A DNA stretch of 64,000 bases from Fibrobacterales bacterium (GCA_051532055.1 JAOPTX010000007.1:32001-96000); one strand, 5' to 3'; positions 1 through 64,000 are shown, counted from the first letter of the stretch. Notes: generated by a model from the letters alone, not told the origin. Numbers and translations are program-made.

Positions 1-397
1 CATCAAAAGTCCTCGACACCAGGGGAAATGCTGCATACCGAGTAACCCCTAATTCATGCACAACATCATCTTCACCTGTTTCATCTACTATAATGTGCTG
101 ATTACAAAAAAGCGCATCAGTATAGGCCCCCGAGAAGAAGTCAAGGCCAAACTGCAATTCAAATAGTTTTGACTCATCACAGCCTAAACTACGCACAGGT
201 ACCAGAGTGAAAGTCTCAGCACTAATTTCAAAAAATATCTGCTGTTCAAAATGAAGCATCTCTTTGAGGCCCAAAGAGAGTGAAGTATAGAGTGATTTTA
301 AGTCTCGAGACGACGAAATAGCCCGCCCAATATCATGGGTTACCGCAAAAGCACTCTGTTGCTGCTTTAATCGTTCCTCAAACTCTTCTAAATTCAC
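1..397 (-). CDS. GAF-domain-containing signalling protein, N-terminal part (runs off window start)
   Basis: Hand translation from GTG 397, with GGAG upstream: MNLEEFEERLKQQQSAFAVTHDIGRAISSSRDLKSLYTSLSLGLKEMLHF...RYAAFPLVSR. Open to position 1. The 'I.RAISSS.DL..L' helix and 'AAFPL' strand are typical of GAF domains. Confidence 0.65.
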   Translation of the reverse strand, partial: MNLEEFEERLKQQQSAFAVTHDIGRAISSSRDLKSLYTSLSLGLKEMLHFEQQIFFEISAETFTLVPVRSLGCDESKLFELQFGLDFFSGAYTDALFCNQHIIVDETGEDDVVHELGVTRYAAFPLVSRTFD

Positions 398-602
398 TCA
401 CCATCTCCGGATCATGTCACCGTTACGTAGCTCACTGCTCAAATGTTACTATTACTCTATAATAATCTCATTTTTTTACTTTTTGAGCTACCCTTTATTG
501 TATCCCCTTAACAATTGCAACTAATTGAGTTAAATAGGGTTGCAAGAAAAGCACTAAAATCTAACTTTAGATCCCGATTTTCACTGTATATAAAGAGATA
601 CC

Positions 603-1313
603 ATGACAGAAGAAACCCAAAATCACGATAAGCTCCAGTCTTCAGTACACAAAAGTGTTGAGCACGTAAGAACTAAATTGGTTCCCGATTATGGATCAAA
701 AATTGTTATTGCCCTAATTATTATGACTGGATTAATTATCGGCTTCATTTCAATGAAAAGTGGAGATGCACAAAAAATTAAAGCTGACCGTGAGACTCTT
801 GGTAAAGCAATCTACTTCATAAACGCTAATGAAAATGATTCGGCAGAAGCTGCACTCCAGAATATCTTTACCAAAGCTGAAATTGCACCTACCATCGCAG
901 CAAAGGGTGCACTCCTCTATGGAAACCTATTATTAGAAAAAGGTGACATTACTGGAGCGCAAGAAAAATTTGTTCTCGCAATTGCAAAGGCTGGCACACA
1001 GCTTATGATTAAATCAGCTGCAGAGCACGGTGTTGCAACAAGCTACATCCAACAAAAAGAGTATGCAAAAGCTATTGCAGCACTCAACGCCTACATGAAA
1101 AATTATGCACGCAAGACATCTGCACTTCCTGGAATTGAATCTCCAACAGATCTTGTTGTTGATATTCCCGATGTACTCTGGAAAATTGCACTGTGTCAAA
1201 AAGAGCTTAAAGACACGGCAGCTGCAAAAGCAGCATGTCAAAAGATCATCGACTTATACAATACAAATAGACAGTTTAGCTCAAAAGCGCAAGCACTCAT
1301 AGCTTCACTGTAA
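603..1313 (+). CDS. Membrane-anchored tetratricopeptide-repeat protein (YfgM-like)
   Basis: One N-terminal TM segment (IVIALIIMTGLIIGFI) followed by Ala-rich TPR-like helices. Confidence 0.7.
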   Translation: MTEETQNHDKLQSSVHKSVEHVRTKLVPDYGSKIVIALIIMTGLIIGFISMKSGDAQKIKADRETLGKAIYFINANENDSAEAALQNIFTKAEIAPTIAAKGALLYGNLLLEKGDITGAQEKFVLAIAKAGTQLMIKSAAEHGVATSYIQQKEYAKAIAALNAYMKNYARKTSALPGIESPTDLVVDIPDVLWKIALCQKELKDTAAAKAACQKIIDLYNTNRQFSSKAQALIASL

Positions 1314-1336
1314 TTTACCTCTGTTCGTATATTTGT

Positions 1337-1364
1337 AAGGCTCCTCAATTGAGGAGCCTTTTTT
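1337..1364 (+). terminator. Intrinsic terminator
   Basis: AAGGCTCCTC-AATT-GAGGAGCCTT followed by a T run. Confidence 0.85.
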
Positions 1365-1451
1365 ATTTTCGTCCACAATCCAGATATGTAAAATTATAAG
1401 TAGTGCTTATTTGTTCACTATAGTCCCATCACAAAATACTACCTTTGAACT

Positions 1452-3419
1452 ATGCGCGAGTTCCAATTAGAATCAGAATATAGCCCTGCGGGTGACCAAC
1501 CCAAGGCAATTAAAGATTTAGTGACCAATTTCAATTCTGGTGATACTCACCAGATGTTAATGGGGGTTACTGGGTCAGGTAAAACCTATACCATGGCCAA
1601 TGTGATTCAACAACTCAAGAAAAAAACCTTGATCATGACTCACAATAAAACACTCGCAGCACAGCTCTATCAAGAATTTAAAGAATTTTTCCCCCACAAT
1701 GCTGTAGAATATTTCGTCAGCTATTATGACTACTATCAACCAGAAGCCTATGTCGTACGCAGTGATACTTTTATTGAAAAAGATGCGAGTATCAATGATG
1801 AGATTGACAAACTCCGTATGCGTACAACTACAAGCCTTCTTACCCGTGACGATGTAATCGTTATTGCATCTGTATCATGTATTTATGGTCTCGGCTCACC
1901 AAAAGAGTGGGAGAAAATGATGCTCAGTCTGAATGTGGGTATGGAGGTTGATCGCGATGACCTACTCCGGCATCTGGTAGAAATTCAATATAGTCGCGAT
2001 GATATCGAACTCAAACGCGGAACATTTAGAGTACGTGGTGACGTGGTGGAGATTCACCCTTCCTACGAAGATTTTGCCTACCGTATCGAAATGTTCGGTG
2101 ATGAGATTGAAGCAATTCATGCTATTGATATTTTAACCGGTAAAAAGCAAGATACCCTTGCTAAAGTATTAGTTGCCCCCGCAAAGCACTATGTAACTGG
2201 TGAAGGAGATATTGAGCGTATTATGCGAGACGCAAAAGCAGAAATGAAGGCTCGTGTTTCTGAACTCCGTAAAGCTGATAAACTTATTGAAGCACAGAGG
2301 CTTGAGTCCCGCGTTAACTACGATATGGAGATGCTCGAAGAGACGGGATCATTTTCTGGAATTGAAAACTACTCACGTTTAATAGAAAACCGAGCGGAAG
2401 GAACCCGCCCTTCAACACTGATTGATTTTTTTGGCGATGATTTTTTACTGATCCTTGATGAATCCCATGTAAGTATCCCTCAAATAGGCGGCATGTATGG
2501 TGGAGACCGTTCTCGGAAAAATAACCTTGTCGATTACGGCTTTCGTCTACCCAGCGCCCTTGATAACCGACCAATGAATTTTGGTGAGTTTGAAGAGAGT
2601 AATCCTTCAACCATACTTTATGTATCTGCTACTCCTGGTAAATACGAAATGGAACAAACTGGAGGGGCTGTTGTAGAACAGGTAATCCGACCTACAGGAC
2701 TTCTTGACCCTACAATAGAGCTACATCCATCTGAAAATCAAATCGATTACCTTATTGAAAATATTCAACAAGTAGTCGAGAAAGGTGAACGGGTATTAGT
2801 AACAACCCTCACCAAAAAGATGGCGGAAGACCTCACTGACTTTTTGAAAGAGGCCAAAATAAAAGTGACCTATATGCACTCTGACATCAAGACCCTTGAG
2901 CGCACTGAGATTATCGCTGGTTTGCGCAATGGAACAAATGATGTGCTCGTAGGAATCAACCTATTAAGAGAAGGCCTTGATATCCCCGAAGTTTCACTTG
3001 TCGCAATACTTGACGCTGACAAAGAAGGGTTTCTACGCAGTTACCGCTCTCTCATTCAAACAATGGGTCGAGCTGCTCGAAATGTAAATGGACGCGTAAT
3101 CCTATTTGCCGACAAAAATACTGATAGTATGAAAGTTGCTATCAATGAGACCCGGAGACGACGCACACTTCAAGAAAAACACAACTTCAAGCATGGGATC
3201 ACTCCGGTAACGGTTAAGAAAAAAATTGCTAGCACCATTAAAATAGTCGACCCCCTTGAGGATGCTACAAAAGACATTGCGACTACAGCACAAGAAGACC
3301 GTGATGCTGACTTAACTCCAGAAGAGATCGAAGCACGTATGCACGAAGCAGCCGCAAACCTCGATTTTGAAGAAGCTGCACGCCTCAGAGACCTCATAAT
3401 AGATTTAGAAAAAGAGTAA
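1452..3419 (+). CDS. uvrB: Excinuclease ABC subunit B
   Basis: [17 protein letters not shown] Walker [14 protein letters not shown] beta-hairpin, [18 protein letters not shown] and C-terminal UVR domain ([11 protein letters not shown]). Confidence 0.98.
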
Positions 3420-3532
3420 TTCTTCTTCACACATCCCATTTTGACACATCTACATCCTTATGGGTCCCTAATTATTGTACAAATTTGAGGTTATTAGGTA
3501 CATTTAAGCCCAGAATAGCTCGAGGAATTGCA

Positions 3533-4939
3533 ATGAGAATTATAATAGTTGGCGCAGGTACTGTAGGGAAACAACTCGCAGGAAGGCTCTGTGAAGAGGG
3601 TCATGATATCATTGTTATTGATCACAACCACAACAAACTCCGCCTCCTCGAAGAGTACTACGATCTTCAGACAATTACCGGTAATGGAACGAGTGTTGAC
3701 GTACTCGAAACAGCCAACATAGCAAAATCTGATCTCGTAATCAGTGTAACCAACTCAGATGCCTCAAATGTACTTATTGGGAAACTCGCCTCCCAAATGC
3801 AACCAAAAACAAAAAACCGTGTAGCTCGAATACGCTCATCTCAATGTTTTCTTGACCCTACAATATTGACCCCCAATGATATGGGGATAAACCTTGTTAT
3901 TTTCCCCGAAGATGAAGCCGCTCGTGAAATTCACAATCTCATTTTACGTCCTTTTGCCGATCAATGTTTTCAATTCCTCGATAATAGAGTTGAAATAGCG
4001 AGTCTTACTATACAAGACAATCACAAATTGGTTAATGTCACCCCCGATCTCCTTCCTAACCTTTGTAAGCATCCATTTAAAATCGTCTGTATTGTCCGAG
4101 ACGAAACCCCCATTATTCCAGTTAACTGGCACGGGTCATTCCTCCCCGCTGATAAAATCTATATTGCAGCCGAAAATCAACATCTCACCTCTGTTGTTCA
4201 AGATCTTGGGTTCCCAGTGAAACCAATCAAAAAGATTTTTATCTATGGTGGTGATAATGTTGGCATGCAAGTAGCACGTGAATTAGAAACAACTGACATT
4301 CAAGTGAATATCATCGAATCATCAAGACAACGCACCAAAGAAATGGCTTTTCTCCTCAATAAAGCACTTGTTCTCCACGGTGAAGGAACGGATTCAAACC
4401 TATTAGAAGGTGAAGGGGTTTCTGAAGCAGAAGCATTTATTGCTGCAACTCAAGATGAAAATGCCAATTTACTCTCCTGCCTATTAGCCAAACGGCTCGG
4501 GGCCAAAAAGACCATTAGTCTTGTTGCAAAGCCAGATTTTGTACCGCTGATCTCGAACCTGAATGTCGATTCAGTGATCTCGCAACGCCTTATCACCATT
4601 AATAAAATTATGCAATTCGTTCGTCGTGGCGCCATTAAAGCAGTGGAAGAACTCATCGAAGACAAAGTCCAAGCACTACAATTCAATGTTACTGAACAGA
4701 CTCTTGTCACCAATGAAAAACTCAGTTCTTCTATATTTAAAAACGAGTTCCCATCTAATGCTATTATTGTGGGTCTTATTAGAAAAGAGAACACTGAGAA
4801 TGAGAATAACGTTGACGACGGCATTATTACAAAACGAGCTTTTATCCCTGATGGCAACACCGAGCTTAAATATGGTGATACTGTTTTACTCGTATGTGCA
4901 AATAAAACACTTCCTAAACTCGAAGAATTTTTCGCATAA
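3533..4939 (+). CDS. trkA: Trk system potassium uptake regulatory subunit
   Basis: Two RCK-N Rossmann motifs (IIIVGAGTVG; IFIYGGDNVG) plus RCK-C domains. ATG 3533 follows a GAGG SD. Confidence 0.92.
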   Translation: MRIIIVGAGTVGKQLAGRLCEEGHDIIVIDHNHNKLRLLEEYYDLQTITGNGTSVDVLETANIAKSDLVISVTNSDASNVLIGKLASQMQPKTKNRVARIRSSQCFLDPTILTPNDMGINLVIFPEDEAAREIHNLILRPFADQCFQFLDNRVEIASLTIQDNHKLVNVTPDLLPNLCKHPFKIVCIVRDETPIIPVNWHGSFLPADKIYIAAENQHLTSVVQDLGFPVKPIKKIFIYGGDNVGMQVARELETTDIQVNIIESSRQRTKEMAFLLNKALVLHGEGTDSNLLEGEGVSEAEAFIAATQDENANLLSCLLAKRLGAKKTISLVAKPDFVPLISNLNVDSVISQRLITINKIMQFVRRGAIKAVEELIEDKVQALQFNVTEQTLVTNEKLSSSIFKNEFPSNAIIVGLIRKENTENENNVDDGIITKRAFIPDGNTELKYGDTVLLVCANKTLPKLEEFFA

Positions 4940-4999
4940 GTCATTCAACCATAGAAACTAAGAACTAAAACCCTAGTTTCTCAAATGTTAATTTTTTCG

Positions 5000-5027
5000 T
5001 TAAGTCCCCTTTTTTAACATCCGATAT
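5000..5027 (+). promoter_or_regulatory. Putative sigma-28 (FliA/SigD) promoter
   Basis: TTAAG-N15-TCCGATAT versus consensus TAAA-N15-GCCGATAA/T; intergenic. Confidence 0.6.
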
Positions 5028-5033
5028 TGAAGA

Positions 5034-5130
5034 TATAGGCACCATTTGCTTTGCTAATGGAGACGCTATCATTGTATAAAGGGTTCCACGGATGGATGCA
5101 TGCTTCAAGGATGAAGGCAAGCCCTTTACC
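5034..5130 (+). ncRNA. Candidate CsrA/RsmA-binding small RNA (or structured leader)
   Basis: Stem TAAAGGG(5077-83)/CCCTTTA(5122-28) encloses hairpins TCCA-CGGA-TGGA and CTTCA-AGGA-TGAAG. Ends are estimated. Confidence 0.45.
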
Positions 5131-5237
5131 ATAAATACTCTACTATTTTAAAAATTCTCTCCAGAGTTAAGAGTTCGGACTTGGGAGCAGAATCAAATTG
5201 CTATATTGCTGTGTAATAACAAACCACAGGATTTGCG

Positions 5238-7109
5238 GTGCTTGCTCAAGTAAAAAAACGGATTAAAAACTCTGAAATATTAGCGGTTTCTCAACGCATT
5301 GCCCAAAACAAGATCCCCTCATATAAATATCGCCCTCTTACTGACACTGAGATTGCCGAACTTATTCAGAATGGCAATACGTGCGATGATTGGACTCGAA
5401 TTCAGGCTGACCTACAATTCACAACTACTCAAATTCGCAACACTACCTTTTGCGGAAAGGTCTATCTCCCAAAATTCTTTGGTAATCTGATGGCACCTGG
5501 TGGAGTCTCAGTACCTGCAGGCATATTTAATTCGTCTATCAATAACAGTATTATTGAAAATTGCCACCTCTTTAATGTTTCAACACTTTCAAATACTATC
5601 GTTTCACACAGCGCCCTCCTGCGCAATGTAGGCTCTGTTATAGGCTCTGGTAAAACTCATTTTGGAGTGGGCCGCAAACTAAATATTGGTGATGAAACCG
5701 GCAACAGAACACTATTAGCGTTCCCTGAAATTGATCTTTCTATCGCAACAGCTGTTGTGATGAACAAGGAGGATATTGACTTTCAAAACGAGTATACTGA
5801 ACTCATTGAAGAATATCGAGAAAATTCTCTATCACCCTTTACCTTTATTGATCAAGAAGTAATTATTTCGAACACCACCAATATCCGAAATGCTTGGATT
5901 GGACGAAATGCCCGCATTGATGGAGCTATTCGCATTAAAAACTCTGTGATACTCAGTTCAATGGAACAGCCCAGTGCAGTCTATGATGGAGCAATCATTG
6001 AAAATGCAACACTACAATGGGGTTGTGAAGTGTGTTCATTGGCCCTTGTTGATCACTCAATACTTCTTGAAGAATCATCAGCCTCTAAGCAAGTTAAAAT
6101 AACCCACTCAGTTATTGGATCAAATACACACCCAGAATCTGGAGAAATCACCTCATCTCTCATTGGACCTTTTGTCGGCATGCACCATCAATCACTACTT
6201 ATTGCAGCGCTGTGGCCAGATGGTTGTGGCAATGTAGGCTATGGAGCTAATGTAGGGAGCAACCATACAGGGCGTCTTCCCGATCAAGAAATCTACCCAG
6301 GTCAAGGAATGTTTTTTGGCCTGAGCACTAGTATTAAATTCCCGGCAAACTACTCTAAATCACCATGGTCGCTCATAGCAACGGGAGTCACCACACTCCC
6401 TCAACGCCTTAAATTCCCCTTTTCCCTCATTACCGAAAGCCAAGGAAGCACACCACAACACCTCCTCCATCTCAACGAACTCCAGCCCGGATGGGTTTTT
6501 AGATACAATGCATTTGCCTTAGCACGAAATGAAATGAAATTTTCTAAACGAGATAAAAGTCGTCGAAATAAAGCGCCCTACACCTACATTACTAAAGAAA
6601 CTGCACAAATGGTTCTTGCGGCATGGCATCGTCTTAACACCATCGTACAAGTCAAAGAGTACTACACCGAAGAAAATATTGAAGGACTCGGAAAAAATTA
6701 CCTCACTGAATCTAAAAGGCAACAAGCGCTTATCGCCTATGCAGATTACCTCGAGATGTACGCCCTTCGACGAATCATTTCTAAACTTGAAACTAAAGAA
6801 GAGCTACTCGCTTCAGAAAAACCAACGGTAAAAAAACTATTCAATAACGACATCATGAGAGACATTGCACGCATTGTCACTTTTCCAGCCTCTACCATCC
6901 AACTCCTCAAGCGCTATCGCAAAGTCGAAAGAGCATGGACAGACGCTATAAGAGAATCAATTCAAAAAGACTTTGATCGTGGGGTTAAGGTTTTCGATGA
7001 CTACACCGACATTCACTCACCCGATGAACCTTCTCTACAATTTATTCAAGATACTTTTGATAACAATAGGAAAAGGGCAAATAACTTAATTGCCCTTGCT
7101 AAAAATTAA
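5238..7109 (+). CDS. DUF4954-family protein (left-handed beta-helix-like repeats)
   Basis: YRPLTDTEIAELIQNGNTCDDW N-terminus, hexapeptide-like repeats, and GPFVGMHHQSLLIAALWP..GNVGYGANVGSNH motif recalled for this family. Confidence 0.7.
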   Translation: MLAQVKKRIKNSEILAVSQRIAQNKIPSYKYRPLTDTEIAELIQNGNTCDDWTRIQADLQFTTTQIRNTTFCGKVYLPKFFGNLMAPGGVSVPAGIFNSSINNSIIENCHLFNVSTLSNTIVSHSALLRNVGSVIGSGKTHFGVGRKLNIGDETGNRTLLAFPEIDLSIATAVVMNKEDIDFQNEYTELIEEYRENSLSPFTFIDQEVIISNTTNIRNAWIGRNARIDGAIRIKNSVILSSMEQPSAVYDGAIIENATLQWGCEVCSLALVDHSILLEESSASKQVKITHSVIGSNTHPESGEITSSLIGPFVGMHHQSLLIAALWPDGCGNVGYGANVGSNHTGRLPDQEIYPGQGMFFGLSTSIKFPANYSKSPWSLIATGVTTLPQRLKFPFSLITESQGSTPQHLLHLNELQPGWVFRYNAFALARNEMKFSKRDKSRRNKAPYTYITKETAQMVLAAWHRLNTIVQVKEYYTEENIEGLGKNYLTESKRQQALIAYADYLEMYALRRIISKLETKEELLASEKPTVKKLFNNDIMRDIARIVTFPASTIQLLKRYRKVERAWTDAIRESIQKDFDRGVKVFDDYTDIHSPDEPSLQFIQDTFDNNRKRANNLIALAKN

Positions 7110-7113
7110 AGAA

Positions 7114-7147
7114 GTATTTCATTCGGCACTCTAGCCGAGTGAAATAC
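7114..7147. terminator. Hairpin between convergent genes (probable bidirectional terminator)
   Basis: GTATTTCATTCGGC-ACTCTA-GCCGAGTGAAATAC, 14-bp stem. Confidence 0.7.
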
Positions 7148-7157
7148 CATTTTCTAT

Positions 7158-7451
7158 CTAAATTGAATCAAGAGTATCAGATATCATAGTTCCCTGTGCA
7201 GCAACATTCATACCACTTCCGAGCATATCGAGACCCGTCAGATGATTTGCTGATTGCATCGCTCTTTGGTTTTGCTCTGCAATTTGGGTAGCCACGCTAC
7301 TAATATCATTTATAGCCGCCTCTTGAGAATAAAGCTCTTTTACTTCATTCTCATTTAACAGTGTAGATTCTGAATCTTTTTTATACGAAGTAGCCCCACT
7401 TGTTTGTGGATGCACTCCCCCTCCTGGGGTATTTGATTGTATTGGATCCAT
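7158..7451 (-). CDS. Small hypothetical protein (97 aa) behind a sigma-28 promoter
   Basis: GGAGGG SD 8 nt before ATG 7451 (MDPIQSNTP...). Has its own promoter and a downstream hairpin. No family recognised. Confidence 0.7.
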   Translation of the reverse strand: MDPIQSNTPGGGVHPQTSGATSYKKDSESTLLNENEVKELYSQEAAINDISSVATQIAEQNQRAMQSANHLTGLDMLGSGMNVAAQGTMISDTLDSI

Positions 7452-7598
7452 TTTCATTCCCTCCATAGAACGAATAGTTCATCATGAGCGTTTCCATGCT
7501 CACTCTTTTTGAAAGGGTCGAGACGTTATATCAATGAGATACATGCTCTCCAACATGCATCTCATTATTCTGTCTCGGGACTCTCTCCCCTAGTATTA

Positions 7599-7625
7599 AT
7601 ATCGGCAGGATATCAAAAACCTTTA
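7599..7625 (-). promoter_or_regulatory. Sigma-28 (FliA/SigD) promoter
   Basis: Minus strand TAAA-ggtttttgatatcct(15)-GCCGATAT, an exact consensus match. Confidence 0.8.
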
Positions 7626-7721
7626 GGCCTTTTTATCATTTACCATATTTTCATTTGGATATAGGCCAAATTCATTAATTTTAGGCAATTTTTCTATATT
7701 GTTCTATAAAAAGCTGGCTCC

Positions 7722-8972
7722 ATGACATCACAGACTCTACTCATTATCTTTATTTCTCTTTTCGCACTCAACACATTTATCACCTTATTTCTGGAAAAGA
7801 TCAATACCAATAATTTAAAAAAATTCCCTTTAGCGCCCGGCCAATTTTCCACATCAATTACTGAGAACGAATATTTAAAAAGTCAGAAGTATACAAAAAA
7901 CAAATCTCAATTCTCCATTGTTTCTTCACTTTATTCTGCAATTATAACCCTCATAATCCTTTTTTCTGGACTCCTTCCCTGGATAGATCAAACAGTACTT
8001 AAAATATTTTCAGTCCAATCGAATCCACTCAGCCACTCAGTGCTCGTACTTCTCTTCCTTTCATTTATTGCCAGTATTCCTCACATACCCTTTAAACTCT
8101 ATAGCACATTCAAACTCGAAGCCAAATATGGCTTTAACAAACAAACCATCAAAGAGTTTGTCATAGATGAAGCCAAAGCACTCCTTCTCTCTCTGATTAT
8201 TGGAGTTCCCTTTCTCTTTGCTGTTTTCTGGTTTTTTGAGGCTACTGGACCACTCTGGTGGCTTTGGCTCTTTAGCTTTATCGCCCTCTTTCAAATCATA
8301 ATGATGGTAGTTTACCCCATATGGATTGCCCCACTGTTTAATTCGTTCACCCCTCTTGACGAAGGAGAACTCAAAGACAGACTCAACGACCTCGCGCAAA
8401 AAGCCTCATTCACCACCCAAGGCATTTTTGTCATGGATGGCTCAAAGCGGTCAGGTCACTCTAATGCTTATTTTACAGGGTTCGGCTCATTTAGAAGAGT
8501 CGTCCTCTATGACACCTTAATTGAGCAACTCACAACAGATGAACTTGTTTCAGTCCTTGCACACGAGATCGGCCACTACAAAAAGAATCACATCTATAAA
8601 ATGTTAACCCGAGCATTACTTTTTATGGGTTTTGGCCTCTATATCCTCTCACATGTTATCAGCTGGGAACCACTATACACTAGTTTTAATGTAACCCCAA
8701 GTCATCACATGGGGCTCTTCTTATTTATGACTATACTCTCTCCACTCCTGTTTTTCATAACCCCATTAACGAACCTCTTCTCTCGTAAATATGAATATGA
8801 AGCGGATGCATATGCCGTGGCAATTACTCATACCAAAGAACCAATGCAACAAGCACTCATCAACCTCAGCAAAAAGAACCTGAGTAATCTGACGCCCCAC
8901 CCCTTATACAGCGGCTTTTATTATTCTCATCCCACAACACTGGAACGAATAGATGCGATTGAAGAGTTGTAA
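7722..8972 (+). CDS. M48A (Ste24/CAAX prenyl protease-like) zinc metalloprotease
   Basis: Multiple TMs, MDGSKRSGHSNAYFTG, HEIGH zinc motif, EYEADAYA, YSHPT..ER. Confidence 0.93.
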   Translation: MTSQTLLIIFISLFALNTFITLFLEKINTNNLKKFPLAPGQFSTSITENEYLKSQKYTKNKSQFSIVSSLYSAIITLIILFSGLLPWIDQTVLKIFSVQSNPLSHSVLVLLFLSFIASIPHIPFKLYSTFKLEAKYGFNKQTIKEFVIDEAKALLLSLIIGVPFLFAVFWFFEATGPLWWLWLFSFIALFQIIMMVVYPIWIAPLFNSFTPLDEGELKDRLNDLAQKASFTTQGIFVMDGSKRSGHSNAYFTGFGSFRRVVLYDTLIEQLTTDELVSVLAHEIGHYKKNHIYKMLTRALLFMGFGLYILSHVISWEPLYTSFNVTPSHHMGLFLFMTILSPLLFFITPLTNLFSRKYEYEADAYAVAITHTKEPMQQALINLSKKNLSNLTPHPLYSGFYYSHPTTLERIDAIEEL

Positions 8973-9032
8973 TCCCTGAATAACTAAAAATTTGTATTTT
9001 ATATCACAATCTTTAACTATGGTCTCAGTGTA

Positions 9033-10085
9033 ATGAATTTTCGAAATAAAGCCTTATTAGTTTTCTTCATTATAGCAGCTTCAATCATAAATGCATCTCC
9101 TCCCTATGCTCCCAAAGGTGATGTAAGAAAAACAACCATAGATGACTTCTATAAACATCCAAAGGTTGGAGACGATTTTAACGAGACATGGCGTTATAAC
9201 ATAACCCTCACTAATGGCACTAAAATTTTTCTCAATTACACCTCTATGAAAGTTCCTATGAAAGGGACCCAATGCGGTACTAATATATCACTCTTTAATT
9301 TTCACGGAAAGAACTATCAAGTTGGCCGTCAATACCCCGCCGCACGATTCAAACAAGATAAATCTCAACAATTATTGAGTATTAAAAATGCAACGGGTAA
9401 AGATAACGTCTTCTATATGAAAGGCAAGCCAGGGCCAGGCCACACTATTAAATTTCTCACATCAAAAAACGAAGGGTTTAATATTGAGCTCTTAGTTACT
9501 AAAAGCTATCCAGGGCTCGTAAAGGGTGACGGTATTTTTGACATTAGAGGAAAAAAAACAGGGCTCTTTATTCACCTTCCTTCTGCAGAAATTAAAGGAA
9601 CTGTTCATGTAGGCAATATAAAAGAACACGTAACGGGAACCATGTACATGGAACAAATATGGCAGTCTCACCTTTCAACTGAAACTTCTTCTCATGCATT
9701 TCAAATGTATGGAGACAAAAGCCCTCTCATGGGAAACATTATTGTCGGTTCAAAATCTCTTAACTCAAATATTTTTGGCTATGCAATTAATCGTCAAGAT
9801 ACCACACTCATTTTCCCAAAGATTGTCACATCCAAGGGCGCGACTATTTCGTACAAAAGTAGCGCAATAAGCGACCCAATTTTCACCTTTTGGGACCGTG
9901 AAAGACCGTTTATCGGGAGTACCTTTACTCGCCAACAACGCTACTCAGTACTTCTCACTATTGATGGATGGTTTGCTAAAAAAGCTGCCAAAATGGCAAT
10001 GGGGGGAGAAGCTATTTTCAATAGAGGCGTCGGCCTCCTCAACAACCTCCCCATTGATTATAATTTCTATCAACTGGATGACTAA
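9033..10085 (+). CDS. Secreted hypothetical protein (beta-rich, possibly AttH/lipocalin-like fold)
   Basis: Signal peptide, 'ETWRY' near the N-terminus and 'GTMYMEQIW'. The fold assignment is tentative. Confidence 0.55.
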   Translation: MNFRNKALLVFFIIAASIINASPPYAPKGDVRKTTIDDFYKHPKVGDDFNETWRYNITLTNGTKIFLNYTSMKVPMKGTQCGTNISLFNFHGKNYQVGRQYPAARFKQDKSQQLLSIKNATGKDNVFYMKGKPGPGHTIKFLTSKNEGFNIELLVTKSYPGLVKGDGIFDIRGKKTGLFIHLPSAEIKGTVHVGNIKEHVTGTMYMEQIWQSHLSTETSSHAFQMYGDKSPLMGNIIVGSKSLNSNIFGYAINRQDTTLIFPKIVTSKGATISYKSSAISDPIFTFWDRERPFIGSTFTRQQRYSVLLTIDGWFAKKAAKMAMGGEAIFNRGVGLLNNLPIDYNFYQLDD

Positions 10086-10849
10086 TGACCAAATTTAGAC
10101 CGTGTATCGACCTTCACAATGGAGCCGTAAAACAGATTGTTGGCGGCACTCTCAACGACACCACCACTCCCATAACTAATTTTGTATCAAATCATTCAGC
10201 TAAGTGGTTTGCAGAGCAGTACCGCTCTGATAGCCTTACAGGCGGCCACGTTATCAAGCTTGGACCTGGTAATGAAACTGCCGCTCTTGAAGCACTTAAA
10301 GCGTATCCTGGGGGCTTGCAAATCGGTGGAGGCATCACTCCAGATAATGCACTTTCGTATTTAGAAGCCGGGGCATCACATGTTATTGTGACCTCATATC
10401 TCTTTACTAATAAAACGCTTGACTATGACAAACTAAGGAAGCTTGTTGCTGTAGTTGGTAAAGAACGATTAATATTAGATTTAAGCTGCAGAGCTAAAGG
10501 TGAGAGTTGGTTTGTCGCAACAGATCGTTGGCAAACCCTAACAGACACCGAAATTACTGCTGAAACTCTTATTGAACTCGAAGAATATTGTACAGAATTT
10601 CTTGTACATGCAGCCGACGTTGAAGGACTCCAGGGCGGTATCGATTCTCGGCTGGTATCCTTTCTCGCTGAATATACAACAATACCAGTAACCTATGCAG
10701 GGGGGGCCCGTACAATAGCCGACCTTCAATTAGTAAATGAGTTATCTCAAGGTAAAATAGATTTAACTATTGGAAGCGCATTAGATATTTTTGGTGGTTC
10801 AGGTATTACATACGCGGAATGTCTTTTGTTTAACTCAAAAACTGAGTGA
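10085..10849 (+). CDS. hisA: ProFAR isomerase, eukaryotic (HIS6)-type HisA
   Basis: MTKFRPCIDLHNGAVKQIVGGTL, GGHVIKLG, HAADVEGLQGGID and DLTIGSALDIFGG match the yeast/plant HIS6-type subfamily. Confidence 0.93.
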   Translation: MTKFRPCIDLHNGAVKQIVGGTLNDTTTPITNFVSNHSAKWFAEQYRSDSLTGGHVIKLGPGNETAALEALKAYPGGLQIGGGITPDNALSYLEAGASHVIVTSYLFTNKTLDYDKLRKLVAVVGKERLILDLSCRAKGESWFVATDRWQTLTDTEITAETLIELEEYCTEFLVHAADVEGLQGGIDSRLVSFLAEYTTIPVTYAGGARTIADLQLVNELSQGKIDLTIGSALDIFGGSGITYAECLLFNSKTE

Positions 10850-10899
10850 CCACCCCTACCCCATAATTTAGGGACAGCTCCCTGTATAAAAGCTATATT

Positions 10900-12279
10900 T
10901 TGGCCACGTCACTCTTTTGTATTGAGACACCTGTGAATAGAGCCCCAAAACGCACTTTTGGAAAAGAACGTAAAGTCCTACATTTAAAACCAAATCTTTT
11001 TGGCACTATCAATCTTGTCATTCGATTTCACTGTATTCTTTTAGCAAACCTTCCCTCATTAATTCAATTTAGGTTTTCATATAAAAGACGTCCAAAGCGC
11101 ACCTCACCACGTATATTTCTCTATTCTGACAACCTCGATGAAACCAATGGTATCTCAGTAAATTCTCGTATTGTCGTGTCTCGGCTTAAAGAAATGGGAA
11201 GAGATGCCTACCTCATTGGCTCAGCTTATCATACCAATACACGAGGCCGTGTTGAACAAAATGGCACTATTCTTGCACCACAACTTTTCTCCCTAGAACA
11301 ATTTGGATATAAAGACTCAGAGATGGCAATTCCATCCTTAGGTGACCTTATTAAAGTATTCAGGCACCTTCCTCCCGACTTAATTGAGATCGAAACCCCT
11401 GCTACTGGTGGTTCACTTATCACCTTTGCTGCTAAAATCGTAGGAATACCTGTCATACAACACTACCGCACTGACATGATCGCCTATATGAAAAAGCTCA
11501 ATGTAGGGCTAGCAGAACGCATTTTTACAAAACTATGGATTAAGTTACTCTGTAAAATCACTCGTCCGATTGTAGTCCCTTCAGAAGATTTCCGCATTAA
11601 GGTTCGAAAAGAGTTTGGGATACCAGAGCAGGATATTGTTAAAATTCGCCGTGGCGTAAACATTATCGACTTTTCTCCTGAATTTAGGTATGAACCATTT
11701 TGGAACCGATGGTCTGAGAACAATGCCGCAACTCGATTCGTTTATGTTGGCCGTGTTTCGAAAGAAAAAGAACTCGATTTTTTAGAAGAGGTATGGAAAG
11801 AGTTTAGAGTAACCCATACTAACTGCGAACTCCTCATTGTTGGTGACGGCCCCTACCTGAGTGAAATGAAAAAGCATGCAGAATTTTTCCCCGAAGTATT
11901 TTTTAGTGGAAAACTTCTCGGAAAAGAGCTTGCCCTCGCCTATGCTCATGCTGACTTTTTCCTCTTCCCTAGTGGAACAGACACCTTTGGAAATGTAGTT
12001 GTTGAGGCGCTCGCCAGCGCCACACCTGCCATCGTATCTGATAGCGGTGGCCCTAAAGATATTATTGAATCAGGTGAGTATGGTAGAGTAATCCCTTTTA
12101 AAGATCACACCTGCTGGATTGATGTCCTTGAAGAATGTCACGATATTCGTCAAACAATGCCTGAGCGCCTTGAAGAGATGCAACACGCCGCTGTTAAGCG
12201 ATCACACTATTATGATCTCGATAAATCATGTGATGCGTTTTGGGAGTTCTACGAAAAAATTCTCCTCTACCGCTTTTAG
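10900..12279 (+). CDS. GT4 glycosyltransferase (PimB/MgtA/SQD2-like); start uncertain
   Basis: NGIS N-terminal loop, YVGRVSKEK, VGDGP, FPSGTDTFGNVVVEALAS (D/E-x7-E). Confidence 0.88.
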   Translation: MATSLFCIETPVNRAPKRTFGKERKVLHLKPNLFGTINLVIRFHCILLANLPSLIQFRFSYKRRPKRTSPRIFLYSDNLDETNGISVNSRIVVSRLKEMGRDAYLIGSAYHTNTRGRVEQNGTILAPQLFSLEQFGYKDSEMAIPSLGDLIKVFRHLPPDLIEIETPATGGSLITFAAKIVGIPVIQHYRTDMIAYMKKLNVGLAERIFTKLWIKLLCKITRPIVVPSEDFRIKVRKEFGIPEQDIVKIRRGVNIIDFSPEFRYEPFWNRWSENNAATRFVYVGRVSKEKELDFLEEVWKEFRVTHTNCELLIVGDGPYLSEMKKHAEFFPEVFFSGKLLGKELALAYAHADFFLFPSGTDTFGNVVVEALASATPAIVSDSGGPKDIIESGEYGRVIPFKDHTCWIDVLEECHDIRQTMPERLEEMQHAAVKRSHYYDLDKSCDAFWEFYEKILLYRF

Positions 12280-15200
12280 CTTTCTTTCATTCCAAACCGA
12301 GCAAATACCCAATAGAGCATTGGTACAAAAAAGAGTGTTAAGGTTGTTGAAACAATCAAACCACCAATTGATGCTATAGCCATTGGTTGTCGCATCTCAG
12401 CTCCAGCCCCCAGACCTAAAGCAAGAGGCATCATTGCCATTATCGTCGCAATATTTGTCATTACAATAGCACGAAATTTACTTGCAGCACCTTTAATTGC
12501 AGCCTCTCGAAGAGTCAGGCCTTCATTGCGCATAAGATGATTAGCATAGTCCAAAATCAATATACCATTATTTACCACGATACCAATAAGCATTACAATA
12601 GCCATCAGGGAAATTATAGAGATTGCTGATCCCGAAAGAAACAATGACCAGATCACTCCTATAAGCCCAAGGGGTATTGTAGACATAATAATTATGGGCT
12701 GTAAAAAACTTTCGAGCAATGCCGTAAGAAGAACATAGGTTAAAATAATAGCCATAACAATTGCAATTAAAAAATCCGCTGCAGCATCTGCCATCATTTC
12801 TGCATTACCGCCAAAAGTAATACGAGTATCCCCCTTAAGATTGAGACTTTCAATATATGGATCTAGCTGCTTTTGTACATCTCCTGGCGTCATACCTGGT
12901 ACAAGGTTTGTCGAGATTTTCACCATACGCTCTTTATTTTTTCTCGAGATCGTTGTCGGCCCTTCAGATGCACTCTCTTCAACAAATGATGCAAGAGGTA
13001 TTACACCTCGGGGACTGAGTATAGGAAGTGAAAGAATATCTGATCGCTTTTTTCGGTCACTCTCTGCAAATTTGACAGTGACATCATATTCATCCACTCC
13101 TTCTCGATATTGTGTTGCTGCATCACCCACAACATACATGCGAATAGTTTGAGCAATCTGCCCAACAGTTACCCCATAATCTGCCACAGCATTTCTTCGA
13201 GGGCGAAGCACCAACTCTGGTTTACCACTTTTCCAATTGGTCTCCATATCTGCAACACCAGGTACCGCAGCAATAAAGCTACTCACCGAATCAACAGCCT
13301 CTAGGATATTATCCATATTCGTACCAACGATCTCTACATCTAGGTCACTGGCATTCGGGTCACCACCGGTTGACTTGATAGACTTAATAATTATCGAAGC
13401 ATCAGGGATATGAACCATTTGCGTTCTCAAATCAGCAACAATCTCTTCAGTAGAACGGTCACGTTCAGATTTGTCTTTGAGTTGCACGACCACAAAAGAA
13501 AGATGTCCCCCCTGCGCTAACCCTTCAATAGTCCCTATTGTTGCATACTGAGAGACTAACTCTGGTACATCTCTCAATACTTCTTCAACTTTTGCCACTG
13601 CCCTATTTGACGTCTCAAGGTTTGTCCCCGAAGGAAGCTCTACTTTTACTTCAAAAGTCCCTTCATCTGATTTCGGAACAAACTCTCCACCAAGTTGAGT
13701 AACCACAATTCCTATGCTTGCAAATAGCAACAACACAACAATTGACGTCACGATAGTTCCGAGTCGGGTTAGTACAAGTTCGAGCCCATATTCATACTTT
13801 TGCTCAATCCAATGCATCAACCCTTTCCGGTCGGTATCTGCAAACTCATCAATCTCTTTCTGATTACGATTGTGCAACATACGTGAAGCCATCATTGGCG
13901 TAAGAGTAAAAGAGACGAAGAGAGATACTCCCGTAACATAGACCATAGTCATCCCAAATTCTACAAAAAAGGCTCCTACTATACTTTGCATAAAAGCAAT
14001 CGGTACAAACACCGCAACATTAGTGAGAGTCGATGCAATCACTGCTGTTGCAATTTCTATCGTCCCTTCTTCTGCTGATTTTTTTGGGTCATCACCTCTA
14101 CCCATATGCTTGATAATATTTTCGAGTACTACAATAGAATTTGTTACTAAAATACCTACCGCAATACCAATAGCCATTAAACTCATCATATTAAACGTAA
14201 AACCGGAACCGTACATAAACGTTACCGTCCCAATAATAGAGATCGGCATTGTTGTTGCCGCAATAATGGTGATTGACATTTTTCTCAAAAATACAAGGAG
14301 TACAATAGCAGTAAGTATAATCCCAAAAATGATATTTACATACACATCATTGACTGAGTTATTTACAAAAATAGAGTTATCCTTTGCAACACTCAGAGTG
14401 TACCCTTCTGGAAGTCCTGCAGTGATTACTTTTAACTTCTTTTTAATCTTGTCAGCAACATTGATAATATTTGCATCTGCCCGCTTCTTTATACTCAGTC
14501 CCACAGAGGTGACTTCATTATACCGTGCATCTTGTACTTGTTCTTTGTACGTATCAGTTACACGGGCAATATGTTTCAATTGAACCACACCCATTTTAGT
14601 GGGGATTTCAAGTTCATTCAGTTGATCAAGTGAGACAAATTTAGAGTTTATCCGTACATTGATGTCTTGCGTTTGATTCTCAATATTTCCAAGAGGAAAA
14701 TTAAGGTTACTCGCTCGTATAATGCCAAATACCGATTCATAGGAAAGCCCTCGAGCCTCCATCTCTGTTTTACTCAATTCAACTAATATCTCACGCTCAA
14801 CGCCTCCTTCAATATTAACCGCCGCTACACCCGATACTTTCGCGAGCCGTTCTTGAATATCCTCTGCTCTCTTTTTTACAGCAACAAGTGATTCATCACC
14901 CGTCAACGCAAGAGACAATACAGGCTTATCACCAATATCAAATTTGGTAACAACAGGGTCTTCAATTGCATCGGGAAGCTCTCTTCGAATCTCATTTATT
15001 TTATCTTTTACATCAATAGAGGCAAAGTCGACATTGAGACCCATATTAAATTGAATGGTTATAATACTCACCCCTTCCATTTGGTATGAGTAAATGAGAT
15101 CAACTCCATCCAGAAGAGAAAAGGCGTCTTCGAGTTTTTCGGTTACCGAAGTTTCAATTTCTTCAGGCCCTGCCCCAGGGTAGATTGTTGTAATGGTTAC

Positions 15201-15335
15201 TACCGGTATATCTACCTTAGGCATGATCTCCATAGACATCATCCTGAAAGTATAGACGCCAAAGACTACGAGCGCAGTAATTATCATGAGCATGGTAATT
15301 GGTTTATTGATACTTAATCGTATTAGTGAACGCAT
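12276..15335 (-). CDS. RND efflux transporter permease (AcrB family)
   Basis: 1019 aa; YPGAGPEEIE, NSIVVLENI, GIVVNNGILILD, PMAIASIGGL. Confidence 0.95.
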   Translation of the reverse strand: MRSLIRLSINKPITMLMIITALVVFGVYTFRMMSMEIMPKVDIPVVTITTIYPGAGPEEIETSVTEKLEDAFSLLDGVDLIYSYQMEGVSIITIQFNMGLNVDFASIDVKDKINEIRRELPDAIEDPVVTKFDIGDKPVLSLALTGDESLVAVKKRAEDIQERLAKVSGVAAVNIEGGVEREILVELSKTEMEARGLSYESVFGIIRASNLNFPLGNIENQTQDINVRINSKFVSLDQLNELEIPTKMGVVQLKHIARVTDTYKEQVQDARYNEVTSVGLSIKKRADANIINVADKIKKKLKVITAGLPEGYTLSVAKDNSIFVNNSVNDVYVNIIFGIILTAIVLLVFLRKMSITIIAATTMPISIIGTVTFMYGSGFTFNMMSLMAIGIAVGILVTNSIVVLENIIKHMGRGDDPKKSAEEGTIEIATAVIASTLTNVAVFVPIAFMQSIVGAFFVEFGMTMVYVTGVSLFVSFTLTPMMASRMLHNRNQKEIDEFADTDRKGLMHWIEQKYEYGLELVLTRLGTIVTSIVVLLLFASIGIVVTQLGGEFVPKSDEGTFEVKVELPSGTNLETSNRAVAKVEEVLRDVPELVSQYATIGTIEGLAQGGHLSFVVVQLKDKSERDRSTEEIVADLRTQMVHIPDASIIIKSIKSTGGDPNASDLDVEIVGTNMDNILEAVDSVSSFIAAVPGVADMETNWKSGKPELVLRPRRNAVADYGVTVGQIAQTIRMYVVGDAATQYREGVDEYDVTVKFAESDRKKRSDILSLPILSPRGVIPLASFVEESASEGPTTISRKNKERMVKISTNLVPGMTPGDVQKQLDPYIESLNLKGDTRITFGGNAEMMADAAADFLIAIVMAIILTYVLLTALLESFLQPIIIMSTIPLGLIGVIWSLFLSGSAISIISLMAIVMLIGIVVNNGILILDYANHLMRNEGLTLREAAIKGAASKFRAIVMTNIATIMAMMPLALGLGAGAEMRQPMAIASIGGLIVSTTLTLFFVPMLYWVFARFGMKES

Positions 15336-15354
15336 TATATTCTCCTCATCTCAC

Positions 15355-16416
15355 CTATTGAGCGCCAGTAATCTGATTAGTCATCAGTACTTTCACCCCA
15401 TCACTCAATCTCGTTGCACCAGTAGTCACAACAAAATCACCTTCTTGTACACCCTTTTTTATAGAGGCATAATCATCATTCTCAAGGAGTACGTTAACCA
15501 ACTGCTTTTTGGCTACTCCATCATTCACCACATACACATACGGTTGTTCTTTATCGTATCTCAAGGCTGTGACAGGGATATATTTACCCTCTTGCTCATT
15601 GGTAATTACATTTACTTTAACATACATCCCTGGCTTTAACGTCTTCTCTTTATTATTAAATCGAATTTCTACATTAAAGAATCGGGTCATAGGATTTGCC
15701 GCAAGAGGCACCTTTTCAACATGCCCCCATATCTTTTTATCACCCATTTCGATAAAGGCATTTAAACCTTTTTTAAACTTATGAATCTCTTGTGAACTCA
15801 CATTTACCTTTAGAAGCATAGTGTTTATCTGCGCAATCTTCATCATAGGGTATTCATCCTTCCCCGTAATAGCAACAGTCCCCTCTTTGAAAAAGATATC
15901 AGTTATAACTCCATTAAATGGCGCAAGAACATTTCTCGCCTTACGCATGGAGTCAAAATTTGCCTTTGCAGCCAAGTAATTTGCTTCAACTTCATCGAGC
16001 TTTTGTTTAGAGACACCGCCCTTTTCATATACTCGCTTTAACCGGTTATATGACTTTACTGCTATATTAAATTGAACCTGTGCTTGACGATACTTTGGTG
16101 TAACGCCTTGATCATCAAGGATAGCAAGTACTTGGTCTTTTTTAACATAGTCTCCAATTGCAACCGATATCTTTTGAATATATTCTGGGAGTACTGCATA
16201 AATATTTTTCTGACGCGCCCCTTCAACATCACCAGAGTACTTACTTATTTTCGATATTTTTCCCGATGCAACAATATCGACTGTTACCGGCACCCCTTTT
16301 TGCACTTGGAGTTCCGTCATGTTAGGCTTATCATCAATAGGTGCTTTTTCGCATCCCCCGACAATAAGTACGAGACTTATTATCGACACTATTTCTCTTA
16401 TTACTTTCATGTTCAT
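15355..16416 (-). CDS. RND periplasmic adaptor (membrane fusion protein), lipoprotein
   Basis: Lipobox-like VGGC, lipoyl motifs (GDYVKKDQVL; APFNGVI), LKPGMYV. Confidence 0.93.
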   Translation of the reverse strand: MNMKVIREIVSIISLVLIVGGCEKAPIDDKPNMTELQVQKGVPVTVDIVASGKISKISKYSGDVEGARQKNIYAVLPEYIQKISVAIGDYVKKDQVLAILDDQGVTPKYRQAQVQFNIAVKSYNRLKRVYEKGGVSKQKLDEVEANYLAAKANFDSMRKARNVLAPFNGVITDIFFKEGTVAITGKDEYPMMKIAQINTMLLKVNVSSQEIHKFKKGLNAFIEMGDKKIWGHVEKVPLAANPMTRFFNVEIRFNNKEKTLKPGMYVKVNVITNEQEGKYIPVTALRYDKEQPYVYVVNDGVAKKQLVNVLLENDDYASIKKGVQEGDFVVTTGATRLSDGVKVLMTNQITGAQ

Positions 16417-16422
16417 ACCTTC

Positions 16423-17805
16423 CTAAAAAATTCCCATTGCCTGTTTTAGACCAATTGATGCTAACGTATAGGCCAACAACGCTTCTTGATATTGTAATTT
16501 TGCCTTTCTCACCTCAAGCTCTGCATCAAGTACTTCAAGCTGTGATGCTTCGCCTATTTCATAGGATGCACTCACCATACCTTCTGTCTTTTGCGTTAAC
16601 TCAATGAGTTTTTTACGTATTATAATTTGCCTCTCGGCTTCTGCTATTTTTTCCCATTCTGATTCTAACTGAAGCTTTATACCTTTACGCGCCTTATCTG
16701 TATTAATTTTAACCTTTTCAAGCTCTGTTCTCGCTTGTACCACCCGTTCCTTTGTAGAAAGTCCATTAAACAGATTGAGCTTGATCCCTGCAAATACCCG
16801 TACATCAGTGTGCCATGTATCATTGATCACTTTATCGCCAATATTCAACAAAGTATAAGCACCACCAACATAGAGAGTAGGGAAATAATCAGACTGTTCA
16901 ATGGTGATAGCATAATCACGAAGCTTCTGTAGTTGTTGTAGCTGGGCAAGTTCTCTTCTATGTTTAAGCGCGGTATCAAATGAGCTCTCTTTTTTAAAAG
17001 ATATTTCAGGTGTCTCTAACTTTCCTTCCAATGCAATATCTTTATTATATGAAAGACCCATGGTATTGAGGAGTGCGTTTTTTGCTAGTACCAAGTCTTG
17101 CTGCATCGCATCGGAATCCACCTCTAGACTACTGACATTAATTTGAGCGCGGAGATAATCAATTTCACTCACAAGACCTGAAGCATGCATTGTTTCAACC
17201 TGAGCCAAATGCTTTTGAGCAGTTGAAAGCGCCTCCATCATAATGTCCACAGCTTTATCAAAGTAAAGCGCCCTATAAAAGCTTTGGGTTACCATAAACT
17301 TTACTTCAGTCATGAGTGCTTCATGTTGATACTCACTCAGTTTTTCATATTCTACCGCAATCTTCGGTGCAGTCCATGCTGCCTGATTAAAAATTGTTTG
17401 AGTAAGTACAAGTCCTGCTGTGGTTTGATGATCATTCGTCATACTTTCGCCAAGACCCTGCATCATTGAACCAATATCATATGCAAGGGCCGCAGTTGGT
17501 TGACTAAAGGTCGCTGAGTCACCTGGAGTGATAAATGGAGTTGCCGAAGGGTACGGATTACTATTATCTCCTTCCAAAGGATTATATTGTTCTACAGCCC
17601 ATTCCCACTTTGCATCAAAATCGATTTTAGGAAAAACCGCACTATAAGCAGCACGCACCTGTGAACGCGAATTCTTAAGCGTTTCATGTGATTCCTTTAT
17701 TGATTGATTATGTGCTACCGCAATCTCCACAGCCTTCTCTAAGGTGTAGAGCTCTGCATAGAGCGCACTCGATAATAGTATCACACATATAACCCATTTA
17801 TTCAT
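16423..17805 (-). CDS. TolC-family outer membrane channel
   Basis: Signal peptide, two OEP repeats (FPKID; YFPTL; GEASQLEVLDAE), operon context. Confidence 0.92.
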   Translation of the reverse strand: MNKWVICVILLSSALYAELYTLEKAVEIAVAHNQSIKESHETLKNSRSQVRAAYSAVFPKIDFDAKWEWAVEQYNPLEGDNSNPYPSATPFITPGDSATFSQPTAALAYDIGSMMQGLGESMTNDHQTTAGLVLTQTIFNQAAWTAPKIAVEYEKLSEYQHEALMTEVKFMVTQSFYRALYFDKAVDIMMEALSTAQKHLAQVETMHASGLVSEIDYLRAQINVSSLEVDSDAMQQDLVLAKNALLNTMGLSYNKDIALEGKLETPEISFKKESSFDTALKHRRELAQLQQLQKLRDYAITIEQSDYFPTLYVGGAYTLLNIGDKVINDTWHTDVRVFAGIKLNLFNGLSTKERVVQARTELEKVKINTDKARKGIKLQLESEWEKIAEAERQIIIRKKLIELTQKTEGMVSASYEIGEASQLEVLDAELEVRKAKLQYQEALLAYTLASIGLKQAMGIF

Positions 17806-17818
17806 AAGAGAGCACTCC

Positions 17819-18418
17819 TTAAAGTTCTTTAAAAAATGAATTCATAAGTAATTCACTAACTACAGTATCATCATCAGAAAGCATTCCTCGAATCATGCAT
17901 TTTTTAATAGCGGATAAATTGGTAAAAAATGAAATACTCAAAAAGCGCGCATCAGTCTTTTGTATCTCTCCTCGTTCCATTGCCTGTTCAAACATTTCTA
18001 CAAATGGTGCATGGAAAGTGTCAAAAAATTGACACGACTTATTAAATACTTCACTGTTCTGCACCTGCCAAGAAGAGTATTCTAAAAAGGCAAGTATCTC
18101 GTTCAATGCAACTTGCTTAAGGAAATAGTCATGAGAGATTGTAAGTACCTGGGTCATTTTTTCAACAATGTGTCCATCTACCTTAACTGTCTGAGATATC
18201 TCACTCAAAAACTCACTAAACACTTTCTCTACAAGAGACCAAATAATATCCTCTTTATTTTTGAAATAGTTGTAAAGTGTCCCCTTTCCAAAGTCAGCTT
18301 TTTTAGCAATATCATCAACTGATATATTGGTAATACCCTTCTCTGCTATAAGGTGGGCTGTTGCATTTAATATATCTTCTACATTTCTTCTTCTATTTTT
18401 CTCTTTACGCGTTTCCAA
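17819..18418 (-). CDS. TetR/AcrR-family regulator
   Basis: HTH ISVDDIAKKADFGKGTLYNYFKNKEDI; probable TTG start at 18418. Confidence 0.92.
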   Translation of the reverse strand: METRKEKNRRRNVEDILNATAHLIAEKGITNISVDDIAKKADFGKGTLYNYFKNKEDIIWSLVEKVFSEFLSEISQTVKVDGHIVEKMTQVLTISHDYFLKQVALNEILAFLEYSSWQVQNSEVFNKSCQFFDTFHAPFVEMFEQAMERGEIQKTDARFLSISFFTNLSAIKKCMIRGMLSDDDTVVSELLMNSFFKEL

Positions 18419-18441
18419 TACTATACTCTCATTCTTAATCT

Positions 18442-18455
18442 TGACTACTAGGTCA
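18442..18455. promoter_or_regulatory. Candidate TetR operator
   Basis: TGAC-tactag-GTCA inverted repeat ~25 nt upstream of the tetR start. Confidence 0.45.
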
Positions 18456-18665
18456 TAATTTAGACAAGAAGTCGCCAGTAAGCAATACAATTATTGTAAC
18501 ACTTGGTAACATTGTCCTTTTTCCCAATGATTGTACCTAATATCACTTCATGAAACAATGAATCACCCTATTTTCTAGCAATCGTACCCACTCTTTCCCC
18601 TTGTGTATCAAATGGGCCAGATAATCACGATCACTTATTCACAAAGTGCCAAAAATTTGATATAA

Positions 18666-19322
18666 TTGAGCCAAACACATAAAATTTTTGGTCGGGATTT
18701 GTTCAGAAGTAAACAAATTATTATGCTCTGTTTGGTTATTACAGTTTCACTTTCTGCAATGCCGTTAAAAGACTCTACAGCTATACCTTATAATCGATCC
18801 AATGATATTACCATTGGGTTTTTAAGTTTTCTTACTCTTGCTAATCAGACCAATGATAAAAGTATCTCTTTCTTTAATTTTCAATATAGCCGTAAAATCA
18901 CTCCCCCCATTCACCTCTATTTTGAATGGTATTCTATGGTAGGAGAGATTGCCTATACTGACCCATTAGAGAATAGACTTATCGATAAATTTGGCGTTAC
19001 CGTTCTTCAAACAGGGTTATATATCTACCCTTTTAGCAATACGGCTATTGTAAAAAACTTCTGGGTAAAATCGGGAGTAGGAATATCAAATGTATTTCTA
19101 GAGTCTCGCGAATTTACTCCCCAAAAATTACGTGCGTGCTTATTTATTGGCCCAGGATATCGAGCGGTACTTGCTGACTTCTTCATCATTAATTTTGGTG
19201 TCACTTTTAACCCCTTTCCTGTTCATATCACTAATAGTCTCGAAAACAGACAGCAAGGAGCAACTCAGGGCTACGGCCTTGAATGGCTCTATCCTGATTT
19301 GAGTTTTGGGTTTCGATTTTAG
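18666..19322 (+). CDS. Hypothetical outer-membrane beta-barrel-like protein
   Basis: Signal-peptide-like segment, amphipathic strands, C-terminal DLSFGFRF; start may be 18723. Confidence 0.6.
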   Translation: MSQTHKIFGRDLFRSKQIIMLCLVITVSLSAMPLKDSTAIPYNRSNDITIGFLSFLTLANQTNDKSISFFNFQYSRKITPPIHLYFEWYSMVGEIAYTDPLENRLIDKFGVTVLQTGLYIYPFSNTAIVKNFWVKSGVGISNVFLESREFTPQKLRACLFIGPGYRAVLADFFIINFGVTFNPFPVHITNSLENRQQGATQGYGLEWLYPDLSFGFRF

Positions 19323-19323
19323 T

Positions 19324-19354
19324 AAAAAAAAATGCCATGACATTCGTCACAGCA
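19324..19354 (-). terminator. Intrinsic terminator of the secretin gene
   Basis: Minus strand TGCTGTGAC-GAAT-GTCATGGCA-T9. Confidence 0.75.
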
Positions 19355-19380
19355 CTCAACAATATAAATAGTAATGCCTA

Positions 19381-21705
19381 CTAGGGTATAGTTACTGAAT
19401 CCGTTTGTGGCACATCAACATGAATTACGGCACTATCACTAACCGGCCCTTGCACCTGTTGTTCTAGTATTTCTACTGCCTTCAGGGAGTCCTGAATAGC
19501 TTTTAACTGAAGTGTATCAAGTTCCAAGGTATCTTGCCCTCCATATCTATAAAGGTCAATATTCTTTTCAAAATTAACTTTACCATCCCGCTTTTCAAGA
19601 TTATGTAAATCTTTCTTAAGGTCAACGCCAAAGTCTTCAGGATTCTGAATATATGGAGTAATATAGATAACTAACTCAGTTGTCTCTTCCGCCTCTATTT
19701 TATGTGAGAAAAGTGAACCAAGTACAGGAATTGAGCCAAGAAAAGGAAGGTAGTCATTTGAAATTGTCTTCTTAGACTGAATCAATCCACCGAGCATAAT
19801 AGTCTGCTTGTTAAGAAGGGTGACGGTTGTCTCAAGGCTTCTCGTACTGATATCTGGAGTCCCGCTCCCTGACCCACCTGTTGATGTTTTAATCTGTGGA
19901 CTAATATCAAGGGTTATTTGGCCCCCATTAGTAACAAAAGGAGTTATAGAGAGAGTGATACCATCATTAAATGCTTTATAGTCATTATTTACAACACCAG
20001 ACTGTGCGTTCGTCGAAGATACTTCGCGAAAGGTAGTATTGGTTACTTTGATTGACGCTTTATTACCATTCAATGTGGTAATTTTGGGCATAGCGAGTAC
20101 CTTAGCTTTTTGATCATTCTCTTTAGCCATGAGCTCATAATAAAACTTTGAATTTAAGAAGCCGATTCCCAAACTTGCATCTCCAAGATCCTTAAGTGAT
20201 ACTTTATTTTGATTAATTGGATTGTCATCTTTTGCAAAGTCAAGCATACCATAGAGTCCTGGAATACTATCAGATGCTCCTGCACGGGATGGTTTGAGAC
20301 CAAACTCCTCTCCATTACCTCGTTTATATTCAACAATCACACACTCAAGCAGTACTTGAGGAATAGGAACATCAACAATATCAAGATATTTTTTTACACT
20401 CTCAATCTCACTCGTTGTGCCCATTATAAGTATAGCATTGTGTTCTTTAATGATAGTAATGTTGGTTTTAGAGATAGATTTAGGAAGTATCTTCGTCACA
20501 TTTTCAGATTTCAAATGTTTCAGAGGATACATTTCATAAGAAGTAAGAATCTTTCCTGCTGGTGTTTTCGGGTCTTTAGAACCAACAAGTAGGGTGCCGT
20601 ACTCAGTTATTAAATAAGTATATTTTGATCCCTTTAGAAGCATTGAGATTGCTTCAGCCAGTGGAAGCCTTTTGAGGCTGGCATTAATCGACTCTCTAAT
20701 ATTTCCAAAAAAGACAATATTAATGTCTGATTCGGCGGCTATCGTTTTTAGGACATCTGCAAGATCTGCGTTTTCTAGGCTCACTGAAACACTGTCACCA
20801 ACAACATCAATCTCGAGGCGACTCCCTCCTGGGCTCGGAAGGCCCCCATTTGAGTTACGACCTCTCGTTGTCTCTTCCGTACCGCCACTAACAATATAAA
20901 AACCATTCCTCTTACGTACTTTATAGTTATGGGCAGCCATTAGTGCCTTAAACCCTTCAAGGGGAAGTTGGTTTTTCCAGCTCCCTGTAATTTTCCCCTC
21001 TAAATTTTTACCTGCTAGAATATTGAGTCCAGTCTTCTTAGTAAAAGTTTTAATGAATTTTTTAATATCCTGATTTTGCACATCAAGATCCATTTTTTTG
21101 CGCTTCATCTTTAAAAGCTCAATAGTCTCTTCTGTCGCATTTGAAATGCGATAGATTGACCCTTCACGAATCAACTCCAAATTATTTGCCCGGCAAATTG
21201 CCGAAAGCCCCTCTACAACTCCTACATCTTCCAAATGAATAGAAACTTGCACCGAAACATCGTTATCGATTATTATACTATATCCATAAGCAATAGAAAT
21301 AGTTCGTGCAACTTCACGAATATCAGTGTCAACAAAATCAATTGTCATGACATCAACGTCTTCCTGTGCTGGTCCTTTTTTTAACAACGTTGTTGGATCA
21401 GTTTTTGTAAGCCCTCTCGAAATCGATTTATTAACGCGAACACTATTCTGTGGAATAGCCCCTTTTTTGTGCGCTGATGTACTTGGGTATGATGATGGGC
21501 GAACCGAAGAAGATGGTCGTGCTGGTGTTATCGCCACCCCCTTCTGGCTGCGCTTAGCTTGTAAGCGCTGACGATAGAGCTTTTGAACCTCTTGTGGTGA
21601 AAGAGTTTTCAGCTCCTCTTCAGTGAAAAGTTCACGGACGCCCTGAGAAACAGCCAAAGAACAAGCGAGAGCCAAGCAGATTACAACAACCTTAAAATTT
21701 ACCAT
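19381..21705 (-). CDS. Secretin (GspD/PilQ family)
   Basis: Repeated N0/STN-like domains, IPQVLLECVIVE, PKITTLNGNKASI, LGGLI, PFLGSIPVLGSLF, ELVIYITP. Confidence 0.92.
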   Translation of the reverse strand: MVNFKVVVICLALACSLAVSQGVRELFTEEELKTLSPQEVQKLYRQRLQAKRSQKGVAITPARPSSSVRPSSYPSTSAHKKGAIPQNSVRVNKSISRGLTKTDPTTLLKKGPAQEDVDVMTIDFVDTDIREVARTISIAYGYSIIIDNDVSVQVSIHLEDVGVVEGLSAICRANNLELIREGSIYRISNATEETIELLKMKRKKMDLDVQNQDIKKFIKTFTKKTGLNILAGKNLEGKITGSWKNQLPLEGFKALMAAHNYKVRKRNGFYIVSGGTEETTRGRNSNGGLPSPGGSRLEIDVVGDSVSVSLENADLADVLKTIAAESDINIVFFGNIRESINASLKRLPLAEAISMLLKGSKYTYLITEYGTLLVGSKDPKTPAGKILTSYEMYPLKHLKSENVTKILPKSISKTNITIIKEHNAILIMGTTSEIESVKKYLDIVDVPIPQVLLECVIVEYKRGNGEEFGLKPSRAGASDSIPGLYGMLDFAKDDNPINQNKVSLKDLGDASLGIGFLNSKFYYELMAKENDQKAKVLAMPKITTLNGNKASIKVTNTTFREVSSTNAQSGVVNNDYKAFNDGITLSITPFVTNGGQITLDISPQIKTSTGGSGSGTPDISTRSLETTVTLLNKQTIMLGGLIQSKKTISNDYLPFLGSIPVLGSLFSHKIEAEETTELVIYITPYIQNPEDFGVDLKKDLHNLEKRDGKVNFEKNIDLYRYGGQDTLELDTLQLKAIQDSLKAVEILEQQVQGPVSDSAVIHVDVPQTDSVTIP

Positions 21706-21834
21706 GTAATACTCATTAGTAGAGAGATGTATTTTCAGTGAAAATGTACCAAAAATACCATCAAATAACACGTAAATGGTTGATTTTCAAGAGGTTATGG
21801 CGATGATTTTACAGCAAATATACAAGAGCCCCCC

Positions 21835-23298
21835 TTAACGGAGAAGGACTCGTTCTATTTCTGAAATAGAGGTAAGGTTTTGTTTTAGTTTACTGAGTCC
21901 ATCTTCTATCATCGAGTCAAAGGAAGCACGTTTTCTAATTTCGACCTCACTAGCCGTTTCTGAAATAATTTCCTTAATCTCTTGATTGATTTCAAGGAGC
22001 TCAAAGACAGCTAATCGACCATTATATCCCGTATGATCACACCGCTCACATCCTACAGCCTGAGGCACCTCAAGAGGGACATTAGGAACGACCGACTTAA
22101 TATAATCAGAGCTCTCAATCATGGAATAACAATGGGGACACAGTTTACGCACCAATCGTTGAGCAAGGACACAAAGCACTGAACTTCCAATTAAAAACGA
22201 AGGGATATTAAGATCAACTAAACGGGTTATTGCCGACATTGCATCATTAGTATGCAGTGTCGAGAGCACTAAGTGACCTGTTTGAGCTGCTTGTACTGCT
22301 ATCTGTGCTGTTTCGGTGTCACGAATTTCACCCAAAAGAATCACGTCAGGATCTTGACGAAGGAGCGATCTAAGCACTGAAGAAAAAGTGAGTCCCGCCT
22401 TTTCATTCACCTGCACCTGATTTGCACCTTTAAGGTGATACTCTATCGGGTCTTCAATAGTCGTAATATTTATCTCTTTATTGATCACATGTTGCAGGCC
22501 AGCAAAAAGAGTTGATGATTTACCAGAACCAGTTGGTCCCGTCACAAATATCATTCCCTGAGGGCGTGTAAAATAGAACTGTAACCGTTTAAGAACATAA
22601 TCAGACATTCCCAAATTTTCGAGCTGTTTGAGAGTATCCATATACTTGAGAATCCTGAGTACTATCTTCTCACCAAATTTGGTAGGAAGAGAACTCACCC
22701 GCATATCAATTTCTTCCCCATGATAGTTCCATTTGATACGCCCATCTTGAGGAAGACGTTTTTCCGAAATATCAAGTTCTGCCAAAATCTTTAAGCGTGA
22801 TACCAGGGCTGCTCTCACCCAGCTAGGAAGCTCCAGACTTTTTCGGAGCATACCATCTTTTCTAAATCGAACGACCACTTCATTTTCAAGTGATTCAATA
22901 TGAATGTCAGTTGCACCCTGCTCAATCCCTTGATTTATAAGGTTATTAGCAAGATTAATTACTGGCTGTGATTGACTATGCTTTTTAATTTCATCAATAT
23001 CACTACTCTCATCATCGAAATTGATCTCTGCCTCATCAAGGTTCTGAAGAAGAGAATCATTTGAGGTACTCTTTGACTTTGAATCAGAGAGGAGTTCATC
23101 AATAGCACTCTCTTCCGTAAGTTTAGGACGTACTATATGACCTGTTTTAAAATAAACTGCAGAAAAAAGAAGCTCATCAAACTCATTTATAACCGCAAGG
23201 TCGATATATGAATCTTCAAACTTAAGAGGATAACATTTATGCTCTCTACAAAACTTTAACCCCAGTGAGGCTACGATACTTTTTTTCTCTTCACTCAT
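21835..23298 (-). CDS. gspE: GspE/PilB-family assembly ATPase
   Basis: GPTGSGKS, TIEDPIEY, LRQDPDVILLGEIRD, GHLVLSTLHTN, CxxC..CxxC. Confidence 0.93.
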   Translation of the reverse strand: MSEEKKSIVASLGLKFCREHKCYPLKFEDSYIDLAVINEFDELLFSAVYFKTGHIVRPKLTEESAIDELLSDSKSKSTSNDSLLQNLDEAEINFDDESSDIDEIKKHSQSQPVINLANNLINQGIEQGATDIHIESLENEVVVRFRKDGMLRKSLELPSWVRAALVSRLKILAELDISEKRLPQDGRIKWNYHGEEIDMRVSSLPTKFGEKIVLRILKYMDTLKQLENLGMSDYVLKRLQFYFTRPQGMIFVTGPTGSGKSSTLFAGLQHVINKEINITTIEDPIEYHLKGANQVQVNEKAGLTFSSVLRSLLRQDPDVILLGEIRDTETAQIAVQAAQTGHLVLSTLHTNDAMSAITRLVDLNIPSFLIGSSVLCVLAQRLVRKLCPHCYSMIESSDYIKSVVPNVPLEVPQAVGCERCDHTGYNGRLAVFELLEINQEIKEIISETASEVEIRKRASFDSMIEDGLSKLKQNLTSISEIERVLLR

Positions 23299-23319
23299 AC
23301 ATTCCAAAATACAAATTAA

Positions 23320-23931
23320 TTACTCGATATCCAAATCCAGAGCTTCAATATCTATGCGCTCTTGAATTCGGTTACGTATAAAGAAACGGGATTCATACTT
23401 CCTACTTCGAGGACCATACACAAAACGTACAAACATTGTACGCACCTTATTGAGTTCACTCCCTTCAAGAAGACCAGACATATCTTGATCCAACTCATCT
23501 TGGGTTATTAAACCATCCCCGTCAGAATCTAACGCAAAGAGTTCTTCCCCGTCCTGTTCTTCGTCAAGCTGTTTACCCTCTACACCACACGACACCTCTG
23601 AAAGTGCATGGGGAAACAATGCTCTATTATCGGAAAATATCATAGTATCATTCCATGAAAGCTTCCGTTGAAGCCCCATTTTATCTTGATAATAGATACC
23701 CGTTTCATACACTGCAATTAAACCATCCCCATAGGCAATGGTTTGTTCGACACTACCCCATCGACTTTCTATAGCCAAATGATGCTGCCGTGTCTCTCTT
23801 TTACCTCTCGAAACCCCATATGAATTTGTATATAAACTATACGCAAGAGTCAAAACAATAGAGGCTACAACCATAGTCACTATAAGTTCAATTATAGTGA
23901 CACCTCTTTGGAGTGAACAAGTTGTATACAC
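23320..23931 (-). CDS. Minor (pseudo)pilin, GspJ/PilW-like, with two EF-hand-type loops
   Basis: QRG|VTIIEL prepilin motif with E5; DSDGDGLITQDE and DQDMSGLLEGSE. Confidence 0.8.
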   Translation of the reverse strand: MYTTCSLQRGVTIIELIVTMVVASIVLTLAYSLYTNSYGVSRGKRETRQHHLAIESRWGSVEQTIAYGDGLIAVYETGIYYQDKMGLQRKLSWNDTMIFSDNRALFPHALSEVSCGVEGKQLDEEQDGEELFALDSDGDGLITQDELDQDMSGLLEGSELNKVRTMFVRFVYGPRSRKYESRFFIRNRIQERIDIEALDLDIE

Positions 23932-24401
23932 TAGTTATCCCTCACCACTTCTATATTCATGAGAAGGCGTAAATCACCTTCTTCGATATACTCTGGATCA
24001 ACATCTTCAAATGCCTCTTCAAAGTCATTCTCTTCTGGCTCATATCGATAGATGCCATACCGTATCTCTTTGGGCCGCTTATAGAGTCGCTCTACATCAT
24101 CTGTTTCCCATATATATAGGTCTGCCATACTATCTAATGCAACCGTATCAATAACTCGTTGCCACAGAACAAGCTTGTGCGTTGTATCTGCAATCCATAA
24201 TGAATCTACAAGAGGAAGCTGTGGATTTGCCAAAATATACTCTACTCTATTATGTAAATGAGAAAAGGCAGCTAACTGTCTGTATGAACGGCTCTCCATC
24301 ACAGCGCTATTAACAAAAATCACATTCACCCCAGCAATACCAATACTGAGAAGGGCAATAGCTACAAGTACTTCGATGAGTGTAAACCCTTTATTCATCA
24401 T
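23931..24401 (-). CDS. Minor (pseudo)pilin, GspI/PilV-like
   Basis: NKG|FTLIEVLVAIALL class III signal peptide; GAGG SD before ATG 24401. Confidence 0.85.
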   Translation of the reverse strand: MMNKGFTLIEVLVAIALLSIGIAGVNVIFVNSAVMESRSYRQLAAFSHLHNRVEYILANPQLPLVDSLWIADTTHKLVLWQRVIDTVALDSMADLYIWETDDVERLYKRPKEIRYGIYRYEPEENDFEEAFEDVDPEYIEEGDLRLLMNIEVVRDN

Positions 24402-25872
24402 AGTCCTCTTCATCATCGGAGTCTGCATCTCTGATACTCTCAATATTCACATCGGTATCTTTCATCCACTGTGCCATTACAAATGCACTCTTGTCACCCT
24501 GAAATTTCATATCTATGGGTTGATAAAAGGCCCCAAGAGTAAGTCGATTTATTGTTCCATTTCCAAAACAATGTGGTTGACCATCACAGGCCATACTCTT
24601 TGCAACAACAGAACCAATTACATCTGTTCCATTTTCAACAACCCCTTTGGCAAAAACGACTCCAGTGACTTGTGCGCCTTGACTAAGAAAAACATCACCT
24701 GCAGGCTCAGAAAGGGTCCGCGCATTGGCAGTGCTAATAAGCATGCCATGTACGGTTGCGCCTTCGGTAATATAAAGAGACCCCATACCCTGACCCGCAT
24801 CAACAACAGTACCCGCTGTAATAAGTACAGAGTTATTCACTACCGCAGCACTATCATTCAGTACAATGTCACCCTCAGCCATTACAAGGCCCTGTAAATG
24901 TGTTGAATCATTCAGCTCAATACGTTCTTTAGAGTAGAGAGTAACATTAGAGCCACGAACCCCCTCCGAAACTATAATTGGCCCTGATGCAATCAGTGTT
25001 ATATTTGAAAGGTCAATCATGCCTTCTATTGTTGCACTTCCCTCTACAAAGATATGAGTAACCGTTTTGGGGGCTACAACTCCAGTCTCACCAACATCAA
25101 TGGTGAGGTCACCTTCAGGAATAATGATTTTTTCTAATTCTTCAAAATCTTCTAAATTTGAATAGTTCGAAGGTGAACCAAAAATATCTTCATTATCTCT
25201 CAATGCCTCATTAAACGCCCTTTTATAATACATAAGCTTTGAACCTGCATATCCCTTCACACCCGAGAGAATACGACCAACTTTTGTCGGATTTGCTTTA
25301 TGCTCCTCATCGACATTCTTTCCCAAGCTTGCATAAGCACCTTCGACAGATGACTCTGAATAATCCTGTAGTGCTGTGTCGCCGGTAAGTATCAGGGCAT
25401 GATCAAAATATGAGCTCAACTCATTTCCATAGTGAATTGTAAGAGATACCGACAATCCTTCAAATGTAGCAGTGGTGCTATATCGTAACCACATACCTAC
25501 TGTATCCGATACTACTTCAGGCAATACTTCTTTACTACTCACTAAAATATGATGCATATCAGTGCTAATATTTGCAAGAGAAGTATCAGGTGCATACCCT
25601 TCCGAGCCTACAACAATACTGTCACCATCAAGTGTATCCACAAAGGGCTTTGCCTCGAAGTCGTCATATTTTTGTAGTACAATTGCGTTCTCTGCAATCA
25701 TAAGGGCTTTATACTTACGATACTTTGCATGCCATGGGCTCGCCATAAGAGAGCTTTTTAAAAGGGAGACCGCTAAAATAGTTATGATTGATATTATAAG
25801 AAGTACTGCAGGTATCGCGTTTCCACGCTGGTGCTCTATCGATAGACTCTGACAACGCTGTATCAGGTGCAT
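24391..25872 (-). CDS. Large minor pilin, GspK/PilX-like, with C-terminal beta-solenoid-like repeats
   Basis: QRG|NAIPAVLL (no E5, as in GspK/PilX); repeated 'V.G.v.a.G.i' strands. Confidence 0.7.
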   Translation of the reverse strand: MHLIQRCQSLSIEHQRGNAIPAVLLIISIITILAVSLLKSSLMASPWHAKYRKYKALMIAENAIVLQKYDDFEAKPFVDTLDGDSIVVGSEGYAPDTSLANISTDMHHILVSSKEVLPEVVSDTVGMWLRYSTTATFEGLSVSLTIHYGNELSSYFDHALILTGDTALQDYSESSVEGAYASLGKNVDEEHKANPTKVGRILSGVKGYAGSKLMYYKRAFNEALRDNEDIFGSPSNYSNLEDFEELEKIIIPEGDLTIDVGETGVVAPKTVTHIFVEGSATIEGMIDLSNITLIASGPIIVSEGVRGSNVTLYSKERIELNDSTHLQGLVMAEGDIVLNDSAAVVNNSVLITAGTVVDAGQGMGSLYITEGATVHGMLISTANARTLSEPAGDVFLSQGAQVTGVVFAKGVVENGTDVIGSVVAKSMACDGQPHCFGNGTINRLTLGAFYQPIDMKFQGDKSAFVMAQWMKDTDVNIESIRDADSDDEEDYDE

Positions 25873-25874
25873 AG

Positions 25875-26336
25875 TTACTTCAATGAAAGGCTAAAGGTAC
25901 CAGTGGGCCCTTTAAAGGATGCTGTGGTCCCTGCGATACTCTCTAACATTGCACCTTCTAGAGAGTCACCTATCTTTAAAACCGAAACACGACCATCTCG
26001 ATCAGTTACTGTAACAGCTCTCTTTGCAACCATACCTGTGATAGTGTATTCTCTGAGGGCTGAAGGTTTTACAGTTGACGCAACTTTTTTAGCCCGTCCT
26101 TTCTTACGCCCCTTAGTTGCTCCTGTTCCGGTAAATGGGTTGCGATATTTTGCTACTGCTTTTGTATTTTGATTTTTAAGTGATGCCACATAATTTGCCC
26201 AAGTGTTGATATCAACCTTTTTGTAAACCGGTGCAGATGTTTTACCCGTTAGCGCATGTAAATCAGGAAAACTAAGCTTTTTAATAGCTAGGACAAGACA
26301 GACCACAATTATCAGATAACTCAACTTCCTATTCAT
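25875..26336 (-). CDS. PilP/GspC-like assembly platform protein
   Basis: N-terminal TM, RNPF motif, short beta domain 'ITGMV...VLKIGDSLEG'. Confidence 0.65.
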   Translation of the reverse strand: MNRKLSYLIIVVCLVLAIKKLSFPDLHALTGKTSAPVYKKVDINTWANYVASLKNQNTKAVAKYRNPFTGTGATKGRKKGRAKKVASTVKPSALREYTITGMVAKRAVTVTDRDGRVSVLKIGDSLEGAMLESIAGTTASFKGPTGTFSLSLK

Positions 26337-26338
26337 AA

Positions 26339-26875
26339 CTACTTCTTTAAATACTCAATGTGCATTCCAGAGATGGCATACTTCCCTTTCTGCTTTTTTA
26401 TTGAAAACCGAGTAACAACCGAAAGCGGTCGTTTAGTTTCTATCGAATAGAGATACCGTATAAAATATCGATAAGAACCCGTTAATGAAAGAGAAACCAC
26501 ATGGTGATTACTCCCTTCTACGGGTTTACTTTCTTCTTTAACTTTTTGAACGGTGAGCCCTATTTTTTCTGCCAATTTCCGAAATCCCGTTTCAGAATAC
26601 CCTTGAATACCATCACCGACAACCCGGCCATCTAACAATGAATAGGCCTCATCTAATATTACAATCTGGCTATCCAGTACATTTATCTCATTCGTAAACC
26701 ACTCATCCGAAAATGTTTGGGCTGAAAGAGTGGCTATTTCTTTTCTCGTTTGTTCAACCTCTTGTAACATCGGATAGAGAATAAATTGATATGATAGAAG
26801 GAGCAACGCCAGGGGAAAAACTATTTTTGCGAGAAACCACTGCTCTTCGGCCCAGAATGTTTTAAAATCACCCAT
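26339..26875 (-). CDS. PilO/GspM-like inner-membrane protein
   Basis: TM + coiled coil + 'LSLTGSY..F..YL..IE' ferredoxin-like motif. Confidence 0.7.
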   Translation of the reverse strand: MGDFKTFWAEEQWFLAKIVFPLALLLLSYQFILYPMLQEVEQTRKEIATLSAQTFSDEWFTNEINVLDSQIVILDEAYSLLDGRVVGDGIQGYSETGFRKLAEKIGLTVQKVKEESKPVEGSNHHVVSLSLTGSYRYFIRYLYSIETKRPLSVVTRFSIKKQKGKYAISGMHIEYLKK

Positions 26876-28152
26876 TACTTGACCTCCAAAATAACTTGAG
26901 CCGAAACAGGCCCTTTAGAGGTCTTCTTTTTACTTCCTATTGCACTTAAAATAAAGATTTCACTTGCAGAAATTTTCTCTTCAAAACTTGTTAACGCATC
27001 CCATGAAGAAACAAACAGTTGAAATTTAATTTCGCGCGCATCACCCCGAGTCATTATTTTTATAGAACGAATTTTTCCTCGCTTCGGTATCATGTGTGAC
27101 AGCGAATTTAAATATCCACTCCATGCAATCGGTTGTTGTACTCTTTTTTTCCGATCATTAATTTTTCCCAGAAGCTCATTTACTCTTGTTTGAGACGAAT
27201 CTAATCGAGAGACTTGCGCTGTATAGACCTCAGACTGTTGTAATAGAACTGCTTTTTCACCATCCAAGTTATTCTGTACAATTATAAGTGAACCACACAG
27301 AATGCCTACAATAAGTACAATGACTTGAATAGCAGATATAAGGGTTATACTATTACGAGAATTGATCGCCGCCCTTTTCTCAGAGTCAGTTTGAATATTC
27401 AATTGACTTGCAAAGTCCGACTGTGCCATTTGAGCCAAACCATCAGTCACCAAGGCTTCTACAGCTTTAGGCGCAGGACGTCGTATTTCAACTTCACTCA
27501 GTGAAACTCCTGGGAGCATATCCTGAAATATGTAACATTTCCAAGGGCCATGACTTTTATGAAATGCATCTTGTTTTAAAAACTGGACTAAGCGGTCAAG
27601 CCTCTGAGAGACATGATCATCAGAAACATAGGGTTCTTTGATAAAATAGGAAAGAGCACCCCCAGTAAAAACAGCTACAAGAAGTGCATTATCAAAAGCA
27701 ATAGCCACAATGCAGTCACTTTCACCATCAGCCATAAATTTTTCACCAATACCCACACTAAAGAGCTCTATGGGTAAACTGACATCTTGAAAGGCAAGAG
27801 GGGCGCCTTTGTGCTCACTTGCATGGACCACTAATATTCGATGATGGGTTCCAGCATTAGAATCGTGTGTTGATACATAATAGGTTCTAAAAAGATCAAA
27901 TGTCTTTTCAGGAAAATTACTTTTCAGATGGCCTTCTATATGATACTCATCCAAAAACTCATTATACGGGGTAATAATTTCACAAATGAGATATTCACAC
28001 CCATGTACTGCTGAAACAACAGATCGATAATGACTTAAAAATGAGTACCCCGCCTTCTCTTTAGCTCGATAAATATGTTTTAACCACCGACTATTCGCCG
28101 GCTCGCTGCACAAAGCATCGCTTACATATATGAGAGTATCTTTTGAAAACAT
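26875..28152 (-). CDS. GspL-like (PilM-PilN fusion-type) protein
   Basis: Cytoplasmic N-domain, single TM, coiled coil, PilN-like 'WSGYLNSLSHMIP'; first gene of the cluster. Confidence 0.6.
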   Translation of the reverse strand: MFSKDTLIYVSDALCSEPANSRWLKHIYRAKEKAGYSFLSHYRSVVSAVHGCEYLICEIITPYNEFLDEYHIEGHLKSNFPEKTFDLFRTYYVSTHDSNAGTHHRILVVHASEHKGAPLAFQDVSLPIELFSVGIGEKFMADGESDCIVAIAFDNALLVAVFTGGALSYFIKEPYVSDDHVSQRLDRLVQFLKQDAFHKSHGPWKCYIFQDMLPGVSLSEVEIRRPAPKAVEALVTDGLAQMAQSDFASQLNIQTDSEKRAAINSRNSITLISAIQVIVLIVGILCGSLIIVQNNLDGEKAVLLQQSEVYTAQVSRLDSSQTRVNELLGKINDRKKRVQQPIAWSGYLNSLSHMIPKRGKIRSIKIMTRGDAREIKFQLFVSSWDALTSFEEKISASEIFILSAIGSKKKTSKGPVSAQVILEVK

Positions 28153-28312
28153 TTGGTTCCTGAGACAAAAATACAAATAAATGTCGATTTAAGAGTAGAT
28201 TAATGACCACCTTAAATGACTTATTGTGGGATACTCATTTATAATTCAGCCCCCACTATCCAGAGATAATAGTATCTTTTGCTCAATACGCTCAGTGAAG
28301 GCTTACCAATTC

Positions 28313-29302
28313 ATGTTGTTCAAACGAGCATTTTTTAAACCCAAACATAAATCACCACCAGACTTAGTCCATGAAAGCGCTCCAGACTGGTCTGACTTGG
28401 GATATGACGAAACTTTTTATCAAGAACGTCCAAGACGGTTTCTCAATAAAGATGGAAGTTTTAATGTTTTAAAGAAGGGCCGCTCCTTTCTTCAAACCCT
28501 TCACCTCTATCATTCGCTTCTTATGATGAGCTGGACTAAATTCTACATCACAATTTTCTCTGTGTTTGTAGCTATTAACTTTATTTTTGCTATTCTCTTC
28601 TTTATGTGTGGATACCAGGCTATCCATGGAATCGACTATTCAGGGTCGTTTACCGGACTTCGAGACTGTTTCTTTTTTAGTGTTCAAAGCTTTACCACGG
28701 TAGGCTATGGACAACTCTTCCCCGAATCCCTCAGTGCCAACATGCTTGCGACCCTCTCTTCTCTGGTTGGTTTACTCAGTTTCGCCCTTGCAACAGGAAT
28801 ATTCTTTGCCCGATTTTCCCGCCCTGTTACCATGGTCCAATTCAGCACTCATGCTCTGATGTCACCCTATAAAGATCAAAATGCATTTATTTTCCGTTTG
28901 GCAAATGGACGAGCTGAGAGCGAACTCCTCAATGTCCGAATCAAAGTAGTTATGACATGGCTCGAAAATGCAGGAGAACAGACCACTCGGAGATTTAAAA
29001 CCTTAAAATTAGTTCGAAATCAAGTAGCCTTTATGCCAGCCGTTTGGACCATAATACACCCTGTCACTCAAGAGAGTCCACTCACAGGCAAAAGTAAAGA
29101 GCAACTCGAAGCTGCTGATGTTGAATTTCTTATTACCCTCAATGCATTTGATGAAACTTTTTCGCAAACAGTTTATAAGAGATCATCATATAAATGGTAT
29201 GAGTTAATGTGGAATAGTAATTTCACAGACATGATATCAAGTACCCCAAATGGCCTTGTGGAAGTCGATCTAAGTAAAATAGATCAGTGGGAAGCTGCAT
29301 GA
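28313..29302 (+). CDS. Inward-rectifier potassium channel (KirBac)
   Basis: KDGSFNV, LYHSLLMMSW slide helix, FFFSVQSFTTVGYG filter, FARFSRP, HPVTQESPL. Confidence 0.93.
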   Translation: MLFKRAFFKPKHKSPPDLVHESAPDWSDLGYDETFYQERPRRFLNKDGSFNVLKKGRSFLQTLHLYHSLLMMSWTKFYITIFSVFVAINFIFAILFFMCGYQAIHGIDYSGSFTGLRDCFFFSVQSFTTVGYGQLFPESLSANMLATLSSLVGLLSFALATGIFFARFSRPVTMVQFSTHALMSPYKDQNAFIFRLANGRAESELLNVRIKVVMTWLENAGEQTTRRFKTLKLVRNQVAFMPAVWTIIHPVTQESPLTGKSKEQLEAADVEFLITLNAFDETFSQTVYKRSSYKWYELMWNSNFTDMISSTPNGLVEVDLSKIDQWEAA

Positions 29303-29904
29303 TCAAAGCTGTTATTTATGACTGGGGCGGCGTCATTTGCGTCAATCCTGCACCTGAATTTCTCACGGCATGCAGTGCTGCACTTGGCGTAGAGCAAGAA
29401 CACTTGCAGCCACTTCTTACACGATATATTGATCCATTTCAAAAAGGAGAAATCACGGAAAGTGCTCTCTGGGAAATCATCTGTTCTGAACTCAATATCA
29501 GCAACTATGATTGGTCTAAACCTCTGTGGAGGCCGGTTTTTGAAAGTTTTTACACCCCACAGCAAGAAGTGATTAATTCTGCCAAAGTATTGCAATCTTT
29601 CGGGTACAAAATAGGCTTTCTCAGCAATACTGAAGTGCCCGCTATGGAATTACATCTCTCACTCAATTATGATTTTTTTGATGCTCGAGTATTTTCATGT
29701 GTAGAGGGGATTATAAAACCTCAAGGCGCTATCTACTCTTTAATTGCAGAACGGCTAGGCCTCCCCCCTGAGGAGTGCATTATGATTGATGATAAACCAG
29801 AGAATATAGTAGGGGCCGAAGCTGTTGGGATGAGTGGCTTGTTGTTTACCAGTGAGATTCAATATCTCAGGGAAATTGAATCACTTCCGAATCTCACTAA
29901 ATAA
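29299..29904 (+). CDS. HAD-family phosphatase (YihX-like)
   Basis: IYDWGGV, LSNT, KP and IDD motifs; ATGA overlap with the Kir gene. Confidence 0.88.
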   Translation: MIKAVIYDWGGVICVNPAPEFLTACSAALGVEQEHLQPLLTRYIDPFQKGEITESALWEIICSELNISNYDWSKPLWRPVFESFYTPQQEVINSAKVLQSFGYKIGFLSNTEVPAMELHLSLNYDFFDARVFSCVEGIIKPQGAIYSLIAERLGLPPEECIMIDDKPENIVGAEAVGMSGLLFTSEIQYLREIESLPNLTK

Positions 29905-29926
29905 TTCATACACCACCTGAAGAGTA

Positions 29927-31732
29927 TTAGAAGTTCGTGCATTTTCGTGCTTGATAGAATTTACCACCTTTAATTTTTAAGATAGTTCTTCCATCGTTAT
30001 ATCCTTTTTCGGAGTTAAACTTCATATTACCATAGACCCCTTTAACGGTCTTTGCACTCCGTAACTTATTAACCACATTTCCACCACCTTTTTGAATACC
30101 CCACAGTATAAACCGAGTTGCATTATAGGTAAGGCCAGAAACTCTATCCTTGTCTGGATTGACACCCCATCTCTTCAAATACAATCCTTTGAATTTTTCC
30201 CATTCTCTATTTTTATCGTGATCAACAAGCGAAGTAGAAAAGTGTGTATTCTCAACGTATTGTTTACCCTTCTTGAGAATCGTTTTACTATACCATCCAG
30301 AAGATCCCAATAGATCGGCGTCTACTTTATTAAAATAGGCTTGGCTCGCAAGTACAGAAGCATCCTCAGGATCACTTGCGGCTATAAAAAGTGCATCAAA
30401 TGATATGGTAGAATCAAGTAACCACTTCTGATTTTCATCTTCATCAAATTCACTGGTATCGCGCACACCAGAAATAAAATCTCTCTTTCTATCAAGATTA
30501 AACTTTTTAAGACGCAGTACATCATAATTAGCTCGGTAGTCTGCAAGACCTTCTTCGTAATACTCTTCAAAGAGTACTGTTCCACCAAATTTCTCTACAA
30601 CCTCTTTAAAGTTCTCAGCCATTATAGATCCGTAATCGCTGTCAGGCACAAGCACTGCATACTCTTTATGTTTTTGACAGTTAACACTAAATCGAGCAAT
30701 AGATTGCGCGAGATAACTTGGAGAAGTGTTTATTTGAAATATATTTTTCCCCAGTCCTGCAATACCAGCATCAGTAGCAGTAGGAGTAATCAAAGGAACA
30801 TGAGGGTATTTCTGACTCAGCCACGCCCCCAATGCTGCTGCTGTAGGGCTCATCACAGGCCCAATCACCCCTGCGATGTTATCCTCGAGCATTACTTGAG
30901 ACACCTTTTCAATAGCCTCTGCAGGGTGGGCTTTAGTGTCTAATACTCGATATGATACTTGCGCATCAGGATAGCGATCATTGTGCTTTTCTATTGCTAG
31001 AATCGCACCTTGAACCACAAACTGCCCCAATGCAGCATAGTCACCACTCAACGGAGTAACAATAATAATAGATTCAATTCCTGGACCCTTAGATAGAAGG
31101 CTGTTGCGTTTCTCTTCAGCCTTAGCTGTGAGACTATGCCCTGGGAACTGTTGCATAATGCGTTGTAGGTAATTACGCGCTAAAGTATACTTCTTTTTAC
31201 TCTCATAAATTTGCGCAAGTTGAAAAACCATGGTGCCCACAACTTCATTATCAACAGGATTACTGTTAACTAATTTAAGAAGTTCCTCTTCATGCAAGAC
31301 TTGTGCTTTTAATAGCTGATTCATGAGGGTTCGAGCTTCATTATACAGATAGTTCCCCACTTCAAGAAACAAAACTCGCATCGCCTTTGAAGCTCCTTGA
31401 TAAAAGAGACCCTCTTGGATATCAATTTTCCCTTGCAACAAACTCATTCGATGAATATATCGACTATCAGGGTAATAAGTAATAAAGTTGTCAATAGCCT
31501 CTTTTGCCAATGAGATACTATCAATTCTTACATAGACCTCAGAAAGAAGTACCAATGCTTCTTCTCCCTCTTTTGTGTCCCAACTGTTTTGCAATACACG
31601 TTTTAATGGTGTGATAGCCTCTTTAAAAGCACCAAGCTGTATTTGTTGTTTTCCCTCAATTAAACGTTGCTCATTTTTGGCAAACGTAGTTGATAGGGTA
31701 ATACATAACATTATAAGAAGTAATTGTTTCAT
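29927..31732 (-). CDS. TPR + type I periplasmic-binding-fold protein (LpoA-like PBP activator)
   Basis: Signal peptide, N-terminal TPRs, 'PLSGDYAALG' and 'VIGP' of the LpoA/Leu-binding fold; downstream of murJ. Confidence 0.7.
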   Translation of the reverse strand: MKQLLLIMLCITLSTTFAKNEQRLIEGKQQIQLGAFKEAITPLKRVLQNSWDTKEGEEALVLLSEVYVRIDSISLAKEAIDNFITYYPDSRYIHRMSLLQGKIDIQEGLFYQGASKAMRVLFLEVGNYLYNEARTLMNQLLKAQVLHEEELLKLVNSNPVDNEVVGTMVFQLAQIYESKKKYTLARNYLQRIMQQFPGHSLTAKAEEKRNSLLSKGPGIESIIIVTPLSGDYAALGQFVVQGAILAIEKHNDRYPDAQVSYRVLDTKAHPAEAIEKVSQVMLEDNIAGVIGPVMSPTAAALGAWLSQKYPHVPLITPTATDAGIAGLGKNIFQINTSPSYLAQSIARFSVNCQKHKEYAVLVPDSDYGSIMAENFKEVVEKFGGTVLFEEYYEEGLADYRANYDVLRLKKFNLDRKRDFISGVRDTSEFDEDENQKWLLDSTISFDALFIAASDPEDASVLASQAYFNKVDADLLGSSGWYSKTILKKGKQYVENTHFSTSLVDHDKNREWEKFKGLYLKRWGVNPDKDRVSGLTYNATRFILWGIQKGGGNVVNKLRSAKTVKGVYGNMKFNSEKGYNDGRTILKIKGGKFYQARKCTNF

Positions 31733-31868
31733 CTAAAATCCTGCTTAGTGTGCAATATAAGGGCAATAGGCGATTTATCAACACCTCGAATAAATATACC
31801 TAAATATGAAAAATTTGTAATTTCCGGCCTAATCTTGTTAGACAATAGGCCAATTCTTTACGATACTG

Positions 31869-33419
31869 CTACTGCCTTATCTTTGACCACAGACTCTTCT
31901 GAAGCCCTTCAACAGCTTCTACTCTCAATGCAAACAGTGCCCCCATAAAAAGTATGAGGAGACCAACACCGCCACCGATAGTTTTTACAGCAAGTAATAA
32001 TTTTCCTGATTGACTAGAAAATGCGAGATCAAAATAGAGCGAACCGAGCATATAGAGACCTATTGCAGGTATCACTACTTTAAGGAGAGTTACAGCTGAA
32101 GACCAATAGACCCTATCCGGGTAGATAATGAGCCATGTCACAATAAGAACCATAAATTGAGCTACCGAAAGCAACGCTGATATAAGGGGGATTTTTATAA
32201 TTCCGATGGAATCAGGAACTATAGAATAAAGCGGAAGTGAGGCAAAAAAGAGCCCTAAGGTAATAAATGAAGGGAGCCATGTTCGTTTATCTGCATAAAA
32301 AGGCCGTACTACCAATAATTGAGCCGACATAGGTACCGCTGCAATGAGATAAAAACGCAGTGCCTTTGCGGTTTCTTCTACTTCATTAAACCGGCCATAG
32401 TGGTAGACCAGCTCTATTACCGGCTCTGCAAAGAGGTAGAGGATAACAACCGAAGGAATAAGTAGGGCAAATACTTTATCAAGAGTGCGTGCAGCGAGTT
32501 GATTCACTTCCTGATATTTTGATTCACTACAGAGCCGTGCCATATGAGGATACGATGCAACACTTATTGCCATGCCAAATACTCCAACGATTACCATTGC
32601 TATGCGGAGTGCATAACCCAATATAGCCACACTATTAGAGTTATCCATACCAAAATACCGATAGACAAACTCATTGGAAAAAGTCATTCCGGCAGCGACT
32701 ATAAATGGAAGAGATAGGAGAATGTATTGTTTTACTATAGGATCCCGCAATGATATGCGTAGCGTTATCACAATACCGGTTTTTCGTGCACCAAAGAACT
32801 GCAATAAGCCACTACCAAGTGCTGCCCCAACCAATACCCCCCAGCAAAACCCTTCAAGACCATTTCCACCCAGACTAAAAAGCCCTCCAATAATTATCGA
32901 ACTATTGTAAATAAGTGGTGCAAGAGCGGGAAGGGCATAAGAATACTGTGCGTGTTGAACACCTATAAAAAGCCCTCCAGCAACAAAGAACAGTTGGCCA
33001 AATATAATAATTCTCGTGTAAGTAACAGCAAGAGCAAGTGTTTCCGAAGGTATTGGCTTATCACTCAAATAGGGGAGTAATTGGTCAGCATAGATCCAAC
33101 AAAGCGTTGAAAAGACTACCATAACCCCACTAATTATAAAGAAAATATTTGAAAATGTTTGAGAAGCTTCTTTTTGTTTACCCTCTTTAAATAGAGGTAG
33201 AATAAGTGGTACCAGTGTGATAGATAAATATCCACTCGCCAAAAAATGGTTTAATAAATCAGGAAGAAGAAAAGCAAAATTGTATGCATCTACCTCAGCT
33301 GAAGCGCCACCCACATAAGCCAATAGCCAATTACGTACGAGACCCAGTACTCTACTCAATAAAATTGAGAGCGTAATGATTGCGGTACCCTTTGCAATAC
33401 TTGTAGGTTTAGAGCCCAT
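31869..33419 (-). CDS. murJ: Lipid II flippase
   Basis: SRVLGLVR, DAYNFAFLLPD, multiple TMs, RPFYA. Confidence 0.9.
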   Translation of the reverse strand: MGSKPTSIAKGTAIITLSILLSRVLGLVRNWLLAYVGGASAEVDAYNFAFLLPDLLNHFLASGYLSITLVPLILPLFKEGKQKEASQTFSNIFFIISGVMVVFSTLCWIYADQLLPYLSDKPIPSETLALAVTYTRIIIFGQLFFVAGGLFIGVQHAQYSYALPALAPLIYNSSIIIGGLFSLGGNGLEGFCWGVLVGAALGSGLLQFFGARKTGIVITLRISLRDPIVKQYILLSLPFIVAAGMTFSNEFVYRYFGMDNSNSVAILGYALRIAMVIVGVFGMAISVASYPHMARLCSESKYQEVNQLAARTLDKVFALLIPSVVILYLFAEPVIELVYHYGRFNEVEETAKALRFYLIAAVPMSAQLLVVRPFYADKRTWLPSFITLGLFFASLPLYSIVPDSIGIIKIPLISALLSVAQFMVLIVTWLIIYPDRVYWSSAVTLLKVVIPAIGLYMLGSLYFDLAFSSQSGKLLLAVKTIGGGVGLLILFMGALFALRVEAVEGLQKSLWSKIRQ

Positions 33420-33422
33420 AGA

Positions 33423-34226
33423 TTAGAGGAGTACCTTTGAGGTCGTAAAGCCTGAAATGAGTATAGCTATCATTGATGCAACTACTGCTGCTTTTGTTGC
33501 TTTGCCCACTCCAACTGCTCCATTGGTAGCAGTATATCCAAAATAGCATCCAAAACTTGCAATAAAAAAACCAAATATTAGACTTTTACTGAGGCCAACT
33601 GCAAGGTCACCATTAGTATAAAAAAGGCGTACCCCATAAAAGAAGAGGTCAAAGCTGATTCCTTTGAAATGAGAAACAGCGTATCCACCTAAAATTGCAA
33701 CAAATGAAGAGAGGACCGTTAATACTGGGAGCATAATGAGAGTTGCTACTAATCGAGGTGCAAGAAGAAAACGATGTGGATTGAGGGCGAGACAGTGCAT
33801 TGCATCCAGCTGTTCAGTCACTGCCATTGTGCCAATCTCGGCACACATAGCTGCTCCGATACGACCAGCAAGCACCATACCGGTGAGCATGGGCCCTAAT
33901 TCAAGCATGACTGATTTCCCTACTGCCATTCCAACATACGTCAAAGGGATCATATCTGCAAATTGATAAGCCATCTGCCATGCAGTTACCGCTCCTGTAA
34001 ATACTGAAGTGGTCAGGACCAGTGGGATGGAAGTGATACCAATAGCATACATCTGCTCAACCGTAAGGTGAAAGTTAAATATCACCATATGTACATTCAT
34101 TAACAGATTTTTAATAAATGAAAAATAGCTATAGAGCCTGCCAAGAAGTCCTCTGACATTTGAACCGAGCAATATTGCCAATTCATCAAGTATAAATGGT
34201 TTTGCTTCTTGCACTATTGTACCCAT
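33423..34226 (-). CDS. mlaE: MlaE-family ABC permease
   Basis: ELGPMLTGMVLAGRIGAAMCAEIGTMAVTEQLDAM; GAVGVGKAT. Confidence 0.93.
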   Translation of the reverse strand: MGTIVQEAKPFILDELAILLGSNVRGLLGRLYSYFSFIKNLLMNVHMVIFNFHLTVEQMYAIGITSIPLVLTTSVFTGAVTAWQMAYQFADMIPLTYVGMAVGKSVMLELGPMLTGMVLAGRIGAAMCAEIGTMAVTEQLDAMHCLALNPHRFLLAPRLVATLIMLPVLTVLSSFVAILGGYAVSHFKGISFDLFFYGVRLFYTNGDLAVGLSKSLIFGFFIASFGCYFGYTATNGAVGVGKATKAAVVASMIAILISGFTTSKVLL

Positions 34227-34275
34227 CCTCTATATGAGGCACAATGTAGCAATCTCAATTTTAGTTGTATAGAGA

Positions 34276-35124
34276 TCATTTGCCCCCCCTTTTTAAAACA
34301 GGTCGAATTATCCCATATAAGATAACTACAATACTACCTATTTTTAGAATACCGACCGGTTCACCAAATGCAGTAAATCCAGCTATTACTGGAAGTACCA
34401 TTCCAAGTGCCGCAGAATAAGCAACAAGAATCGTTGCACGCCCATGGGCAAAACCAAACTGAAACAAAATGAATGCCGTCACAAAAAAGAGGCCATGAAG
34501 CCACAAATAATATTGCGAGATCAATGTTACTAAATAAGATATTATAGAATCTAGGGAATCGATAGTCATAGCATCAAAATCAGATACAGGAACAGCATAG
34601 GACGAGGCCTTCAAAGTAATTGCTGCAAGTCCAAATGCAAAGCCCGATACAAGGGCATAACGAAGCTCCTTATTTTTGAGGGAGAATAGCACTCCCATTG
34701 CGACAACCAATGTTGCAATAAGGATATTTGTCGCGCCTTCATCAAATGAAGCTATCGAAGAATCAGAAACGATTCCAAGAATCAATACTCCTGCTATCAC
34801 CAATATTGTTGCCTCGAGGGCAGAGCGATCGAGGCGCTCTTTTAAGAGGAGAAAGGCCAAAAAACCTGTCACTATCGGGTTTAATGACATCACCGGCTGT
34901 ACTAAAGTTATCCCCCAATGAGGATTAACCAGTGCATAGTTATAGAGCATGGTACCAGCAGCACCACAAGACACTCCCAATAGCCAAAAGGGACTTTTGA
35001 GAAGAGCTAATACTGGATGCAAAGAAGCACTTTGAGGCTCTTGCCTTACCTGATGCCCTTTCTTTTGTAAGATATTTCCAAAACCAAGAAGAAGTACCGC
35101 ACCAAGTGCGACCACAAAGGCCAT
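34276..35124 (-). CDS. DMT/EamA-family membrane transporter
   Basis: Multiple TMs; LQK, 'LVQPV', 'LLKERL', 'FGE' motifs. Confidence 0.75.
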   Translation of the reverse strand: MAFVVALGAVLLLGFGNILQKKGHQVRQEPQSASLHPVLALLKSPFWLLGVSCGAAGTMLYNYALVNPHWGITLVQPVMSLNPIVTGFLAFLLLKERLDRSALEATILVIAGVLILGIVSDSSIASFDEGATNILIATLVVAMGVLFSLKNKELRYALVSGFAFGLAAITLKASSYAVPVSDFDAMTIDSLDSIISYLVTLISQYYLWLHGLFFVTAFILFQFGFAHGRATILVAYSAALGMVLPVIAGFTAFGEPVGILKIGSIVVILYGIIRPVLKRGGK

Positions 35125-37466
35125 TATCGATTGCCCCAGATCATCTGATAGGTCCAGTAATTCCCCATCACCTTCTTAAGATAGTCACGAGTTTCCCAAT
35201 AGGATATTTCTTCTACGAACATCTCCGTGTCCAGGTGTCCATTATTTTCTTTCCATCTCTTTGTCGGGCGCGGTCCTGCATTATAATTAGAGAGAACAAG
35301 ATATTCATTATCCCACTTTTTCATGAGGTCCCCGATATAACGAACACCTAATCTGATCGCGAGATAGGGATTAAATAAACGTTCAGGATCAAAATCTGCA
35401 ATATTTTCTCGACGCGCCAGCTCTTTACCTGTTGCAGGCATTATCTGCATAAGTCCATGAGCCCCTGCAAATGACTCAATATCACTATCAAAGATTGACT
35501 CTTGCCGCATCAATGCTAATATAAAGTATGGTTCTACATCCATCCTTTGTGCATGATAGGTCACCTTCTGGAAATAAGGTCTCAGGTAAAGCAATTCCAT
35601 AAGTGGTCGTGGTGGACTCATAAGTTCTCGACGATCTAAACGCCATGCCATCTGCCTTGATATTCTATAAGATTGCGCAATATGACCATACCGAAGAAAG
35701 AGCTTAGAGAATTGATACATAAAGTCGAGACGTCCCACTTTAGATTTATAGAGCCGCTTATAGCGAAGCTCTGCCTCATTCCAACAGCCTAGAGCAAGTA
35801 ATGTCTCTACCTGCAGAAGCTGGGAAGGATCGAGGACTGTCTTTTTATTTTGCTGATTTTGTAACCAGGCAACCGTTTCTTCTTCCGTATATTCCAAAAG
35901 AGTTATTGAAGGAATAGAATCTTCAACCATGAGTGAATCTTGAATAAGATAATGCCGTGCTCTATGAGCATAATATCCAACAGGATAATCTTTAATCGTT
36001 TTTAAAAACCAATTTTTAGCCTCACGTCTGTTTTTGAGCTTTAAATATGATCTCCCCAAATAAAAACGAGATGCCGAGGCAGGCCACAACAGGTCGGGTT
36101 TTTTAATTACCCTTTTGAATCTCTTAATTGCAGACTGTAATCGATTACGCTTAAACTCCACATACCCTTTCCGAAATCCAATCCATTTTCCTCTTTTAGT
36201 ATCATATTTTGAAGGGGGAAATTGATCGTAAGCCTTAATAGCTTGAGCAAGCTTATTATCTTGTTCAAGCTCAAACCCCTTGGTCCACTTAATCTCCAAT
36301 GCTTTTGTATGTTTGGGAAAGCGTTTAGAAAACTGAGTATACCAATAATTAGCGCTTCTTGTTTGTTTAAGAGATCTATATGAGCGTGCTAAATTGAGGT
36401 AATCATTTGCCGTCGCCTGCTTTGCTGCTTTTTTTACAAGCCATTTATAAAGTACTATTGCTTTAGTATATTGAGATGTTTTTCTGTAGCTAAAGGCAAG
36501 TTTTCTATTAAACGAAACCTTTGTTGCCCATTTGGGCTGACGTTTTAGCAAGGTTTGTAGATGGGAGATCGCTACAGAATAGTTCTTAAGTTTAAATTCA
36601 GTTTCAGCTAAGGTACTTTGCAAATAAAAATCATCGGCCCTCTTTTTAAACGCGCCAGTCATTGCAGTATACGCCCACTTAAGCAGTGACTTATTTTTCG
36701 TCGCCTTGAGAATAGCATAACAAAGTGAATCTCCAGTAGCCACAAACCCTTGTGCAAAAGCGATATGCGCCTCTTCCTTTAGAAGAAGAAATTTATTGTA
36801 CTTTCGTTTAGGGTCAAGGTCCTGTATGATTGAGATCAAAGAATCTTTTTGAATAAGAAAGTCTTCGTACTCAGCAAGAGTATCATTACTCCAAAAATGC
36901 TCACTACTTATTTTTGACGCTAAAAAGGTCGCTGTCTTTGAAAGCTCATCAACCACATTATCTTTTGAGTCTGTCGTAGAAAATTGATGATAATAGTTTT
37001 TAAGTACAGTAAATGCCATTCGGTATTCTCTTAGAGCAAAATATGACCGATACAAATAAAGAATCGCTAATTCCCTATACGCCTCACTATAGACAATACT
37101 CCTCTCAAAATGGGTCAATGCATCACGATACTGTTGCATCCTATACTTGCGCATCCCTGTAATAAACATCTCAGCAAGGGGATCTATTTTAGCAAGATCA
37201 TTCAGTGATTGAGTATCAACCTGAGCATGCCAATATCTTTTTTTAAACTCCTCAGCCGAAAGAAGAAGTGTATCAACTACAACCGGTTGAATAATAGAAA
37301 TTTTCTCATCTGAGCTTACCGAACTATTTTGATGAGCCGTTACCGATTCAATAATTTTTTGTGTAGTAGAATCTGGAGACGCAACAAAACTTTCACCAAC
37401 AGAAAGGTCTGTTGATGAAAATGCATAGGTCATTAATAGAAATACCACAATCCCTACTCGGACCAT
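35124..37466 (-). CDS. slt: Soluble lytic transglycosylase (Slt70-like) with TPR repeats
   Basis: MRQES catalytic Glu, GLMQIMPAT, YNAGP, ETRDY. Confidence 0.92.
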   Translation of the reverse strand: MVRVGIVVFLLMTYAFSSTDLSVGESFVASPDSTTQKIIESVTAHQNSSVSSDEKISIIQPVVVDTLLLSAEEFKKRYWHAQVDTQSLNDLAKIDPLAEMFITGMRKYRMQQYRDALTHFERSIVYSEAYRELAILYLYRSYFALREYRMAFTVLKNYYHQFSTTDSKDNVVDELSKTATFLASKISSEHFWSNDTLAEYEDFLIQKDSLISIIQDLDPKRKYNKFLLLKEEAHIAFAQGFVATGDSLCYAILKATKNKSLLKWAYTAMTGAFKKRADDFYLQSTLAETEFKLKNYSVAISHLQTLLKRQPKWATKVSFNRKLAFSYRKTSQYTKAIVLYKWLVKKAAKQATANDYLNLARSYRSLKQTRSANYWYTQFSKRFPKHTKALEIKWTKGFELEQDNKLAQAIKAYDQFPPSKYDTKRGKWIGFRKGYVEFKRNRLQSAIKRFKRVIKKPDLLWPASASRFYLGRSYLKLKNRREAKNWFLKTIKDYPVGYYAHRARHYLIQDSLMVEDSIPSITLLEYTEEETVAWLQNQQNKKTVLDPSQLLQVETLLALGCWNEAELRYKRLYKSKVGRLDFMYQFSKLFLRYGHIAQSYRISRQMAWRLDRRELMSPPRPLMELLYLRPYFQKVTYHAQRMDVEPYFILALMRQESIFDSDIESFAGAHGLMQIMPATGKELARRENIADFDPERLFNPYLAIRLGVRYIGDLMKKWDNEYLVLSNYNAGPRPTKRWKENNGHLDTEMFVEEISYWETRDYLKKVMGNYWTYQMIWGNR

Positions 37467-37485
37467 TGAGGGTTCCCCACCTTTT

Positions 37486-39273
37486 TTAAATTTCGACAGT
37501 TGTAACTATTCCTAACTGAGAAAACTTCTCTGCCAACTCTTCATACAGAGTTGAGTGTATCTCATCTGCTGTACAGAGTTGCAACACTCTATTTGCTAAC
37601 TCAAGTGATTCTGAGTATGATATTGAACGTATCACTTTTTTACACTCAAGAATTGCATTTGCAGTCATAGAAAGTTCATCTACTCCCATCCCCAACAATA
37701 ATGGTACAGCATATGGATCGGATGCCATTTCACCACACACCGAAACCGTTATACCATTTTTATGACATGCATTTACTACCTTACGAATCATCCGCACAAC
37801 CGAAGGGTGAAACGCATCATATAAAAATTTTATTTTTTCATTTGAACGATCTACAGCAAGAGTAAATTGGATCAAATCATTAGTACCAATACTGACAAAA
37901 TCGACTTCTTGAGATAATTCATGAATTAACTCAACTGCAGAAGGAATCTCTACCATTGTCCCCACTGGAATCGCTTCATTAAAAGGAGTTCCTGAATCCC
38001 GAAGTTCCTGACGCGCTTCTTCGAGAAGGCGCTTTGCTTCACGGAGCTCTTTCAGGCCTGAGATCATAGGGAACATTATTTTTAAATTACCAAATTTACT
38101 CGAACGCAATAAGGCTCGTAATTGAATTTTGAAAAAGTCTGGCTGATCAAGACAGACCCTAATTGAACGCCAGCCCATTACTGGATTATCTTCATCAGTA
38201 AGGTTGAGGTCTTGAACAAGTTTATCACCACCTGAGTCAAGTGTCCGGATCGTAACCGGCTTAGGACTCATATTTTCAAGAAGATGTTTATAAGCATAAA
38301 ACTGATCATCTTCACTTGGATTTGGTTGATCAAAATAAAGAAACTCTGACCGAAATAAACCCACACCGTTTGCACCATACTCTTGTACATCATGAGCATC
38401 AATAGGTTGCACAACATTAGCATACAGATTGATATACTTACCATCAGAGGTAATAGGATCCAGACCAACTTCTTTTTGAAGGTCTTCATCATGCTTTTTA
38501 AGTTTATTTTTTCGTTCTGTATAAGTTTCGATATCATTATCATCAGGATTGATAATGACCAATCCACGCACACCATCAACAATGACATAGTCACCATTGC
38601 GCACCATGAACGATAAATTTTTAAGTCCCGATACGGCAGGAAGCTGCATCGAACGAGCCAAAATTGCAACGTGAGAGTTTTTACCCCCAATATCTGTAGA
38701 AAACCCGAGAGTAAAGTCTCGATTTAAATGAGTAAGCTGTGACGGAGTAAGTTCATGACTAACAACAATAGCCTCTTGATTGATTACCGATATATCAGAA
38801 TCGTCTTCAAGGCTTCCAAAATTACTTAAAACTCTATTAAACACATCCCGTAAATCACTGACTTTCTCTTTAGCGATTTCACTCTCTTTTTGCTCAAACA
38901 TACCAATAAGACTTTGCATATAGGTTTGAAAGGCAAACTCTGCATTTTTCTTCTCTGACCTAATAATGCTTATCACATTATCAATAAGCGTACTATCTTG
39001 TAGAATCATGATATGGGTAGAAAAAATTCTGGACTCTTCTGCCCCAAGAGTCTGAGTAATTTGAGCTTTAAGAGTGGTCAACTCTTTAATAGATTTTGCA
39101 ACAGCATATTTAAATGTTGAAATCTCGAATGCAACATCCCCAATTGCGATAGTACGCTCTTCCACTGTGGAAACCTTAGTTTTCAACAAATGAACGGGCC
39201 CCATAGTTATCCCAGGAGAAGCTGCTACTCCATAGAGCAACACTCGTTTTCTTTTTTTAAATACCTTAGTCAT
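37486..39273 (-). CDS. ptsI: PTS enzyme I (PEP-protein phosphotransferase), no GAF domain
   Basis: GGKNSHVAILAR phospho-His, GLFRSEF, SIGTNDLIQF, VCGEMA; start overlaps the ptsH stop. Confidence 0.95.
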   Translation of the reverse strand: MTKVFKKRKRVLLYGVAASPGITMGPVHLLKTKVSTVEERTIAIGDVAFEISTFKYAVAKSIKELTTLKAQITQTLGAEESRIFSTHIMILQDSTLIDNVISIIRSEKKNAEFAFQTYMQSLIGMFEQKESEIAKEKVSDLRDVFNRVLSNFGSLEDDSDISVINQEAIVVSHELTPSQLTHLNRDFTLGFSTDIGGKNSHVAILARSMQLPAVSGLKNLSFMVRNGDYVIVDGVRGLVIINPDDNDIETYTERKNKLKKHDEDLQKEVGLDPITSDGKYINLYANVVQPIDAHDVQEYGANGVGLFRSEFLYFDQPNPSEDDQFYAYKHLLENMSPKPVTIRTLDSGGDKLVQDLNLTDEDNPVMGWRSIRVCLDQPDFFKIQLRALLRSSKFGNLKIMFPMISGLKELREAKRLLEEARQELRDSGTPFNEAIPVGTMVEIPSAVELIHELSQEVDFVSIGTNDLIQFTLAVDRSNEKIKFLYDAFHPSVVRMIRKVVNACHKNGITVSVCGEMASDPYAVPLLLGMGVDELSMTANAILECKKVIRSISYSESLELANRVLQLCTADEIHSTLYEELAEKFSQLGIVTTVEI

Positions 39274-39535
39274 CTTCGTTAAACTTGTCCTCAAATATTT
39301 TCTGTAAATTGGCAAAAATCTCTTCTTGATTTTCCCCATCGAGCTCTACATCTATTACTGCACCAGGTTCAATTGCGAGCATCATAATATTAAGAATACT
39401 CTTAGCATTTACTCTGGTATTATTATAGTTAAAAAAGACTTCTCCAATTGAACGTGAGGTCACATCAACAATCATTGAAGCTGGACGGGCATGTACACCC
39501 AATTTATTCTGGACAGTTAGGGTCTCTTTCATCAT
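39266..39535 (-). CDS. ptsH: Phosphocarrier protein HPr
   Basis: GVHARPAS (His15) and NAKSIL (Ser46). Confidence 0.95.
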   Translation of the reverse strand: MMKETLTVQNKLGVHARPASMIVDVTSRSIGEVFFNYNNTRVNAKSILNIMMLAIEPGAVIDVELDGENQEEIFANLQKIFEDKFNEDD

Positions 39536-39550
39536 ATAGTATTGTTTCTT

Positions 39551-40468
39551 TTAAAAAATGTCAACGTTTACATCGAGTCCATCATCTATAATCACATTAA
39601 ACAGTGAATCAGTTGAGATGAGGGTTGTATTTAATTTATTATAAAAGGCGGTATCATTGAGCATCGCCCCTACAGTATTATCAGTCGCTTGAAGCTTCTC
39701 TGATAGCACTAATAGGCGATTGGTCAATGAATCAACCTTGGTCAAGAGCACTTTTGTTTTAGTGGTACTCTCGGTGGTCTGTTTCAAGAGCTGTTCTAGG
39801 CTCCCCATATTATTATCTAAAAACTGATTTACTTTAACTGATGCCTGTTTTAAATTACCCAAACTACTTTGAAGTACTGGATCGGTATCATCAATCATTA
39901 TCTCAAGCCTATCTTCAAGTCGTTCTGCCTTGGCAAAAATTGACTTAAAACTCTCTTTAAAACGATCATTTGCTACAGTCGAATCAAGTACCTCTTTAAC
40001 TACTTTTAGTAGTACTGCTGTTGAATCAAAGACCTCACCTGCATATCCCATCACTTCAGCAATTCCTGCATCAAAATGCCCTTCAATTTGGTCGCCTTTT
40101 TTAAGGTAATTAGGTGAGTCTCCCAGGCTTATCACCACCTGACGTTCTCCCATAAGACCAATATTGCGTACACGAAAATCAGAATTGACAGGGATGCGAA
40201 TACTATCAATTACATCAAGAGTTACAAGAACTTTTCTACTTGCCTGATGCAGAGCAATATGTGCAACTTTTCCACTTTTTACTCCATTAATTTTAATGGG
40301 GTCACCAGGCTGTAATGTACTCACTTGTTCAAACATTACGAAATACTGCACCTTGGTCTCTCGAGGGTCTTGTTCATCAAGAAACATTATTCCAAAAACC
40401 AGAATAATCAGTGCGACTATAAGCACCATACCAACTACAAAATATTTACTCTTATCACTTGCTTTCAT
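39551..40468 (-). CDS. mlaD: MlaD/MCE-domain protein
   Basis: N-terminal TM, LQPGDPIKINGVKSGKV, GLMGE, helical extension. Confidence 0.88.
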   Translation of the reverse strand: MKASDKSKYFVVGMVLIVALIILVFGIMFLDEQDPRETKVQYFVMFEQVSTLQPGDPIKINGVKSGKVAHIALHQASRKVLVTLDVIDSIRIPVNSDFRVRNIGLMGERQVVISLGDSPNYLKKGDQIEGHFDAGIAEVMGYAGEVFDSTAVLLKVVKEVLDSTVANDRFKESFKSIFAKAERLEDRLEIMIDDTDPVLQSSLGNLKQASVKVNQFLDNNMGSLEQLLKQTTESTTKTKVLLTKVDSLTNRLLVLSEKLQATDNTVGAMLNDTAFYNKLNTTLISTDSLFNVIIDDGLDVNVDIF

Positions 40469-40519
40469 ACATTACTCTTAAACAACCAACAACGCGCTAG
40501 TCAATACCCTAAATGTAAT

Positions 40520-41410
40520 TCAAAAATCGACATTAATTGTCAATTCTTGCGCTAAAATCACATCTTTCACCTTAAATGCACTGATTTTCAGACTCTCAAG
40601 GTTTTTGTGAAAGCCTGGATCAAACAATGCTTTGCCAAGACTATTCTGCTGTGTCATAGCCTTTATTTTCTCTTCTTCAACGATATCTGAAAGGCGCTCT
40701 AGTTTTCCAATAAGAAGCTCGCTCCTTTGTAAAACTTGGTTAAAATCTTCAGAAACTGTTTCATGATCAAATTGAGCAATTTGTCTCTCAATTGTATTCA
40801 ATCCGTACTCTATCGACTCAATGGTAGAGACTATAGTAGATTCACTTTCCCGAGCAACAGTGTTCGCACGATCTATTAATTGTTGTGCCTTTTGCTTTAC
40901 CCTCACTAGGGCATTCTTCGATTCATCACTAAACACAACTGAATCAAGGGCACCCATAAGTGTTGTAATAACGCCTTGGGTCTGTCCTATTAAAGCTTGG
41001 GCTTGTCGAGCAAGGCCTGAAGTGCCCTTATCACTACTTGCATAAATTGTACTCCCAGGCGTGTACACCGATTTACTCTCACCAAGAAGCACGGCAAGTA
41101 CTCGTTCACCAAGAAGACCATTGTTCCGGATAAACACCTTTGAATCAATAGGAATCGCAATACGATCATCAATAGCGGCCTGAATTTGTATATACTCTCC
41201 AGCCTGCTCAAACGAAAGTACCTCACCATTAGCTAATCCATTCACCGTCACATCGCTTCCCAATGCTAATGTGTGGATTTCAGTACTCAATATTGAATAT
41301 TTTGATGTTCCAAATCGTGGTGAATTGGGATGATACATAATATAGAGAAACCCAACAATGAATACGATGGCCGCCACCCCTATATAGAATACAGTATCAT
41401 TCCTATTCAT
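40520..41410 (-). CDS. mlaD: MlaD/MCE-domain protein (second paralog)
   Basis: TM, LALGSDVTVNGLANGEV, GLLGE; C-terminus INVDF resembles the paralog's VNVDIF. Confidence 0.82.
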   Translation of the reverse strand: MNRNDTVFYIGVAAIVFIVGFLYIMYHPNSPRFGTSKYSILSTEIHTLALGSDVTVNGLANGEVLSFEQAGEYIQIQAAIDDRIAIPIDSKVFIRNNGLLGERVLAVLLGESKSVYTPGSTIYASSDKGTSGLARQAQALIGQTQGVITTLMGALDSVVFSDESKNALVRVKQKAQQLIDRANTVARESESTIVSTIESIEYGLNTIERQIAQFDHETVSEDFNQVLQRSELLIGKLERLSDIVEEEKIKAMTQQNSLGKALFDPGFHKNLESLKISAFKVKDVILAQELTINVDF

Positions 41411-42431
41411 AAAAATCGGTACTATTCTCGTGATCCATCGCCATTTCATTGTATGCATTGCTCTTTTTTGCAGCAATGATATCAATCAATTTATTATTAA
41501 ATTCCGCGGCAGAATCTATGCCATTCATTTTCATAAGCATGTTCATCGCGATCACCTCAGATATGACAGTCATATTTTTACCAGGGGTTATTGGTATCTG
41601 GACCGTGTTTACAGGAATACCCATAATTTGCCGTGTCGCATCACCCAATCCCGTCCGCTCATAACTTGTTTCAGCATTCCAGAGCTGTAAATCTACTATT
41701 ATCTCTACTTTTTTTACCTTACGTACTGCGTGAATTCCAAACATCGATTTAATATCAATAATTCCCACACCGCGAATCTCCATATGGTGGTCTATTATAT
41801 TACTGCTTTTTCCAATAATAGAATCACCGATTCGTGTTAAACGAACCGCATCATCAGCCACTAGCCTGTGTCCTCGCTCAACTAAATCAAGAGCACACTC
41901 ACTTTTACCAATATTACTCTGACCAACATAGAGCATTCCCACACCATACACATCTACCAGTGATGCATGTACATTCACATACGGAGCAAACCAATTCTCC
42001 AATATCTTTTGAAGAGACCTAATGAGGGTTATCGACGGCTTTTGACAACTCATAATAGGGATTTTAAGCTCGGTACACATTTCAACCAGCTCGTTATGTG
42101 CAGGAAGGTCATGAGTCACAACCCATAGGGGTGAAGGATATTTCTTGAGGCGATCAAAAATCTCCATTCTCCGGTCTTTCCCTACAGATTCTAAATAAGA
42201 CCACTCTGTAGTACCAATGAGCTGAACTCGTTGATGAGTATAGACGTCAAGAAAACCGGCCAAAGCCATTCCCGGTCGGTTTATATACGGCTCAGTAATC
42301 TTGGAATCAAGAGTCTCAGCCCCATTTAATAATTGTAATTTGAACTCCTCTTGATAGCGTGTATAAAAATCTCGTACGAGATATTTCCGTTTACACACTA
42401 CCTCAAGGTTATCAAGAGCATTTTGTTTCAA
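41403..42431 (-). CDS. hprK: HPr(Ser) kinase/phosphorylase
   Basis: NRPG, GQSNIGKSE Walker A, GHRLVADD, HMEIRGVGII. Confidence 0.95.
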   Translation of the reverse strand: MKQNALDNLEVVCKRKYLVRDFYTRYQEEFKLQLLNGAETLDSKITEPYINRPGMALAGFLDVYTHQRVQLIGTTEWSYLESVGKDRRMEIFDRLKKYPSPLWVVTHDLPAHNELVEMCTELKIPIMSCQKPSITLIRSLQKILENWFAPYVNVHASLVDVYGVGMLYVGQSNIGKSECALDLVERGHRLVADDAVRLTRIGDSIIGKSSNIIDHHMEIRGVGIIDIKSMFGIHAVRKVKKVEIIVDLQLWNAETSYERTGLGDATRQIMGIPVNTVQIPITPGKNMTVISEVIAMNMLMKMNGIDSAAEFNNKLIDIIAAKKSNAYNEMAMDHENSTDFYE

Positions 42432-42439
42432 TAGTTAAC

Positions 42440-42760
42440 TTAACCCTCCACCATATCTGCGGTTGGATTTGCTTTATGTGATTTTAGAATCTCATTCTCT
42501 TTTTTCAGCTGACGTTGCATTCTTTCGAGTACTTTTTCTACCGCTTTACCCATGTTCTCTTCTTCTGCTTTTGCGACAACTGTTTTATTAAGGATATTTA
42601 CCGTGATCTCAGCCGAACGTGAACTTTTATGTTGCTCAAGGATAACATGGGCATCAATAATATTGTTATAAAACTGAGACAGTGCCTGAACATCTGCGGT
42701 CATATTATCTTGCAGTTCTTGAGAAGCGTGAAAATGTCTGGCTGTAAATTGAACGTTCAT
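42440..42760 (-). CDS. hpf: Ribosome hibernation promoting factor (short HPF/RaiA)
   Basis: MNVQFTARH N-terminus, RQLKK C-terminal helix, follows rpoN. Confidence 0.88.
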   Translation of the reverse strand: MNVQFTARHFHASQELQDNMTADVQALSQFYNNIIDAHVILEQHKSSRSAEITVNILNKTVVAKAEEENMGKAVEKVLERMQRQLKKENEILKSHKANPTADMVEG

Positions 42761-43016
42761 AGGTATTCTCCATTGTTATGTGAATGAGACCTCGTTTAAG
42801 TCATTAAGATTATGCAACTTAACACCACCTCATAGTACTAGTATACATTAGTTTTAAACTTTAAAAAAGCACTATTTTAATTTTTTTCCATCTTAGAAAC
42901 GTTTTACTCGTCACAGTTTAAAGATCATACTTTTAAGGATATATTCTCACAATATGGTCAATTATTTGATTAAAAAGCCTCTATAGAGCTTTCCCACACA
43001 ACAAATCACACTCTTC

Positions 43017-44483
43017 TTAAAACTTTTTGCGCATGCGAGCGGGTAAAATATTGAGCTGTTCTCTATACTTAGCAACCGTTCGTCGCGCAACTTCGATACC
43101 CTTGATTTTGAGAGCTTCGACAATTTTTTGATCACTCAAAGGTTTTTTAGGATCTTCATTTTCAATGGTGTCCTTGATCGACCCTTTAGTGCGTTCTGCA
43201 GAAACCTCCGATCCATCTTGCTGAGTCACACTCGAAGTAAAAAACTTTTTCAATTCAAATATTCCCATATCGGTCTGTACATATTTACCGTTAGTCACCC
43301 GATTCACCGTCGAAATGTGCATCTCAATTTTATCAGCGATATCCTGCAAAATCAGAGGTTTAAGAAACGAAGGCCCTTTAAAAAAGAAATCATGCTGCAC
43401 CTCGACAATTGCCTGAGTCACTTTGAGAATAGTTGATTTTCTTTGGTCAATACTCCGCATCAGCCAATTTGCAGAATTAAGCTTCTGTTTTACAAACTGC
43501 TTCTCTTCACCTTTAAGCTTGCTGCCCTTCTGAAGAATAGAGCTATAGGCTTTAGAAATACGCAAATTTGGTACACTTTTATCATTGAGGTATACCATCA
43601 GTTTCCCCTCAACATTTTCTACAGCCACATCAGGTATAACTGTTGCACTACCACCATCACCAATCGCTTGTCCCGGCTTTGGATTGAGTCGAGCAATGTC
43701 ACCGAGTGCTTTTTGAATTTCTGAAGTAGACGTATCATATTTTTTAGCTAGATTAGAGACCTGCAATTTTTGCAACATCCCATAGCTCTCTTCTAGTATT
43801 TTGACAGTAAATATTGAATCAAAAACCTCTTTGCGGGCCTGTAGCAACAAACATTCCTGCACTGAAGTTGCCCCAACTCCTGCCGGAGTAAAAGTTTGGA
43901 GCACATGAAATGCTTCACGTACATCATTGCTCACCTCATACAAACTCTTATCAGCGTTGATAACCGACTCTATCTCAGTATAAAACCTATTACTCGTGGT
44001 AGGTATCTCTTCGCCAGATTCACGGATGAGCAAACCATCAGCATTAAGGCTATATATCAGGTACTCAACTAAATCAGTTATCTCTGCAGAAAGTTTTCGG
44101 TCTTCGAGTTGTTCTATCAAATAATCTTCAAGATTTTTTGAATACACAATAGGGCGTTCATACTGTTCATCAGGATCGGGACGAGAGTCCATAGACTGCA
44201 TGCCATAATCAAAGCCATCGTTCAGATACTCATCCCAATCGATCTCCTCTTTGGCCTCTTGAATCTCATCAAGCTCTGTCTCTTTCGTCTCAGTAGCTTC
44301 TGGTTCTTTTACATCTTCGACTTCACTCTCAATTTCAAGTATGGGATTTACTTCCAACTCTTGTTGTACCATAAGTTCTAGCTCTTGTGAGGTCACCTGA
44401 AGCAACTTCAAAGATTGAATCATCTGAGGCGAAAGTCTCTGCTCCAGTTTCGCACTAATATTAAGCTGTAATCCTAAATCCAT
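43017..44483 (-). CDS. rpoN: RNA polymerase sigma-54
   Basis: PQMIQSLKLLQ region I, HISTVNR HTH, ARRTVAKYRE RpoN box. Confidence 0.98.
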   Translation of the reverse strand: MDLGLQLNISAKLEQRLSPQMIQSLKLLQVTSQELELMVQQELEVNPILEIESEVEDVKEPEATETKETELDEIQEAKEEIDWDEYLNDGFDYGMQSMDSRPDPDEQYERPIVYSKNLEDYLIEQLEDRKLSAEITDLVEYLIYSLNADGLLIRESGEEIPTTSNRFYTEIESVINADKSLYEVSNDVREAFHVLQTFTPAGVGATSVQECLLLQARKEVFDSIFTVKILEESYGMLQKLQVSNLAKKYDTSTSEIQKALGDIARLNPKPGQAIGDGGSATVIPDVAVENVEGKLMVYLNDKSVPNLRISKAYSSILQKGSKLKGEEKQFVKQKLNSANWLMRSIDQRKSTILKVTQAIVEVQHDFFFKGPSFLKPLILQDIADKIEMHISTVNRVTNGKYVQTDMGIFELKKFFTSSVTQQDGSEVSAERTKGSIKDTIENEDPKKPLSDQKIVEALKIKGIEVARRTVAKYREQLNILPARMRKKF

Positions 44484-44492
44484 AGTTCTCTC

Positions 44493-45230
44493 TTATAGAC
44501 TAAATGATTGTCCAAGATAAATACGTTTCGCATCTTCATCATTTGCAAGGTGATCAGCAGTACCCTCAATAAGTACCCTTCCTTGAAACATTATATAAGC
44601 CCTATCTGTTATAGCCAATGTTTCTCTCACACTGTGATCAGTGATGAGAATCCCCATATTATCATTTTTTAACTTCGAAATGATAGATTGGATATCTTCA
44701 ACCGCAATAGGATCTATTCCAGCAAAAGGCTCATCCAACAACAAAAAATCGGGTTCTGACGCTAAAGCTCGCGCAATTTCGAGACGACGCCGTTCACCAC
44801 CAGAGAGCGAATAGGCTTTATTTTTACGCAGCCTAGTGATCTTAAAGTCTTCAAGTAAAAATTCGAGTCGTTCTTTCCGCTCTTTTTTATTCATCTTCAT
44901 AGTCTGTAAAATCGCCATGATATTATCTTCTACAGAGAGCTTTCGAAAAATCGATGCTTCTTGGGGAAGATACCCAAGCCCCAAACGGGCCCGTTTATAC
45001 ATTGGAATTTTGGTTACATCATGGTCATCAAGGTAGACCACACCCCCTGATGGCTTCACCATTCCCGCCATCATATAAAAACTGGTTGTTTTACCAGCGC
45101 CATTAGGTCCCAGTAGCCCTACGACTTCGCCTTGGGTTACTCGAATAGAGACCCCATCCACCACCTTACGATCACCATATACTTTTATAAGGTGCTCTGT
45201 GCGAATTGTTCTTCCTAAATTCTCTACCAT
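44493..45230 (-). CDS. lptB: LPS export ABC ATPase
   Basis: [40 protein letters not shown]. Confidence 0.96.
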
Positions 45231-45266
45231 ATATTCCAACTTTATATCAGACAGTAATGGACTGCC

Positions 45267-46442
45267 TTACTTAACTATTGAGTCCTTCACCTCTACCTCT
45301 GTATTCAGAGGGCTGGGTGTAATTGCACTCTCTTTTTTCTCACCAGAGTAAATTCCCTGAGACACATTACCTTTTAAGGTAAAACCACTTATTGCTCGAT
45401 TTTTAAAATTAAGCCAGATTGTGTCACCAACAGCATCATTCTTTCCTTCAAATTTCCCCTGGTCACTAAAATAGTGATATAGCGTACTCGCCTGTTCCCA
45501 GATTTTAATGGTATCAAGCATCCCTTGTTTCATAATCATCTTAAGGGAGTTGCCCTTCATTTTATTAATAAAATCAGGACGGTCATCTCTATAATTTTTA
45601 CTCTCGGCACTTCCAATTACTTCAAGGTTACTGATGAATGAATTTTGAAATTCAACAATCAATGAATCACCGACAATTTCAGAAATGTCATGGGCCCCGC
45701 CCCCACTCTTCTCTTTTTTTAAACCCTTTGCTCCTTGGACAACCTCAATACGTCGAATAGTATCCTTATCCATAAAGATTCTCATAAGAGAACCTTCAAT
45801 TTCAAATTGTTCAATAATTGCTTTTGGGGAACCTTTCAATATCAATTCACCCTTCTCAATATTGTAAATAGCAGTATCACAAGAAATTGACATCTTTTCT
45901 TGGGTAACCGTGACCCCATGAATGGCATGAGCCACTTGTAAAGAATCATTAAATTCAAGAAGTTCAGCCTTAATCTCAAGAGTATCGTCTTTACCCTCAT
46001 CACCAGGTATCAAGCGACGAATCATTGGATTTATTTTTACTTGAGTAAGCTTTTTATCTTGATAATAATCAAGTTCACCTCCATAGAGGAACAGTGATGA
46101 TGCAGAGTCTCGGGCAACAACATTTCCCTTTGCATTTACCCGATTGTCGGCTTTTTGATAGAATCCACTTTTCGCGGTGAGCTGCCCCTTAGGATGACGA
46201 AACCGAAAACCCCCATCACAATAGAGCGCATCTTTCTTACTATCCCAGGTTGCGGATTCAGTATAAAACTTGGCATCACCTCGCTTGAACCTAATTCCTC
46301 CTTCAAGGAAATAGCTCCCCGAACTACCAGAGCCTCGAAACTTATCTGCATGTTCCATAATCAAGGGTTCTACTGAAAAGCTCAATTCGCAGAAAACGAA
46401 GAGAATTAAAAAAGAGAATGTATACAAGTTAGCGCGTTCCAT
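45267..46442 (-). CDS. lptA: Long LptA/OstA-like beta-jellyroll protein
   Basis: Signal peptide, repeated OstA-type strands, lies between lptC and lptB. Confidence 0.75.
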   Translation of the reverse strand: MERANLYTFSFLILFVFCELSFSVEPLIMEHADKFRGSGSSGSYFLEGGIRFKRGDAKFYTESATWDSKKDALYCDGGFRFRHPKGQLTAKSGFYQKADNRVNAKGNVVARDSASSLFLYGGELDYYQDKKLTQVKINPMIRRLIPGDEGKDDTLEIKAELLEFNDSLQVAHAIHGVTVTQEKMSISCDTAIYNIEKGELILKGSPKAIIEQFEIEGSLMRIFMDKDTIRRIEVVQGAKGLKKEKSGGGAHDISEIVGDSLIVEFQNSFISNLEVIGSAESKNYRDDRPDFINKMKGNSLKMIMKQGMLDTIKIWEQASTLYHYFSDQGKFEGKNDAVGDTIWLNFKNRAISGFTLKGNVSQGIYSGEKKESAITPSPLNTEVEVKDSIVK

Positions 46443-46539
46443 AGGATTAAAATAAAAATTTTATGTTGAAAATACCTCAATTCACCATTAATTGGTATGA
46501 ATTTTGCTTATTTTAATCAAACAAAGTTCATTTTACAAA

Positions 46540-47130
46540 TTATTCCTCAGAAGCTCCAGAAACATCACTTGCCTCAATAGTTTCAATACCCTCATCTACA
46601 TTTTGCAAAATGGCAGTGACTCCTGATAAAATTCGCCAATCTTTTAGGTCAACATCAGAAATAAAGCCTGTCCCCGTTAGTACATCGCCATCTTCTGAAA
46701 TAACCCGAACCCGGCTATCTGTTGTTATACGATTTGAACGTTTATCCCACGTGAGGGAGTCAGCCTTAATAGAGGCCCCTTCTTGAGTTTTTAAAAATAC
46801 ATCACCTTTTGCCACAATAAAGGTGAGATTATTATCAATTGTACCCGAATCAGCTTGAACCACACCCGTTTCAACACCAAGAGAATCAAATATGACCACA
46901 TTTATTGGACGTGCAAATATTTTTTCATCACCACTCCACCGCTCGAGATACTTTGTACGTAAAACCCAGAGCAATTTATCCTTATCAAAATACTCCATAG
47001 TGGTGGTACTATCGAAAAGCATGCTGGGACGCGGTGTAATCGTTATTTTTTTCTCTTCATTAAGCTCTAATTTGCTGCACGAAATAGTCATTAACATGCT
47101 AAGAGCGACAAAAATCCACACAAAACTCAT
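46540..47130 (-). CDS. lptC: LPS export periplasmic protein LptC (lipoprotein-like)
   Basis: 'AKGDV', 'ADSLTWD', 'ITTDSRV', 'GTGF' LptC-type motifs; AAGGA SD before ATG 47130. Confidence 0.82.
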   Translation of the reverse strand: MSFVWIFVALSMLMTISCSKLELNEEKKITITPRPSMLFDSTTTMEYFDKDKLLWVLRTKYLERWSGDEKIFARPINVVIFDSLGVETGVVQADSGTIDNNLTFIVAKGDVFLKTQEGASIKADSLTWDKRSNRITTDSRVRVISEDGDVLTGTGFISDVDLKDWRILSGVTAILQNVDEGIETIEASDVSGASEE

Positions 47131-47272
47131 AATTATCCTTACAAAAGGGCACAAACCCCCATAGGAGCACATGAGTAAATGTAACAAATCAGTACATTTT
47201 GAGGTGTATTGACCATACTTTTACATTAGCTCACACCCCCTCAATTATTTTTTAAAAATTTTAAGTTTTTAC

Positions 47273-47300
47273 TCAAGATTCATTAAGGTCTGGTCGATAT
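47273..47300 (+). promoter_or_regulatory. Putative sigma-28 promoter
   Basis: TCAAG-N15-GTCGATAT; intergenic. Confidence 0.55.
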
Positions 47301-47306
47301 GATATG

Positions 47307-47434
47307 AGAAGGATTTGGTGTATTGTAAACGGACTAATTTCTTTCACATCATTTTTGGAGGACTCTTCCCCTTTGACTTCCGAATTTGATACTCTCCGAT
47401 CATAAGGCAAATATCCCTGATATTTGCCTTTTTT
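47307..47434 (+). ncRNA. Candidate trans-acting small RNA with C/U-rich loops
   Basis: Bounded by a sigma-28-like promoter and a strong terminator. Hairpins TTTGGAGG/CTTCCGAA (loop ACTCTTCCCCTTTGA) and TGAT/ATCA (loop ACTCTCCG). Confidence 0.55.
47404..47434 (+). terminator. Intrinsic terminator
   Basis: AAGGCAAATATC-CCT-GATATTTGCCTT-TTTT, with no plus-strand gene directly upstream. Confidence 0.85.
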
Positions 47435-47483
47435 CTATCCCTTTTTTTTATAATTTGATCAAACACACTTGTGGATTAACTCT

Positions 47484-47786
47484 ATGGCCAACTCAATATT
47501 TGAGAAACTAAAAAATACAATCATTGAAGGTGCGACATTTTCGGCAGCCAAAGCAGAAGAAGCAGCACGTAAAGGGAAGCTTCACCTCGATATTCTCACT
47601 GAAAGGCGCAAATTAGCGGCCGCACTTGAGAATCTTGGTAAAAAAACTGTATCTGCTATTGAAGAGAATAACCTTGATTCTCTTAAAGAAAATGTTGATT
47701 GTATTTCTATTCTTGGTGAAATTAAAGTTTTACAAGATAAAATAACTGACCTCACTACTGTTCACGAAGAAGTAAAAAGCGAATAA
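47484..47786 (+). CDS. Small coiled-coil hypothetical protein
   Basis: SIFEKLKNTI.EG...AAKAEEAARKGKL pattern; coupled to the next gene by TAATG. Confidence 0.7.
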   Translation: MANSIFEKLKNTIIEGATFSAAKAEEAARKGKLHLDILTERRKLAAALENLGKKTVSAIEENNLDSLKENVDCISILGEIKVLQDKITDLTTVHEEVKSE

Positions 47787-48646
47787 TGAAAAAAATAGAC
47801 CTTGAGGTGTACCCTACAAACAATAGCAAAGAAAAATTTCAACCAAAATATTTTGAAATTACTGCAACACGTATTGGGGTCGTACTCACCCTCATAGCAC
47901 TTTCAGTCTCTGGATTTGTATTTTTTGACTACAATACAATCCATAACAACCTTTTTAGTCCACAACTTGAAGCTATTAAAGCCAATAATGCACGTCTTGA
48001 AGCAACACTTTCCGAGACAACAGAACAACTGAATACTGTAAAAAGAAATGTCTATTCTATAAAAAAAATAAATCAAAAGGTTACCACACTCGCAGGTAAA
48101 GACTCACTCACCACTCTCATAAATGGTGAAGGACTCGACTCTCTCGAACTCCCCAAACTCCATTATCAGATATTCAACTTGAAAGATTCTTACAACACAA
48201 CTGACTCTCTTTTCAAGAAAAATCCAAAATGGAGAGCTTCGATACCTGTCATTCACCCCCTTAAAAAAGATTTTTCAATCTCTAACTATTTTGCCAATAA
48301 TCTTGATCCATTTACCGGTAAACATATGCCTCATCTTGGTATTGATTATGTGAGCTCGCTTAAAGATATTGTTATTGCTACGGGAGGAGGTACAATCGCA
48401 GAATCTGATAAGAACGACCTCTTTGGCAATTATGTATTAATCCACCACTACGGTACCATCTATAGTTTTTATGCACATCTTGATCAGCGATCGGTGCGTC
48501 AAGGAAACCGAGTAAAACGAGGAGATGCTATTGGTCGCCTTGGAAACAGTGGGCGGTCATCAGGACCTCACCTTCATTATGAAATTAGAATTGGAAAAAA
48601 GCGTGTGAATCCACTTAACTATATCCTCTCTGAACTTCCTAATTAA
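47786..48646 (+). CDS. M23-family peptidase (peptidoglycan DD-endopeptidase)
   Basis: TM + coiled coil; HLGID (HxxxD), YAHL, GPHLHYE (HxH). Confidence 0.92.
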   Translation: MKKIDLEVYPTNNSKEKFQPKYFEITATRIGVVLTLIALSVSGFVFFDYNTIHNNLFSPQLEAIKANNARLEATLSETTEQLNTVKRNVYSIKKINQKVTTLAGKDSLTTLINGEGLDSLELPKLHYQIFNLKDSYNTTDSLFKKNPKWRASIPVIHPLKKDFSISNYFANNLDPFTGKHMPHLGIDYVSSLKDIVIATGGGTIAESDKNDLFGNYVLIHHYGTIYSFYAHLDQRSVRQGNRVKRGDAIGRLGNSGRSSGPHLHYEIRIGKKRVNPLNYILSELPN

Positions 48647-50631
48647 TCAACATCATTCTTAAATAAAAATGATGCTCTATGAGTCCCTGTTTCAACAACA
48701 AAAAGTAAAATACCTGTTGGATTGCTCTGATTCATAACCGTATATTTTTCTGGTATACAATTAACTCCAACACATGTACTGAGACGCTCACCAAAAAGCG
48801 AGTAAATTGTTCCTCTTGAATGAGATGTAAACAATCCCATATGCGCTGTACCCCTCAAAGGGACACTGCTGTTGGCCTGCGAAGAATTCGGTAATACATC
48901 ACCTACCTGACTACTCATTATTTCACCCTGAGTAAGAGAACTCAGAGAGGCCGCAGAAGAAATACTAGCATAAGATGATTCATAAGCACGACTTACCTGA
49001 ACAGCTCCACTACTCTCATCGATAATATTAACATCTTTAACTAGTGCACTGTCTGAACGAATATGGAGATACAGTGCACTCCATGATTCAAGAGAAACTC
49101 CGCTCACTCCATCAGGAATAGCATGTGCCCCATACGGAGCGATACTCGCATAGGGAACGGGTCCAAAAAGAGGGTCGCCTTCAACACCATTCACCGCAAT
49201 CACTGGAGACTCAGGGTCATTACCAGGAGCAGTTACCTCATACCAATACCAATAGTGAGATTCTGACGCCTCTTCTATTTTGGGTGAGAAGGTATAGACT
49301 TCATCAGAAGGATTCACCACAACAATTCCATATGAACCATCTTCAAATTGAGTACCATACATAGAAAGGTTACTCTCCTGACTTTGAGAAAGCTCAACCA
49401 TATGATCTCCAAAAAACCGATTTGTAAGATAATAAGCATAAAATGTAGGATGAGGTGTAAAGTCTTCTACGAGCGGATCTTTCCGCGAAAACATCCCGTG
49501 ATCCCCTTTTATCGAATCCCAACCATTTGCAATATCCCAAAGGTTCACCAATCCATACCCATGGGTGGCATATTCACCTAATGCCTGCGCAATGAGTAAT
49601 CCAGAGATATGTGCTTCATTTTTCTTACCTGCGCGTACATTATACTCCGTCATTGCTATGGGGAAATGATCTGCTGGTTTATCAGTATACTTTTCAACCA
49701 TGGTTTGTACCTGCGCAATATCTTCTCCGATCAGTTTCATGCTCGAGACCATCTCACTTACTGAAACATCATTATAATCAGCAGCCCAAGTAAAATACTC
49801 GTGTATAATAAGATAATCGGCGTACTCTTCTACTTCGGGAAGTACTCCCGCATTCCACATCAGAGTACCCGCCCCACTTTTATCTTCATTGTAGAGCACT
49901 GCTCCAATTTTAATAGAGGGGTCAGCCGCTTTCATTGAATCAACAAATACCCTGAAATCTTCGCCATACTCTTTCCCTGTAATGGTATCACCCGCAACAA
50001 CATATCCCATCTGCCAACTACCATAATTTTCATTACCTATTTCCCAATACCTTACCCCAGCTTTAAGAGTATCATTCACATGCCGTACCCACTCTGCAGC
50101 ATAATGAGCGGCCTCGGCAACAGGATCGACACTTGCACCATAACGCGCATATCCATAATTGACACAAATCTGTGCCTCTGCACCAATATTTTGAGCCATA
50201 GTTATCATCGCATCTGAAGAAAGAACCCAACTAGACCCATCACCTGCAAACGCTTGAAGTTCTGGTATGGTCTCCTCTATCAAATCACTGGGGATTACCC
50301 CATCCCAAAACCAGTTATTACTCCAATTACCCCCAGGCATTCTAAGAAATGTGATTCCCGCATCGCTCAGACGTTGTTGTGCGACAGAATCATCGACCCA
50401 CTTCTGCTTAATCCAACCATTAGTATTGTTGCCAAAAAGAGTCGGGAGAATTTTGCCAATGGTATCACTACCCAATGTAGCCACAACTGAATTATTCGAC
50501 TGAACAAGAGCTTTTGATTGATTAGAATAAAAGGTAGGCGAATGACGCTTCTTAAAGGTTTGATCAAAAAAACCGATATTTGCATCACCTATTACAACAA
50601 ACAGCAGCACACCAATGACAACTCGATTCAT
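48643..50631 (-). CDS. Secreted clan GH-A glycoside hydrolase (GH51/GH44/GH79-like) with Ser-rich linker and T9SS-like C-terminal domain
   Basis: LRMPGG, YWEIGNE (acid/base), AMTEYN (nucleophile), S-rich linker, 'TIYSLFGERL...GILLFVV'. Confidence 0.8.
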   Translation of the reverse strand: MNRVVIGVLLFVVIGDANIGFFDQTFKKRHSPTFYSNQSKALVQSNNSVVATLGSDTIGKILPTLFGNNTNGWIKQKWVDDSVAQQRLSDAGITFLRMPGGNWSNNWFWDGVIPSDLIEETIPELQAFAGDGSSWVLSSDAMITMAQNIGAEAQICVNYGYARYGASVDPVAEAAHYAAEWVRHVNDTLKAGVRYWEIGNENYGSWQMGYVVAGDTITGKEYGEDFRVFVDSMKAADPSIKIGAVLYNEDKSGAGTLMWNAGVLPEVEEYADYLIIHEYFTWAADYNDVSVSEMVSSMKLIGEDIAQVQTMVEKYTDKPADHFPIAMTEYNVRAGKKNEAHISGLLIAQALGEYATHGYGLVNLWDIANGWDSIKGDHGMFSRKDPLVEDFTPHPTFYAYYLTNRFFGDHMVELSQSQESNLSMYGTQFEDGSYGIVVVNPSDEVYTFSPKIEEASESHYWYWYEVTAPGNDPESPVIAVNGVEGDPLFGPVPYASIAPYGAHAIPDGVSGVSLESWSALYLHIRSDSALVKDVNIIDESSGAVQVSRAYESSYASISSAASLSSLTQGEIMSSQVGDVLPNSSQANSSVPLRGTAHMGLFTSHSRGTIYSLFGERLSTCVGVNCIPEKYTVMNQSNPTGILLFVVETGTHRASFLFKNDVD

Positions 50632-50694
50632 ACAATCTCCCTCTTAATACACCATTAGTCGTGTAAAGGTGAGATTGGTTCACTCTCAATTAAT

Positions 50695-51057
50695 CTATGG
50701 TAAAAACGAGCGAACTTTACTCAAAAACTCTTTTCTAAAGAATGGCTTTGATATATACCCATCCATACCTTGGGAAAGAATTTTCTCTTTATCACCTTTC
50801 ATTGCAAAGGCAGTAAGAGCGACGATTTTGATATGGTCAGTCTCAGGGTCTTCCTTGAGAAGCCGGGCCGCTGTAAGTCCATCCATTTTTGGGAGCTGTA
50901 AATCCATAAGAACTAGGTCAGGCTTCTCCTTTTTGGCTATTTGAATGCCGATAGGAGCTTCTTCTGCACCAAACACTTCATGTTTTTCCATTTCTAAAAT
51001 AAGGCGTGCCAATGCGAGATTATCTTGATTATCTTCTATGATTAAAATTTTTGCCAT
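50695..51057 (-). CDS. Single-domain response regulator (DivK-like)
   Basis: IEDN, LMDLQLP (phospho-Asp), LTAFAMKGD, KP. Confidence 0.9.
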   Translation of the reverse strand: MAKILIIEDNQDNLALARLILEMEKHEVFGAEEAPIGIQIAKKEKPDLVLMDLQLPKMDGLTAARLLKEDPETDHIKIVALTAFAMKGDKEKILSQGMDGYISKPFFRKEFLSKVRSFLP

Positions 51058-51088
51058 AGTGTAGGATTATTACCTTGGTATAACGATA

Positions 51089-51451
51089 CTATTGCAGTAT
51101 CCCCTCAACTGTTTTTAAAAACTCTTTATAGCGAATTGGTTTCGCAACATACCCATCACACCCACAGTTTAGGGTCTTTTCCATATCCCCTTGCACTGCA
51201 TAAGCGGTAATTGCGACAATTTTAATATGACTCGTTTTAGGGTCATTTTTCAAAATTTGAGTTGCCTCTTTGCCACTCATTTCGGGAAGCTGAATATCCA
51301 TTAGGATAAGATCAGGCTGTTCATCTTGTGCTAAAATAATACCCTGTTCTGCATAGGTAGCTTGACGCACTTCATAACCACTTTTAGACAAAATCAGCGT
51401 AACCATTTTCATGTTATGCGGATTATCTTCAATGACTAATATTTTTTTCAT
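51089..51451 (-). CDS. Single-domain response regulator (DivK-like), paralog
   Basis: IEDN, LMDIQLP, ITAYAVQGD, GCDGYVAKPI. Confidence 0.9.
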   Translation of the reverse strand: MKKILVIEDNPHNMKMVTLILSKSGYEVRQATYAEQGIILAQDEQPDLILMDIQLPEMSGKEATQILKNDPKTSHIKIVAITAYAVQGDMEKTLNCGCDGYVAKPIRYKEFLKTVEGILQ

Positions 51452-51647
51452 ATGCGCTCAATCACAAGTGGGGCGGGTACCCAAACAGTGTACTATATTA
51501 TTGTATATTTAACAATACTATAGAGATAAATCCCCATTTTTTAACACCTCGTTCATTTTCTGCTCTCAAAAAGGTATGTAACGGGCTAAAAGGATGACAT
51601 ATCGCCTAGGGTGAATACTAAAAACTATAGAACTCATTGGATGCAAT

Positions 51648-51680
51648 AAAAAAAGCACAAGGAGTTCACCTTGTGCTTTT
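51648..51680 (-). terminator. Intrinsic terminator after the TrmH-family gene
   Basis: AAAAGCACAAGG-agttca-CCTTGTGCTTTT, with an A run giving a U tract on the minus strand. Confidence 0.85.
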
Positions 51681-51714
51681 GCCCATTATTATTTTCAATA
51701 TTCTTAAATCGTAA

Positions 51715-52737
51715 TTACTTACTTCTCATTTCAAAAAGCTGGGCAGCAACAATACCATGTGCTACCGCTACATTGAGAGATTCAAGCTCGTTCGCCATTG
51801 GAATTTTAACTATCTGATCAGCCATATCCATATAACGTGAATCAGCTCCAGAACCCTCATTTCCTACTAAAAAAGCCACTTTCTTCCGGAGCTTTGCCGT
51901 CGCCAAAGTATTTTTAGCATGGGGTGAAGTTGCGATGATCGTAAACCCTTTACTTCTGAGAAATGAGATTCTTTCCGCAAGGTCTACACGACTCTCAAAA
52001 GGAAGCCGGAGAAATGTCCCTGAAGAGCCTCGTACAACTTTTGAATTAAAGGCATCAACAGTGCCTTTACCCATAATAATCGAATCCATACCAAAGCCAA
52101 GAGAAGTACGGAAAATCCCCCCCAAATTACCTGGATCTTGAACTGCATCAACGAGTGTTACTAAGCGCGCTGAATCATAATTCGGTTTTAGCACCGACAT
52201 GTAGCAGATTGCAAGTATACCCTGAGTCGTTTGAGTTCCACAGATATATTCAAAGTCACTTCGTGAAAATGGTTCCGCCTCAAATCCTTTTGACTCACAA
52301 AAAGCGAGAAGGTCATTATCATCAAACCCTTCCATCACTTTAACACTCTGCACCATTGCCGACGAATGACGCACAACTTCTTCTACACAAGTCGCTCCTT
52401 CAACTATAAAGCGACTCTCTTTTTGACGCCCTTTGTCCGAGTGGAGTGAACGAAGTGTTTTAAGCCACGCTGGAGCTTCAGCTTTACCACCTTTAGTCTC
52501 ATCTGATGATGCTTTAGAGACATCTTTAGAAAACCTTGGTTTCGGTGATGTGTACATGTCTGCACGGGGACCATCTTTACGAGGGCGAGGCTTTTTGTCG
52601 GCTCTGCCACCTTCTCGTTTTTTATCTCCGCGATCGGGACGCTCTTCTTTTTTATGCTCTGGCTCTTCACTTCTTCTCGAAAAGGGTGATACGCGCTCGC
52701 TATCGAATTTACCTTTGATTTTTCTCTGTTCGTCCAT
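51715..52737 (-). CDS. TrmH/SpoU-family RNA 2'-O-methyltransferase with charged N-terminal extension
   Basis: QDPGNLGGIFRT, GNEGSG, IPM, ESLNVAVA. Confidence 0.92.
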   Translation of the reverse strand: MDEQRKIKGKFDSERVSPFSRRSEEPEHKKEERPDRGDKKREGGRADKKPRPRKDGPRADMYTSPKPRFSKDVSKASSDETKGGKAEAPAWLKTLRSLHSDKGRQKESRFIVEGATCVEEVVRHSSAMVQSVKVMEGFDDNDLLAFCESKGFEAEPFSRSDFEYICGTQTTQGILAICYMSVLKPNYDSARLVTLVDAVQDPGNLGGIFRTSLGFGMDSIIMGKGTVDAFNSKVVRGSSGTFLRLPFESRVDLAERISFLRSKGFTIIATSPHAKNTLATAKLRKKVAFLVGNEGSGADSRYMDMADQIVKIPMANELESLNVAVAHGIVAAQLFEMRSK

Positions 52738-52745
52738 ATATTCCT

Positions 52746-53624
52746 CTAATAAACCCGTGTAATGATAAAGTCTGCTATATCTTTTAAAATTGTTGTATCT
52801 ATTGAAAGTGCATCAAGGCACTCAATCGCCTTGGCATGATGCTCTTTTACTCTTTCTTTGGATTCTTCCATACCTAGTATTGCAGGGTAGGTTGCCTTTC
52901 CTTTTTCAATATCTGATCCAACATCTTTTCCAAGCTGTTCAGTTGTCGACTCTATATCGAGTATATCATCTACAATCTGAAATGCAAGTCCAATGTGGTT
53001 TCCATATTCAAGAAGTGCCTTTTTATCACTTTCGCTAATCCCCGCTACCAAACCTCCGCTCAAAATAGAAGCCTCAATAAGTGCAGCAGTTTTATGATAG
53101 TGAATATAGTTGACGGTATCGAGGTCAACTTTTTTGCCCTCTGATTCAATGTCGATAATTTGGCCACCGATCATTCCAAAGGTACCCAGAGCTTTAGCCA
53201 TTACCGAAACGGTTTCGATATTTCCTGTTTTTGCAAGAAGCTCAAAAGCAAGAATACACAGGGCGTCGCCACTGAGTACTGCTGTTGCTTCATCATACTG
53301 TTTATGTGCGGTAGGTTTGCCACGACGAAAGTCATCGTCGTCCATACAAGGAAGGTCATCATGAATGAGAGAGAAGGTGTGAAACATTTCGAGCGCACTG
53401 GTAACATAAAAAATGTCATCTCCAGTACCGCCACATGCTTCAAAAGCCGCATAGGCAAGTCCAGGGCGTAATCTTTTTCCACCGGCAAACATCGAATATC
53501 GCATAGCATCGTGCAGCCGCTTTGGGCGAATGTCATCTCCCGACATATGCTCATCAAACTTTGCCTCGCATAGGGATCCCACGCGTTTTAAATAGTCTAA
53601 TGCTCTTTGAGCGCTCTCGTTCAT
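52746..53624 (-). CDS. ispA: Short-chain polyprenyl diphosphate synthase (FPP/GGPP synthase)
   Basis: GGKRLRP, HDDLPCMDDDDFRRGKPT (FARM), FQIVDDILD (SARM). Confidence 0.93.
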   Translation of the reverse strand: MNESAQRALDYLKRVGSLCEAKFDEHMSGDDIRPKRLHDAMRYSMFAGGKRLRPGLAYAAFEACGGTGDDIFYVTSALEMFHTFSLIHDDLPCMDDDDFRRGKPTAHKQYDEATAVLSGDALCILAFELLAKTGNIETVSVMAKALGTFGMIGGQIIDIESEGKKVDLDTVNYIHYHKTAALIEASILSGGLVAGISESDKKALLEYGNHIGLAFQIVDDILDIESTTEQLGKDVGSDIEKGKATYPAILGMEESKERVKEHHAKAIECLDALSIDTTILKDIADFIITRVY

Positions 53625-53990
53625 ATATCAAACCTTTTTAATTGCCCCTGAATCGTTGAGATCAGGTATGGGAGGGTAAAGATAGGAAAAAGAGGAAATT
53701 TTTGGAGGGGGGGATTTTCACTCGAGTGAATGAATTGAGTCATATGAAACAGGATTTAAATAAAAGAGCTGAATCTAAGGCTTAATTTGTCGTTTTTAAG
53801 CGAAATAGTTGACTTTCCTTAAAAATAAAAATGCCCGTGCGGTTCAAAATTTTGAATGTTTTTTCCAATTGATAGTGTGTCTCTTTCCATAAAGTCTTCC
53901 CATCTTATATGGCGGGCTTGATCGAACGGTCAGAAGGCTTACACTTTCATGCTGGGCATAAGACAAAATTTTGGGTTACACAGGCAAAAT

Positions 53991-54160
53991 ACAAGCATAT
54001 CGGCACATTAACTCTTCGAACTCTATGTTTCCTAAGGATTAGTGCTCGCGACCGGGTTGGATCTCCACTCCCAAAGAGGAAGGTCATGATCTACTTGCGG
54101 CCGTATCCGTACACTGTAACATATAGTGTTAGTCGAGAATTAATGTGCCAGTATGCTTGT
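53991..54160 (-). ncRNA. ssrS: 6S RNA
   Basis: 170-nt rod directly after the zapA stop, the known 6S position. Closing stem ACAAGCATA..GGCACATTAA / TTAATGTGCC..TATGCTTGT, central bubble (AACACUAUAUGUUAC / AAUCCUUAGGAAACAUAG), inner stems AGTGT/GCACT and GGCCG/CGGTC. Confidence 0.85.
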
Positions 54161-54438
54161 TAATACTCACTTAACGTACTCACAATAGTATCTGTTTTTT
54201 CTTCAATTTGCAAGCACAATTTTTCTTTTCCAGCAAGCTCCTTCTCTGCTTTTAACAGTTCTCCTGCAAGAGTCATTGCGACAATAGTCAATTGCTTTTT
54301 TCTGTCTAGAATTTTAGAGGTTTCTTTAATTTTCCCCTCTACTACAGCAATGATTTCGCTTAACTCATCTGGACGAAGGTCTGTCTTTATCGGTATTTCT
54401 AAGCTTCCGATTATAATAGTTTTTGATTCAACGCTCAA
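54160..54438 (-). CDS. zapA: Cell division protein ZapA
   Basis: 92 aa; two strands, helix, 'IVAMTLAGEL' and coiled coil; lies between a zapB-like gene and 6S RNA. Confidence 0.85.
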   Translation of the reverse strand: MSVESKTIIIGSLEIPIKTDLRPDELSEIIAVVEGKIKETSKILDRKKQLTIVAMTLAGELLKAEKELAGKEKLCLQIEEKTDTIVSTLSEY

Positions 54439-54446
54439 TCTATTAC

Positions 54447-54797
54447 CTAATACTCATGTTGATGTTCTTGATGCTCCTGGTGATGGTGCTCTTCATGAAC
54501 TTCTTCTTGATCGCTGGTTGACTCATCAGAGTCTAATTCGATTGAGTCCATTGCACTCAATAAGTATTCCAGTTTCTCAGATGCTTCATTGAGACGTCCA
54601 TCTTTTTCACCGACTTGCAAGTTCAGCTCTTCGAGTTCACCGTGTGCTCCGTTGAGCGATGCTTCGAGTTCTTCGACCCGTGATAGCAATTGGCGGTTCT
54701 TCTCATGTAGGTCACTGTTCTCACTTGACAGATTTCCAATAATTTCAAGTGCCTTTTCTACTTTACGTGAAACAACATCTAACTTTTGTATATCCAT
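54447..54797 (-). CDS. zapB: ZapB-like coiled-coil protein with acidic/His-rich tail
   Basis: 'KLDVVSRKVEKALEIIGNLSSEN' heptads; upstream of zapA. Confidence 0.7.
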   Translation of the reverse strand: MDIQKLDVVSRKVEKALEIIGNLSSENSDLHEKNRQLLSRVEELEASLNGAHGELEELNLQVGEKDGRLNEASEKLEYLLSAMDSIELDSDESTSDQEEVHEEHHHQEHQEHQHEY

Positions 54798-55092
54798 GTA
54801 CTCCTATCCTTCGTTCGCTATTTATAACATAATATAAAAAGAATCAGGGGTGTTACTGGTATATTTCCCCGAATTAAAAAAGTCTCAGGTCAAGGTTTTT
54901 CTGAGTTAAGGGTTCAATCTTCCTCCTTTGGACTTCGACGAAGGACAATTTTTAGTTTTTTACTTTTAGATTCATGTATCAATCTCTCAGGTAGATCTCT
55001 ACACCATGTTTAAAACTTCATTGAGAATCAGAGTATTTTTATTATCCTTTTTGTAATACCCAAACGTCAACGACATCTTACCCAGAGGCCCC

Positions 55093-56694
55093 ATGGATTT
55101 TAGTTATGAAGAACTCCTTCAATTTAGCGAAGACACAACCGAATACCGTAAACTCACTGACGATTATATAAGCGAGTCTGAATTTGAAGGCCAAAAGATT
55201 TTAAAAATATCAAAAGAGGGCCTCACCTTCTTAATGGAACACGCATTTTATGATGTTTCATTTAAACTCCGCACTGCACACCTCGAAAAGGTAGCCGCAA
55301 TACTTGAGGACCCAGAGGCGAGTGATAACGACAAATTTGTGGCATCCAATATGCTTGAAAATTCTGCAATAGCGATACATGGCCTCCTCCCAACCTGCCA
55401 AGATACTGGAACTGCAACAGTTTATGGCATTAAAGGACAACGAGTGTGGACTGATGCCAATGATGCGAAACATATTTCTCACGGTATCTTTAACTGCTTT
55501 CAGAAAAATAACCTTCGCTATTCACAGGTGGTTCCACTCGACATGTTTACAGAACAGAATTCGGGAACAAACCTCCCCGCACAAATTGATCTCCATGCAG
55601 AACGGGGAAGCGCCTATAAGTTTCTTTGTATGGCCAAAGGCGGTGGCTCTGCCAACAAATCCTACCTCTACCAACAGACGAAATCACTGCTCAATGAAAA
55701 AAGCTTTGAGGCATTTATACTCGAAGCAATCAAGGGACTTGGAACTGCAGCCTGCCCTCCGTACCACCTTGCATTTGTCGTCGGAGGAAGCTCTGCCGAC
55801 ACTACTATGAAAATGGTTAAACTTGCATCCGCAGGGTATCTCGATAACCTCCCTACATCGGGGAGCGAAAAAGGCCGGGCATTTAGAGATATCGAGTGGG
55901 AGCAGAAGATTACCGACATGTGTTATAAACTGGGAGTAGGAGCACAATTTGGTGGCAAGTATTTCGTCCACGATGTAAAAGTAATTCGCATGCATCGCCA
56001 TGCAGCATCATGTCCTGTGGGCATTGCAGTAAGTTGCAGTGCAGACCGCAATATTAAAGGCAAGATCACTCGTGAAGGCATTTTTCTAGAAAAGATGGAA
56101 GAACAACCGGGACGATTTTTAAAAAGCACACAAATAACCATGAAACCCGCCGTAGAAATCGACCTCGACAAACCGATGGTTGAGATTTTAGAAGAACTCT
56201 CTAAACATCCAGTAAAAACACGGCTATCCCTTTCAGGCACTATGATTGTCGCACGAGATATTGCTCATGCGAAATTGAAAGAACTCCTCGATAGTGGCAA
56301 GGAGCTCCCTGACTATTTTAAAAATCACCCAGTCTACTACGCCGGCCCCGCTAAAACCCCCGAGGGCATGGCAACAGGAAGTTTTGGTCCAACCACAGCC
56401 AATCGTATGGACCCCTATGTTGACGCTTTTCAAAAAGCTGGCGGCTCAATGATTATGGTTGCTAAAGGAAATCGTTCACTACAAGTGACTGATGCTTGTA
56501 AGGAAAACGGCGGTTTTTACCTTGGTTCAATTGGTGGCCCCGCCGCCATTCTCGCTCAAAACAATATTTTAGAAGTTGAAACCATCGATTTTGAGGAACT
56601 CGGGATGGAAGCAGTTCGAAAAATTAAAATTAAAGATTTCCCTGCCTTCATTATTGTCGATGACAAAGGTAATGACTTCTTTGCCACAATCTAA
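55093..56694 (+). CDS. fumA: Class I (Fe-S) fumarate hydratase
   Basis: [45 protein letters not shown]. Confidence 0.95.
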
Positions 56695-56728
56695 AGCAGC
56701 GTTGAACACAGATTACCCTATTTTAACC

Positions 56729-56767
56729 CATACAATAAAAGGCTCCAGTGGAGTCTTTTATTGTATG
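56729..56767. terminator. Long hairpin terminator after fumarase
   Basis: CATACAATAAAAGGCTCC-AGT-GGAGTCTTTTATTGTATG, 18-bp stem. Confidence 0.8.
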
Positions 56768-57376
56768 AACTCCACCTTTTTTACCTAAACACCTTGAAAT
56801 TTATTTCAACTCGATAGCTTTTATCAACAACTACATCATTTTTTCAATCTATTAACACTATTTATTAACCAAATAAATCATTTGAAGTATTTGAGTAAAC
56901 AAAATTGTTACCACCGCATGTAGCATATTTAGAAGAATATTCCAACACCCAATATATAGTACTAACAAGGCCACCATACAACCAAATAAGGTATACCATG
57001 TTTTAAGTCATATTCTACTAGGCTTTAAAAAGGTCTAAACTTTTTACCCTAACTATATCAACACTCTGTTAACAAATCCAGTCTCCAAACCATAAGAAAC
57101 GCGAATATTTCTTACCATTTAGTCAAGTTCACATTCTATCAACATTCGAAGCGTCCTCAAACACCCCCTCCCAAGCGATGAATCAGAATCCACAATTCGA
57201 GTGACCGAAACGAAAATTCGCCCTTTACAAACAAAAATACACTTCTTATACAACATGATAACAGTTTAAAAAATAGTGCACTCCCTCCTCTTCGCTTTAG
57301 AGTTAATTACCGCTTTCAACGCCCCTTTTCTATCTTTTCCCCAAAACAAACCACCTTTTCCTAATTGGAGGCTCCT

Positions 57377-59212
57377 GTGCCTGATTATAGATCGAAGAAA
57401 TCGACCCATGGACGTAATATGGCTGGCGCTCGCTCACTCTGGCGCGCTACCGGCATGAAAGATGATGATTTTGGTAAACCAATCATTGCGATTGCCAACT
57501 CATTCACTCAGTTTGTGCCTGGACATGTTCACTTAAAAGATCTTGGTCAGCTCGTAGCACGGGAAATTGAAAAAGCAGGCGGTGTTGCAAAAGAGTTTAA
57601 CACCATTGCCATTGATGACGGCATCGCAATGGGCCACGAAGGTATGCTCTACAGCCTCCCTTCACGTGAGCTTATCGCCGACTCTGTTGAGTATATGTGT
57701 AACGCCCACTGTGCAGATGCTATTGTGTGCATCTCTAACTGTGACAAAATCACTCCCGGTATGCTCCTTGCTTCAATGCGCCTTAATATCCCTGTAATAT
57801 TTGTTTCGGGGGGCCCTATGGAAGCAGGCAAAGCAGTGATAGATGGTAAAGAAGTGCACCTTGACCTTGTTGATGCAATGGTTAAAGCTGCAGATGATTC
57901 AGTCTCTGATGCCGATGTTAAAACTATTGAAGAGAATGCCTGCCCAACCTGTGGATCATGTTCAGGTATGTTTACTGCAAACTCTATGAACTGCCTTACT
58001 GAAGCACTCGGCCTTGCACTCCCTGGCAACGGAACTATTGTAGCGACCCATGCTGCACGAGAAGAACTCTTTTTACAAGCAGCACGCACTATTGTTGCCA
58101 ACTGTAAAAAATACTATGAGCAGGATGATACGTCGGTACTTCCGCGCTCTATTGCCAACTTCAATGCATTTGAAAATGCTATGCGCCTTGATATTGCTAT
58201 GGGCGGCTCCACTAATACGGTACTCCACCTTCTTGCCATTGCGCAAGAAGCGGAAGTTAACTTTACTATGCAAGACATGAACCGCCTCTCACTTGAGACT
58301 CCATGCCTCTGTAAAGTTGCACCAAACACCGACAAATACCACATCGAAGATGTCCACCGCGCTGGTGGCATCATGAGTATCCTTGCAGAACTCAGAAAAG
58401 GTGGCCTTTGGAATGAAGGATGCTTCTGCGTACACGAAAAAACTCTTGATATAGCGATTGAAAAATGGGATGTTACTAACAACCCCGAAAGTGCTGTAAC
58501 TGATATGTACAAAGCGGCGCCTGGTAACAAACCAAATCTTATCGCATTTTCTCAAAATGAGCGATTTACTGAGCTCGACCTCGACCGTACTGAAGGATGC
58601 ATACGTTCAGTAGAAGGCGCCTACACTAAAGATGGTGGTCTCGCTGTTCTCTATGGGAACATTGCCCTTGATGGCTGTATCGTTAAAACTGCCGGCGTTG
58701 ATGAGTCGTGCTGGGTATTTGATGGTAAAGCCCGTATATTCGAATCTCAAGATGATGCTATTGAAGGCATCCTCAGTGGATCAGTTGGTGCCGGTGACTG
58801 CGTTATTATTCGCTATGAAGGCCCTAAAGGCGGACCCGGCATGCAAGAGATGCTCTACCCAACCTCATACCTTAAATCACGAGGCCTTGGTAAAGAATGC
58901 GCACTCCTTACTGATGGACGCTTCTCTGGAGGAACGTCTGGACTCTCTATTGGACATGCTTCACCAGAAGCTGCTGAAGGTGGAAACATCGGTCTTGTTG
59001 AAGAGGGCGATATCATTAAAATCAACATTCCAAAGAGAATTATCTCTATGGATGTGAGTGATGATGAACTTGCAAAACGTAGAGCCACTATGGAAGCTAA
59101 AGGCGCAACAGCATGGAAACCAAATCGTGACCGCATTGTATCGACTGCACTCAAAGCCTATGCAGCCATGACTACCTCTGCCGATAAAGGCGCGGTGAGA
59201 AGACTCCCATAA
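57377..59212 (+). CDS. ilvD: Dihydroxy-acid dehydratase
   Basis: [51 protein letters not shown] before GTG 57377. Confidence 0.98.
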
Positions 59213-59234
59213 AACTAAACAGTAACAACTCTTT

Positions 59235-59260
59235 AAGCCCAGTCTTTACTGGGCTTTTTT
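59235..59260 (+). terminator. Intrinsic terminator after ilvD
   Basis: AAGCCCAGT-CTTT-ACTGGGCTT-TTTT. Confidence 0.85.
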
Positions 59261-59301
59261 AATACCCGCAGCAAACTACCATTAGAAATAGGCACATACA
59301 T

Positions 59302-59853
59302 ATGGCACCGAAAAACAGAGACCACCTCCTCCTCCCCTTTCAGATTGTCACCATTATTTGGGCAGTCTTTATTATTGATGCCGTTCTTCCCGGAACCTTC
59401 AATCACTTTGGAATTTTACCGCGAACCCAATGGGGGCTCATTGGTGTGATTGCATCTCCTTTTCTTCATGGATCACTTTCACATATAACAAGTAATACCG
59501 TACCGCTCATGATACTCACTGGTGTCACTGCACTCTTTTATCACCGAAAAACGTTTGGAATTTTACTCTCAATTACCATTATCAGTGGCTTATTGGTCTG
59601 GGCCTTTGGACGGCCTTCTTATCACATTGGTGCGAGTAGTGTAATTTTTGGATTAATTGGATTTCTTATTTCCTTCGGACTCTTCCACAGGAAGTTTATT
59701 CCAATTATCATTTCGGTATTGATAGGACTCACCTTTGGAACCACCCTACTCATGGGCATTCTCCCCAATCAACCTGGAGTATCTTGGGAAGGTCATCTCT
59801 TTGGCGCCGTAGCCGGAGCTATAACCGCCCGTTATCTCGCAAAAAAATCATAA
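59302..59853 (+). CDS. Rhomboid-family intramembrane serine protease
   Basis: FLHGSLSHITSN, HIGASS (catalytic Ser), SWEGHLFG (catalytic His). Confidence 0.9.
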   Translation: MAPKNRDHLLLPFQIVTIIWAVFIIDAVLPGTFNHFGILPRTQWGLIGVIASPFLHGSLSHITSNTVPLMILTGVTALFYHRKTFGILLSITIISGLLVWAFGRPSYHIGASSVIFGLIGFLISFGLFHRKFIPIIISVLIGLTFGTTLLMGILPNQPGVSWEGHLFGAVAGAITARYLAKKS

Positions 59854-59872
59854 CAGCATTTTAGCGGGACCT

Positions 59873-60766
59873 CTAAAATGCTACCTGCAGACCAAAACTG
59901 GGAATGATGGTAACCCCATCCATTTCTACCGTGTCATTATTGAGTACTGCATACTCTCCATAATTTTGATTATAGACACTGAGTGAAAGAATAAGAAAAA
60001 CATGCTTATAGCCCGCCTTCACATTTACAAAGGGACCATAAGAGACAAAGCCACTCTCTTGCTCTGGAATAACTTCAAGCTCTTCAAGATCGCCATCTAC
60101 AGTCCTAATAATGTCAACGGTCCCAAATTTTTTGAATTCATAAGTGATCGATGTATAATTTACCGCTAATCCATAGTTGATCGATCCATATTTTTCATCG
60201 GGGCCAAAAGAGTTACCAAATATTAAACGCCCAAGAATATCACTCCGTGCAAACTCATACCCGAGCAGTGATTGTACTTTACCCGCTATTGAAGGAAGGT
60301 CGTAATCTTGAGAGGAATACTGAAGGCCAAACGAACCGTACATTGCCTCCCCTGTCTCTGAACCGATGGCCGCAGTAGAGCCCATAAATTGATACTGCAC
60401 ATCATAAACCTTAACACGACCAGCGTAGGTAAAGCCGAGGTCAAATCCTTTAAATAAACCATAGCGTATATAGAAGCCTGTACCAAATGCTATAGGATCT
60501 ACAGATTGCGCCACTACAAGCTCAGATAAATTATGAAGGCGGTCAGGTTCAACAACTGTGGAGTCAGCATTGAGGTTATCTACTTCGTCTTCAATTTCTC
60601 CTGAAACGATATTCATCGTATTGAGTGGAATGTTTGGTGACATATCCATCCCAACCTTAAAACTACCCTTTGGAGTTACCTTTGCAGATTGAGAATTATA
60701 TCGCGGTGCAGCACATTGAGTAAACAATACTACAAGAAATACTAATGCCACATATTTAAAAACCAT
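59873..60766 (-). CDS. Hypothetical lipoprotein / outer-membrane beta-barrel
   Basis: FTQC lipobox-like signal, amphipathic strands, C-terminal SFGLQVAF. Confidence 0.65.
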   Translation of the reverse strand: MVFKYVALVFLVVLFTQCAAPRYNSQSAKVTPKGSFKVGMDMSPNIPLNTMNIVSGEIEDEVDNLNADSTVVEPDRLHNLSELVVAQSVDPIAFGTGFYIRYGLFKGFDLGFTYAGRVKVYDVQYQFMGSTAAIGSETGEAMYGSFGLQYSSQDYDLPSIAGKVQSLLGYEFARSDILGRLIFGNSFGPDEKYGSINYGLAVNYTSITYEFKKFGTVDIIRTVDGDLEELEVIPEQESGFVSYGPFVNVKAGYKHVFLILSLSVYNQNYGEYAVLNNDTVEMDGVTIIPSFGLQVAF

Positions 60767-60938
60767 ACCATCTCCTTAATTAAATCAATTAAATAATAAG
60801 AAAATTCACATACTCATTCACCTAATCAAGAACCAACTGTGATATACCTCACAATCCTGTATGCAATTTTTCTATAACGCACTCCCCTTTTACACAAATC
60901 ATTCTATTATAACACTATACGTTCTAATAACCATCCTC

Positions 60939-62177
60939 ATGATACACCTTGCTCTAAACCATGCTACTCCACATTATTCTGAGATCATATCAACGATTCT
61001 CAACAGTGAAAGAACATTATTCCCTTTTATACCTGCAGGAGCAGGCGCCTACTTTTCAAATGCAACTCTTGAACACTGTATTGAAAATGAAGCCCTCTAT
61101 GACCAATTTACCCTGACAGGATCTTCACAAAGGTCTGTCCTAACATACTCAAGTGGCGAAAGAAAAAAGGCACTCCTCAATCATCTCTTGAGTGCATCTC
61201 CCGACTATCTCATTGCTGAAAACCCCTTTGATGCCCTAGACGTAGAGAGTGTTGAAACATTAAGTAATCAACTCATTGACCTTTCACATACCCTACCCAT
61301 TATCCAGATTTTTAACCGCACCAGCGAACTCCTCCCTTTTGTAACCCATAGTGTCGTAGTTTCAGAAAAAGGGCCCCAACTCATTCCAATTGTTGAATAT
61401 ATAGCTGAATTTCACACTACTCCACCTTACACATTACATGAGCCCCTCCCTAAAGCCTTGATTGAACAGCCCCATGTCTCCAATGAACTTGTACACTGCG
61501 CCAAAATATCTGTTTCCCATCTCGACAAACCCATTCTCAGCGACATTAAATGGACTATTATGAGAGGAGAGTTTTGGCAACTCAAAGGGCCTAATGGTTC
61601 AGGGAAAACAACGCTACTCACCATGATAACTGGCGACAATCCAAAAGGCTATGGACAAGAGCTCTATCTCTTTGGCAAAAAACGTGGCAGCGGGGAAACG
61701 GTATGGGATATCAAACAGAATATTGGCTATTTTACCCCACCAATGATGGACCGCTTTAACACTCATCACACAGTATTAGAGATGGCACTCTCAGGTCTAA
61801 AAGATACCATTGGCCTCTATGTTAAAGCATCCAGAGTCGAGGTCCTTCTTGGTAGAGAATGGCTTGGCCTTGTTGGACTTTTTGATAAGCGTAATGATCG
61901 TTTTAAAGATCTCTCGGAGGTAGAACGGCGCATCATACTTATTATACGCGCCATGATTAAACACCCACCCCTCCTTATATTAGATGAGCCATCGATGGGA
62001 TTAGATGATTATAGTACCAGTATTCTCTCTGCATTGGTCAATAAAATATCTGAGGAGAGTACAACTACTATCCTCTATGTCTCCCATAGAGATGACCCCG
62101 GACTCAACCCTCGCTCTATTTACAACCTTTCCCCGTCTACAACGGGCTCAACAGGGGGAGTCGAACGGTCATGCTAG
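60939..62177 (+). CDS. ModF-like ABC ATPase with degenerate N-terminal ABC half
   Basis: N-half keeps YSSGE and ENPFDALD but has no Walker A. C-half has GPNGSGKTT, GSGETVWDIK, LDEP, VSH. Confidence 0.85.
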   Translation: MIHLALNHATPHYSEIISTILNSERTLFPFIPAGAGAYFSNATLEHCIENEALYDQFTLTGSSQRSVLTYSSGERKKALLNHLLSASPDYLIAENPFDALDVESVETLSNQLIDLSHTLPIIQIFNRTSELLPFVTHSVVVSEKGPQLIPIVEYIAEFHTTPPYTLHEPLPKALIEQPHVSNELVHCAKISVSHLDKPILSDIKWTIMRGEFWQLKGPNGSGKTTLLTMITGDNPKGYGQELYLFGKKRGSGETVWDIKQNIGYFTPPMMDRFNTHHTVLEMALSGLKDTIGLYVKASRVEVLLGREWLGLVGLFDKRNDRFKDLSEVERRIILIIRAMIKHPPLLILDEPSMGLDDYSTSILSALVNKISEESTTTILYVSHRDDPGLNPRSIYNLSPSTTGSTGGVERSC

Positions 62178-62698
62178 AAGAGCAACATTGGGAATATCAA
62201 ACAAGCGAAAATAACCGCCAACGATTTACCATCGGTGAAACAGGCAAAAACACCTTGGTCTGTATTGGCATTAATCCAAGTACCGCCGCTCCAGGAAAGC
62301 TCGACAACACTATGCGTGCCGTAAAAAACCGATCAGCTGCACTCGGATACGACTCTTGGATTATGATCAACATTTATCCTCAGCGAGCCACAAACCCAGA
62401 TACCATTCATAAAAATATCCATAAAGACATACACTTAGAAAATGTGCACGTAATCAAAAAACTTTTTAAAAATAAGACGTATGATGTTTGGGCCGCATGG
62501 GGGACACTTATAGAAAAACGCCCTTTTTTGACCCCTTGTTTTCTCGACATTGTTGAAGTCATCAATGCACAGTCACGATGGATTACCATTGGTGCTCTTT
62601 CTAAAAAAGGACACCCTCACCACCCTCTCTATCTCAGAAACAACCTTCCTGTAGATCTATTTGACATTAATAGCTACTGCTCTATGCTCAAAAACTAA
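62171..62698 (+). CDS. DUF1643-family protein
   Basis: IGINPSTA..LDNT, NIYPQRATNP, WAAWG, GHPHHPLY. Confidence 0.85.
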   Translation: MLEEQHWEYQTSENNRQRFTIGETGKNTLVCIGINPSTAAPGKLDNTMRAVKNRSAALGYDSWIMINIYPQRATNPDTIHKNIHKDIHLENVHVIKKLFKNKTYDVWAAWGTLIEKRPFLTPCFLDIVEVINAQSRWITIGALSKKGHPHHPLYLRNNLPVDLFDINSYCSMLKN

Positions 62699-62912
62699 AC
62701 AAGGTCACATGCATCGCCCAGCATCCAATGAGCATCTTCTCCATCCCATTTCACATTGCCCCCAATAGGATTTTTTTTTGATAGGGGAACGGACTCCCCT
62801 TTAGTGACTGCAGTAAGAACTTCATTGAGATCAAACTGTTACCCCTATTGAAAACTAAGAATGAGTAACCTTGTAGTAATAGATACAACTATGCAAATGA
62901 AGTATTTGCATA

Positions 62913-64000
62913 CTAGAGTGAATATTTGATTGCAGCACTTGCTTTATTAGCCTTAGCACGCGCATCATCCGTTGTAGAGCCCAGGGCAAGAGTCACACCC
63001 ATTCTCCGCTCACCATCAACTTCTGGCTTACCAAAAAGGCGTATTTGAGTATCAGGATCATGAAGAGCGGCCTCCATTCCTGTAAAACTTACTTTGTCTG
63101 AAGTTCCTTCTACCAAAATCACACTCGAAGCTGCAGGAGCATATTGTATTATATTAGGGATAGGGAGCCCAAGAATTGCACGAACATGCAGTGCAAACTC
63201 AGTTAAGTTTTGAGATATCATTGTCACCATACCAGTATCATGTGGTCGGGGAGACAATTCAGAAAAGTAGACGGTATCACCTTTTATAAAATATTCAACA
63301 CCAAAAATACCGCGACCACCCAATGCCTCAACAACAAGCTTTGCCATACGTTGAGCCTCCGCAAGTGCCTTTTCCGACATTGCCTGCGGCTGCCATGACT
63401 CTTGATAATCACCGCCTACTTGACGGTGCCCAATTGGCGCACAGTACGACACGCCATCTTTATGGCTAATGGTTAGGAGAGTTATTTCATAATCAAAATC
63501 AACAAATCCCTCAATGATTACCCTATCAGAACCACCACGACCACCTTCAATCGCATACCCCCAAGCCGCCTCAACATCTACTTCACTCTTAAGGGTGCTC
63601 TGACCTTTTCCTGATGAACTCATTATTGGTTTTATCACACAAGGAAAACCAATCTCTTTAACTGCCGCGAGATACTCATCTTTGGTACCTGCAAACTTAT
63701 AGGGAGAAGTAGTCAGGCCCAATTCTTCTGCAGCGAGACTTCTGATCCCTTCACGGTTCATAGTGAGGAGCGTCGCCTTAGCAGAAGGAATAACATTAAA
63801 ACCTTCTTTCTCAAGCTCTACTAAGAGGTCTGTCGCAATCGCTTCTACTTCCGGAACTATATAATCTGGCTTCTCTTTGATAATAACCGCTCTCAGTGCA
63901 TCAGCATCGAGCATTGAAATGGTATACGCTTTATGAGCAACTTGCATTGCTGGAGCATTTTCATATCGATCAACTGCAATCACTTCAACACCATATCTTT
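62913..64000 (-). CDS. purT: Formate-dependent GAR transformylase (5' end outside window)
   Basis: [44 protein letters not shown]. Confidence 0.96.

Follow-up and report, generated by a model that had tools for sequence, protein, structure and literature searches.

A stretch of 64,000 nt from a Fibrobacterales genome, hereafter the window, carries three intergenic motifs that resemble promoters of the flagellar sigma factor sigma-28 (FliA), and the question is whether these loci belong to one regulatory circuit. The original prediction had joined them into a single late-motility module, with a CsrA decoy at locus 1, a CsrA-regulated mRNA at locus 2 and a base-pairing small RNA (sRNA) at locus 3. 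All three motifs lie where it had placed them, each tested as a TAAAG-type -35 block and a (G)CCGATA(A/T)-type -10 block at the spacing of the flagellin promoters of this genome (G000; 5.17 Mb, 94% complete). The fliA, csrA, fliW and flagellin genes that it named were all retrieved by profile searches. FliA scored 259.5 bits with TIGR02479 against a cut-off of 189.6 (it was also above the cut-off in G067, G079 and G086), Flagellin_N had 12 matches, and csrA and fliW are adjacent to each other and next to a flagellin gene. As had been claimed, no recognisable flagellar gene follows any of the motifs: locus 1 leads to a DUF4954 gene, locus 2 to an ORF of 97-102 aa without a family and locus 3 to a terminator. 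We consider it likely that the three loci are three different things, namely the 5' UTR of the DUF4954 gene (locus 1), a CsrA-type leader (locus 2) and an sRNA gene (locus 3), which would have at most sigma-28 control in common.

The motifs were ranked with a two-block sigma-28 matrix trained on 10 flagellin-family promoters of G000. The promoters of loci 3 and 2 are among the best matches genome-wide (21.98 bits, rank 9, and 21.09 bits, rank 14, respectively, in 5.17 Mb). The locus 1 motif reached only 9.57 bits, at about rank 1000, a score that may understate it, as a matrix built from 10 sequences is over-fitted. Matches of at least 21 bits numbered 14 in the real genome, seven of them training promoters, and 1, 2 and 1 in three order-3 Markov genomes. 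A looser core pattern matched G000 at 74 positions, 12 of which are intergenic; these include the three loci, five flagellin promoters and, identified by eye, the fliD and flgB promoters.

Locus 3 is predicted to be an independent gene for a previously undescribed, trans-acting, non-coding sRNA of about 128 nt (47307..47434, plus strand; the 5' end is predicted). Its sigma-28-type promoter, CTCAAGATT-N12-GTCGATATG, lies at 47272..47301 (+), and a terminator scan placed an intrinsic terminator with a 12-bp stem and a T-run at 47404..47436 (+). We infer that sigma-28 RNA polymerase makes this RNA and that the terminator ends it. A search for RNA data gave a single run, an 11.5-Mb metatranscriptome with no contig over the locus, which thus weighs neither for nor against transcription. 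The predicted transcript folds at -34.9 kcal/mol (z -4.06) and contains a hairpin at 47348..47390 (+) with a C/U-rich loop (CUUCCCC at 47365-47371), followed by a single-stranded seed, CUCUCCGAUCAUAAG, at 47392..47406 (+). In the congener G001, a single spacer base of the promoter is changed while the intergenic DNA directly upstream diverges, and the sRNA is about 98% identical within a surrounding region of 88% identity. A 10-codon ORF read from the G000 sRNA sits in a part that is unalignable in other lineages. No Rfam family reached the gathering threshold at any of the three loci or elsewhere in the 64-kb window; under permissive settings, all matches stayed far below it, and those at locus 3 were on the opposite strand. 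The Hfq profile PF17209 had no match in G000 (94% complete).

Homologues of this RNA with their own sigma-28 promoter were found in seven flagellated Fibrobacterales genomes (G000, G001, G002, G005, G067, G079 and G086) from three families and five genera, all of which encode flagellins or FliA. They are 99-134 nt long and share the promoter (19.1-24.4 bits in G005, G067, G079 and G086; read from the sequence in G002), a hairpin with a CUUCCC loop, an invariant seed and a terminator. The hairpin stems are unrelated and unalignable among the three lineages, yet each folds and presents the loop UCUUCCC(C/A/G). The core of the seed, CUCCGAUCAYAAGG, is invariant and unpaired in all seven sRNAs. 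The terminator comprises 14 pairs in the seven-sequence alignment, four of them with compensatory changes.

The surroundings of the gene bear on a different reading, in which the RNA would be a cis-acting leader or attenuator whose sigma-28 promoter drives an operon for a coiled-coil protein and an M23 peptidase and whose terminator gates read-through. The RNA does lie directly upstream of this operon, in the same orientation, in G000, G001 and G005; in G000, the terminator is followed by a 100-aa coiled-coil ORF and then by the M23 peptidase gene, with just ~50 nt between the terminator and the operon ATG at 47484. However, the operon is found 3' of the sRNA only in lineage f1 and G005. In G002, it is on another contig without a preceding RNA, and the RNA is beside lptC with a convergent gene downstream, while the locus in G067 and G086 has neither a coiled-coil nor an M23 homologue 3' of the RNA. 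The conserved neighbour of the sRNA is lptC (six of the seven genomes). Moreover, a TATAAT box read from the sequence between the terminator and the ATG, and kept in G001, could serve the operon. A cis-acting role, which would also leave unexplained the invariant seed and its co-varying complement in the leader of another gene, is thus highly improbable.

As a trans-acting sRNA, the RNA is predicted to base-pair with the leader of a divergent flagellin gene (G000:C48:14942-15859), in which the seed has a 15-nt perfect complement. Perfect 15-nt complements to a 130-nt RNA are not rare, and because three such sites occur in G000 alone, the target claim rests on conservation. In all seven genomes, a sigma-28 promoter (12.2-25.6 bits) precedes the seed antisense by 43-71 nt, and the predicted seed-target helices have 15-19 bp at -26.7 to -39.5 kcal/mol. 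Flagellin_N is above the Pfam cut-off in the target gene of all five genomes scanned with Pfam; the G001 and G002 orthologues were identified from their N-termini only. Each of the seven genomes has a single copy of the seed 14-mer, that of the sRNA, and each of the five non-f1 genomes has a single antisense copy; a reversed control gave 0 in these five. At seed position Y, the sRNA has U facing an A of the target in f1, and C facing a G in the remaining five genomes, a compensatory change that amounts to only one independent event, f1 versus the other lineages. With a seed and a co-varying target that are both kept in seven genomes, and compensatory changes in both the terminator and the seed-target pairing, the base-pairing sRNA proposed for locus 3 has stood up well.

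A second contact is predicted between the CUUCCC loop and GGGAAG (site A) of the target leaders, which are complementary over 6-10 bp. The loop-site A and seed-site B contacts are arranged 5'-5' and 3'-3', so that one continuous duplex is impossible. The combination GGGAAG-N5-35-GATCGGAG was found only in target leaders (2, 2, 1 and 1 matches in G000, G001, G002 and G005; control 0), and widening the gap to 5-80 gave two matches in the whole of G000. TGATCGGAG has 15 non-self sites in G000; two of them follow a sigma-28 match of at least 16 bits at a distance of no more than 250 nt, where ~0.02 would be expected. In this genus, a second sigma-28 mRNA carries both the seed and the loop sites. 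It encodes an acidic 172-aa protein (G000:C12:52427-52945) and has 11-nt seed complementarity over its Shine-Dalgarno (SD) sequence; in G000 and G001, its leader contains AUGAUCGGAGA, then 9 nt and the AUG.

We propose that the seed pairs with the leader of the sigma-28-dependent divergent flagellin mRNA while the CUUCCC loop contacts GGGAAG in a hairpin loop of the same leader. Pairing in vivo would most likely result in translational repression of the target. In G086 and G067, GGGAAG is itself the SD of the target, and in G079 site B ends in GGAGAGG, 6 nt before the AUG. In f1 and f2, ~60-80 nt separate the seed site from the flagellin start codon downstream, and direct SD occlusion is therefore not evident there. 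On the second mRNA, the seed would cover the SD. With sRNA and target both made by sigma-28, the outcome would be an incoherent feed-forward loop within the late flagellar class.

The same contacts could also be read as acting mainly via CsrA, the CUUCCC loop masking the GGGAAG loop and thereby altering CsrA repression of the divergent flagellin. Site A is in a small hairpin loop of the target leader in all lineages and looks like the A(N)GGA(A/U)G loops found in the leaders of the main flagellins, and the SD of the divergent flagellin contains GGA as well. Nevertheless, the seed duplex is long enough to suffice for conventional regulation, and the sites overlap the SD itself in several leaders, so that a route mainly through CsrA seems rather unlikely. 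We consider it similarly unlikely that the GGGAAG loop serves CsrA as a binding site and the sRNA loop as a kissing partner. If it did both, a sigma-28 RNA would determine for each target separately whether it is subject to the CsrA-FliW checkpoint. Such an RNA would antagonise CsrA at one target alone, in a lineage not known to control CsrA by anything other than the protein FliW.

Locus 2, on the minus strand, is likely the leader of a CsrA-regulated mRNA, in agreement with the original prediction. Its sigma-28-type promoter, CTAAAGGTT-N11-GCCGATATT (7598..7626), precedes a ~140-nt 5' leader (7452..7591; predicted 5' end; z -5.12) and the gene for an orphan 97-aa protein (7158..7451), whose start at MDP was taken from the homologues, longer starts at 7457 and 7466 being possible. 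The leader forms a long hairpin at 7567-7532 with the loop UUGGAGAG and a small 6-bp hairpin at 7503-7484 with the loop AUGGAAAC, ahead of the SD GGAGGGA at 7464-7458. In G001, the promoter has two changes, both tolerated by the consensus, pairing in the first stem is kept via one two-sided change and G-U changes, and both loops are invariant. Even at E 10, neither Pfam nor NCBIfam had a family for the protein. It had only three matches among 1.84 billion representatives and, of 121 genomes from the order, is present in just two, G000 and G001; its C-terminal half is conserved.

A leader with a GGA hairpin and a GGA-containing SD is also found in flagellin genes of G000, G002 and G005. We searched for a composite motif consisting of a GGA-loop hairpin, an NGGAG SD and a start with an ORF of at least 50 aa; the nine matches in G000 (five flagellins, the locus 2 leader and three others) compare with 1, 0 and 0 in the Markov genomes, a count that is partly circular, as the motif was designed after the flagellin and locus 2 leaders had been seen. 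Judged from sequence, the locus 2 leader is thus a likely, flagellin-like CsrA target, with putative CsrA sites at the GGA of the hairpin loop and the GGA of the SD. Translation of the orphan protein would probably be under the same CsrA-FliW gate as that of the flagellins.

Locus 1, on the plus strand, reads not as a free CsrA decoy but as a long 5' UTR, with a GGA-rich hairpin, that belongs to the DUF4954 gene. The weak sigma-28-like match, GTTAAGTCC-N12-TCCGATATT (4999..5028), is followed by a 5' UTR (5034..5237) with a GGA-rich compound hairpin at 5079-5128 that includes the sub-hairpin CUUCAAGGAUGAAG, and then by the gene for a left-handed beta-helix protein (5238..7109; PF16314, 166.7 bits). 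The terminator scan found no terminator between the motif and the DUF4954 start, and the leader has one canonical GGA-loop hairpin. The structured RNA proposed downstream of all three promoters was found at loci 3 and 2, but not for the whole 217-nt leader of locus 1 (z -0.11). The hairpin and the last ~90 nt of the UTR are 95-98% identical in G001; outside the genus, two other flagellated genomes, G002 and G005, were checked, and the region upstream of their DUF4954 orthologue contains neither the promoter nor the hairpin. On these grounds and that of its weak promoter, the stand-alone CsrA decoy of the original prediction is not supported.

Sigma-28 dependence of locus 1 is itself doubtful. 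We give about even weight to a chance match, in which case DUF4954 would use another sigma factor and the conserved leader would be unrelated to motility. In addition to the low rank of the motif, the density of core-pattern matches in coding DNA predicts about nine intergenic ones, compared with the 12 observed. In the order, DUF4954 has an orthologue in 41 of 41 genomes, with non-flagellated ones among them, and no sigma-28 motif was found upstream in 28 loci of other genera (best 9.1 bits). However, both promoter blocks are conserved in G001, where the motif scores 12.5 bits, while 4 of the 12 spacer bases are changed. A terminator-like hairpin of trkA, read from the sequence, lies just upstream, and a new promoter is therefore needed there. 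Chance also fits poorly with the other nine intergenic core-pattern matches, seven of which precede flagellar genes.

Taken as one CsrA-based late-motility circuit of decoy, mRNA and sRNA, the three loci have some features in common. GGA is enriched in all three regions (7, 5 and 4 at loci 1, 2 and 3, against 2.2, 1.5 and 1.4 expected from its genome frequency), the CUUCAAGGAUGAAG hairpin of locus 1 is of the flagellin-leader type, and CsrA and FliW are encoded. However, apart from the lack of support for a decoy at locus 1, conservation does not extend to the GGA motifs of locus 3, one being changed to GGG in G001 and none being present in the G005 sRNA, and no complementarity was found between the sRNA and locus 1 or locus 2. 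A single three-part module is therefore very unlikely.

In the literature on Fibrobacterota and Fibrobacterales, we found no report of a regulatory RNA, a sigma-28 regulon or a CsrA circuit, and the word 'sigma' is absent from the text of a 2016 phylogenomic paper inferring flagella in the phylum. Sigma-28-dependent sRNAs tuning flagellar synthesis are known in E. coli and Campylobacter, as two reports state (PMC10578931, PMC11187230). The locus 3 sRNA, predicted to be expressed together with the late flagellar genes of motile Fibrobacter relatives, would add a third, distant lineage to those with a late-class feed-forward loop, where an mRNA and its sRNA are products of one sigma factor. That the divergent flagellin is singled out as the regulated component suggests a special role for this paralogue. 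The sRNA family is compact and clearly delimited and has a co-varying predicted target, so that testing with a two-plasmid reporter is possible although the organisms are uncultured.

RNAs of the CsrB/RsmY/RsmZ type are free and terminated, have many GGA hairpins and sequester CsrA. Locus 1 is like them in being GGA-rich with a GGA in a hairpin loop, but it has a single canonical hairpin and continues, unterminated, into a coding gene. CsrA, FliW and flagellin reportedly form a partner switch in Bacillus subtilis and Campylobacter jejuni (Dugar et al. 2016, PMC4894983; Oshiro et al. 2019, PMC6529632). Likewise, csrA and fliW of G000 adjoin a flagellin gene, and the flagellin leaders combine a GGA loop with a GGA SD, a two-site layout that we take to match that of hag in B. 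subtilis. The same layout recurs in the locus 2 leader, although the gene there encodes an orphan protein, not flagellin, and the CsrA site is a predicted one.

In E. coli, sRNAs dependent on the flagellar sigma factor act back on flagellar genes, including flagellin levels (2023, eLife, PMC10578931). The locus 3 sRNA is similarly predicted to depend on the flagellar sigma factor and to act on flagellin expression. That paper describes the E. coli sRNAs as UTR-derived, with MotR and FliX pairing inside coding sequences, and lists Hfq among its keywords. In contrast, the locus 3 sRNA is predicted to come from a separate gene with a promoter and a terminator of its own and to pair in a 5' leader, has no sequence similarity to these sRNAs (no Rfam match) and resides in a genome where no Hfq gene was found. 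In C. jejuni, CJnc170 (FlmR) is FliA-dependent and CJnc230 (FlmE) RpoN-dependent, and overexpression of CJnc170 lowers flagellar length and motility, according to König et al. (2024, Nat Commun, PMC11187230). Like CJnc170, which damps flagellar output, the locus 3 RNA would be a late-class sRNA, here predicted to be FliA-dependent, in an organism with CsrA-FliW. It differs in belonging to another phylum, without a sequence relationship to CJnc170, and in its predicted target, the divergent flagellin leader, which it would contact at two sites.

The flagellar regulators invoked by the original prediction are all encoded in the source genome, an assembly of 5.17 Mb in 181 contigs with 39.6% G+C, of which the window covers C7:32001-96000. 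FliA scored 259.5 bits against a cut-off of 189.6, CsrA and FliW are encoded next to each other and adjoin a flagellin gene, and 12 proteins matched Flagellin_N, eight of them from a tandem array on contig C36. In this array (C36:152-9598, outside the window), which is kept in the only congener (G001), every flagellin gene comes with a separate sigma-28 promoter and a separate leader containing a GGA-hairpin and ACAYGGAGG. Among 41 sampled genomes of the order, flagellin exceeded the cut-off only in the source genome, its congener, G002 and G005. Flagella had earlier been inferred from genomes for members of the phylum other than Fibrobacter (Abdul Rahman et al. 2016, PMC4704652).

Ten flagellin-family genes of the source genome carry the promoter tTAAAGtTT-N11-13-nCCGATAt ~100-185 nt upstream, and a two-block matrix built from these ten was used to score every genome position. 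The three sigma-28-like motifs lie where they had been placed, and none precedes a recognisable flagellar gene. Locus 3 (47272-47301, +) scored 21.98 bits and ranked ninth genome-wide, and locus 2 (7626-7598, -) scored 21.09 bits and ranked 14th. At locus 1 (4999-5028, +), the predicted promoter reached only 9.57 bits (rank 1000), although it matches a looser core pattern. Matches of at least 21 bits numbered 14 in the genome, seven of them training promoters, and 1, 2 and 1 in three order-3 Markov genomes, for a matrix over-fitted to its ten training sequences. Other top intergenic matches lie upstream of putative flgB-like, fliF, fliD and flgM genes, and further ones precede genes for a SprA-like protein and two acidic proteins (translations identified by eye). 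The strong sigma-28 promoters at C35:23660-24596, C4:187472-188601 and C12:52427-53031 are those of the SprA-like protein and the two acidic proteins, which are of low complexity and without Pfam family; all three may be co-expressed with the flagellum or secreted by it. A fourth match in the window (50552-50580, +; 18.3 bits, rank 25) is probably due to chance, being antisense in the signal-peptide region of the ORF at 48643-50631 with no same-strand gene downstream.

Locus 3 is, as judged from comparative sequence analysis, a conserved gene for a sigma-28-driven small RNA. The predicted transcript (47307-47434, +; ~128 nt) ends in an intrinsic terminator found by terminator scan (stem 47404-47430, followed by a T-run). 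Promoter quality, conservation, structure and complementarity were computed for this RNA. From promoter to terminator it is ~98% identical in the congener, against 88% for the surrounding 611 nt, and the adjacent upstream intergenic DNA diverges. The G005 genome belongs to a different family. Its orthologue of the 100-aa coiled-coil gene has, upstream, a sigma-28 promoter of 19.1 bits, behind which come a hairpin (loop UUCUUCCCAAUCUG), the single-stranded segment AAUCUCCGAUCACAAGG and a terminator. The 14-mer CTCCGATCAYAAGG then revealed a further copy, the third, in G002. A phylum-wide scan of 296 genomes added copies in G067, G079 and G086, all with FliA over the cut-off and promoters of 22.8-24.4 bits. 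Other 14-mer matches in the phylum (13 genomes) were rejected as sRNA copies, being coding-like and without promoter or terminator, as were other matches to the loop-plus-seed pattern; those in the unpublished genome G253, judged by summary flags only, lacked all features.

The seven sRNAs are 99-134 nt long. Their hairpin stems are unrelated between lineages (e.g. AUCAUUUUUGGAGG, CAAAUAGAAU and GUGUUAAUC), with UCUUCCC in the loop of each; copies of lineage f4 have one or two such hairpins. Since the hairpins of separate lineages were misaligned by MAFFT in the full-length alignment, formal pair counts were restricted to the seed and terminator, and hairpins were compared by eye and from single-sequence folds. 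In the alignment of the 3' part of the seven sRNAs, the seed is invariant and unpaired, and four of the 14 terminator pairs show two-sided changes. The claim that a structured RNA follows each promoter held for locus 3 (z -4.06) and locus 2 (z -5.12) and failed for the whole locus 1 leader (z -0.11). No paralogues of the three RNAs were found elsewhere in the genome. The public RNA data comprised one small metatranscriptome (X1) with 12% of sampled words of 46900-48100, in two contigs that cover only 46900-46932 and 47780-47963, the sRNA interval lying outside both.

An alternative, in which the locus 3 RNA is the leader of the operon behind it, is unlikely. The conserved neighbour is lptC (six of the seven genomes), the coiled-coil and M23 operon lies downstream of the RNA only in the source genome, the congener and G005, and the next sizeable gene after the G002 copy is convergent. 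Together these arrangements favour a free-standing sRNA gene over an operon leader. The small coiled-coil gene and the M23 peptidase gene (47484-48646) are kept as a pair in the source genome, G001, G002 and G005. A perfect TATAAT at 47449-47454, downstream of the sRNA terminator and ahead of the coiled-coil gene, is kept in the congener and may serve the operon as a separate sigma-70 promoter. The GGA motifs of the RNA in the source genome are not conserved, with one replaced by GGG in G001 and none present in the G005 copy; the sRNA is therefore not a CsrA sponge.

Base-pairing by the locus 3 RNA, as originally proposed, found support in the leader of a divergent flagellin. In the source genome, the seed shows 15 nt of perfect complementarity to the leader of C48:14942-15859, whose product (305 aa) matches Flagellin_N at 64.8 bits and Flagellin_C at 33.5 bits, both far below the scores of the main flagellins, and whose promoter ranks third among all sigma-28 matches of the genome. 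There are three 15-nt complements of the sRNA in this genome, so the single-genome match proves little alone. Across the family, the orthologous flagellin-family leader complements the seed of its own genome in seven of seven genomes. A sigma-28 promoter (12.2-25.6 bits) lies 43-71 nt upstream of each site, and the helices span 15-19 bp (-26.7 to -39.5 kcal/mol). All five predicted target genes scanned with Pfam exceeded the Flagellin_N cut-off, and the remaining two were assigned from their N-termini. A seed U faces a leader A in the source genome and its congener, and a seed C faces a leader G in the other five, which amounts to one independent compensatory event.

A second predicted contact is also conserved. 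At 12-42 nt ahead of its seed site, every leader has a small hairpin with GGGAAG in the loop, which matches the CUUCCC loop of the sRNA by complementarity over 6-10 bp. The leaders of G086 and G067 have an additional GGGAAG as their Shine-Dalgarno sequence. A second sigma-28-driven leader with both sites was detected in the source genome and G001, before a gene for an acidic 172-aa protein without Pfam family; it contains GGGAAGAG and, 30 nt on, AUGAUCGGAGA over its Shine-Dalgarno sequence. The pattern GGGAAG-N5-35-GATCGGAG occurs in these leaders only (two in the source genome, two in G001, one each in G002 and G005; none for the reversed control), and widening the gap to 5-80 nt returned the same two matches in the source genome. 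Of 15 non-self TGATCGGAG sites there, two fall within 250 nt downstream of sigma-28 matches of at least 16 bits, against ~0.02 expected. Whole-leader ranking of targets with RNAduplex was dropped because long spurious duplexes dominated the energies (mean -24.6 kcal/mol), and counts of exact complements and patterns were used instead.

In the mechanism we propose, sigma-28 would produce the sRNA alongside its target mRNAs, and the seed duplex and loop contact would reduce the translation, or the stability, of the divergent-flagellin mRNA. Being ordered 5'-5' and 3'-3', the two contacts must form as separate helices. If the RNA regulates its target at all, repression is somewhat the likelier effect. 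Four of the eight leaders examined show direct overlap with the ribosome-binding site; in G079, the 3' end of the seed site, GGAGAGG, lies six nucleotides upstream of AUG. In lineages f1 (the source genome and its congener) and f2, the flagellin start follows the site at a distance of ~60-80 nt, and the 3' half of the site makes up one side of a hairpin in the leader (GGAGAGCRU with AYGCUCCC), so the sRNA may act by refolding the leader. In the source genome this hairpin (C48:14883-14930, L075; GGAGAGCAU with AUGCUCCC) shares sequence with the 3'-terminal part of the sRNA site, shows a compensatory change relative to G001 (GCGU with ACGC in the latter), and may be a switch opened by sRNA binding. 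No Hfq gene (PF17209) was found in the source genome (94% complete), which appears to use a base-pairing sRNA despite this.

Locus 2, predicted to be a CsrA-regulated mRNA, has the corresponding leader. Its promoter is kept in G001, and the ~140-nt leader contains two hairpins, a long one (loop UUGGAGAG) and a small one (loop AUGGAAAC), with GGAGGGA as Shine-Dalgarno sequence. In G001, pairing of the stems survives one two-sided change as well as several G-U changes, and the loops are identical. Flagellin leaders of the source genome, G002 and G005 share this layout of A(N)GGA(A/U) in a hairpin loop, ~25 nt and ACAYGGAGG. When the composite layout was required to precede an ORF of at least 50 aa, it occurred at nine sites in the source genome (five flagellins, locus 2 and three others) and at 1, 0 and 0 in simulated genomes, a count that is partly circular since the motif was designed after locus 2 was seen. 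The 97-aa product has no family match and three matches among 1.84 billion representatives: the congener copy, a 51%-identical protein (P0004) and a giant-protein repeat. The gene is present in two of 121 genomes of the order; a metagenome scan returned no further relatives and a genome scan the congener only. The 6234-aa protein P0005 contains 11 repeats resembling residues 9-53 of the orphan protein. We conclude that locus 2 is a putative late-class gene co-expressed with the flagellum, its translation probably being under CsrA-FliW control.

Locus 1 was proposed to be a free CsrA decoy, a role that its architecture contradicts: no terminator lies between the motif and the start of the DUF4954 gene (5238-7109, +), and the leader (5034-5237), with seven GGA, has one canonical GGA-loop hairpin (CUUCAAGGAUGAAG). 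This hairpin and the last ~90 nt of the leader are 95-98% identical in G001. These features identify locus 1 as a conserved 5' UTR rather than a free decoy, one possibly regulated by CsrA. The looser core pattern has 74 genome matches, 12 of them intergenic, including locus 1; seven of the nine intergenic matches besides the three loci lie upstream of flagellar genes. As coding-DNA density predicts ~9 intergenic matches, the pattern lends locus 1 weak support. All 41 genomes scanned in the order encode DUF4954, flagellated or not, and no sigma-28 motif of at least 9.2 bits precedes its orthologues in 28 other-genus loci. Most of these genomes lack flagellin, which leaves G002 and G005 as the informative cases, and in both the sigma-28 motif and the GGA hairpin are absent before DUF4954. 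Sigma-28 dependence of locus 1 is an evenly balanced proposition at best.

The checkpoint formed by CsrA, FliW and flagellin is known from several lineages. Our literature search for this phylum found no report on regulatory RNAs, sigma-28 or CsrA, and Rfam scans returned no family at the gathering threshold and no meaningful match under permissive settings. Sigma-28-dependent sRNAs acting on flagellar genes have been described in E. coli (PMC10578931) and C. jejuni (PMC11187230). The locus 3 RNA has no sequence relation to either set, belongs to no Rfam family and forms a stand-alone gene.
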